DNA of 39,932 bases from a virus (lineage: Duplodnaviria; Caudoviricetes). Made by a program: the position numbers and the translations under genes. Every line of letters begins with the position of its first letter. Position 1 is the stretch's first letter. Shown piece after piece: positions 1 through 39,932 of the stretch. Location of the stretch: positions 1 to 39,932 of IMG/VR virus record IMGVR_UViG_3300031716_000024. One strand, given 5' to 3'. Below the pieces are notes generated by a model that had not been told where the DNA came from, ran no database searches, and worked only from the letters and a program-made list of their open reading frames with translations.

Positions 1-156
1 AAAAAAGGCATTGAAGGTCTAGCCACTCATTACAGAGCAAAAGAACAAATGGATGAAGATTACAAAGATTACAGGCTTGCCGCGCAGCTTTGGGAGCGAA
101 AGCACAAAGATGACCAGCCTGAAACTTTTGAATTTCCATCCTTATTAAAACTATAA
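1..156 (+). CDS. 3' fragment of PD-(D/E)XK exonuclease (allele A)
   Basis: KKGIEGLATHYR...FEFPSLLKL* matches the C-terminus of 38748-39584. Confidence 0.9.
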   Translation, partial: KKGIEGLATHYRAKEQMDEDYKDYRLAAQLWERKHKDDQPETFEFPSLLKL

Positions 157-504
157 AAAGGAAAAAATATGAAACCGCCAGAACGTGAAAAAACAGATTT
201 TGAAAAAATAAATATTGATGATTTTGTAGTAGGTGAAATTGAGGGGATTCAGTATGACCTTGAACACAAATTTAAAGGTTTTCAAGGCGCTGAGGACAAA
301 GTAAAGCCCGCGATTAGATTTAAATTTAAAATCGAGGGGTATAAATTCTCTCATTACTCTAGATGGATGAGTTTTAATCTTGGCGAAAAAGCGAATCTAT
401 TTCTTAAATATGTTCAGCCGCTTGTTGAAGACGCTAAGCCGGACATGGATCTAGATTTAGACGTTCTTCTTCACATGAAGGTCCGCATGTTGTGGAATGA
501 AAAA
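1..504 (+). repeat. Imperfect terminal direct repeat, copy A
   Basis: Aligns without gaps to 39429-39932; about 59 mismatches by hand count, mostly synonymous; last 51 nt identical. Confidence 0.95.
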
Positions 505-630
505 AACGGTTTTCAAAGTATAGAAACCATCCGGCCAATTGGAAAGAAAATCAGCGCCGGAACTGTGGATGTTGAAATGAATCCTGACGAGGAATTTCCG
601 GAAGAATTAAAACAGGAAGCTCCTTTCTGA
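169..630 (+). CDS. Putative single-stranded DNA-binding protein
   Basis: Follows the exonuclease; beta-rich body; acidic tail ending in PF (DEEFPEELKQEAPF), typical of phage SSBs; RBS AAGGA. Confidence 0.6.
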   Translation: MKPPEREKTDFEKINIDDFVVGEIEGIQYDLEHKFKGFQGAEDKVKPAIRFKFKIEGYKFSHYSRWMSFNLGEKANLFLKYVQPLVEDAKPDMDLDLDVLLHMKVRMLWNEKNGFQSIETIRPIGKKISAGTVDVEMNPDEEFPEELKQEAPF

Positions 631-947
631 TGCAAAAAATGTGCGCGAATCAATTGGAATTGTTTCGCAAAGATCATGGCATGTCTTTGGCGGCTGAAAG
701 AAATATTGTGATGCTCCAAGAAGCTAGAAGTATAGCGAAATGGCTTTCTAATTTGTACGGCGAGATTTCAATTGACGATGTTCGCGCACATTCTGAAAAA
801 CATGATCTTAAAATTGATTTTTCAGGAAATTGGGTTGGTAGTGTATTCAAGGAGTCATGTTGGCAGTTTGTAGGATTTAGAAAAGCAACGCACAAAAATA
901 GCCATGCTCGAATGATTCGGGTCTGGAAATTAAAACAGGGAGAATAA
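630..947 (+). CDS. Hypothetical phage protein, possibly winged-helix DNA-binding
   Basis: Coupled to the upstream stop (TGATG); no firm motif. Confidence 0.6.
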   Translation: MQKMCANQLELFRKDHGMSLAAERNIVMLQEARSIAKWLSNLYGEISIDDVRAHSEKHDLKIDFSGNWVGSVFKESCWQFVGFRKATHKNSHARMIRVWKLKQGE

Positions 948-948
948 A

Positions 949-1257
949 GTGAAAAACGAAATACCAAATCAACAGGGTGATGTGATTTTAAAAAGATGTT
1001 CCGGAGTTAAGGGTAAAAAATTAAATCATTTGGTTTTAGCGGAAGGTGAACACACCGGGCATAAGCATCAAATCATTGAGGGTGACGCTGAGATTTATGA
1101 TGACAACGGAACGTTTTATCTTCGCGTTGTTTCAGAACAAGCGATCTTGGCGCACGAAGAACACGCCCATCAAGTTATTGAACAAGGTGATTATCAAATT
1201 GGAATCGTTCAGGAGTACGATCATTTTGCTGAGGAGGCCCGCAATGTCGCAGATTAA
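949..1257 (+). CDS. His-rich 'QGDV' protein, usual partner of DUF6745 genes
   Basis: QQGDV, LAEGEHTGHKH, HEEH and QEYD motifs; GTG start after GGAG. Confidence 0.75.
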   Translation: MKNEIPNQQGDVILKRCSGVKGKKLNHLVLAEGEHTGHKHQIIEGDAEIYDDNGTFYLRVVSEQAILAHEEHAHQVIEQGDYQIGIVQEYDHFAEEARNVAD

Positions 1258-2218
1258 TAAATTATCCGAATCGCAAATTGCAAAGTTTTCCGAATATGTT
1301 GATAAATGGTTAAAAATTGGATTAGCAACCAATCGAATCACTTTAACATCAGCAAAACCTGTTATTGACAATTTGTATAAAAAAATCCTAAAAAAACCGA
1401 CAGTCCCAATAATTATTTTGCGCAGCCCTCTTGAGGCTTGGATTGCAACTCTTTATGTTGCTGCTTTATTTAATAAAAAAAGCCAAGTCGAGAGCCAAGT
1501 CTGGAGCCAAGTCAGGAGCCAAGTCTGGAGCCAAGTCGAGAGCCAAGTCAGGAGCCAAGTCAGGAGCCAAGTCGAGAGCCAAGTCGAGAGCCAAGTTCCG
1601 AATTTTGTGTGGCCCTATTTATCAGGAAAATTTTGGGCAGGGTATTTTGCTTTCTATGAATTTATGATTCACGAAGTCAAGGTTGAAGGAATCACTCCGC
1701 TTTGGCATGATTTAGTTCAAACCTCAGAATTAAATCTAATTTACCCATTAGATCAGGCTTGTATCATCAGCGACAATCCAACCGAGATTCATATCGTAAA
1801 TGGCCGCTTACATAAAGACGGCGCGCCTTCGATCAAATATGCAGATGGTTTTTCGGTTTGGTCACTAAATGGCGTTCAGGTTAAAAAGGAAATCGCTGAA
1901 ACGCCGGCTGAAGATTTAAATCCAAAAATGATTTTAAAAGAAGGTAACGCCGAAGTTCGCCGCGAGATTGTTCGGAAAATTGGAATAGAGCGCGTCTGCG
2001 AGTCTTTGAATGCGAGAGTAATAGACACCTTCGGAGATTACGAGCTTTTAAATTTAAGTTTAGGTGACGGGCGCGTCAGACCTTATCTGAAAATGAAAAA
2101 TCCTTCCATTGGAACTTTTCATATTGAAGGCGTTCATCCCGATTGTAAGACCTGCAAGGAAGCTTTAGCCTGGCGAAATAAACAAACTGAATATGTTGCA
2201 CCTAACGTTTTGACGTAA
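1244..2218 (+). CDS. DUF6745-like protein with SQV(E/W/R) repeats
   Basis: Start reassigned to ATG 1244 (GAGGAGG RBS); [31 protein letters not shown] and MKNPS motifs. Confidence 0.75.
1481..1600 (+). repeat. 12-nt tandem repeat AGCCAAGTC-(GAG/TGG/AGG), 9 full copies plus 1 degenerate
   Basis: Read directly from the sequence. Confidence 0.97.
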
Positions 2219-2236
2219 ATAGTTTTTGGGGGATTT

Positions 2237-2968
2237 GTGGCAAAACGTCTTACAGATTCAAGTAAATGGGATGATCCATGGTTTATGGATCTCCCAAATG
2301 AATATAAACTCGCTTGGCTTTTTATTCTGGACCGCTGCGATCACGCCGGAATTTGGAAAGTTAATCTAAAAATAATGAATTTCTGTATAGGCCACACCAT
2401 TAAAGCGGATTGTTTTTTAACCGCCTGCAATGATCGAATTATACTTTTAGGGGAAGATAAATGGTTTATTCCAAAATTCATTTCTTACCAGTATGGGACT
2501 TTTAGCGATAGGTGTAATGCTCACAAACCAGTGCTTTCAGTTCTTAAGAAACATGGTTTAGAGGGTTATTTTATCCCTACTTTATCCCTACCAGGTAGGG
2601 AACAAAGACAAGAACAAGAACTGGATCAAGAAAAAGAGGGGATTGTTAAGGGGAGTCGAAAACCAAGTTTAGAAGAAGTGACGGCTGAATTTACTGCGAA
2701 AGGTTTTACTGCCGAAGCTCTGCGCTTTCACTCGTATTACGAGTCAGTGGGGTGGGTAGTGGGAAAATCAAGGAAACCGATGAAAAATTGGCGCGGGGCT
2801 GTTGCGACGTGGTTAGCGAATAGAAAAGAGTGGGATGAAAATCATCCTGCGCAACAAAAAAAACAACGCGATTTGGTTTTTAAAAAAGACCAAAGTTGTC
2901 AGTGTTGCAAAGGAACTGGCTATATGACGGTTTGCCCCGGCGTAAAGTGTCAGTTTTGCTGGAAATGA
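2237..2968 (+). CDS. Phage replication initiator / replisome organiser
   Basis: N-terminal KW.DPWF..L segment, low-complexity linker, YY..GW..G...MKNW...W domain, C-terminal Cys pairs. Confidence 0.7.
   Translation: MAKRLTDSSKWDDPWFMDLPNEYKLAWLFILDRCDHAGIWKVNLKIMNFCIGHTIKADCFLTACNDRIILLGEDKWFIPKFISYQYGTFSDRCNAHKPVLSVLKKHGLEGYFIPTLSLPGREQRQEQELDQEKEGIVKGSRKPSLEEVTAEFTAKGFTAEALRFHSYYESVGWVVGKSRKPMKNWRGAVATWLANRKEWDENHPAQQKKQRDLVFKKDQSCQCCKGTGYMTVCPGVKCQFCWK
2570..2640. promoter_or_regulatory. Putative replication origin (iterons plus A-rich tract) inside the initiator gene
   Basis: TTTATCCCTAC x2 (2570-2591), inverted repeat TCCCTACC-A-GGTAGGGA (2585-2601), then a purine/A-rich run. Confidence 0.45.
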
Positions 2969-3309
2969 AATCAAGAAACTTTATTAATTTCAGGCCTAAG
3001 AAATATAAAAACGTAAGTTGTTTTGTGGATGGAATCCGGTTTGATTCCAGGCGCGAAGCGGATTATTACGGGCAATTGAAATTAGAAAAGCGCGGCGGCT
3101 TGATAAAGGATTTTAAACGGCAAGTTGAATTTCCGCTTTCTGTAAACGGAATTAAAATTTGCACGCACCGGGTAGATTTTTTGGTGGATTTACCAAACGG
3201 AAAATCAGAAGTTAGAGAAGTTAAAGGCTTCGCCACTCCGGAATGGAATTTAAAACGCAAAATTTTCGAGGCTACATGGCCCGAAATTGAATATAAGGTG
3301 ATTAAATGA
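2965..3309 (+). CDS. DUF1064-family PD-(D/E)XK endonuclease (resolvase-like)
   Basis: KYKN...DGIRFDSRREADYY, VDFLV and EVKG; ATGA overlap with the upstream gene. Confidence 0.8.
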   Translation: MKSRNFINFRPKKYKNVSCFVDGIRFDSRREADYYGQLKLEKRGGLIKDFKRQVEFPLSVNGIKICTHRVDFLVDLPNGKSEVREVKGFATPEWNLKRKIFEATWPEIEYKVIK

Positions 3310-3449
3310 ATCGTGAACAGTTAGCTACAGAAGCTCTTAAGCTTGGAATCGCGCTTGTAGAACGCGAGCCCATTAACGGAGAATTTGTGAAGGACGAGAA
3401 ATTTCTTAATATGGCTAAGAAAGCTTTGCAGAAAGAGAGTGAAGAATGA
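3306..3449 (+). CDS. Small hypothetical protein, 47 aa (not in ORF track)
   Basis: MNREQLATEALKLG...; ATGA overlaps at both ends. Confidence 0.65.
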   Translation: MNREQLATEALKLGIALVEREPINGEFVKDEKFLNMAKKALQKESEE

Positions 3450-4174
3450 AAGTTTTAGTTACCGGCGGAGCAGGATTTATCGGCTCGCATTTAGCCGAAT
3501 TATTAATTAAATCACGCTATGAAGTAATTATCTATGACAATTTTTCTACCGGCTCATGGGCAAACATTCCTAAAAAATCAAAAGTTGTCGAGGGAGACAT
3601 TTTAGATTTTAAAAAATTAAAAAATGCTATGAGGGGTTGTAAATACGTTTTTCACTTGGCCGCGGTGTCGAGTATTGAAGAATGTAACAATCATCCAGTT
3701 TCAAGTGAAGCGATTAATTATATCGGGACTAAATCAGTTTTGCAGGCAGTTAGTAGTAGTAAGGTAAAGAAGGTGATATTCGCTTCAAGTTGCGCGGTTT
3801 ATTACGAACCAAATCTTTATGCTGAAACGAAATATAAATCCGAGGAAGCGATTAAAAATAGTTGCCTTGATTATGTAATTTTGAGACTTTTTAACATTTA
3901 CGGTGAACGCCAAAAAAACGGAGTGGTTTCTATATTTTGCTGCGCAGCCTGCGAAGATAAAAAAATGTTCATTCATGGGGACGGATCTCAAACGCGGGAT
4001 TTTGTATATGTTAAAGACGCCTGCAAGATGTTTATTAAGGCAATGAATCCAAGATATAAAAAAGCTTTATGGGACGTAAAAACTGGCCGCCAGACAAGCG
4101 TTAAACAGTTGGCAAAGATGGTTAAATTAGAAACTGGAATTAAAAAGGTGGTGGCACACATGAGGGAAAAATGA
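3446..4174 (+). CDS. NAD-dependent epimerase/dehydratase (short extended-SDR)
   Basis: TGGAGFIG, HLAA, YAETK (YxxxK), FNIYG, GDGSQTRDFVYV. Confidence 0.9.
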   Translation: MKVLVTGGAGFIGSHLAELLIKSRYEVIIYDNFSTGSWANIPKKSKVVEGDILDFKKLKNAMRGCKYVFHLAAVSSIEECNNHPVSSEAINYIGTKSVLQAVSSSKVKKVIFASSCAVYYEPNLYAETKYKSEEAIKNSCLDYVILRLFNIYGERQKNGVVSIFCCAACEDKKMFIHGDGSQTRDFVYVKDACKMFIKAMNPRYKKALWDVKTGRQTSVKQLAKMVKLETGIKKVVAHMREK

Positions 4175-4374
4175 GTTTTATTACTCAATTAAATCCAACC
4201 ATTCCAGTAGAAACTCCAAAAGGTCGTGCTGAAGCGGTTTTGATTGTTGATTACGGACCAGAACATAATCTTTACTGGACCGTATTTCTTGATGAAGGCG
4301 GCGAATGTTGGACATTTGAAAATACGAAAATAAGAGGTTGTGCAAATCCAAGTGTGGGGAGAATTAAAGAATGA
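4171..4374 (+). CDS. Small hypothetical phage protein
   Basis: QLNPTIPVETPKG...; ATGA overlaps on both sides. Confidence 0.7.
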   Translation: MSFITQLNPTIPVETPKGRAEAVLIVDYGPEHNLYWTVFLDEGGECWTFENTKIRGCANPSVGRIKE

Positions 4375-5309
4375 AAAATCAAAATGTATGTGTTATTGGA
4401 GGTGCTGGATTTTTAGGTTCTCATTTAGTTGATTATTTGGTGAAAGACAATAATGTTTTGGTGCTGGATAATTTAATCATTGGTCGTAAAGATTTTGTTA
4501 ATCCACTTGCAAAATTTATTTGGTTTGATATTACGCATTCGGAATTTAGTTTAAATAATATATTTAAAAAATATGGAATTAAATATGTCTTTAATTATGC
4601 TGCAGAACCTTATGTCCCTGCCTCTTATGATCGGCCACTTCACACCTTTGAGATAAATACAAAAGGAGCTTTAATGGTGATGAATGCTGCTCAGGATGCT
4701 GGCGTTAGAGGGATATTACAAATTTCATCAGCTGAAATTTACGGGGATATTATTGGGAAAATAAATGAAGAAGCTACGGCGCGTCCACATTCTACTTATG
4801 GGGCTTCAAAGCTTGCTATTGATAATTTAGTGCAAACACGTTTTAGAGAAGCTGGAAGTCCTATCATATCGCTTCGGCAGTTTAATTGTATTGGGGAAAG
4901 AGATGTGCTTCACCCGTATGTGGTCCCAGTAATTTACACCCAGCTTTTAAAAGGCAGGGAAGTAAGGCTAGGCAACAATTCATTCCGTGATTTTATGTAC
5001 GCCGGCGATCAAGCGCGTATGGCTGTTAATTTGCTCGAACACGGAGAATTTGGAGAAGTCTATAACCTTGGATCTGAAACCGGGATTCAAATTTACGAAC
5101 TTGCCAAGCTCATTGCTGAAATTATGGGAAAAGAAATTGAAATTGTAGTGGACGAATCCCGGAAGCGGAAGTGGGAAATATGGAATCTTTGTTCTGACAA
5201 TACAAAAATTCATGAAACAATAAAAACAGGAACTTCCATTACTTTTGAAGAGGCTCTTAAAAAAACTATTTCTTATTATGATCAGAATCCGGGAACGTGG
5301 GCGTTTTAA
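4371..5309 (+). CDS. NAD-dependent NDP-sugar dehydratase/epimerase
   Basis: GGAGFLG, SSAEIYG, YGASK, RDFMY. Confidence 0.9.
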   Translation: MKNQNVCVIGGAGFLGSHLVDYLVKDNNVLVLDNLIIGRKDFVNPLAKFIWFDITHSEFSLNNIFKKYGIKYVFNYAAEPYVPASYDRPLHTFEINTKGALMVMNAAQDAGVRGILQISSAEIYGDIIGKINEEATARPHSTYGASKLAIDNLVQTRFREAGSPIISLRQFNCIGERDVLHPYVVPVIYTQLLKGREVRLGNNSFRDFMYAGDQARMAVNLLEHGEFGEVYNLGSETGIQIYELAKLIAEIMGKEIEIVVDESRKRKWEIWNLCSDNTKIHETIKTGTSITFEEALKKTISYYDQNPGTWAF

Positions 5310-5310
5310 T

Positions 5311-5625
5311 ATGATCGTTTATATTTGTGATTTCTGCGGAGATTTAATTATAGGGGAAATTTCCCATATGGGGACAAAAAAAGATTTTAAAGAAAGAAAA
5401 AGTTTGGATATTTGCGCATATTGTTTAAGCACAACTTATGAAGAAAGGAGAAATTTAAAAAAGAAGGGTACTAATTATTATATATTCGTATTTAAAGATA
5501 AGGGATACGTACTTACAAATGATTTAAGAGAGTACAGAAACGATAATTTGAGAGGTTGCGCAAATACAGATAATCTTGATATTGCTGTTAGTCGTCAAAA
5601 AGACAGAGCGCTTAGGCGGAATTAA
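5311..5625 (+). CDS. Hypothetical protein with two CxxC motifs
   Basis: CDFC...CAYC; start placed at ATG 5311, just after the upstream stop. Confidence 0.55.
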   Translation: MIVYICDFCGDLIIGEISHMGTKKDFKERKSLDICAYCLSTTYEERRNLKKKGTNYYIFVFKDKGYVLTNDLREYRNDNLRGCANTDNLDIAVSRQKDRALRRN

Positions 5626-5719
5626 ATAGATATACCCTTTCCGACGTTCGGGTAAGTTGCAACGTGACGCTGGAAATCGTTGCCTAACAGCATTTCGAAA
5701 AATTTAATGGGACTGGACG

Positions 5720-6373
5720 ATGTACGAACGAAACAACGTAATCAGGCAGTTTGAACGAACAATCGCAAAGCATTGCGGCGCGCCGTACGCGGTAGCGGTT
5801 GAAAGTTGTACTGCTGCTTTGTTTTTTTGCTTTAAATATTTAAATGTGAGAACAGTTGAAGTGCCAAAGCGAACTTATCATAGTGTACCTATGCAGGTTC
5901 TTCATTCGGGTGGTGGTGTTAAATTTGTAAATCTAAAATGGAAAGGTGATTATCGGTTGAATCCTTATCCGATTATCGACAGTGCGGTCAGGTTCAAAAA
6001 GAATATGTACGAAAAAGGAACTTTCAGATGTCTTTCGTTCCAGTATTCAAAGCATATTCCGATTGGGCGCGGGGGAATGATATTAACAGACAGCAAAAAG
6101 GCTGCTGATTTATTCCGTTTAGCTAGAAACGATCAAAGGCAAGAAATCCCCAAAGAAAAAGATGATGTTAGAGGGATTGGCTGGAACGCATACATGACTC
6201 CCGAACAGGCCGCACGCGGACTTTCGCTCTTTTACTGGCGCATTCACAGCAAAAAAGATTTACCAGATATTGATATGAATTATATGGATTTAAGCACGCT
6301 TCCTGTTTTTAAACAGAAAGGTACAGCACGTGTTCCAAAAGCATTATGCAAAGGCCTACAATCTTTTAAATAG
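5720..6373 (+). CDS. DegT/DnrJ/EryC1/StrS PLP-dependent sugar aminotransferase (short)
   Basis: FE..IA...GAPYAVAVESCTAAL, IIDSA, LSFQYSKHIPIGRGGMILTD (PLP lysine), GWNAYM. Confidence 0.85.
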   Translation: MYERNNVIRQFERTIAKHCGAPYAVAVESCTAALFFCFKYLNVRTVEVPKRTYHSVPMQVLHSGGGVKFVNLKWKGDYRLNPYPIIDSAVRFKKNMYEKGTFRCLSFQYSKHIPIGRGGMILTDSKKAADLFRLARNDQRQEIPKEKDDVRGIGWNAYMTPEQAARGLSLFYWRIHSKKDLPDIDMNYMDLSTLPVFKQKGTARVPKALCKGLQSFK

Positions 6374-6986
6374 CAGTAAAGATTACAAAAGCGAAATCGA
6401 ATTTGTTTACAATTGGGGCGAGCAACCAAAAAGAATTTTTGATGTAGGTTGTGGGACAGCCTCTTATTGGAAATATTACCCCGAAATTACTCATATTCGC
6501 GGGATTGAAAAATCGAGCGATATGATTATTAAATCTGGTCGTCCCAAAGAAATACTTCTTGGTGATATTCAGGCAAGTAAGGCCCTTCTTAAAGCATACG
6601 GGGATTGTTTTGATTTATCCACAGCACTATTTGATGTCATTAATTATATTCCAAAACACTGGTGGTGGTCACATCTTCCCATTAAAAAGGGCGGGTATTT
6701 CATTTTTGATTGTTACGACAAAACAAAAGTGGATGCGGAAGGATTTAAAAAGACTCATAGAAAAGAAGGTGATATTGAGCGCTTAATCGTCCCTGGAGAA
6801 TATGACGGAAAACAAGTGACACTGAATATTGTTTTGTTCAGCGAGTATTTTTTTCATACGGAAGTTCATACTCTTTATATGTTTAGTGAAAGAGATATAA
6901 AAGCGTGGGCGCGCAGAAGTTTTGAAATCGTAGAAATTAAACAAAAGAATGATTGGAAGAAATGGTACAAGCTGAGAAAAAAATAG
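6330..6986 (+). CDS. Class I SAM-dependent methyltransferase
   Basis: IFDVGCGT, GIEKSSDM, LFDVINY, KKGGYFIFD. Confidence 0.85.
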   Translation: MFQKHYAKAYNLLNSSKDYKSEIEFVYNWGEQPKRIFDVGCGTASYWKYYPEITHIRGIEKSSDMIIKSGRPKEILLGDIQASKALLKAYGDCFDLSTALFDVINYIPKHWWWSHLPIKKGGYFIFDCYDKTKVDAEGFKKTHRKEGDIERLIVPGEYDGKQVTLNIVLFSEYFFHTEVHTLYMFSERDIKAWARRSFEIVEIKQKNDWKKWYKLRKK

Positions 6987-7957
6987 CATTGCTTCATAGA
7001 CATCCACAAGACCGAATCCGTGAAACAAACGCAGCATTCCCGTATTTGAAAGAAAAAGGAATTGATGTCTTGACGTTTAAAACATTCAGCCGCACAAGTA
7101 AATGGAGAAAGTTCTTTAAAAGTTTGCTGTGGATTTTATATGCTCCGCTATTGGTAATCGGCAAAAATTACGATGTGATTTATTGCGATGATTCTTATCC
7201 GTTTTATCCCATTTTCTTGAAGCTTGTATCACCCAAATCAAAAGTTGTTCTCCGGATTGGGGATTTCCATTTGATGTACAACTATTCCGGATTGATTTAT
7301 CAGATTCTTCATTTCTTCGAGAAAATAGGATGGCGAATGGCTGATCAAATATTAGCTATTTCTGGTGATATGGGTGTGTATTTTGGGCATAAAAGATTTT
7401 TTGATGTTCGTATTGTATTTGATCCGGTTGATCCTAAAGATTTCATTTATTCAGAAAAAAAGAATCATGGAACGGTCATGTTTCACGGGCTTTTAGTGAG
7501 AAATAAAAATGTGGATGTGATGATCGAAGCTGCTAAAAAGCTTCCCAATATCATCTTTATTATTATCGGCGATGGGCCAGACAAAAAGCGTCTTGAAAGT
7601 ATTGCGCCGAATAATGTGATCTTTAAAGGCTGGATTCCATTTGATCAGATTAAAAATTATATCTCTACATGTGCGATCGGCCTTGCGCTGCGAAGCAATA
7701 ACCCAGGCAATGATTATGTAGTCACAAGTCCGTTCCTTCAATATGGAGTTTCAGGAAAGCCGTGTATAGTTTCAAGGAGAAAAGTGTTCGGAAATTACGA
7801 GTGGCAATTTTCAAATGTTGATGAACTTGTTTTAAAAATAATGACTTTAATGCCAAAAGCGGAATATGAGGGCAAAAAATTACGCGAGTATGTTCTTAAA
7901 AACCATGATGCGAAACAAATAGCGGAAAGAATATGGGAAATCCTTTTGTCAGTGTAG
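6962..7957 (+). CDS. Glycosyltransferase family 4 (GT-B fold)
   Basis: FHGLLVRNKNVD, IIGDGPD, FKGWIP, QYGVSGKPCIVS; start could be 6953. Confidence 0.85.
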   Translation: MVQAEKKIALLHRHPQDRIRETNAAFPYLKEKGIDVLTFKTFSRTSKWRKFFKSLLWILYAPLLVIGKNYDVIYCDDSYPFYPIFLKLVSPKSKVVLRIGDFHLMYNYSGLIYQILHFFEKIGWRMADQILAISGDMGVYFGHKRFFDVRIVFDPVDPKDFIYSEKKNHGTVMFHGLLVRNKNVDVMIEAAKKLPNIIFIIIGDGPDKKRLESIAPNNVIFKGWIPFDQIKNYISTCAIGLALRSNNPGNDYVVTSPFLQYGVSGKPCIVSRRKVFGNYEWQFSNVDELVLKIMTLMPKAEYEGKKLREYVLKNHDAKQIAERIWEILLSV

Positions 7958-8766
7958 TTATATTAAGTTTAGATCCGCCCTATAGTTTAATTGCACAATT
8001 ATATAGTCAGACTTATAAGGACTTTCAAATTATCATTGCCCAGGAAAAGGGTATTGTAAATGCAATGAATAAAGCCCTTGAGCGCGCCAAAGGTGAAATA
8101 TTTGTCCGGATTGATGATGATGTAGAATTACCTCCAAATTGGCTTGAATACTTGGTAAATGGATTTAAGGCTGAAGAACTTGGTGGCTGTACAGGACCAA
8201 CTTTTATTCCAAAAGAAAGAAGAATGAATCGCGATAGTATTAGATGGGCTGAAAATCCTAATTGGTTTTTAAAGTGGTTATATGACAATGGTGAATTTAA
8301 TCCAGGAGGAATTAGAAAATGCGGGGTTGTTTCATACGATTCAAATTTTGATGAAAGATTTACTAATAAAAAATATTGGGATAAATCAGATCATTTAGAA
8401 GGAACAAATTGGGCAATGCGAACGGATTTAATTCGCAGGGTTGGTGGATTTGATCCAAAATTTGATGGTGTTGCCGAATGGTTTGATGATGATGTAGTTT
8501 TTAAAGCAAAAAAACTTGGCTATGAATTTTATTTCAACCCAAAAGCATATCTTTACCATATGATTGAACCATCAAATCCAACATTTCATGAACGCTTTGA
8601 TGGATTTGGAAGAATTAAAAACTTTCTTAGATTTCATTGGCGGCACGCAAGATGGAGATTTTTATATTATAAATTTTATATTTATTTAATTATTTGGGGA
8701 GGGTATTTTTTGTGTCAACCATTTCGATCGTTATTCCGACGATTCCGGGTAGGGAAGAATTATTAA
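7933..8766 (+). CDS. Glycosyltransferase family 2
   Basis: VSVVI, AMNKALERAKGEIFVRIDDD, VGGFD; hydrophobic C-terminus. Confidence 0.9.
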   Translation: MGNPFVSVVILSLDPPYSLIAQLYSQTYKDFQIIIAQEKGIVNAMNKALERAKGEIFVRIDDDVELPPNWLEYLVNGFKAEELGGCTGPTFIPKERRMNRDSIRWAENPNWFLKWLYDNGEFNPGGIRKCGVVSYDSNFDERFTNKKYWDKSDHLEGTNWAMRTDLIRRVGGFDPKFDGVAEWFDDDVVFKAKKLGYEFYFNPKAYLYHMIEPSNPTFHERFDGFGRIKNFLRFHWRHARWRFLYYKFYIYLIIWGGYFLCQPFRSLFRRFRVGKNY

Positions 8767-9539
8767 ATAAGCTTTTAAAGTCACTTCCAAGAAATCAAAA
8801 GCGATATGAGCGAATAATTATTGCGGATGATTTTTCGCTCGCTAAAAAAAGGAATTTAGGCGGATGTCTTGCCAATGGTAAATACATACTTTTTATTGAT
8901 GATGATAATTATTTAAATTCAGACGCTATTGATCAGATTATAAAAGCCATGGATAAGGATAATACCATAGGCGTTATGGGAATGGTGGCTTGCTATGATG
9001 ATAAACCTACCTTTGTGGCAGATGGTGGTTCAATCCGGAATTATATAACCGGATTTATGAAAGGGATGTACACCAATACGGAAATAAATACCCTTCCAAA
9101 AGAGCCTTATGAAGTATCTGAAGTTGCCAATGCTTTTGTGGTGCGCCGGAAATTATTTAGACAACTTCAAGGCTTTGATGAAGTTCATTTTCCGATTGAT
9201 CTTGATGAGGCGGATTTCTGCAAACGCGCAAAAAATATCGGATACAAAATAATGATGTGTCCGGCCGCTATTTGTTTCCATAAATCAATTACCTATTCAC
9301 ACATTCCAGATTTCAGGAGGGATAAAAATGCGTATTTCATGGGCCGCAACCGTGTCTTTTATCAGAAGAAACACAGTAATCACTGGACTTTATTTTTATA
9401 TTTTTGTTACGGTCTGCCTGCGTTTGTTTTGTTCTATGTGTGGGCGCTTATGTATCGTAAAAAAACCGAAATGATAAAACATTTTTTACAGGGGGTTAGG
9501 GATGGATTACGAAATTGTACCAAGAATCAATATTACTAA
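8712..9539 (+). CDS. Glycosyltransferase family 2
   Basis: ISIVIPT, RNLG, ILFIDDD, GFDE...DEADFC.R; GTG start after GGAGG. Confidence 0.9.
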   Translation: MSTISIVIPTIPGREELLNKLLKSLPRNQKRYERIIIADDFSLAKKRNLGGCLANGKYILFIDDDNYLNSDAIDQIIKAMDKDNTIGVMGMVACYDDKPTFVADGGSIRNYITGFMKGMYTNTEINTLPKEPYEVSEVANAFVVRRKLFRQLQGFDEVHFPIDLDEADFCKRAKNIGYKIMMCPAAICFHKSITYSHIPDFRRDKNAYFMGRNRVFYQKKHSNHWTLFLYFCYGLPAFVLFYVWALMYRKKTEMIKHFLQGVRDGLRNCTKNQYY

Positions 9540-10290
9540 AGAGAAATGTAAAAAGATCGGAGCATTTTGGTATGACCCTGAAATTGACGGGCTGTATCAC
9601 GAAAGCCCGTGGCCATTTCCGGTCCAGCTTTTAATTTCTGATGGTTTGACTAAGTGCCAGGTGACACAAGGCTTTTTGGATCTTCCCTTTATTTTGAAAG
9701 GCTGGATTAATCTTGATATTTTGTTGCGTGAAATTGAGCTTTTGAAACTCGTTAATGAAAATAAAATCCTCATGCACGCCTCCTGCGTTGGGCATACCTT
9801 AATTGTGGGCTTTCCACAGGCCGGCAAGACATACCAAACCTATAAGATGGTTTCAGAAGGAAGCCAGTTAATTTCTGAGGAATATACGATTATATGCGGA
9901 AAGATGGCTGCGCCCTACAAACCTATGATGCGGACCTGCTTTTCATTTCGGACCATTTACGATTGTGATATTCATATGAATTTTTGGGATTGGATTCGTT
10001 TGTTTGCCGCAACGGTACGCGCCGCAATCCTTCCCTTTGCGCATGAAGCCGCGATCTGGAAAAATATTCCGGTAAGTGGAAGGGTAAGCGAAATCAAAAA
10101 AATAGTGTATGGTTCTACAGGGGAAGAAATCAAAGATTGGAAAACATTTGCAATTCTTTGCGAAAACGAATTTCCGTTTATGTCTAGTGAATTTCTGCAA
10201 GCGTATGCGGTGGCCAGTGGATTTGATATTTTAAGCGCACAGGAAAAACAACGGAATTTAATAAAGGAGTTTATATGCTCAGTATATTGA
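9502..10290 (+). CDS. HPr-kinase-related P-loop protein
   Basis: LMHASCV, LIVGFPQAGKT (Walker A), and LISEE where HprK has DD. Confidence 0.6.
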   Translation: MDYEIVPRINITKEKCKKIGAFWYDPEIDGLYHESPWPFPVQLLISDGLTKCQVTQGFLDLPFILKGWINLDILLREIELLKLVNENKILMHASCVGHTLIVGFPQAGKTYQTYKMVSEGSQLISEEYTIICGKMAAPYKPMMRTCFSFRTIYDCDIHMNFWDWIRLFAATVRAAILPFAHEAAIWKNIPVSGRVSEIKKIVYGSTGEEIKDWKTFAILCENEFPFMSSEFLQAYAVASGFDILSAQEKQRNLIKEFICSVY

Positions 10291-10871
10291 TTCCAAATCG
10301 TGATGAACAGCACATTCAAATGTTTATTTCAGAATGTGAAAAAATCCTGCCGGCGCATGAAATTATTATTTCAAATGATACGGAAGGGAAAGGAAAAGGC
10401 TGGGCTTTAAGAGAAGCACTCATTCATTCTAAAGGTGATTATATTGCCTTTATTGATGGGGACGGCGAAATTGAACCGCGGATGCTTCTTCGATTATTGC
10501 CGTTTATGGATGATTTTGATGCCGTTGTTGGTTCAAAGCGTATTGCCGCAACCGCTCCTTTAAGGCGCAAAATCATGACTCGGCTGACGCGTTTGTGGTT
10601 TAAATTTCTTTATGGTGTGAGAGTGGACACGCAAACGGGAATAAAATTATTTCGCCGGCGTGTGCTTAATTTTTATTCGTCTTATTGGGAATCGAACGGT
10701 TTTATTTTTGATGTTGAAATTTTAGCAAATCTTCAAAAGAAGCATTACCGAATTATAGAAATTCCAGTTGAAGCAGAGATTAGAAAACAGCTTTCATTTA
10801 AACAGATTTTTCGGATTTTGGGGGAAAGTTTATGGTTAAAGTATCGGTTATCATTCCATGCAAAGAAATAA
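10275..10871 (+). CDS. GT2, polyprenol/dolichol-phosphate sugar synthase-like (DPM1/DPG type)
   Basis: GKGWALR, FIDGDG, VVGSKR, DTQTGIKLFRR, FIFDVEIL, IIEIPV. Confidence 0.85.
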   Translation: MLSILIPNRDEQHIQMFISECEKILPAHEIIISNDTEGKGKGWALREALIHSKGDYIAFIDGDGEIEPRMLLRLLPFMDDFDAVVGSKRIAATAPLRRKIMTRLTRLWFKFLYGVRVDTQTGIKLFRRRVLNFYSSYWESNGFIFDVEILANLQKKHYRIIEIPVEAEIRKQLSFKQIFRILGESLWLKYRLSFHAKK

Positions 10872-11515
10872 ATGGCTACACATTAAGGTGTATTAATTAT
10901 CTCCAAGCTATCCCTGAAAAGGATGAGATAGAGATTTTTGTTGTTACGGACGCGGTTTGTCCTGGGCTTCCATCTGCAAAAAGAAATTGGGCAATGGAGC
11001 GTGCGCACGGTGAAATTTTTGCATTTATAGATTCCGATGCTTATCCCTCTAAATACTGGTTAAGAAATGCGCTTTTCTGGCTTCAATTCTATGATGCCGT
11101 GTGCGGCCCTGGTGTTCTTCCGGATGATGCGCCCTATGAAGAATTTGTTTCTGATCAGGTTCACCAATGGATTTTCTGCCCTTATCGGGTGATTCCAAAA
11201 ACTCCACAGATGGTTAAATGGTTTCCTACCTTTAATTTAATTGTCAAAAAGAAGGCGGCCACACAGTTTGAGCTTTTCTTGACCGGCGAAGATGACAAAT
11301 TTGGACTCAAGATTAAAGAAGGAATTTTTTATCATCCTGACATTTTGGTTTACCACAATCGCCGCGGCGCTTTTAAACCATTATGGCGGCAGTTTGGGCA
11401 GTGGGGAAAAACAAAAGGCCATTTCTTTCGGCTTGCTGTGATTGCTTACATCACGACTTTATGGACTTATTTTATTAACTTCATACATGGATTTTTTAAA
11501 AGGAAATTATCATGA
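10832..11515 (+). CDS. Glycosyltransferase family 2
   Basis: VSVIIP, KRN.A...A.GEIFAFIDSDA, GED, VYHNRR; hydrophobic C-terminus. Confidence 0.85.
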   Translation: MVKVSVIIPCKEINGYTLRCINYLQAIPEKDEIEIFVVTDAVCPGLPSAKRNWAMERAHGEIFAFIDSDAYPSKYWLRNALFWLQFYDAVCGPGVLPDDAPYEEFVSDQVHQWIFCPYRVIPKTPQMVKWFPTFNLIVKKKAATQFELFLTGEDDKFGLKIKEGIFYHPDILVYHNRRGAFKPLWRQFGQWGKTKGHFFRLAVIAYITTLWTYFINFIHGFFKRKLS

Positions 11516-12483
11516 AAATACTAATCACTGGAAGTTTAGGGCTTGTAGGTTCAGAAGCAACACGGTTTTATTTAGATCGCGGCCATGAGGTTATTGGAAT
11601 TGATAACAATATGCGTGAATATTTTTTTGGCCCTGATGGTTCGGTATTAAAAAATATGATTAAACATCCAAATTATACCTATCACAATATGGATATTCAG
11701 GATTCTGCTCAAGTAATTTTAAATTTTAAACCTGATGCAATCATCCACGCGGCCGCGCAGCCGTCCCATGATTGGGCGGCGAAAGATCCGATCACTGATT
11801 TTAATGTGAACGCAAATGGAACGCTTATTTTACTGGAAGCTTTTCGTAAATACGCGCCCGAAGCGGTATTCATTTATGTTTCAACTAATAAAGTGTATGG
11901 AGATAATCCCAATAAATTATCTTTAATAGAACTGGAAACACGATATGAATCTTCATGTGAAGTAAATGAATACATGAATATTGATAATTGTATGCACTCG
12001 CTTTTTGGTGTGTCAAAGCTTTCTGGCGATTTGCTTACTCAGGAATATGGGAGATACTTTGGATTAAAGACTGGGGTGTTTCGGTGTGGTTGTATTACGG
12101 GCCGCAAACATTCAGGCGTTGAGCTTCATGGGTTTTTATCTTATTTGGTGCGTTGTAAGAAAGAGAAAAGGAGATATAAAGTTTATGGGTATAAAGGAAA
12201 ACAGGTCCGCGACAATATTCATGCTTATGATTTGGTTAATGCCTTTAATTGTTTCATTGCCAATCCCAGACAAGGTGAAGTTTATAACATGGGCGGCGGT
12301 CGCTATAGTAACGTGTCCGTTTTGGAAGCATTGGAACGGCTTAAAGTGAAATATGACTATATAGACCAACCGCGCAAAGGGGATCATAAATGGTACATTT
12401 CAGATGTTTCAAAATTTAGAAGTCATTATCCAAAATGGGAATACACTTATAACATGGATAAGATAATCGAGAATCTTTTGTGA
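11512..12483 (+). CDS. NAD-dependent epimerase, CDP-paratose 2-epimerase-like subfamily
   Basis: HAAAQPSHDWAA, STNKVYGD, HSLFGVSK, GKQVRDNIH, GDHKWYISD. Confidence 0.85.
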   Translation: MKILITGSLGLVGSEATRFYLDRGHEVIGIDNNMREYFFGPDGSVLKNMIKHPNYTYHNMDIQDSAQVILNFKPDAIIHAAAQPSHDWAAKDPITDFNVNANGTLILLEAFRKYAPEAVFIYVSTNKVYGDNPNKLSLIELETRYESSCEVNEYMNIDNCMHSLFGVSKLSGDLLTQEYGRYFGLKTGVFRCGCITGRKHSGVELHGFLSYLVRCKKEKRRYKVYGYKGKQVRDNIHAYDLVNAFNCFIANPRQGEVYNMGGGRYSNVSVLEALERLKVKYDYIDQPRKGDHKWYISDVSKFRSHYPKWEYTYNMDKIIENLL

Positions 12484-12656
12484 TTAAATTTTGGAATAAA
12501 TTGTATTTTTTATATATGAAATTTGCAGTTAAAAGATTGGATTTAGAACAATTATATAAGATGAGAGAATTTGGCTATAAAGTTTCAACCACAAAAATAA
12601 ATTTTGAAGGAATAAAAATAATTGAAGAAGAAATCGAAAAAAGGCAACAGAAATGA
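12480..12656 (+). CDS. Small hypothetical protein, 58 aa (not in ORF track)
   Basis: GTGA and ATGA overlaps fill the gap exactly; AT-rich. Confidence 0.5.
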   Translation: MIKFWNKLYFLYMKFAVKRLDLEQLYKMREFGYKVSTTKINFEGIKIIEEEIEKRQQK

Positions 12657-13708
12657 AATATTTATTTCCTCTTAATCCATATAATCAGCAGCGACAATTC
12701 CAGAAGCCAGCGTGGGTTTATCCATGTCATTTGGCGGCGTATGCTACGTATTTGAGGAATGAGGGGCATGAGGTTATTTGGGGGAATTTTTATAATAATG
12801 AATTATATGGTGAGTATAAAGGAGTAACAATTGTTCAAGAAATTAGAGATGTTACATACAAATCGATAGAAAATGATACTCAAATTGATGTGCCTTTTGA
12901 AAAACTTCCTTTTCCAGACCGGGAATTTACAGATGCTAAAAATCCGAGATGGCAGACTTACGGAAATTATAAGTTTCATCCTGCCACACACATGATGGCA
13001 TCAAATCTTTGCTGGTGGGGGAAATGCACATTTTGCATTGATACAGCAAAGCTTGAAGGAGGGGAAAAACGCGGTGTTCGGCGAGTTGGCCACGTGATTG
13101 AGGAAATAGATGATCTTATTCGTTTGGGATTTAAAGAAGTATTTGATGATTCGGGCACCTTCCCAATGGCGAAATGGCTTGAAGAATTTTGCAGTGCAAT
13201 GATTGCCAGTAAAAGAAATAAGAAAATTGTGTTTGGCTGTAATCTTAAACCAATCAAGGCAGATTTTAAAATGATGAAACAGGCAGGCTTTCGATTTGTG
13301 CTTGTGGGAGTTGAATCCGCAAATCAGGAAACGCTGGATAGGATAAAGAAAGGCCAGAAAGCGGATGAAGCGATTGAAGTTTTAAAGGCGATGAACGATG
13401 CTGGGCTTGAAGTGCATTTGACTTCGATGTTTGGATACCCATGGGAATCTCATGCTGATGCGATGAGAACTGTGAACCTGATTCACTTCCTTCTTAAAAA
13501 GGGATACGTGAAAACCGCGCAAGCCTCAGTGTATATGCCACCGCGCACTGCTCCGGACGCAAACTCTCCGAACCAGAAATATGTACAGATGGTTTACGAC
13601 GTTTACAAGAATCCCGTGTACTGGTTCCGGAAGCTTAGGGACATTAAACGCATTGAAGATTTAACTTATTTACTTAAACGGATTCCACTAATCAAAAAGG
13701 CGGAATAA
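12653..13708 (+). CDS. Radical SAM protein, B12-dependent-like family, with reduced N-terminal domain
   Basis: CWWGKCTFC, P..LAAYATYLR..GHEV, LPFPDR, GVESANQETLDRIKKG, MFGYPWE. Confidence 0.85.
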   Translation: MKYLFPLNPYNQQRQFQKPAWVYPCHLAAYATYLRNEGHEVIWGNFYNNELYGEYKGVTIVQEIRDVTYKSIENDTQIDVPFEKLPFPDREFTDAKNPRWQTYGNYKFHPATHMMASNLCWWGKCTFCIDTAKLEGGEKRGVRRVGHVIEEIDDLIRLGFKEVFDDSGTFPMAKWLEEFCSAMIASKRNKKIVFGCNLKPIKADFKMMKQAGFRFVLVGVESANQETLDRIKKGQKADEAIEVLKAMNDAGLEVHLTSMFGYPWESHADAMRTVNLIHFLLKKGYVKTAQASVYMPPRTAPDANSPNQKYVQMVYDVYKNPVYWFRKLRDIKRIEDLTYLLKRIPLIKKAE

Positions 13709-13930
13709 ATGTTTGGACAACAGCCAAGAATAGAAATTATTTTTAAACATGGGGATAGAGTTAAAAGCGAATTTGGACGAAAGGGAACAGTTGTAGATTG
13801 TTTTGGTCCATCTTTTTATCCGCATCCCGTAGGATGTAAGAATTGGCGGATCAAATTTGATGATGGTGAATATGACACTTACTGTACTGAGGATTTATCA
13901 TTATTAAATGATGAGGGAAAAAATGTTTGA
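13709..13930 (+). CDS. Small hypothetical protein, SH3/KOW-like
   Basis: FKHGDRV...GTVV...IKFDDG pattern. Confidence 0.6.
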   Translation: MFGQQPRIEIIFKHGDRVKSEFGRKGTVVDCFGPSFYPHPVGCKNWRIKFDDGEYDTYCTEDLSLLNDEGKNV

Positions 13931-15296
13931 AAAAATAGCATGGATTTGTATTGTTAATTTGGCGCTTTATCTTAAAACTTTACGCTTTAAGTTTGTTTCC
14001 GATGATTTCTCGGTATGGCAAAATCCACCCGCATTTAAGAATGAATGGCATAAACGATGGCTTCAGTTCACCGGCGCATTAAAATTGCTTGAGCCTTCCG
14101 TTTATTTTTACAAAGAAAAGGGAAAATGGAAATATACGGTTATTAAAACTGAGGAATTTGAGCATTTGCTTGCGCTTCTTTTGCATATTTGTATTGGAAT
14201 AAGCATTTATTTTGCATTTGGAAAGAATCAAGTATCGTTTATTGCCGCCCTTCTTTACTCTACAAACCCTGTAAATAATCAAGGAACGATTTGGCCGGGG
14301 GGTAGGGGATACGCTCTTTCAATCTTAAGCCTATTACTTTCGATCAGTATTCCTTTCCTGTCTCCGGCCCTCCTTTATTTTTGTTCATGGTATCCGGCAG
14401 GATTCTTTGCACCTTTAAGTTTGATTGGGTCAACGCATTGGATGTTGCTTGGCTGGATACCCCTTATTTGGATATTACAACGCAAGAAATATTCGACCGC
14501 GATTAAACAGAAAGATTCAAACGAATCGTTTACGGAAGATAAAATTATTCATCCGCGCAAACTGATTTTGGCAATTAAAACATTTGGATTTTATTTGACG
14601 CTTTGTCTTATTCCGTTCCGGATCACGTTTTATCATAATTTCTTGCAGTCTTGTGCCGGATCTTTAAAGCACAAAGCCTATACATTTTGCAGATATTTTT
14701 GGATAGGGGCCATTTCAATTACCCTAATGATTGTGTGCGCAATCATGGTTCCTTGTTGGAACCCGTTGATTTGGTCCCTATTTGCTTTTTTGTTTACCAT
14801 TCTTCCGTTTTGTAATTTCAGGCGCGCAAACCAAGAAATTGCAGAACGCTTCGCCGCGCTTCCAAATGTGTTTTTAATGTACGGACTTGCGCAAGTCATT
14901 GCCCCATATAGTGTTATAGTTACCTCATTTTTAATCTTTTATATGACCAGAACTTTTTACACGCTTTCGATGTATAAGGATGAATATTTTATTACTGAAC
15001 TTGCTGTGATTGAAGATCCGCACGCGTGGTGGGCTTGGCATTGCCGTGCAATGAAACGATGGGATACTCAGAGTTACATGGAAGCATTAATTTTATGGAC
15101 AATGGCCAAGCTTATTTCCCCTAAAGAATTTAAGGTTTTAATGAATCTTGCAAGCTGTTTAAGGCTCTTAAAGAACGATAAAGAAGCAGACCATTTTCTT
15201 AAACTTGCCGAGGAGAATATAGTGGCCGGCCAGGAAAAAGAAGCCATGGAATTTATCACTGCCCACCGAAAAGGGAAATTGCCCATCTTGCTTTGA
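13923..15296 (+). CDS. TMTC-like multi-pass GT-C glycosyltransferase with C-terminal TPR
   Basis: TM1 then FVSDD...NP; LLH; AALLYSTNPVNNQGTIWPGGR; IAERF; many hydrophobic segments; TPR-like tail. Confidence 0.75.
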   Translation: MFEKIAWICIVNLALYLKTLRFKFVSDDFSVWQNPPAFKNEWHKRWLQFTGALKLLEPSVYFYKEKGKWKYTVIKTEEFEHLLALLLHICIGISIYFAFGKNQVSFIAALLYSTNPVNNQGTIWPGGRGYALSILSLLLSISIPFLSPALLYFCSWYPAGFFAPLSLIGSTHWMLLGWIPLIWILQRKKYSTAIKQKDSNESFTEDKIIHPRKLILAIKTFGFYLTLCLIPFRITFYHNFLQSCAGSLKHKAYTFCRYFWIGAISITLMIVCAIMVPCWNPLIWSLFAFLFTILPFCNFRRANQEIAERFAALPNVFLMYGLAQVIAPYSVIVTSFLIFYMTRTFYTLSMYKDEYFITELAVIEDPHAWWAWHCRAMKRWDTQSYMEALILWTMAKLISPKEFKVLMNLASCLRLLKNDKEADHFLKLAEENIVAGQEKEAMEFITAHRKGKLPILL

Positions 15297-15321
15297 TCCT
15301 ATCAGATGTTATATTTTTTGT

Positions 15322-15831
15322 ATGAACATCCGCATGCAAAAATATAAAGCAAATCGTCTTAAAGGAATGAATCAATACAATGCTGCGCGTGCTGCAGGCT
15401 ATTCTGAAAGTATGGCTAGAGTGGCATGTCGAATTGAAAAATCTGTGAAAGTCAGCATTACCGATGCTTTGGAGCGCGCTGGAATCACACCGGAATATAG
15501 AGCCGCTGAACTTGTAAAACTCACTCAAGCCAATAAAGTTATTTCCTGCAATGTAATTGCTTCTGACGGCGAAGGCATGAAAGATGCCAATTCAATGACC
15601 AAAGATTTTATTGATGTTCCGGATAATGCTGTGCGTTTGAATGCGCATAAACATATTGCTGAATTAATGGGTGATGTTAAATCTAAAGTGGAACATGAAG
15701 TTTCTGGGAAAGTTACCTTTGTTGAAATGAAAGAAATTGAACTTAACGGCAAACCTCTAAGGTATAAAATTGGACAAACTCAAGATTCCGGACTTGTTGG
15801 AAATCCCGGACAAGATATATCCCGTAATTGA
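15322..15831 (+). CDS. terS: Terminase small subunit
   Basis: AARAAGYS HTH motif; directly upstream of terL. Confidence 0.8.
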   Translation: MNIRMQKYKANRLKGMNQYNAARAAGYSESMARVACRIEKSVKVSITDALERAGITPEYRAAELVKLTQANKVISCNVIASDGEGMKDANSMTKDFIDVPDNAVRLNAHKHIAELMGDVKSKVEHEVSGKVTFVEMKEIELNGKPLRYKIGQTQDSGLVGNPGQDISRN

Positions 15832-17119
15832 GAAGCTTGATGATTACAGGTATTTTCTTTTAGAAGGTGGCCGCGGCGGTGGGAAATCTCAGTCTATTGG
15901 CAGATTCATTCTTTATTTGTGTTCGCTTTATAAGCTGCGTGTAGTTTGCGGCCGTGAAATTCAAAATAGTATTACCGAATCCGTTTATTCACTCCTGTCT
16001 GATTTAATCCGCACCAAAAATTATAACTTTGAAATTCAATCATCCAAAATTGTTCACAATAAAACGGGATCAACCATTAATTTTCGTGGATTTAGAGAAC
16101 AAGGTTCATTCAACATTCAGGGAATGGAAGGCATTGATATTGTTTGGATTGATGAAGCGCAAGCATTAACGAAACAAACCCTTGATGTGTTGATCCCCAC
16201 TATTCGTAAAGACAATGCCAAAATTTTCTTTACCATGAACCGGCATGTTGAGAATGATCCAGCCTTTTCAACATTTGTGAAACGCGATGATTGTTTACAC
16301 ATTAAAATCAATTACTTTGAAAATCCATTCTGTACGATTGCTTTAAAAAAAGAAGCTGAGGAATGTAAGAAAATAAGCGAGAAAGATTACAACCATATTT
16401 GGCTTGGGGAACCGCTCGATCAAGGCGAAGATTGTGTTTATTCGCAAAGTGAGCTTGCACACGCCAAAACAAACCATTATCCGCTTAGGGATGGATACGG
16501 TATTCGTGTGGCCGGTTTTGACATTGCTCGTTATGGGGATGATAAATGCGCAGTGGTAATCTTGCAACAAATGGGCGCGCTTCACTGGGAAGCGATTCAT
16601 GTGGATGAATGGGACAAGAAAGATTTGAATTATACGACCGGGCGAATTTTAATGACCACTAATGAACATGCTGTAAATAAAGCCATTATTGATATTGACG
16701 GATTAGGAGCAGGCCCTTTTGACACACTTACAAAGGGACGCGGGATCGAGATGTTTACAGGTTTTAGAAATCCGGTAATTGGATATGCGGATAATAAAGA
16801 GTTTGCAAATCCGCGCACAATCAACGCTTATAGATTAAAAGATTTACTCATGAAAGGGCATTTGTGTTTGCCAGATGATAAAGTGATTTCAGAATGCATG
16901 ACAATTAAATATACGTTTGATCAAAATCAACGCCGGATTTTAGTTTCAAAAGACAAGATGCGAAAAGATGGTTTTAAGAGTCCAAACCTTTTTGATGCTC
17001 TGATCATGGCCATTAGTTTGATTGGCACAGTGAAGCAGGAACAATTAGTTCAGTACAGACCAAAAGTAAGTCAATATTCACAAGATGAATCACTCTTTAA
17101 AATAGCGGGGATAAAATGA
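15770..17119 (+). CDS. terL: Terminase large subunit, PBSX-like ATPase
   Basis: GGRGGGKS, REIQNSI, WIDEA, IPTIRK, GFDIARYGDD, SPNLFDAL. Confidence 0.95.
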   Translation: MDKLKIPDLLEIPDKIYPVIEKLDDYRYFLLEGGRGGGKSQSIGRFILYLCSLYKLRVVCGREIQNSITESVYSLLSDLIRTKNYNFEIQSSKIVHNKTGSTINFRGFREQGSFNIQGMEGIDIVWIDEAQALTKQTLDVLIPTIRKDNAKIFFTMNRHVENDPAFSTFVKRDDCLHIKINYFENPFCTIALKKEAEECKKISEKDYNHIWLGEPLDQGEDCVYSQSELAHAKTNHYPLRDGYGIRVAGFDIARYGDDKCAVVILQQMGALHWEAIHVDEWDKKDLNYTTGRILMTTNEHAVNKAIIDIDGLGAGPFDTLTKGRGIEMFTGFRNPVIGYADNKEFANPRTINAYRLKDLLMKGHLCLPDDKVISECMTIKYTFDQNQRRILVSKDKMRKDGFKSPNLFDALIMAISLIGTVKQEQLVQYRPKVSQYSQDESLFKIAGIK

Positions 17120-17532
17120 GAAAATATTTATATCATAAACAGGTTGAACGGAAACGGAATTTTGTGGGGACGCTTGCTGCGATCGGCGCTGCGATTGGAG
17201 GAGCATTAACTGCTGGAAGTGCGGCGGGTGCTGCGGCGGGTGCTGTAATTGGTTCAACCGCAGGCGTTATAGCTACAGGGGCCTCAATTGCTACGGGAGT
17301 TGTAGGTGTCACTAAACTTGCGTCTGGTTCAAAAGGATCTAAAGGTGGCGCAGGAGATAATTCTCCTTTGCCATTACCTCAAACTCCCACTGTGGACGCA
17401 GCAAGCACAAAAGCGGCGGATGTTGTCTCTAAAAAAAGAGCCGGAATGGCGGCTTCTGATTCTGTTTACACTTCACCGCTTGGAATTGCTGGCCAAGCGC
17501 AAGTGGCACGTAAAACATTGACAGGCCAATAA
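17116..17532 (+). CDS. Ala/Gly-rich putative virion protein
   Basis: Hydrophobic A/G stretch; C-terminal TSPLG...KTLTGQ, as in podovirus pre-portal genes. Confidence 0.6.
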   Translation: MRKYLYHKQVERKRNFVGTLAAIGAAIGGALTAGSAAGAAAGAVIGSTAGVIATGASIATGVVGVTKLASGSKGSKGGAGDNSPLPLPQTPTVDAASTKAADVVSKKRAGMAASDSVYTSPLGIAGQAQVARKTLTGQ

Positions 17533-17975
17533 TGTTTTCGGTTGAAGAATATTCAGAGCAGTATCACGACGATATTGTTCAAATCGTTAAGAATTTCCAC
17601 GAAGAAGCAGTTCATGAATACGACCCTTCATTTGATCCTGATGTGGTGGCCAAAACAATTGCGCGGCAGAAAGACATGAACAACGCATTTCTTTTAATCG
17701 TAGATGGAAAATGCCAGGGCCTCATTGCCGGTGCAGAGATTGAACAGATATTTGGAACCACTCGAATTTATCAAGAACAGATTTGGTATGTGAATAAAGA
17801 GTTTCGAAGATACGGCATATTTCTATTGAGAACCGTGGAGCGCATCTTGCAATCTCGCGGAGTGACTATTATTCTTATGGGAGTATTAGAAAATTCAAAA
17901 ACTGGGAAGATCAAGCAATTTTACGAAATGATCGGATATAAATTATTCCAATCTTCTTACATAAAAAAAATATGA
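17532..17975 (+). CDS. GNAT-family acetyltransferase
   Basis: WYVNKEFRRYG and FYEMIGY. Confidence 0.8.
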   Translation: MFSVEEYSEQYHDDIVQIVKNFHEEAVHEYDPSFDPDVVAKTIARQKDMNNAFLLIVDGKCQGLIAGAEIEQIFGTTRIYQEQIWYVNKEFRRYGIFLLRTVERILQSRGVTIILMGVLENSKTGKIKQFYEMIGYKLFQSSYIKKI

Positions 17976-18054
17976 GTATTCCTAATCCTTTTTTTAATCC
18001 TTTTCTTTTTAAGTCTTATTTAGCTTCATACATAAAATACATAAAGGCTTTACC

Positions 18055-19722
18055 ATGCAAATTCAAGAAAAAGAAACAAAATCAGTCTCTGCCCCGCGTG
18101 TTGACCAGCTGATTGAGCAGTACCAGCAAGGTCTTGGGGGTCGTAAGAATTTCGAAAGTTATTGGCAATCCCTTCACGATTATTTTTACATCGAAGCCCA
18201 AGATGTAAATAAGACTTACGCTTCAGGTAATGAACTTGACCCCTCTTATCTTTGGGATTCCACCACATTAGAATCTGCTGACGTATTTGCTTCCGGGTTC
18301 ATGAATTATCTGACTCCTCCCACTTCAAAATGGTTCAGATTACGGCATAAAGATCCAAAACTCGCTGACAATAAAGCGGTAGGTAATTTCTTAGAAGATG
18401 TGGCCGCTGAGGTCAATTCCACGATTAACCGCTCGAATTTCTATGACCAGATGTTTCCGAGCTATAAATCAAGCGGTGTATTTGGAACTAGCCTTATTTT
18501 TGAAGAAGAAGATATTTACGATGATGCGCGGTTTTACAATATGCCGCTCAAACAAGTAGTGATTGTAGAAGATGCAAAAGGCAGGGCCAGGGAATATTAC
18601 ATCGAGTTTGAATATACCGCATTACAAGCCGCAACAAGATGGGGTGAAGATAAACTTTCCAGTGAACTCCAAGAAGAATTAAAAGGCCGAAGTTCGGACA
18701 AAAAACACAAATTTTTGCTTTATATCGGTAAACGGGAAATGCGCGAAATCCAAAAATCAGACGCAAAGAATATGCCGATTGAAGCGGTGTGGATTGATTT
18801 AAAAGGCCGAATGACGATGGAAGAAGGCGGCTACAACGAATTTCCCGCTATGGTTCACCGATTTGATAAACGGCCTACGATTGTGTGGGGATTTAGCCCG
18901 GCCATGAAAGCATTACCATTTGCACGGATTTTAAACACAATCGCAAAAACAAATCTCAGAAGTATGATGAAACACACTGACCCCGCAATTGCAGTTCCGG
19001 ACAATGCATTTATTGCGCCCTTCAACATGAATCCACGCGCAGTTAACGCGTACCGGAAAGATATGATGAGCGGAAAAGACATCTTTGCATTTGGAAATTT
19101 CGGAGATCCGCAAGTGGGCCTAAACGCAATTGAGCTTTATTCTCATAAAGTTAAAGCGCTCATGTACAACGATATTTTTCTTGCCTTTAATAACATTTCA
19201 AAAGAAATGAACAATCCCGAAGTCATGGAACGAATTAACGAAAAAATGACCATGCTCGGACCTGCCGTGGGCAGATATTTGGCTGAGGTACTAAACCCAA
19301 TAGTCCAGCGCACGATAGGCATCCTTTGGCGCAAAGGAAGGTTACCTCAGCCACCAGATGAACTGAGATCTAATCCTGAATATGAGATTGATTTTGTTGG
19401 GACGCTTGCGCAGGCACAACGTCGTTCTGAACTAAACACGCTTATTACCGGGCTTGGAATGGTTGGTCAAATGGCCCAATACTCACCGGACGTTCTTGAC
19501 AAAATTAATCCAGATAAAGTGGTGGATGAAGTTTGGAGTATTACAGGGGCTCCAATTCATACCTTGCGAGATGATTCGGAGATTTCGAAGATTCGTGAAG
19601 GCCGTGCTCAAAACGCTGCGAAACAGGCGCAAATGCAACAAATTATTGCTGGTGCATCAGCGGCTAAAGATGCTGGCGCAGCAACTGCTGGCTTTGCAAA
19701 AGCCGGACAAACGAATAAATGA
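18055..19722 (+). CDS. Portal (head-tail connector), T7 gp8/BPP-1 type
   Basis: 555 aa; WF.L, G.SPAM.ALP, EVMER..EK...LGP..GR...E.L.P. Confidence 0.92.
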   Translation: MQIQEKETKSVSAPRVDQLIEQYQQGLGGRKNFESYWQSLHDYFYIEAQDVNKTYASGNELDPSYLWDSTTLESADVFASGFMNYLTPPTSKWFRLRHKDPKLADNKAVGNFLEDVAAEVNSTINRSNFYDQMFPSYKSSGVFGTSLIFEEEDIYDDARFYNMPLKQVVIVEDAKGRAREYYIEFEYTALQAATRWGEDKLSSELQEELKGRSSDKKHKFLLYIGKREMREIQKSDAKNMPIEAVWIDLKGRMTMEEGGYNEFPAMVHRFDKRPTIVWGFSPAMKALPFARILNTIAKTNLRSMMKHTDPAIAVPDNAFIAPFNMNPRAVNAYRKDMMSGKDIFAFGNFGDPQVGLNAIELYSHKVKALMYNDIFLAFNNISKEMNNPEVMERINEKMTMLGPAVGRYLAEVLNPIVQRTIGILWRKGRLPQPPDELRSNPEYEIDFVGTLAQAQRRSELNTLITGLGMVGQMAQYSPDVLDKINPDKVVDEVWSITGAPIHTLRDDSEISKIREGRAQNAAKQAQMQQIIAGASAAKDAGAATAGFAKAGQTNK

Positions 19723-19970
19723 TTGATTTAAGACGGCTTGATCAAATTAAGAATGTTCAGGCTGTGCTCCGAACAACATTTGGATCTGATTCCGGAAAAG
19801 AAGTGATGCGGTTCCTCGAACAGATTTGCGGATGGTTTGATTTTAATGAAACAGATAAAGACGCGATATTAATTGCGCATGGAAAAAGACAAGTTTTAGC
19901 AACGCTTAAAACCTTACTTGAATATAAACCTGAAGAAATAATGGCAATCGCCAAACAAAAGGAGCTTTAA
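19719..19970 (+). CDS. Bbp19-like small protein
   Basis: TFGSDSGKEV...GKRQV; lies between portal and scaffold. Confidence 0.65.
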   Translation: MIDLRRLDQIKNVQAVLRTTFGSDSGKEVMRFLEQICGWFDFNETDKDAILIAHGKRQVLATLKTLLEYKPEEIMAIAKQKEL

Positions 19971-19971
19971 A

Positions 19972-20847
19972 ATGTCGGATAATCCAGCACCCACAACGAC
20001 TGTGGATAATACTGCGACCCAAACGCAAGCAGCACCAGCTTCAACCCCTGCAGCTACGCCCGATTCGTTTAGTTGGAAGAATCAGTTAGCGCCTGACTTT
20101 GCAAATAGTCCAACGATGCAGAAATTCTCTGATGATAAATCAGGGTTTAACGAAGCCGTTAAAAGCCATTTGTCTCTTGAACAGCTTTTAGGGCATGAGA
20201 AAGTTCCAGTTCCAAAAGGTCCGGAAGATACCGAAGGTTGGAACCGGTTTGCAAAAGCAATGGGTGTTCCTGATAAAGCAGATGGTTACGCGCTTCCCGA
20301 TGCTCAAGTTCCGGACAACATGAAAGCGTTGCAATTTAATAAACAAGAGTTTGCTGAAATGGCGCACGCTCTTAAATTTACTCCGGGCCAAACAAAAGCT
20401 TTGTGGGACACATATACCGCAAAAGCTATGGATTCATACGGAAAAGCTTTGAAAGCACATGAAGCAAAAATGACCGATGTGGTTAATCGCTTACGTGGTG
20501 AATGGGGAGATTCCTATGATACCAATGTAGAACTTGGACAAATGGTGATTAATAAGTTTTCAGGAGATAAAGAAACTAACGATTTCGTGACTTCTGTTTT
20601 ATCTCAAGATCCACGCGGAATTAAATTCCTGAAAGCATTAGGCGATCAATTCGCTGAAAATAGATTACCTGAATTTTCAATTAAACGCTTTTCGCTGAGT
20701 CCCGATCAAGCGCAAGCTGAAATTGATGAAATTGTTAATGATCCAAATCATCCATATAACAATGATAAAGCAAGTCCGGCTGAACGCCAGAAAGCCATTG
20801 ATTATGTGAATGGTTTGTATGCAGCAAAGAACAAAGCAAGAGGATAA
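19972..20847 (+). CDS. Capsid assembly scaffolding protein
   Basis: Low-complexity N-terminus, G.P....Y, LRGEWG..YD; directly upstream of the capsid gene. Confidence 0.8.
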   Translation: MSDNPAPTTTVDNTATQTQAAPASTPAATPDSFSWKNQLAPDFANSPTMQKFSDDKSGFNEAVKSHLSLEQLLGHEKVPVPKGPEDTEGWNRFAKAMGVPDKADGYALPDAQVPDNMKALQFNKQEFAEMAHALKFTPGQTKALWDTYTAKAMDSYGKALKAHEAKMTDVVNRLRGEWGDSYDTNVELGQMVINKFSGDKETNDFVTSVLSQDPRGIKFLKALGDQFAENRLPEFSIKRFSLSPDQAQAEIDEIVNDPNHPYNNDKASPAERQKAIDYVNGLYAAKNKARG

Positions 20848-21001
20848 GCTTTCAGCCCCTTTTGATTTGTAAGAAGTAGCGGACAAGCCTATACAGCCCC
20901 GCAAAAACTGAAAGCGTAAGATGCGACCCTCTATAGGAGGACAATCAATTCCCAAGCGAATTAATTGATTGTTCAACTTAAAGTAAAAAGAGAGGGCCAT
21001 C
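20838..21001 (+). promoter_or_regulatory. Structured 5' leader of the major capsid gene
   Basis: Three GG-AYAA/C-CC hairpins plus alternative helices covering the RBS. Confidence 0.55.
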
Positions 21002-21877
21002 ATGGCTGATACACAAAATACAGTATACGCCCAAGCGTATGCGCGTAACGTAATGCAACTTGCGCAGCAGAAATATTCAAAGCTGATGCCTATTTGCTAC
21101 GTGAAACCAAACGTAACGGCAAAAGTTTTCTACCAAGACCAAATCGGACAATGGTCGATGTCTGCAAAAGCAGGTCGAAATGTCCAAACCCCGAATAACG
21201 ATCCAAACTTAGCCCGTCGTATGGCAACGATGGTTGATTATCACGATGCACGTTTGCTTGACCGTGGTGATGAACTTCGTATGTTATCTGACCCGCGTTC
21301 TGCTTATACGATCGCTGCAGCTTCTTCGCTTGGCCGCCAGATTGACCAAGTGATCGCTTCTGCAATTGTCGGAACAGCAAATTACGGTGAAACTGGATCT
21401 TCAACGGTAACACTCGGAACAGATCTTATTTCCGGTATTTCCCATATCGCAGGAACGCCTTCAACGCTGACCCTTGCGCGTTTGACGCTGGCAAAACAAA
21501 TCCTGGATTTGGAAGATGTTGAAAATGAAGATCGTTTTATTGTCATCAGCCCGTATGGTTTACAGCAATTGCTGAATACCACGCAGATCACCAATGCTGA
21601 TTACAACAGTGTTAAAACACTCGTTCAAGGCCAGATTGATACCTTCCTTGGATTTAAATTCATCGTATCAAATCAGCTTTCAACTTCCGGAACCACAACC
21701 ACATGCTTTGCAATGCAGCGTTACGGTATTGCTTTGGCAATGAGTGCGGAACCAATGGTTAGAACTGATGAACGTAATGATTTGAGCTATTCATGGCAAG
21801 TTTATTATGAATTAAACATCGGCGCAGTTCGTTTGGAAGAAAAACGGGTTGTAAAACTCGATGTGAATACAGCGTAG
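21002..21877 (+). CDS. Major capsid protein
   Basis: QQKYSKL, GRQIDQVI, FLGFKFIVSNQL, GAVRLEEKRVV; position after the scaffold. Confidence 0.92.
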   Translation: MADTQNTVYAQAYARNVMQLAQQKYSKLMPICYVKPNVTAKVFYQDQIGQWSMSAKAGRNVQTPNNDPNLARRMATMVDYHDARLLDRGDELRMLSDPRSAYTIAAASSLGRQIDQVIASAIVGTANYGETGSSTVTLGTDLISGISHIAGTPSTLTLARLTLAKQILDLEDVENEDRFIVISPYGLQQLLNTTQITNADYNSVKTLVQGQIDTFLGFKFIVSNQLSTSGTTTTCFAMQRYGIALAMSAEPMVRTDERNDLSYSWQVYYELNIGAVRLEEKRVVKLDVNTA

Positions 21878-21913
21878 TCATTATTTTAATCATACTCTCT
21901 AAAGGAGAATTTT

Positions 21914-22411
21914 ATGGCAACTTCAGCAATTAATGCAGCAAACGTAACAAAATATGCGGCAGGTGGAAGCGGGGACAATTACATTCCAGATGGCTATATT
22001 AAGACAGTCGAAAAAGTCTGGCTTGATAATTACACCATCGCTTTTACTGGTACAAACGCAACAATAACGATTGCAACACTTTCCCCAAACAAGAAATTGA
22101 CGGGGATTGATATTTTAATCGTTACTTCAGTGACTCAATCAAGTGGAACAGTTGGACTTGGCTGGGCAAGTGAAGCTGATGCGGCCGCATGGGGATCAAT
22201 AATGACCGAAACAAACATTACTCACAACAACACGGTAACGACAATTTCATTACCGTTTGGAATTATTAACAATCTTAATTCAGCAAATGGCTTTATTAAG
22301 ATTGGTGGGTATCAGGCTGTTGCGGCCGGAACTCAGGTTTCAATTGCGCTTAAATTAAACAATTGGACCATGACAACGGGAACCATTAAATCCTCAGTGC
22401 GTTACACATAA
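21914..22411 (+). CDS. Putative capsid decoration/cement protein, paralog 1
   Basis: Strong RBS after the capsid gene; beta-rich; paralog of the next gene. Confidence 0.6.
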   Translation: MATSAINAANVTKYAAGGSGDNYIPDGYIKTVEKVWLDNYTIAFTGTNATITIATLSPNKKLTGIDILIVTSVTQSSGTVGLGWASEADAAAWGSIMTETNITHNNTVTTISLPFGIINNLNSANGFIKIGGYQAVAAGTQVSIALKLNNWTMTTGTIKSSVRYT

Positions 22412-22467
22412 TTTAAATATTATTTGGCGGTGGGTAACTGCCCCCATTTTCTCTAAAGGAGATTTAT

Positions 22468-22998
22468 ATGTCCGTTACATCAACAGTATCAACATCATCG
22501 GCAAATTTAACTAAATATTATGCGGGTGGATCAGGAGATAACTATATTCCTGACGGTTATATCAAGACAGTTGAAAAGATTTGGATGGATAGCTACACAA
22601 TAGCTTTCACCAATACCAATACAACTATCCAGATTGCCGAACTTCCCCCAAATAAGAAAATCGTTAGTATCAATGTTGAAATCGCTACTAGCACTTCGCA
22701 ATCCAGTGGAACGGTTAGTATTGGGTATTCAGTTGATGCTACTGATTGTTTAGCGACTACAGGAGTTTCTAATTTCTTAGCCCCAACGACTTTGACTCAC
22801 AATCTTACTCGGACAAGTATTGCACTTCCCGGGCCAGGTTTGATTCAATCCCCAACGTCCACAAGTACAACTGTGGCAGTGGGCGTGCTTGGAGGCTTTG
22901 AAGGAGTAACAGCTGGAACGCAAACAACAATAGCAATTAAGTTAAATAATTGGACGATGACAACCGGTACTATTAAAACAGTAGTTCGTTATACATAA
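22468..22998 (+). CDS. Putative capsid decoration/cement protein, paralog 2
   Basis: Shares GGSGDNYIPDGYIKTVEK and KLNNWTMTTGTIK with paralog 1. Confidence 0.6.
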   Translation: MSVTSTVSTSSANLTKYYAGGSGDNYIPDGYIKTVEKIWMDSYTIAFTNTNTTIQIAELPPNKKIVSINVEIATSTSQSSGTVSIGYSVDATDCLATTGVSNFLAPTTLTHNLTRTSIALPGPGLIQSPTSTSTTVAVGVLGGFEGVTAGTQTTIAIKLNNWTMTTGTIKTVVRYT

Positions 22999-23004
22999 TA
23001 AATT

Positions 23005-23033
23005 GGGGCAGGGGAAACTCTGCCCCTTTTTTT
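23005..23033 (+). terminator. Rho-independent terminator after the capsid/decoration genes
   Basis: GGGGCAGGG-GAAA-CTCTGCCCC followed by T7. Confidence 0.9.
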
Positions 23034-23043
23034 AAGGTGAATT

Positions 23044-23652
23044 ATGTCCACATATTCAACTCTTTCAATTCTAAATAATGCGCTTACACTATGCGGCGCA
23101 TCTCCGGTTACTTCTTTAACTGAAGATAGCGTGAATGCTCGCGCCTTAAATGCGGTATTTGAAATTGCACGAAAAGATATTCTTGCTGAATGCAAATGGA
23201 ACTTTTCAACCACTCGCTCCACTCTTTCAACTGTTGCGAGTACAACAATTGCATGGTTTTATACGGAAGAAGCATACGTTTATTCACGGCCCACGGACGC
23301 GCTAAGGATTTGGGAAGTAAGCAATCAATGTTCTATTTGGCGCGAAGAAGGCGATTATATTGTTTCCGATACTGCCGGTCTTGGAGTTAAATACACCTGG
23401 GATCAAACCGATGTTTCCAAATTCCCGTCTTATTTCGTATCCGCCTTTATTGATAAACTTTGTTCAGACATTTGTTTCACTATTTTAAATTCAGTTCCAA
23501 AAGCAGAATCTTTCTTGGCTAAATACCTGAAAGTTTCATTACCAAAAGCAAAATCTGAAAATTCGCAAATTGGAACACAACAACAGGTTAGGGATGATGA
23601 TTGGGTGGGGACTAAATTTGCAAATGGAAACCCTGCGCGTTCCTATAGTTAA
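23044..23652 (+). CDS. Tail tubular protein A / adaptor (T7 gp11-like)
   Basis: I.N.AL..G, W.FS..R..L, Y..P.D.LR, F...F...L. Confidence 0.85.
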   Translation: MSTYSTLSILNNALTLCGASPVTSLTEDSVNARALNAVFEIARKDILAECKWNFSTTRSTLSTVASTTIAWFYTEEAYVYSRPTDALRIWEVSNQCSIWREEGDYIVSDTAGLGVKYTWDQTDVSKFPSYFVSAFIDKLCSDICFTILNSVPKAESFLAKYLKVSLPKAKSENSQIGTQQQVRDDDWVGTKFANGNPARSYS

Positions 23653-23654
23653 AG

Positions 23655-26600
23655 ATGCCCAAAGTAGATATTATTCAGACAAGTTTTGCTGGTGGAGAAT
23701 TTGGGCCATCTCTTTATGGACGAAGTGATATTGCTCAGTATGCTAATGCGTGCGCAATTGTAGAAAATTTTATCCCACGTTCTTATGGCCCAGCTATTTC
23801 AACTCCTGGAACAAGATATGTTGCAACGGTCAGTGATTCCACTTTAAGAACCCGTATTATCCCGTTTATTTTTAATAAAGCGGATTCTTACATTATTGAA
23901 ATGGGGGATATGTACATGCGGTTTTTCACAAACCGCGGCCAGGTGGTTACCAAAACTGGAACTGAAGATTTGTCTGCGTTTAGTGCTAATTTAAAAGCGC
24001 ATTGGAAATGTAATGATAATACCAATTCCACCACTGTTTTAGATGCGACAGCCTCACACAATGGGACAGCTTCCACTCTTACCCAATCATTAAGCACAAC
24101 CGCAATCGTCACAAATGGTTTTAATTTAAATGGCCGGTATCACATTTCTGTTGCTGATCACGCTGATTTCACGCGCACAGCTTCTTCTCAGCCAATGACA
24201 ATTGCAGGCTGGTTTTATTATGATAAAAATGGCGCGGATCAATGTTTATTTTCAAAGTCAGGGGAATATGAACTATCCATAAACTCCTCTGATGAAATGT
24301 CTTTTATCACACAATCAGGGACAGGGGATGTGAAACTCCTTCTTCATTGCGATGGGGCCGACGCATCAACAACATTCACTGATTCTTCACCGTCCTCAAA
24401 TACTGTTACTGCAAATGGAAATGCTCAAATTGATACTGCTGATTATGTTTTTGGAACTGGATCTGGGCTTTTTGATGGATCTGGAGATTATCTCAGCATT
24501 CCAGATAGTGCTGATTGGAATTTCGGAACCGGGGATTTTACGATTGATTGCCGCGTTAAATTTAATTCCTTATCAGACGGGGATTGTATTGTCGCGCAGT
24601 TTCAGGACGGCTCCCATTACTGGCAGTTAATTTATGATAGTGGAAATTTAAAATTTCAATCTGAAAATGGATCTGGATTTACACACAATATTGCGAATGC
24701 CTGGACTCCTTCAACTGGTGTTTGGTATCACATTGCATTAGTAAGTTCTTCCAATAACTTTATGATGTTTATAAATGGGATGCAAATTGGATCAACTTCT
24801 TTAAATGCAAGCGGAATTGCTGATTTCGCGGGATCTCTTTATATTGCTTACAACGGAACAATTGCCGGCAGCGCGCTTGATGGCTGGATTGATGAATTTC
24901 GGATCATCAAAGGAACAGCGGTTTGGACAAGTAATTTCGCGCCTTCAGATACACCCTATCAAAGCGCAGTAACAAACTCATGGAAAGTAAATGATAACAT
25001 TCCAAAAGGCTGGAATTTTGTTGCAGTTGTTTTTAAAGGAACCGGCGCTTCAAGTTCTGATTTCAAAATCTATATTGATGGCGTGTTAAAAAATCTTACT
25101 TTTACGTCTGATCCAAGTTTTGTCAAAATGTCTGATACTTCATCTTCTTTTAGGATCGGAACAACTTCTTCGGCCGGCGCAAAAAACTGGAAAAGTAAAA
25201 TTGATGATATTGCTTTTATTCATCAGGAATTAACTGCAGCTAACATATTGTCTTTATATTCCACTTCTGCTTATCAGATAACCACTGTTTTTACAGAAAG
25301 CGAAATCTTTGATGTTCAGTTCTCCCAATTAAATGATGTGGTTTATCTTTCTCATCCAAATCATCCACCCCAAAAATTAATCAGAACTTCTTCTAATGAA
25401 TGGTCAATAGCAAACTTTGCATTTAAAGGCGGCCCGTTTTTAGATGATAATAAAGATACCACGATCACGATCACACCATCGGCAACCACTGGCACAATTA
25501 ATATTACAGTAAGTCCCACGACCACCAGCCTTTTTACTTTATCAACAGGAACATTAGGCCATGTTAATTCATACTGGAAAATTGGAGGGCTTGCGCAAAC
25601 AAACGCAACCACCGGGCTTCAGGAAGAAGGATATGTTCAAATTACAAATGTGGTTAATTCTTATACGGCCACAGCCACAGTAATTAAGAATTTAAAGGCA
25701 ACGACAGCTACAAGCACATGGGCTGAAGGCGCGTGGAGCGCTGTCAGAGGTTATCCTGCGCGCATTACACTTCACGAACGCAGGCTTTGGTTTGCGCGAA
25801 CTGATTATGAACCTCAAAAAATTTGGGGATCAAAAACATTTGTCTTTGATGATTATTCGCTTGATACACAAGCGGATGATGATGGGCTCAATTTAGCTCT
25901 TGCCTCAAATGAGTCAAATGAAATCCAATGGCTTGCTTCAGGGAAATCTTTAATTGCAGGAACATTTGGTGGCGCATTTGTGATTAATTCAAAATCAACT
26001 GATCCTATCACCCCTAATAATGCCAATGCTTCGGAAGAAGTAGGATATGGCCCTGCTTCTATTATGCCTAAAAGAATTGGGAATTTTATTTATTATCTCG
26101 AAAGATTTGCAAAAAAAATTAGAGAAATGTTTTATTTCTGGGATCTTGATACGTACAAAGCAATAGACCGCACGATTCTTTCTCCTCATATTCTTGGGGA
26201 CGGGGTTGTTGATATGGACGCGGCTAAAAATCCAGAAACCATTATTTATTGCGTCTTAACAAGCGGAACACTTGCAACACTTACCCGGGAAGTGGATCAA
26301 GAAATGACGGCCTGGGCGCGCCAAACCACAAATGGAACCTATTCTTCAATCGCAATTATCCCTTCTCAAACCGCTGAATATGATGAAGCGTGGGTGATTG
26401 TGGAAAGATGGGTTGGTGGAAATCAGAAAAGATATATTGAATATTTTGAAACCATAGAAATTCCAAATAGACAGGATCAGTGTCTTTATCTCCACTGCGC
26501 GCTTACGTATGACGCTTATGTTTCTACCTCAACCTCAAACTGCACAATTTCACTTTCAGGGACAAGCGGATCAGTCACGGTTACATCATCAACCGCTTAT

Positions 26601-27236
26601 TTCGCCGGTAGTCAAATTGGAAAAAGGTTAAGAGCAATTGACGCAAGTGGAACTACTTTGGGAGAAGGCCAAATTACCGGAACAAATTCAACCACAAGTA
26701 TTACGCTTAGTATTACAACCACTTTTAATTCACTTGCTTATATTGCCGGGCGCTGGGGCATTTCGGTTTCCACGATTTCAGGACTCGGTCATTTAGAAAC
26801 AAAAACAGTTGGGATTTTGGCGGACGGAAATACGGAGTCTCTTACCAGGACTGTTGCATCCGGATCGATCACTTTAGGAAGTAATTATTTCGTAATAAAT
26901 GCAGGGCTTTCTTATAACCAACTTATTTACACCCTTCCAAAAGAAGCCGGGAGTCAGCGCGGAACAAGTCAAGGAAAAGTCCAAAGATTTAATGAAGTTG
27001 CATTTAAGGTAAATCGGTCCACTCAAAATTTCTATTATGGCCCAGATGCCAGCAATCTTGATTTGGTCAGCGTGGCCATTACTCCATCTGTTTCAACTTT
27101 ATACACCGGCGTTCTCGCTCCTTTGGGATTTAGAGGCGGTTACGCACGTGGCGCGCAAGTTTATATTAAGAACTCAAATCCATTACCAATTGAACTTTTA
27201 AATGTTATTGGAACTTTAGAAACGTACGATAAATGA
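23655..27236 (+). CDS. Tail tubular protein B / nozzle (T7 gp12-like) with inserted LamG domains
   Basis: QTSFAGGE.GP.L.GR.D, PGTRYV, GYP......RLWF, AWARQ, GLGHLE, PLP.ELL. Confidence 0.88.
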   Translation: MPKVDIIQTSFAGGEFGPSLYGRSDIAQYANACAIVENFIPRSYGPAISTPGTRYVATVSDSTLRTRIIPFIFNKADSYIIEMGDMYMRFFTNRGQVVTKTGTEDLSAFSANLKAHWKCNDNTNSTTVLDATASHNGTASTLTQSLSTTAIVTNGFNLNGRYHISVADHADFTRTASSQPMTIAGWFYYDKNGADQCLFSKSGEYELSINSSDEMSFITQSGTGDVKLLLHCDGADASTTFTDSSPSSNTVTANGNAQIDTADYVFGTGSGLFDGSGDYLSIPDSADWNFGTGDFTIDCRVKFNSLSDGDCIVAQFQDGSHYWQLIYDSGNLKFQSENGSGFTHNIANAWTPSTGVWYHIALVSSSNNFMMFINGMQIGSTSLNASGIADFAGSLYIAYNGTIAGSALDGWIDEFRIIKGTAVWTSNFAPSDTPYQSAVTNSWKVNDNIPKGWNFVAVVFKGTGASSSDFKIYIDGVLKNLTFTSDPSFVKMSDTSSSFRIGTTSSAGAKNWKSKIDDIAFIHQELTAANILSLYSTSAYQITTVFTESEIFDVQFSQLNDVVYLSHPNHPPQKLIRTSSNEWSIANFAFKGGPFLDDNKDTTITITPSATTGTINITVSPTTTSLFTLSTGTLGHVNSYWKIGGLAQTNATTGLQEEGYVQITNVVNSYTATATVIKNLKATTATSTWAEGAWSAVRGYPARITLHERRLWFARTDYEPQKIWGSKTFVFDDYSLDTQADDDGLNLALASNESNEIQWLASGKSLIAGTFGGAFVINSKSTDPITPNNANASEEVGYGPASIMPKRIGNFIYYLERFAKKIREMFYFWDLDTYKAIDRTILSPHILGDGVVDMDAAKNPETIIYCVLTSGTLATLTREVDQEMTAWARQTTNGTYSSIAIIPSQTAEYDEAWVIVERWVGGNQKRYIEYFETIEIPNRQDQCLYLHCALTYDAYVSTSTSNCTISLSGTSGSVTVTSSTAYFAGSQIGKRLRAIDASGTTLGEGQITGTNSTTSITLSITTTFNSLAYIAGRWGISVSTISGLGHLETKTVGILADGNTESLTRTVASGSITLGSNYFVINAGLSYNQLIYTLPKEAGSQRGTSQGKVQRFNEVAFKVNRSTQNFYYGPDASNLDLVSVAITPSVSTLYTGVLAPLGFRGGYARGAQVYIKNSNPLPIELLNVIGTLETYDK

Positions 27237-27243
27237 GGAATTT

Positions 27244-27735
27244 ATGGGATTAGGAACAGCGGCAATAGCAGGTTTAGGGATTGCCACAGCGGCAACTCAA
27301 GCAGGGGCCGGCAACCTGCAAGCAAAAAATCTTAAAAAAGCCGGGGAATTTAATGCTCAAGTGTATGAACAGCAATCCTCCATGATTTTAGAACAAAAAA
27401 AACTTGAGGAATACCAATATAACCGCGCTGCGGCCAAAACAAGAGGCGCGATTGTTTCAAGAACTGCCGGCGCAGGATTCCAATTCTCCGGATCTCCGGT
27501 TGCCATTGCAATTGATTCTGAAATCCAAATTCAATTTGATAAAGCGATTGCGGATTACAATTCAACGATTCAATCCAATTACGCGAAATCAGGAGCTATT
27601 TATATGAGAAATACCGCCACTCAACAGGCCAATCTTGCTGAGTTTACAGGCTATTCAAATGCCTTTTCTTCTTTATTAGGAACAGCATCTTCAATTGGAA
27701 AACTAAGCCTTCCCACAAGAGCGAGGACACCATAA
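27244..27735 (+). CDS. Internal virion protein (T7 gp14-like)
   Basis: A/G-rich N-terminus, helical body, AG...SGSP; follows the nozzle gene. Confidence 0.65.
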   Translation: MGLGTAAIAGLGIATAATQAGAGNLQAKNLKKAGEFNAQVYEQQSSMILEQKKLEEYQYNRAAAKTRGAIVSRTAGAGFQFSGSPVAIAIDSEIQIQFDKAIADYNSTIQSNYAKSGAIYMRNTATQQANLAEFTGYSNAFSSLLGTASSIGKLSLPTRARTP

Positions 27736-29201
27736 TGCCGTCATTTCCTCGTTACGAATCAAAAGGCGCTTTAACCACTCAAACCCCATCTGTAGGTGCA
27801 GTTGAAGATACGTCCGGTAAAATCGCCGCCCAAGCTGCAGACACGTTAACCAAAGTTCAAGATACCGCGGTTAAATGGGATGAAGCTTTTAAAACTATTC
27901 AAGACACTGTATTTAAAGGAAATACAAAGGTGGCCCTTGCTGATGTCAAGGCGCGTGCTGAAGTCGATCCAGATCCCAATTCACTTCCTAAATATTTAGA
28001 TGAAATTGACAAAATCGGAACGGACAATTCCAAAGGCCTTCATGCCGGCAGCCAAGCGTTTATGGAATGGGGCTTTGATTCTAAGATCGCAAAGATTGAA
28101 CTCGGCGCAACATTTAAAAAGAAACAAATTGATGTTGGTCACGCTGCGACCTTAAAACTTGTTGATGCTGAAGTCGAAAACCCAACGGACGGAAGTTTGC
28201 CTCGGATTCAAAGTTTACTGCAAACCCAAGTGTCTAAAGGACTTATAAATCATGAGGATGCCTATAAATTAGAAGAAAAAGCCAATCGTGGATTGGGAAT
28301 TAATCGAGTTAATAATGATCTTTTTAATGCACAAACTTCTGAACAAGTAGATGCGGTAAAACAAAATCTTCAATCCGGAGCTTATGAAAAAGGCGGAGTT
28401 ACGATTGATCCAAAAGAAAAAGTTCAAATGTTGCGCTCTATTGAAGTTAGAGGCCGTCAAGTTGTAACTAAAGAACATTTTGCTCAAAGGGTGGAACGCC
28501 AAGATTTAGTTCATGATTTAACAGACCAAGCTAATAACGGAATTTTATCCGGCCAAACACTTGAAGAAGCTTTTCTGACAAAAGGAATTTCAAATTCTAC
28601 TTATACTTCACTCCAACAAAATGCGAATAGTCCAGTTGGCCCAACTGCAGAAACAGATCATCAAACTTATTACAATTTGACCCATTATCTTTTACAGGAC
28701 AATGTTGATCCTATAGTAGCTATTAAAAAAATTCTTGATGCTAATTCTGAAGGGAAATTAAGTCGCGCAGATCAACAAAAATTATTTGATATGCATTTAA
28801 CCCCCACAAAAAATGGGGATGTTAGTTTGAAAGATATGATTGAAGCAAAACCAAAAGATTCATTCGATAAATTAAAACAAGTTTATGACGAGAGAATTAA
28901 AAATATTAATGAAAAACGAAAATGGTTTAGACCTGCCTTTCAATCTTTTAATGAAGCTTTTACTGGCCCAGACCGGATTAAAAATATATCAGAAGCTCAA
29001 CAGACTTTACTCGATTCTGTCCAGAAAAATAATCTGAAAGATGGCGAAATTTTAAAGGAAGCTGACAAAATAACTGCAGCAGCTAATTTAAAAAAACATC
29101 CGGAATGGGGCATTCTTCCTGATACTGGACAATCTGGTCAAGATAGATTTAAAAACAAAGTAATTGTATATCCTGACGGACGAGTGGTAAGAAAAAAATG
29201 A
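27735..29201 (+). CDS. Putative internal virion (ejection) protein
   Basis: MP..P.Y start; helical composition; position. Confidence 0.6.
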   Translation: MPSFPRYESKGALTTQTPSVGAVEDTSGKIAAQAADTLTKVQDTAVKWDEAFKTIQDTVFKGNTKVALADVKARAEVDPDPNSLPKYLDEIDKIGTDNSKGLHAGSQAFMEWGFDSKIAKIELGATFKKKQIDVGHAATLKLVDAEVENPTDGSLPRIQSLLQTQVSKGLINHEDAYKLEEKANRGLGINRVNNDLFNAQTSEQVDAVKQNLQSGAYEKGGVTIDPKEKVQMLRSIEVRGRQVVTKEHFAQRVERQDLVHDLTDQANNGILSGQTLEEAFLTKGISNSTYTSLQQNANSPVGPTAETDHQTYYNLTHYLLQDNVDPIVAIKKILDANSEGKLSRADQQKLFDMHLTPTKNGDVSLKDMIEAKPKDSFDKLKQVYDERIKNINEKRKWFRPAFQSFNEAFTGPDRIKNISEAQQTLLDSVQKNNLKDGEILKEADKITAAANLKKHPEWGILPDTGQSGQDRFKNKVIVYPDGRVVRKK

Positions 29202-30694
29202 ATACTATAGATACTAATTCAATTGTTTTGACTCAAGATTCTGGCGAACAAACTTCAAATACAGTTGCTAATCCTGTGGATTTAAATTCAATTACTTTTG
29301 GAAAATCAGAAAATACTCAAAGCAATCCTGTTATTGAACAAGCTTCTAAAGTCTTAGGTATAAACGCTGCTTCAAATCTTGTTTCAAGAGTGGTTTCTGA
29401 TTTCAAAAATGTGGATTATCATTTTACGGAAGATAAATACAGGCCTCAACTTGTTAATTCAATTTCAAATGCTACTGGCATCCCAACCCAAGAGATAGAT
29501 AAATATTATTCTCCACTCCGTTTACTGTTTGATTCAGCAGTTTCAGGGCCTGCTGTAGCCATTACTAAAGACGTTTCTCCATCTACTATTGAAGGAATTG
29601 TAAAAGCAACAATGACACCAGCTATTATGGTGAGTGCTGCAATTGATTTCCCTGGAACGGCTGCCGGCCTTGTTGCTTATACGGCATTAGATCACATTAT
29701 TCCAACGCCTCAAATACAAGGTGCTACTAAAGATGAACAAGCTTCTATTAATTTAATGGGTATGATTGCTAAAGGAGCTTTTTTAGGAGGTCTTTTCCAT
29801 GGAGCAACTAAAGTTCAATCTGAATGGTTTCCAGATGTGCTTGAAAAGTTTGGATTTAAGAAATTAAAAGAAAATGGGCTCCCGGATGTTGTTGAAGTGA
29901 AGCCTGAACAACTTATTAAGTTAAAAGGAGAACAACCAAAAGAACCTACGCCTGCAGTTACTCCACAACAAAAAGACTTTACCGAACCTTTAGGCTTAAA
30001 ACCTGATACGGTAGAAAATGCGATTGCAAATAATTCATCTGTTAAGGTTCCTATTGAGAAATTAATTAATATTGGAACAAAATCAGAGGAAGATTTTAAT
30101 CATGTAGCTGGAATTTTGTCTGGAAAGCAAGCTCTTGAGCCTGTCCAAGGAACTGGAGAAGTCAAAACCTCAAAACTTGCTCAAGGCGTTGAAGCAAAGG
30201 CGATTGAAAATAAATTAACCAAAGGATTTAGTGATCTTCCTGAATATCGGGCAGTTAATATGGAAGAACAGGCTGCTCTTGCCGGGAAACTCCTTAATAA
30301 AGATCCAGAATTAGCGCGAAAGATCGCAATGGGTGATGAACCAGCCCCAAAAGACATTATTCCGGAGGCTGTTTTTGTTGCAGTTGAAAATAAGGCAATC
30401 GCTGAAGGAGATGCAAATACTTTAAGAGATTTGGCTACCGGTTCAAAATTGAGCACTGAAGCAACTGCCATGGGCCAGAGAATTGCGACACTTGCCACGC
30501 GAGATCCGGAATCTCCTACAGGGGCAATCAAAGATATTTTAGCTGCACGTGAAGAAAGAGCGCAAAAAAGCCTTGGAAGAAAAAGTTTACAGAAAGCAAA
30601 AACAGATGTTGCGAAGGAAATTAAAACTGAACTTAAAAAACCTAGAATTACTAAACAGGATTGGGAATCTTTTATTAAAAGCTTGGAGTGTTAA
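29198..30694 (+). CDS. Putative internal virion (ejection) protein
   Basis: Long ORF within the ejection block. Confidence 0.55.
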   Translation: MNTIDTNSIVLTQDSGEQTSNTVANPVDLNSITFGKSENTQSNPVIEQASKVLGINAASNLVSRVVSDFKNVDYHFTEDKYRPQLVNSISNATGIPTQEIDKYYSPLRLLFDSAVSGPAVAITKDVSPSTIEGIVKATMTPAIMVSAAIDFPGTAAGLVAYTALDHIIPTPQIQGATKDEQASINLMGMIAKGAFLGGLFHGATKVQSEWFPDVLEKFGFKKLKENGLPDVVEVKPEQLIKLKGEQPKEPTPAVTPQQKDFTEPLGLKPDTVENAIANNSSVKVPIEKLINIGTKSEEDFNHVAGILSGKQALEPVQGTGEVKTSKLAQGVEAKAIENKLTKGFSDLPEYRAVNMEEQAALAGKLLNKDPELARKIAMGDEPAPKDIIPEAVFVAVENKAIAEGDANTLRDLATGSKLSTEATAMGQRIATLATRDPESPTGAIKDILAAREERAQKSLGRKSLQKAKTDVAKEIKTELKKPRITKQDWESFIKSLEC

Positions 30695-30852
30695 TCTTCA
30701 TTTGATTGAGATAAAAAAAGAATGATAATTCCGGACAATATGAAAATTAAAAATCCACTACTACCACATAATTTGCAGAATCTAAACCATAGAAAAAAAA
30801 ATAAAATGATTAGGATGAGTTTTATTATAGGGCTAATCCATTCGCGCATCAT
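30691..30852 (-). CDS. Small two-TM membrane protein, 53 aa (not in ORF track)
   Basis: MMREWISPIIKLILIILFFFLWFRFCKLCGSSGFLIFILSGIIILFLSQSNED; fills the gap; stop overlaps the convergent stop. Confidence 0.6.
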   Translation of the reverse strand: MMREWISPIIKLILIILFFFLWFRFCKLCGSSGFLIFILSGIIILFLSQSNED

Positions 30853-30882
30853 TCAATTATACCAAAAAGGCAGGATTTTGGG

Positions 30883-32565
30883 ATGTTTTGTTTAAATTCT
30901 AAACTCACAAATGAGTTCATAAAACGCCTTAAATCAGGGGAAATTGACCCTGAAAAGATGTCTAAAATGTCATCTGAAGAAAGACGGGCTTTTTTAGGTG
31001 AATTTTTAGGTGTTAGAAATGCCAAAGAAGTAAATGCTGCCTTTGAGTCCAAACTTCTTTTAAAGGACCAGCAACAGGCCATGATTAATTGGGCCAAACA
31101 AACAGCCGGTTTAAAACCAGAGGCCAGACGCGATATTATTTCAAGAGTTGAAAAAATGACCGAGATTCTTAATCCTGAATCTGAAAAAGCATTCTTAGAA
31201 GATTTAGCAGCTCATAAATTGGGTGTGACTGTCAGTATGAATGAAGCAGCTAAAATATCAGAACTTGCAAAGGAAACTTCAGAGGCTAAAGGAAAAATAG
31301 AACCTGATTCTCCAATTCAAAGTCCAGCAAGAATGGCTTATGGTCGTGCTTTGGTCGAATTTGGGGATTATGTTAGTGAATTAAAAAACGCTGCTAAAAA
31401 ATTGGTTTTAGAAGATTTTAAAAACGCACCTCTTAAAACAACTGGAAAAGTATTATCTAATTTTGCAGGTCTTGCCAAATCATTAAAAGCAACTTTGGAT
31501 GATAGCGTTATCGGACGGCAAGGATTAAAAGTTTTATTTACTCATCCAGGTACATGGCTAAAAAATTCAGCACAAACATTTGTAGATATTGCTAATACTT
31601 TTGGTGGCAAAGAAGTAATGAAAGAAGTCCAGGCTGATGTTCTTTCTCGTCCAAATGCTTTAAATGGTCTTTACTTTAAAGAAAAATTAGCTATAGGAAT
31701 CGTAGAAGAAGCCTATCCTACCTCCGCCCCTGAAAAAATCCCATTTTTAGGAAGAATTTTTAAAGCATCTGAAACAGCTTTTACAGCTTTTCAATATAGA
31801 ACCCGTGCAGATATTTTTGATAAATATGTCGAAATTGCTCAAAAATCGGGTCAAGATGATATTCATGGAATAGGATTACTTTCAAATTCTTTAACAGGCC
31901 GTGGAACATTTGGGCAGCGTTTAGAATCACTTGCAACAGCAACCAATAATGTTTTCTTTTCTCCCAGATACTTAAAAAGTCATATTGATTTATTAACAAT
32001 GCACGGATTTGACAATATTAGTCCATTTGCAAAAAGACAAGCTGCAATTAATTTAGTAAAAGTAATTAGTGGATTAGCAGCGGTTTTGGCAATTGCAGAT
32101 CAAGTTTTCCCTGGAAGTGTTGAAAAAGATCCTCGAAGTGCTGACTTTGGGAAAATCAGAATTGGTGATACTAGATTTGATGTAACTGCCGGAATGTCAT
32201 CCCTTGCTATTTTAGCAGCACGTTTGATCAGTTCTAGCACAAAGAGCAGTGTAACTGGGCAAATCAAAAAATTAAATTCTGGAAAGTTTGGATCTCAAAC
32301 AAGTTCAGATTTAATATTTAATTTTTTTGAAAACAAACTTTCTCCAGCTGCTTCTATTGTGAAGGATATTCTTGATGGTGAAGATTTTCATCATCATAAA
32401 ATAACACCATTAGGAGAACTTAATAATCTCTTAACTCCTTTACCTATCACAACTTATGAAGAATTAAAAGATGATCCAAATTCAGCAAATGTGCTGATAG
32501 CAATGATTGCTGATGAACTTGGAATTTCAACCAATACATATTCTAAAAATAAACATAAGGGATAA
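30883..32565 (+). CDS. Putative large internal virion (ejection) protein
   Basis: Helical; FFSPR, DPRSADFGKIRIG, KLSP......D...G.DF. Confidence 0.6.
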   Translation: MFCLNSKLTNEFIKRLKSGEIDPEKMSKMSSEERRAFLGEFLGVRNAKEVNAAFESKLLLKDQQQAMINWAKQTAGLKPEARRDIISRVEKMTEILNPESEKAFLEDLAAHKLGVTVSMNEAAKISELAKETSEAKGKIEPDSPIQSPARMAYGRALVEFGDYVSELKNAAKKLVLEDFKNAPLKTTGKVLSNFAGLAKSLKATLDDSVIGRQGLKVLFTHPGTWLKNSAQTFVDIANTFGGKEVMKEVQADVLSRPNALNGLYFKEKLAIGIVEEAYPTSAPEKIPFLGRIFKASETAFTAFQYRTRADIFDKYVEIAQKSGQDDIHGIGLLSNSLTGRGTFGQRLESLATATNNVFFSPRYLKSHIDLLTMHGFDNISPFAKRQAAINLVKVISGLAAVLAIADQVFPGSVEKDPRSADFGKIRIGDTRFDVTAGMSSLAILAARLISSSTKSSVTGQIKKLNSGKFGSQTSSDLIFNFFENKLSPAASIVKDILDGEDFHHHKITPLGELNNLLTPLPITTYEELKDDPNSANVLIAMIADELGISTNTYSKNKHKG

Positions 32566-32567
32566 AA

Positions 32568-32744
32568 ATGAAAACATTATTTTTTACATTAATTTTAATA
32601 TTAACAGCAGGATCTTTTTGCTTTGCGGCTCCAAGGGAATCTGGTCAAACAGATGCAGCTCCGGTAGTCGTTTACGGGAAAGATTCAAATGGGGTCTTAA
32701 GACCTATTTTAACAGACACTTCAGGAGTGGTCCAAGGGGGATAA
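32568..32744 (+). CDS. Secreted 58-aa protein, paralog of the next gene's N-terminus (not in ORF track)
   Basis: MKTLFFTLILILTAGSFCFA|APRESGQTDAAPVVVYGKDSNG... Confidence 0.8.
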   Translation: MKTLFFTLILILTAGSFCFAAPRESGQTDAAPVVVYGKDSNGVLRPILTDTSGVVQGG

Positions 32745-32745
32745 T

Positions 32746-33735
32746 ATGTATAGAAAATATATTTTATTATTAATTGTTTTAAATTTAATCTTTTTACCAC
32801 TTGCATATTCTGCACCGCGTGAAGCAGGGAACACGGATGCAATGCCAATTGTTTTATACGGGAAAGATTCAAATGGTGCACTTCAGGCATTAAAAACCGG
32901 AACTACGGGAGGTTTGCAATTAAACGGGACCTTAACCCGGACAACAGCGCCAGCCGCAGCAGGGGATGGCGTGTTAAAAGCAGATTATGAATATGCAATG
33001 GTTGCTAATGATATTCCAGCCGCTTTACAAGGATACTTTAAAAATACAGGTTCTGCATCAGGTGGGAGCGGCCATGGAATTGGGAATTTAGGATATTCCG
33101 AAGATACAACAACGGGAGCCCAAATTCTTATTGGAAACGAAGGAAAAGTATTAGCGCATAGTTCGAGTGCAATTAATTACTTCGGACTTTACGGAGATCC
33201 CACGTGGCAAGATTCTGCAAGTGGAAATACGACCACTTTTAGCGGAGGACTGGCAGGGGGATATTTCCCAAGATATGTCTATAATTTTGATGGGGTAACT
33301 GCACGCGCTCAAGGAACTGTTTATGGGGTTTTAATTCCTGACGCTGTAGGCTCTACCACTAATTATGGGCTTTTAATTCAGCCTCAAACAGGTGGTGGAA
33401 CAACTGATATTAGCGCGGCAATTGGTGGGGCTGATACGATCACTCTTTGGGTAAATTATGATACAGATTCTACGACGGCCGCAAAAGGGATTGTTTTTGG
33501 TGCTTCAGCAGATACCAAGCTTTATCGATCAGCGGCAAGCACATTAACTACTGACGGAAAAGTTACTTCAACTGCAACATCTGACATTGGATGGGCTGTT
33601 GTAGCAGGAGCAAATACAGCTTGTAACACTACTTGTACAAGTGCGTGTGTATTTGGTTTTGACGCTGGAACCACTACGATCGTTGCGTGTACGGATGCGA
33701 CAGCTGATAAATGTATATGTGCAGGAGCATCATAA
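32746..33735 (+). CDS. Signal-peptide-bearing fibre-like protein with Cys-rich C-terminus
   Basis: MYRKYILLLIVLNLIFLPLAYS|APRE; G/T/A-rich; DTKLYRSAASTLTTDG fibre-type motif; six terminal Cys. Confidence 0.65.
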   Translation: MYRKYILLLIVLNLIFLPLAYSAPREAGNTDAMPIVLYGKDSNGALQALKTGTTGGLQLNGTLTRTTAPAAAGDGVLKADYEYAMVANDIPAALQGYFKNTGSASGGSGHGIGNLGYSEDTTTGAQILIGNEGKVLAHSSSAINYFGLYGDPTWQDSASGNTTTFSGGLAGGYFPRYVYNFDGVTARAQGTVYGVLIPDAVGSTTNYGLLIQPQTGGGTTDISAAIGGADTITLWVNYDTDSTTAAKGIVFGASADTKLYRSAASTLTTDGKVTSTATSDIGWAVVAGANTACNTTCTSACVFGFDAGTTTIVACTDATADKCICAGAS

Positions 33736-34029
33736 ATGGCATTTGAAATTCATGATTTTTTCATGTCCTTTACTCCAAGAGGAGACTCCAAAGGACTTTT
33801 CAATGTTGTTAAAGATGACATTGGAAGCTCTGGGGCCACTTCTTATTATTGTTATCAAAATGAAGCTGGGTCCTACGTCATTATGCGCGTAGTAACTTCA
33901 GGATCTTTAACGATAAAAAACTATCAATATTACGGGGTCCCCAAACGTCCCTTACAACGTGATACAGATTGGGCCAACAGAGCGAGTTTAAATTATGTGG
34001 AATATTATCAATTATTTAATCAGAGCTAG
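33736..34029 (+). CDS. Small tail-fibre-associated protein
   Basis: YY.Y....G...IMR and W.NRASL.Y pattern; lies between fibre genes. Confidence 0.55.
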   Translation: MAFEIHDFFMSFTPRGDSKGLFNVVKDDIGSSGATSYYCYQNEAGSYVIMRVVTSGSLTIKNYQYYGVPKRPLQRDTDWANRASLNYVEYYQLFNQS

Positions 34030-36295
34030 TATTTTAGTTTTCTGTTTCCAAACAGGCGCGTTAGCACTTGATAGCGTAACGAATCCGCAAACAGGAAATA
34101 TTGACTTAATTGGAATTAGTGGTACAGGCTCAAGCGTTCCCGGGTGTTCTGCTAATCAAATTTTATATACCAACGGTTCAAGCGTTCTTGCGTGTTCAAA
34201 CTCCCTTCGATACGACTATTTATCAAGCGGAACTTTAGATATTGGAAATGGTGGCGTTGGAACAACCGCTGGGATTACGATTAATCCAGGAAACAGTGTT
34301 TCTGGAACCGTTGTTTTCGCTAATGCAGCCGTATCCACTATGGCATCTATCTACGTTACCAGAGTTGGTACGGATGATTACATGAATATTGATTCTCTTG
34401 AGTATCTAACAATCTCAAATTCAAGCGTTTCAATTTCTGGTGCTTCAATAACCATTGGAAATGTTACATCTGGCTCATCCGCCGCTGACTTCGATGATGG
34501 TGGAAACTACACTGGTGGGGACGGGCAAACCCAAATCCACAAGTATAGAATCTATGCTTATAAGACATCTGGTGGAGCGACAGCTTTCTCAACGACTTAT
34601 TATGAAATTGATAACACCGAAGATGATGGAACACATATAGACGCGGCTTACACAATCAATGTTTCTTGGACGGCTGTAAGTGGCGCGACGGGATACAGAA
34701 TTATTAAATATCACGATTTTGACGGCTCTCCGACTCTAAACTTCAGTGCTTACTATGATGTTGTCGGAACGAATACATTCGCAGATGTTGGGCCAGACAC
34801 CTTGTTCACGCACGGTCAAAATGTTCTTCCAACCACAAACTATTCAAACACCATTACTCTAAATGGGCAGATCTCAAACACATACGGGAACATCACTCAT
34901 TACGGAACTTATGAGTTTAACGACCTAGTTGACTTTAACACTGGCCTAACAATCGGTGGTGAGAACTTCGTAACGATTGATAATGCTAACGCCAACTTCT
35001 TCATGGGGCAGAATAGTGGAGCAAATAACACAGTTGGAGGTTATAAATTTGGAGCTGGAATCGGAACGCTTCAACATGGCCAGGATGATTTCTATAATGT
35101 TGCGGTCGGGCCATTTGCGTTAAACCTGAATGTAAGTGGACAATATATAACTGCTGTTGGTGCGTATGCAGGATATAATTCTTTAGGAGGAAATAATTCT
35201 TTCTTCGGCTATCACGCAGGATATGTCTATGATCTTGGAGCTTATGGAACGTTCTTAGGAGCAAATGCTGGAGTAAGTGCAACGACGGCTTATGGTCTAA
35301 TCGCAATTGGAGCCGCCTCTGCTTCTGGAATTACAACGGCTCAATACTCGATTGGAATCGGGCTTGATACGATTAACGGAAACTATGGAAGTGTTATTTG
35401 TTTAGGACATGGCGCTCAAGCCACCGCAGCGAATCAATTCATTGTCGGTCGTCAAGGAATCACAGAGATTCGCACAATGTATTTTGGGGGCGGTGTTACA
35501 GACACAGATTCTTCGCACATTCAAACACTTGCTTATAGAACGACAGGTGGAAGCGGCTCAAACATTTCGGCTTGGAGCGTTGCATATTATCCTGGAATTG
35601 CCACAGGGAGTGCGACTCCAGCCACGCAGACTTTCTATGGTACTGAGGTTCTTGGAAGCGGCTCAACGGCTCAAACTGCTTATTCAAGGCTAGCAATAAG
35701 CGGAACAGAACTTGTCATTAATGATGATTCACGGGTGTTTGATACACGAATTGAAACAGATGGAAATGCAAACACCTTTTTCGTTAAAGGCTCAAATGAC
35801 CGCGTTGGAATCCTGACGAATGCTCCGACAGATGCATTCTCGATTGCAACAAAATCAGATTGGAACTCAAGCGGGCTGATTACGAAATACAATAACATCG
35901 CTACGGCTGGATTAGGATCTCCTGCGATTTATTCCGAATCAATCACGGCCACAAAGACGGGGAACTTCACAGTTCTTGCTTACACCCCACCTGCAACTGC
36001 CGGGCGCTACAGAATATCCGGTGTAATTACGACTACATCATCAACTAATACCGGAACTGTTCAGTTCACACTTGATTATAAAGATTCTCAGGGAATTACT
36101 CATACGGCAGACATTATTCCACTCGTTGACGCGGCTGGTGCAATTGCGACAACCAAGTCCGGAGCATCCCTTGAATTTCACAGTATTCCTTGGGAATTTT
36201 CAATCAATAATGCAGCAACAGTAATTAATTTAAAAGTGGTTATAACCGGAACAGTCAGCTACACAGCGGCTGGAACAATTGAACAAATAGCATAA
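33995..36295 (+). CDS. Tail fibre / receptor-binding-like protein with apparent signal peptide
   Basis: ...ILVFCFQTGALA|LDS; FN3-like VSWTAVSGATGYRI; YadA-head-like N.A.G..A repeats; DRVGILTNAP. Confidence 0.75.
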   Translation: MWNIINYLIRASILVFCFQTGALALDSVTNPQTGNIDLIGISGTGSSVPGCSANQILYTNGSSVLACSNSLRYDYLSSGTLDIGNGGVGTTAGITINPGNSVSGTVVFANAAVSTMASIYVTRVGTDDYMNIDSLEYLTISNSSVSISGASITIGNVTSGSSAADFDDGGNYTGGDGQTQIHKYRIYAYKTSGGATAFSTTYYEIDNTEDDGTHIDAAYTINVSWTAVSGATGYRIIKYHDFDGSPTLNFSAYYDVVGTNTFADVGPDTLFTHGQNVLPTTNYSNTITLNGQISNTYGNITHYGTYEFNDLVDFNTGLTIGGENFVTIDNANANFFMGQNSGANNTVGGYKFGAGIGTLQHGQDDFYNVAVGPFALNLNVSGQYITAVGAYAGYNSLGGNNSFFGYHAGYVYDLGAYGTFLGANAGVSATTAYGLIAIGAASASGITTAQYSIGIGLDTINGNYGSVICLGHGAQATAANQFIVGRQGITEIRTMYFGGGVTDTDSSHIQTLAYRTTGGSGSNISAWSVAYYPGIATGSATPATQTFYGTEVLGSGSTAQTAYSRLAISGTELVINDDSRVFDTRIETDGNANTFFVKGSNDRVGILTNAPTDAFSIATKSDWNSSGLITKYNNIATAGLGSPAIYSESITATKTGNFTVLAYTPPATAGRYRISGVITTTSSTNTGTVQFTLDYKDSQGITHTADIIPLVDAAGAIATTKSGASLEFHSIPWEFSINNAATVINLKVVITGTVSYTAAGTIEQIA

Positions 36296-36304
36296 GGAGA
36301 TTAA

Positions 36305-36571
36305 ATGAAACGCTTAATTTTAATTTTAGCAATTACTTTAACAGGTTGTAGTTCTTTAGGAAATACCATGCTTTTAGATAACACGAAAAACATTAAGGAT
36401 TTGCAAACAGGTCAAACGAATATTACAAATGCTGTAAATTCCGCGTTGCAACAAGTCTCGCAACAAATGCAAGCCCAAGCGCAAGAGAACTCGAAATTAA
36501 AAACTGAGCTTGAAGAAATTAAGACAAGCGCAAAATTGGTAAAGGAAACAGCAAAAACAAATGCAGCTTGA
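36305..36571 (+). CDS. Lipoprotein with coiled coil (spanin candidate)
   Basis: Lipobox LTG|C; heptad-rich body. Confidence 0.65.
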   Translation: MKRLILILAITLTGCSSLGNTMLLDNTKNIKDLQTGQTNITNAVNSALQQVSQQMQAQAQENSKLKTELEEIKTSAKLVKETAKTNAA

Positions 36572-36809
36572 TCCTCAAATTATAGGTGTAGTGATAGCTA
36601 TTTTAGTGCATGCAGCCGGTTCGATCTGGTGGGCCGCTCGCATGGATACTACGCTAAAGTTTGTTAAAGAAAATCTAGATAAAATTGCTGATTCAATGGC
36701 AAAAAGTGAAGCTTCAAGATATAGCCGTGAAGATGCAGCGCGAGACTTTGCTGTGAGAGATCAACAAATTACAGCCATTTGGAACAAAATAGAAAATAAG
36801 GGGGCATAA
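36561..36809 (+). CDS. Single-TM protein (holin candidate)
   Basis: IIGVVIAILVHAAGSIWWAA followed by a coiled coil. Confidence 0.55.
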   Translation: MQLDPQIIGVVIAILVHAAGSIWWAARMDTTLKFVKENLDKIADSMAKSEASRYSREDAARDFAVRDQQITAIWNKIENKGA

Positions 36810-36955
36810 TGGCAATATTTAAAGCGATCGGATCTTTTATAAAAGACCAGGCGGTAAAAAAAGTAAAGGGTGTGGTATTAGAAGTTTTGCAACACACCAA
36901 AGTAACGGTCAGTAAAGATGGGGAAGTAACGGTTGAATTTAAAAAGGAAATTTAA
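36809..36955 (+). CDS. Small basic hypothetical protein, 48 aa (not in ORF track)
   Basis: TAATG coupling at both ends. Confidence 0.6.
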   Translation: MAIFKAIGSFIKDQAVKKVKGVVLEVLQHTKVTVSKDGEVTVEFKKEI

Positions 36956-37308
36956 TGTCTAAATTCCTTACCAAATTAATTGTCGAAAAGGTTGATGATT
37001 CTGATGATGAGTGGTTAATTGTCGGAGATTTTAAATATCAATCTGATATTGGTGGAACCATCACTGTTCCTTCGGGTTACAAAACAGATTTTGCCTCTAT
37101 TCCACAACCGTTCTGGATTATCCTTCCTAAAGACGGAAAATATGACGGCGCGGCAGTAATTCATGACTATATTTACGGAACCCACAAATTTGACCGTAAA
37201 ACCTGCGATCAGATCCTCCTTGAAGCCATGAAAGTGCTTGGGGTGTCCTGGTGGAAGCGTAGCCTCATCTATTCTGGAGTCCGGCTTGGTGGCTGGACCC
37301 GTTATTAA
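36955..37308 (+). CDS. DUF1353-family protein
   Basis: VP.G..TDFASIP, AAVIHDYIY, D.I.LEAM, VRLGG. Confidence 0.85.
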   Translation: MSKFLTKLIVEKVDDSDDEWLIVGDFKYQSDIGGTITVPSGYKTDFASIPQPFWIILPKDGKYDGAAVIHDYIYGTHKFDRKTCDQILLEAMKVLGVSWWKRSLIYSGVRLGGWTRY

Positions 37309-37354
37309 TGTAAAAATTTTTTTACAACTATTTTCAGTTTTTTTAATTTAGGGC

Positions 37355-37383
37355 TTTACTTTTTGTTTTTTAGGCCGTATATT
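37355..37383 (+). promoter_or_regulatory. Putative sigma70 promoter
   Basis: TTTACT-17 bp-TATATT. Confidence 0.45.
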
Positions 37384-37462
37384 TCTATCATGAACACAAA
37401 CTTGCAGACAGTGTTAAAAGGAAATAGATCCAATGATAGCAAAATCAACCAATAAAAATTTT

Positions 37463-37535
37463 GCCTCACAGCATCACGCGCTATCACGTGTGTTTCCGGC
37501 CAATGTCTGCAAGACTCTCTGGCTTGCTGTGGGGC
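37463..37535 (+). ncRNA. Candidate C4/P4-CI-like antisense RNA
   Basis: 11-bp closing stem; two internal segments complementary to 37393-37410. Confidence 0.45.
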
Positions 37536-37543
37536 TTTGTTAT

Positions 37544-37574
37544 TTGACAGGGCTTATTTAAAACGTCCTATAAT
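37544..37574 (+). promoter_or_regulatory. Consensus sigma70 boxes with 19-bp spacer
   Basis: TTGACA at 37544-49 and TATAAT at 37569-74. Confidence 0.5.
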
Positions 37575-37590
37575 GTATGGTATGAACGTA
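37563..37590 (+). other. dif-like Xer site (good XerC arm, degenerate XerD arm)
   Basis: ACGTCCTATAA-TGTATG-GTATGAACGTA. Confidence 0.4.
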
Positions 37591-37613
37591 AGTTGTTGAT
37601 ATTAAACAACTTA
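37589..37613. repeat. Perfect 9-bp inverted repeat (operator or accessory site)
   Basis: TAAGTTGTT-gatatta-AACAACTTA. Confidence 0.75.
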
Positions 37614-37672
37614 AGTAAGTACAAAATAGTACGTTTAAAATAAAATATAAGCTGTTAATAAGCTTAAAAATC

Positions 37673-37717
37673 AAGCCCAATCGGTGTTATGTAAAGTGAC
37701 ACTGGTTGGGCTTTTTT
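37673..37717 (+). terminator. Long hairpin terminator/attenuator upstream of the rlpA-like gene
   Basis: AAGCCCAATCGGTGTTA / TGACACTGGTTGGGCTT (17 bp including G-U pairs) followed by a T run. Confidence 0.8.
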
Positions 37718-37739
37718 ATGGTCCTGAGATTGAGGAAAT

Positions 37740-38108
37740 ATGAAACAAATGATGTTTTTAATGCTGATGTTGTTAATGAGTTTAAACCTAGGATTTGCTG
37801 AAACGGGGAAAGCTTCCTGGTACAGCCGGGAATCTGTACTCGCAGAGGGGTCCTCTGGAATCACTGCGTCGGGTGAAAAGCTTGATGATAAAAAACTCAC
37901 CTGTGCGCGGCGCGCAAGAAATTTTGGGAGTCGGTTTCGTGTCACTAATTTAAGTAACAACAAATCAATCGTCGTTAAAGCGAACGATTTTGGTCCGGCT
38001 CCCAAATATTTCCGTAAGGATAGAGTGATCGATCTATCAAAGGCCGCATTTTCTCAAATAGCAAACCTTAAAACAGGGATTATCGCTGTGAAAGTGGAGG
38101 CCTTATGA
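37740..38108 (+). CDS. RlpA-like double-psi beta-barrel lytic transglycosylase with signal peptide
   Basis: GKASWY, TASGE, LTCA, VTN..N.KSIVV..ND.GP, RVIDLSKAAF. Confidence 0.9.
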   Translation: MKQMMFLMLMLLMSLNLGFAETGKASWYSRESVLAEGSSGITASGEKLDDKKLTCARRARNFGSRFRVTNLSNNKSIVVKANDFGPAPKYFRKDRVIDLSKAAFSQIANLKTGIIAVKVEAL

Positions 38109-38230
38109 AGCTGTTCATAAATACAATTCTGCTCATAGCGGTTTTGTTTATTGGAACAATAATTATTTTGGAATCCTATGTTTCAATCAATGAGGACAAG
38201 CTCTGCGATCAAGTGGAAGGAGAATGTTAA
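38105..38230 (+). CDS. Small single-TM protein, 41 aa (not in ORF track)
   Basis: ATGA overlap; RBS GGAGG; MKLFINTILLIAVLFIGTIIIL... Confidence 0.6.
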   Translation: MKLFINTILLIAVLFIGTIIILESYVSINEDKLCDQVEGEC

Positions 38231-38232
38231 CC

Positions 38233-38370
38233 ATGTTCACAACTCAATTAGCCAACAAATTAATTTACCGTCAGTTTAGGCGCGCACGCGCTTTAACGCG
38301 GTTAATTAACATAAGGATTAAACGTTATGAATTACGAGCAATGGAAGCAGGAATTGGAGTTGGGCAATGA
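38233..38370 (+). CDS. Small basic protein, 45 aa (not in ORF track)
   Basis: RBS AAGGAG; ATGA overlap with the next gene. Confidence 0.5.
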   Translation: MFTTQLANKLIYRQFRRARALTRLINIRIKRYELRAMEAGIGVGQ

Positions 38371-38645
38371 AAACATTAATAAAATTAGAGCATCCTTCTT
38401 ATTTGCCGAGTGCTGCACTGATACTGAGTCAGCGATTATTTGTAACGAGGGACCAGCGAAACAGGTTAATTAAGAATTATAAGCCGTGCAGAGCGTGTGA
38501 AGAACAGCAATATCCCGTGGTCCGGATTAAACAAACCGGAAGAATTGGACATTTAATTAATAGGCATTCAGGTTTTTATGATGTCCATATTCCAAACGGG
38601 GCAACACTCAGATGTTTATACAAAGAAGAATTTGAAATTATTTGA
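38367..38645 (+). CDS. Hypothetical protein
   Basis: Coupled ORF; CxxC and SH3-like C-terminus. Confidence 0.55.
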   Translation: MKTLIKLEHPSYLPSAALILSQRLFVTRDQRNRLIKNYKPCRACEEQQYPVVRIKQTGRIGHLINRHSGFYDVHIPNGATLRCLYKEEFEII

Positions 38646-38747
38646 CAATTTTGGCTGGAATGAAAAAGGCCTTGGCTTCCTTTGATGGCACGACGCGAAC
38701 CCATCATAAAGTGCACCCGCCAGCCAGATTTGTTTAAAGGAGAAGAT

Positions 38748-39584
38748 ATGAAATCAGAAGTTAAGCTCGTTGAATGGTTTGATGATCACTGGTACAAGGT
38801 CACGATCGAAAAAGAAGAAAATGTTTTTGAAAGCGCTTACCTTCCATCGGTCACCACCAAATTAAACATTGTAGCAAAACCATTTCTTGCCACATGGCGC
38901 GGTGATATCGGAAACCGGGAAGCAGATTTAAGAGTATTTGAAGCCTGCGAAAGCGGAGTCCGGATTCATCATGCTTTAAACATTTTAGCAAATGGCGGCG
39001 CAGTGGTTTATCAACCAAATCAAAAGCCTGTTTACACAGAACCAGAGCTTCAAGCGGTTCTTGAAGAACACGCCGGCAATGTTGCGATCATCCGCTATCA
39101 AGATGAAATGTACGACGTTTTAAAACTTAAAAAATGGTTTGACGTTGTAAAGCCTAAAATTTTAGGGACGGAAGTAACGGTTTATGATCTTGAAAACCGA
39201 GATGCTGGAACGCTGGATTTAATCCTAGATATTGAAGAAGGGGATTATGCGATTAATGGATCAAAACCGCTGCATCTTCCTAAAGGAATTTATATCGTTG
39301 ATCTGAAAACCGGGAAAGTGGTTGATGACAACGCGTATATGCAAACCGCCTGTTATGGGGTTTGTCATAAAAAAATGTTTGGTTTAGACCCGATTGGAAC
39401 TCTTGTGATTCACACAGGAGCTTTCACGAAGAAAGCCATTGAGGGACTAGCCACTCATTACAGAACAAAAGAACAAATGGATGAGGATTACAAAGATTAC
39501 AGGCTTGCCGCGCAGCTTTGGGAACGAAAACACCGCGATGATCAGCCTGAAACCTTTGAATTTCCATCCTTATTAAAACTATAA
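38748..39584 (+). CDS. PD-(D/E)XK exonuclease (phage recombination nuclease)
   Basis: LPSVTT, G.RIH, AGTLDLI, IVDLKTG, Q...Y; RBS AAAGGAG before ATG 38748. Confidence 0.88.
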   Translation: MKSEVKLVEWFDDHWYKVTIEKEENVFESAYLPSVTTKLNIVAKPFLATWRGDIGNREADLRVFEACESGVRIHHALNILANGGAVVYQPNQKPVYTEPELQAVLEEHAGNVAIIRYQDEMYDVLKLKKWFDVVKPKILGTEVTVYDLENRDAGTLDLILDIEEGDYAINGSKPLHLPKGIYIVDLKTGKVVDDNAYMQTACYGVCHKKMFGLDPIGTLVIHTGAFTKKAIEGLATHYRTKEQMDEDYKDYRLAAQLWERKHRDDQPETFEFPSLLKL

Positions 39585-39932
39585 AAAGGAAAAAACATGA
39601 AACCGCCAGAACGTGAAAAAACAGATTTTGAAAAAATAAATATTGATGATTTCGTTGTAGGTGAAATTGAAGGAATCCAATATGACCTGGAACATCAATT
39701 TAAAGGCTTCCAGGGAGCCGAGGATAAAGTCAAACCCGCGATCCGATTTAAATTTAAAATCGAGGGATATAAATTCTCTCATTATTCGCGCTGGATGAGC
39801 TTTTCGCTTGGAGAAAAATCAAATCTCTTTTTGAAATATGTTCAGCCTTTAGTTGAAGGGGCAAAACCAGATATGGATTTGGATTTAGACGTTCTTCTTC
39901 ACATGAAGGTCCGCATGTTGTGGAATGAAAAA
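39429..39932 (+). repeat. Imperfect terminal direct repeat, copy B
   Basis: Matches 1-504 at offset 39428. Confidence 0.95.
39597..39932 (+). CDS. 5' part of putative SSB (allele B), truncated by the window end
   Basis: MKPPEREKTDFEK..., four amino-acid differences from 169-504. Confidence 0.9.
   Translation, partial: MKPPEREKTDFEKINIDDFVVGEIEGIQYDLEHQFKGFQGAEDKVKPAIRFKFKIEGYKFSHYSRWMSFSLGEKSNLFLKYVQPLVEGAKPDMDLDLDVLLHMKVRMLWNEK

Follow-up and report, generated by a model that had tools for sequence, protein, structure and literature searches.

The accepted site of action of GT-C glycosyltransferases is the outer or luminal face of the membrane, and the Gtr operons of phages are three-component transmembrane glycosylation systems. 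Such systems associate a GT-A enzyme, a GtrA or Wzx flippase and a GT-C. The locus described here, within a window that is the whole stretch of 39,932 nucleotides analysed, resembles them in pairing a GT2 of the lipid-phosphate-sugar type with a GT-C, but differs in that no flippase gene is recognised, the GT-C is predicted to face inwards and a sugar cluster of ~10 kb lies beside the terminase gene. The virion glycosylation enzymes of mycobacteriophage Che8 are reportedly soluble glycosyltransferases, whereas the GT-C considered here is a membrane enzyme whose donor is probably a lipid. In Che8, phage-encoded glycosyltransferases were proposed to coat the particle (Freeman et al., 2023, cited in PMC11256854).

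Among the closest described proteins are TMTC1-4, which are protein O-mannosyltransferases, and the bacterial TMTC-like PMT_2/TPR proteins, with which the phage GT-C shares the C-terminal TPR, the DD pair of EL1, the Arg preceding TM10 and the helix order, as outlined in PMC7801869; compared with them, it is phage-encoded, its far-side loops are deleted, its Lys/Arg bias is reversed, its TPR is short and the M2, M4 and DW motifs are absent. Regarding the fibres, the MATs of Bdellovibrio are likewise phage-fibre-like proteins carried behind a signal, and TNF-like and beta-sandwich domains are among those found at their mosaic tips, but they are chromosomal cell-surface adhesins with their own N-terminal domain of ~130 aa (PMC10769870), whereas the genes considered here sit in a phage tail module and are built on phage N-terminal modules.

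A podophage of an uncultured family and its sugar cluster

The window is a near-complete podophage of ~39 kb, in which all the ORFs of the original prediction were found in place (Table 1). The nearest cultured major capsid proteins are those of the HTVC010P-type Pelagibacter podophages (43% identity), and the GT-C has no match among 50,697 GenBank phage records. It belongs instead to uncultured phages with short tails, which form a large family; the GT-C profile matches 612 clusters made at 50% identity. Contigs or proteins of the family occur in MAGs labelled Methanoperedens, Saccharibacteria, Clostridia and Parcubacteria, as well as in a bacterium of the phylum of Saccharibacteria; these placements are probably misbinned phage contigs; they were rejected as a guide to the host and no host is claimed. 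Atlas neighbours include clusters from Omnitrophota, Gemmatimonadota and Myxococcota, and a promoter scan gave chance-level matches only.

Table 1. Features of the window discussed in the text (positions in nucleotides; single numbers are the starts by which genes are designated).
Position	Strand	Feature	Basis
3446, 4371 (upstream sugar cluster 3446..9539)	+	two NDP-sugar epimerase/dehydratases	Pfam, NCBIfam
5720 (in 3446..9539)	+	DegT-like aminotransferase	Pfam, NCBIfam
6330 (in 3446..9539)	+	methyltransferase-like ORF	own reading, no library match
6953; 7933, 8694 (in 3446..9539)	+	GT4; two GT2	Pfam, NCBIfam
9502..10290	+	unknown protein, P-loop-like motif	sequence; homologs kept in subclade; no library match
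10275..10871	+	soluble GT2, likely polyprenol-phosphate sugar synthase (donor maker)	library matches below cut-off
10832..12483	+	GT2 (10832) and third NDP-sugar dehydratase (11512)	Pfam, NCBIfam
12653..13708	+	radical SAM protein	best matches HpnJ/PhpK-type, below cut-off
13923..15296	+	TMTC-like GT-C (residues ~1-350) with short TPR (~352-452), predicted cytoplasm-facing	structure, profile and charge comparisons
15322..21877	+	terminase, portal, scaffold and major capsid protein; HTVC010P-related podophage head module	library matches
21914..22998	+	two paralogous signal-less Ser/Thr-rich proteins 3' of capsid gene, likely decoration, candidate GT-C acceptors	composition, conservation
23044..27236	+	tail adaptor (tubular A) and nozzle (tubular B), LamG domains inserted, no signal peptides	library matches
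32568..32744	+	58-aa protein with signal peptide; the 38 aa left after cleavage consist of 'module A' alone	sequence comparison
32746..33735	+	329-aa signal-peptide fibre-like protein beginning with module A; 6 Cys in last 37 residues	
33736..34029	+	97-aa signal-less protein	5' of fibre-like gene in 9/9 loci found
33995..36295	+	766-aa fibre-like protein, weak signal peptide, NPxTGN.D start, jelly-roll tip	
36305..36571	+	88-aa lipoprotein-signal protein, 3' of fibre	sequence
37740..38108	+	RlpA-like (DPBB_1) lytic transglycosylase with signal peptide	domain match and signal heuristic

The sugar genes stand between the replication and packaging genes, just 5' of terminase, and their upstream part (3446..9539) is common to a subclade of relatives. 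Among 18 near-complete family genomes, the radical SAM gene is found in 17, immediately 5' of the GT-C, while homologs of GT2 10275 are found in 16 and directly 3' of the GT-C in five. The best NCBIfam matches of this GT2, all below cut-off, include lipid-phosphate sugar transferases, and it is from this protein that a polyprenol-phosphate sugar is suggested as the GT-C donor. For the GT-C itself, an in-frame ATG at 13908 would add five residues. The paralogs following the capsid gene contain 23% and 31% Ser plus Thr (family median 25%) and are present in 17 of the 18 genomes. Further downstream, the 97-aa protein is a possible adaptor or chaperone and the RlpA-like protein a probable secreted lysin.

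Fold and predicted topology of the GT-C

The assignment of 13923 to TMTC-like GT-C enzymes was borne out by fold, C-terminal TPR and profile. Its membrane domain matched ALG12, Pmt4, Pmt1, AglB, ArnT, STT3 and PglB over 263-294 residues with rmsd 4.3-5.6 and Z 13.6-15.8, a range near the noise mark for helical proteins, the first of them being the best (ALG12, Z 15.8, rmsd 4.4, 280 aligned; Pmt4, 14.9; Pmt1, 14.8; AglB, 14.1). Residues 352-452 match TPR structures, the array being short, and comparison of the family with 19 cellular TMTC-like PMT_2/TPR proteins indicated full-length homology (hhalign, P=100%, E=4.7e-42), which backs the fold match. Foldseek by itself did not recover the fold beyond one weak PglB row, and returned no viral match at E<=0.001.

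Across 153 family sequences, the acidic motif of EL1 (M1 DD of TMTCs, residues 27-28) keeps D27 in 99% and D28 in 97%, and the EL5 Arg before TM10 (R309) is invariant (100%), the M7 motif of ERxxY type appearing as ERF at 308-310 in the window and as RY in distant homologs. Other TMTC motifs are eroded: M2 (SHKSYRP) and the DW of M5 are not seen in the alignment, the Asp of M3 (RxD) is found in 0% of the family, the Lys of M4 (KE(T/Q)xxT) in 3% vs. 53% of the cellular TMTC-like proteins, and the EL2 Glu in 10% vs. 100%. With several TMTC ligand residues lost, the donor and the chemistry may differ. DUF1736 (PF08409) gave no Pfam match in 13923, nor in the six cellular TMTC-like controls scanned, and no hit above cut-off in 151 Patescibacteria, 151 genomes of the phylum of G021 and 301 of that of G023. 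A search for longer homologs retrieved TPR-only matches, a pattern scan of viral contigs found no canonical TMTC-like gene, and a scan with one distant homolog found no viral locus.

The family also differs in its distribution of charge. On the face that is cytoplasmic in canonical enzymes, the median number of Lys plus Arg is 2 both among the 31 close members of the family and among the 122 distant ones (window, 2). For the 19 cellular TMTC-like proteins it is 18, for the 21 PMT_2 proteins 20, and ArnT of E. coli has 14, the cellular controls coming from a single phylum (Patescibacteria) apart from ArnT; on the catalytic face, it is 18 and 14 in close and distant members (window, 20) vs. 10, 8 and 8, respectively, with loop boundaries set by eye from alignments and the structure model. 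The positive-inside bias is reversed in 153/153 family members, of which the distant ones may not all be phage-encoded, and canonical in 40/40 cellular controls (19/19 TMTC-like and 21/21 PMT_2). An alignment-free test restricted to TM1 gave a weaker signal than the loop-based comparison, the N-side being more positive in 40, equal in 43 and less positive in 62 of 145 family members, vs. 15, 3 and 0 of 18 controls. Between matched anchors, four far-side hairpins are shorter in the family than in cellular proteins (27 vs. 41, 42 vs. 53, 42 vs. 48 and 35 vs. 39 residues), whereas one span is not (85 vs. 81). Since the DD loop has a basic core (K+R 0.20), part of the excess on the catalytic face may serve substrate binding. 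Taken together, the reversed bias and the lost far-side loops predict an active site facing the cytoplasm, unlike the extracytoplasmic site of canonical GT-Cs, with no flippase needed; the earlier proposal that this enzyme works on the outer face of the membrane is not supported. No GtrA or Wzx flippase was recognised in the window, where no protein besides the GT-C has three or more TM helices, and a small protein of 3-4 TM helices without Pfam match occurs in 7/18 genomes. A single flippase of the host can be shared by several systems (PMC8035078), which makes this lack weak evidence.

Such a shared host flippase would also allow a canonical GT-C to modify the host envelope in a Gtr-like manner, by receptor masking or serotype conversion. 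Bacterial GT2 and GT-C pairs do carry out such modifications (PMC8035078), GT2 10275 matches the GtrB-like PHROG 841 and, in our own reading, some relatives hold a recombinase-like gene. This is nevertheless quite unlikely given the reversed bias; besides, 37-69% identity and a fixed place beside terminase make the GT-C look more like a core gene than a variable moron, and none of the 45 window proteins scanned gave an integrase-like match. Unlikely, if less so, is a cytoplasm-facing GT-C whose acceptor is a lipid-linked glycan, a host protein or phage DNA (hypermodification): it draws on the same topology evidence, on ALG12, the best fold match, being an enzyme that extends a lipid-linked glycan, on the basic catalytic face and on the location of the cluster between replication and packaging genes, but the TPR is kept, as in the protein-modifying TMTCs, and neither a base-modifying enzyme nor a DNA polymerase of its own was recognised in the window. 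Ser/Thr-rich virion proteins are the likely acceptors.

Signal-bearing fibre-like proteins

Three genes of the tail region had been credited with Sec-type signals. Using our own heuristic, which flagged 9/787 homologs of cytoplasmic core genes (paralogous pairs counted twice), rather than SignalP, two of them are clear: in 32568 and 32746, a basic n-region leads into a hydrophobic h-region and a cleavage site with small residues at -3/-1, the predicted mature proteins both begin with APRE, and their starts derive from a DNA-level duplication (71% over 65 nt). The third, 33995, fails the strict form, but its homologs in G004 and L147 present the same NPxTGN.D start behind strong signals, which makes a weak signal likely. 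While none of the three matches a PHROG, signals recur in relatives, where the signal-bearing counterparts of G008, G009 and G024 match tail-fibre or tailspike PHROGs. An atlas search with 32746 returned nothing above 0.79, and contigs from a second study span the fibre region with no differences listed; for RNA, no holder of this region is listed.

The composition and architecture claimed for the large fibres held in part. They are indeed Ser/Thr-rich (20-22%), but the signal-less decoration-slot, adaptor and nozzle proteins are similarly so or more (22-31%). A beta-sandwich is present as the C-terminal jelly roll of 33995 (residues ~643-766, pLDDT ~85, a middling best Z of 8.8), a tip common to signal-bearing and signal-less proteins, but no YadA Pfam match was obtained; the stalk model, with pLDDT <50 for 613/742 residues, is unusable and its viral structure matches were ignored. 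Disulfides were rejected as a reason for export: mature 33995 contains three Cys, which is an odd number, and a signal-less 464-aa protein of G006 holds 33, so that they do not discriminate between fibre classes. Sulfotransferase genes adjoin the fibre genes in G021c and L147, a hint of modified fibre glycans.

Export does not track the GT-C. The GT-C is present in 18/18 near-complete genomes, including 11/11 of those that capsid or adaptor, and not the GT-C itself, had served to select, whereas signal-peptide fibres are found in nine, missing from eight and not called in one; the eight that keep the GT-C leave the proposed link to fibre export unsupported. Module A bears a signal in 9/55 variants and none in the other 46, which mostly lie directly 3' of the tail adaptor gene. 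On nozzle and terminase trees, the signal-fibre label needs 4-5 changes, at least three of them forced by strong branches, and fibre export appears to be a trait of its own that has switched repeatedly. The original prediction, in which a GT-C of canonical topology O-glycosylates the fibres once they have left the cytoplasm and prior to their incorporation into the virion, could call on the nine genomes with both traits, on the Ser/Thr content of the fibres and on known GT-Cs acting on the outer face (PMC7801869; PMC8035078). Set against the eight genomes, the bias reversed throughout and the lack of any signal or positive flank to translocate the DD loop, EL4 and TPR, it is now highly improbable.

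Whatever the role of the GT-C, the signal-bearing proteins might never join the virion and act instead as secreted decoys or host-surface adhesins. Bacteria do export phage-like trimeric fibres behind signals, e.g. the MATs (PMC10769870), and 5/9 signal-fibre genomes have a separate signal-less anchored fibre. Yet the signal sits directly on the very module that is signal-less in 46 variants, an HMM search found no signal-less anchored fibre in the window, G001, G003 or G005, and none of the mature proteins showed a membrane anchor. Decoys or adhesins are on balance doubtful, and joining of the exported fibres to the virion at lysis is plausible; a complex prediction of adaptor (x2) with module A (x3) scored 0.00 and gave no answer, which is not evidence either way.

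A tentative model and its implications

The reading we favour, at close to an even prospect, comprises two separate traits, i.e. a family-wide, TMTC-derived GT-C that is predicted to face the cytoplasm and would likely glycosylate the Ser/Thr-rich proteins of the phage's own particle, and an optional export of fibres. The cluster just 5' of terminase, encoding NDP-sugar enzymes, GT2 and GT4 enzymes, a radical SAM enzyme and the GT-C, would act as follows. GT2 10275 would load a sugar onto polyprenol-phosphate at the inner leaflet and, judging from charge bias and loop loss, the GT-C would use this donor without flipping, its DD loop and TPR both lying in the cytoplasm. The TPR may then pick the protein to be modified, the simplest candidates being the decoration, nozzle or fibre proteins, which are conserved and rich in Ser/Thr, and other glycosyltransferases of the cluster may extend the glycan. 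Regarding the second trait, sequence comparison indicates that signals were gained or lost on homologous fibre N-termini; exported fibres would fold outside the cytoplasm, likely joining the particle at or after lysis, and may dock later through the same module as the cytoplasmic versions. Put more boldly, and still more tentatively, a TMTC-type GT-C would have been turned inside out, its far-side loops trimmed, for a flippase-free coating of virion proteins by a lipid-donor enzyme working in the cytoplasm, to which about half of the phages add Sec-exported fibres at lysis.

If true, this inverted and possibly half-spanning GT-C family would illustrate cleanly how membrane topology can switch when positive-inside signals are lost, and the phage enzyme could provide a tool for cytoplasmic protein glycosylation. 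Signals switching on one and the same fibre module offer matched pairs for asking if tailed virions can be finished outside the cytoplasm. Glycosylated virions would then also be indicated in this large uncultured family.

Genome context and the GT-C family

The window is a near-complete podophage genome, in which the terminase, portal, capsid, tail adaptor, nozzle and an internal virion protein could be assigned with Pfam and PHROGs, the closest cultured capsid proteins being of the HTVC010P type (43%). Both ends carry an imperfect repeat (300 nt reported, 90%, spacing 39,428), the divergence of which suggests that two strain variants meet where the contig closes. The sugar cluster, of about 10 kb, is followed by ORF 13923 and then by the terminase gene (features in the table below). 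Sec-type signals on probable lytic enzymes suggest that the phage family uses secreted endolysins.

The assignment of 13923 as a GT-C is upheld by its predicted structure (pLDDT 92.7), where residues 1-365 match ALG12, Pmt4, Pmt1, AglB, ArnT, STT3 and PglB, and residues 352-452 match TPR structures. At E<=0.001, 260 homologs were retrieved; the 119 others among those listed share 59-75% identity, and many of them come from contigs of 35-43 kb. Matches to the family profile extend to 612 clusters at 50% identity. GenBank phage records gave no match to 13923. TMTC-like relatives were matched in 44 of the 401 Patescibacteria genomes searched, and the 19 best cellular loci, taken as a comparison set, align with the phage family over the full length (P=100%, E=4.7e-42). 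Some of these TMTC-like PMT_2/TPR proteins from Patescibacteria MAGs (L311-L329) are in tandem, full or partial matches amounting to 43/400 once the phage-bearing bin is excluded.

Features of the window and of related loci
Location	Feature	Remark
Window 1-300, 39429-39728	Terminal repeat copies	Only ~90% identical
Window 1046-2218	DUF6745 gene
Window 1469-1624	~Ten 12-nt tandem repeats	Encode SQV-x; within DUF6745 gene
Window 3446-13708	Sugar cluster
Window 13923-15296 (+)	GT-C gene
Window 23655-27236	Nozzle	Three LamG-type internal inserts; homolog of an insert also a free gene in G022c
Window 37740-38108; L123:7346-7747; L135:19539-19892	Probable cell-wall lytic enzymes	Sec-type signals
L022:9976-10326; L030:1609-2022; L124:13847-14119; L178:15724-16062	Small proteins (90-137 aa) directly after signal-bearing fibres	Often signal-bearing too
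L119:16806-19378 (G006)	Signal-less 464-aa fibre	33 cysteines; radical SAM gene directly next
L021:15995-16438; L131:8240-8683; L251:7257-7715	3-4-TM ~150-aa family	GtrA-sized; no Pfam match; 7/18 genomes, once within sugar cluster; absent from window
L247:3544-4194	Sulfotransferase (Pfam)	Tail module, near fibres
L147:6237-7823	Sulfotransferase (Pfam)	Tail module, near fibres; followed by GT-like ORF
L255:16038-16905	Sulfotransferase (motif only)	Tail module, near fibres; neighbouring kinase-like ORF (motif only)
L029:18853-19098; L148:11098-11337	Acyl-carrier-protein-like ORFs	By eye; in some relatives

Charge bias and predicted topology of the GT-C

The positive-inside rule is an established principle for membrane topology. 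In the family alignment, Lys and Arg are nearly missing from the loops expected to be cytoplasmic (the far face) and many lie beside helices on the catalytic side, which holds the DD loop, EL4 and TPR. With hand-set loop boundaries, and bearing in mind that the DD loop is generally basic, the median K+R is 2 on the far face against 18 on the catalytic face in a close set (n=31; the window and every fourth of the 119 listed homologs), and 2 against 14 in a distant set (n=122; those of the 148 listed homologs that reach 420 aa), none of the 153 sequences having the canonical bias. Controls all have it: 20 (far) vs. 8 (catalytic) for PMT_2 proteins (21/21, retained from 30 loci by length and hydrophobicity), 18 vs. 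10 for cellular TMTC-like proteins (19/19), and 14 vs. 8 for E. coli ArnT. A test on TM1 only was weaker, with 62 sequences reversed, 43 neutral and 40 canonical (n=145).

Besides, profile alignment with the cellular TMTC-like proteins maps the phage deletions to far-side loops: the phage spans are shorter across TM4-5 (27 vs. 41 residues), TM6-7 (42 vs. 48), TM10-11 (42 vs. 53) and TM2-3 (35 vs. 39), as is the stretch ahead of DD (25 vs. 38), but not the span with TM8-9 (85 vs. 81). Some hairpins may not fully cross the bilayer. PMC7801869 places the TMTC N-terminus in the cytoplasm and the DD loop and TPR in the lumen, with 45-49 residues across TM4-5 in TMTC2-4 by its numbering. Given the reversed bias and the positive-inside rule, the catalytic face and TPR of the phage GT-C are predicted to be cytoplasmic, a topology to be read with the loss of TMTC ligand residues in mind; the outer-face action originally proposed does not agree with this prediction.

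Signal-bearing fibres and their distribution

Two of the three fibre-like candidates, 32568 and 32746, pass a self-written signal heuristic that asks for a basic n-region, an uncharged 9-mer of hydrophobic residues and a small-residue site; among 787 homologs of cytoplasmic core genes it flagged 9. The third, 33995, fails it, its signal being weak in the window, although clear signals occur on some homologs. The 97-aa ORF directly before 33995 is found at 9 loci, corresponding to 7 distinct downstream proteins, of which four have clear signals, one a weak signal (the window) and two none; the NPxTGN.D start occurs behind a signal in G004 and L147 and without one in G006 and G020. A search for module A, the mature N-terminal start shared by 32568 and 32746, gave 55 distinct variants, most of them encoded directly behind the tail adaptor gene; 9 (5 records) carry a signal and 46 lack one. 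The six signal-less cases checked are not mis-started, since five have an in-frame stop no more than 7 codons upstream and the other lacks a hydrophobic extension. The tip of 33995 has a jelly-roll fold, with middling matches (Z 8-9) to GOLD, CBM16, PRD1 P5, BclA and C1q domains, and recurs in 9 further proteins, 3 with signal-like starts by eye. A homolog of one nozzle LamG insert is also encoded as a protein of its own, signal-bearing in G005, signal-less in G007 and G009. Signal-bearing proteins of G008, G009 and G024 match PHROG tail fibres or tailspikes, that of G024 having a pectate-lyase-like domain. Over the fibre region, contigs from a second study showed no differences from the window. 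As the small proteins encoded directly after signal-bearing fibres often have signals as well, entire distal-fibre modules seem to switch as units.

Screening of 35 records gave 19 matches; the 16 others were 14 virus fragments (10-59% completeness), one MAG containing a 21-kb fragment, and a distant phage of 42 kb whose adaptor is 26% identical. Among 18 near-complete genomes (the window, G000; 6 found via the GT-C; 11 via capsid or adaptor genes), the GT-C is present in 18, a radical SAM gene in 17 and a GT2 like 10275 in 16. Nine of them (G000, 1, 3, 4, 5, 8, 9, 11 and 24) encode a signal-bearing fibre-like protein of 200 aa or more and eight (G006, 7, 10, 12, 21c, 22c, 25 and 26) do not, G002 falling in neither class; in the unbiased subset found via capsid or adaptor, 4 of 11 encode one. 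This label requires 4 changes on the nozzle tree and 5 on the terminase tree (a quick tree), of which strong branches enforce at least 3; it shows no clear clustering (53/500 and 157/500 shuffles as low, respectively). The expected co-occurrence was therefore not found: as the GT-C is kept in genomes without signal fibres, it does not depend on exported fibres, which look like a separate, switchable trait. The original prediction was right in observing signal-peptide fibres and a GT-C gene; its interpretation holds in part, the coupling of export to glycosylation being quite improbable.

Candidate mechanism and acceptors

In the simplest reading, the soluble GT2 10275 would make a polyprenol-P-sugar at the inner leaflet, which an inward-facing GT-C would take directly. 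By TM count, the window encodes no other multi-pass protein; a host flippase could serve, however (PMC8035078). Candidate GT-C acceptors, as judged from composition, are the nozzle (S+T 20%) and the signal-less proteins encoded downstream of the capsid gene (family median S+T 25%), which are richer in Ser and Thr than terminase, portal and scaffold (9-11%). Sulfotransferases adjoin fibre genes in two relatives, and the radical SAM gene after the Cys-rich fibre of G006 possibly encodes a fibre-modifying enzyme.

Exported fibres could also be glycosylated ahead of export, for which Haemophilus HMW1C is a precedent. A signal-less anchored fibre (HMM, with PHROG tail matches; labelled T7 gp17-like here) occurs in 10 of the 18 genomes but not in the window, so that the exported proteins are its only free fibre candidates, nozzle LamG inserts aside; this favours late attachment to the particle. 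P22 tailspikes are likewise added after assembly.

A full-text literature search (titles and abstract starts, subscription papers largely missing) gave, among the papers listed, no phage TMTC-like GT-C, no inward-facing GT-C and no signal-peptide tail fibres in tailed phage; PMC10769870 describes MAT fibres, and PMC11256854 cites capsid glycosylation in Che8. A GT-C predicted to be inside-out is conserved across the phage family, a more surprising result than the coupling of export to glycosylation, and one that is directly testable.
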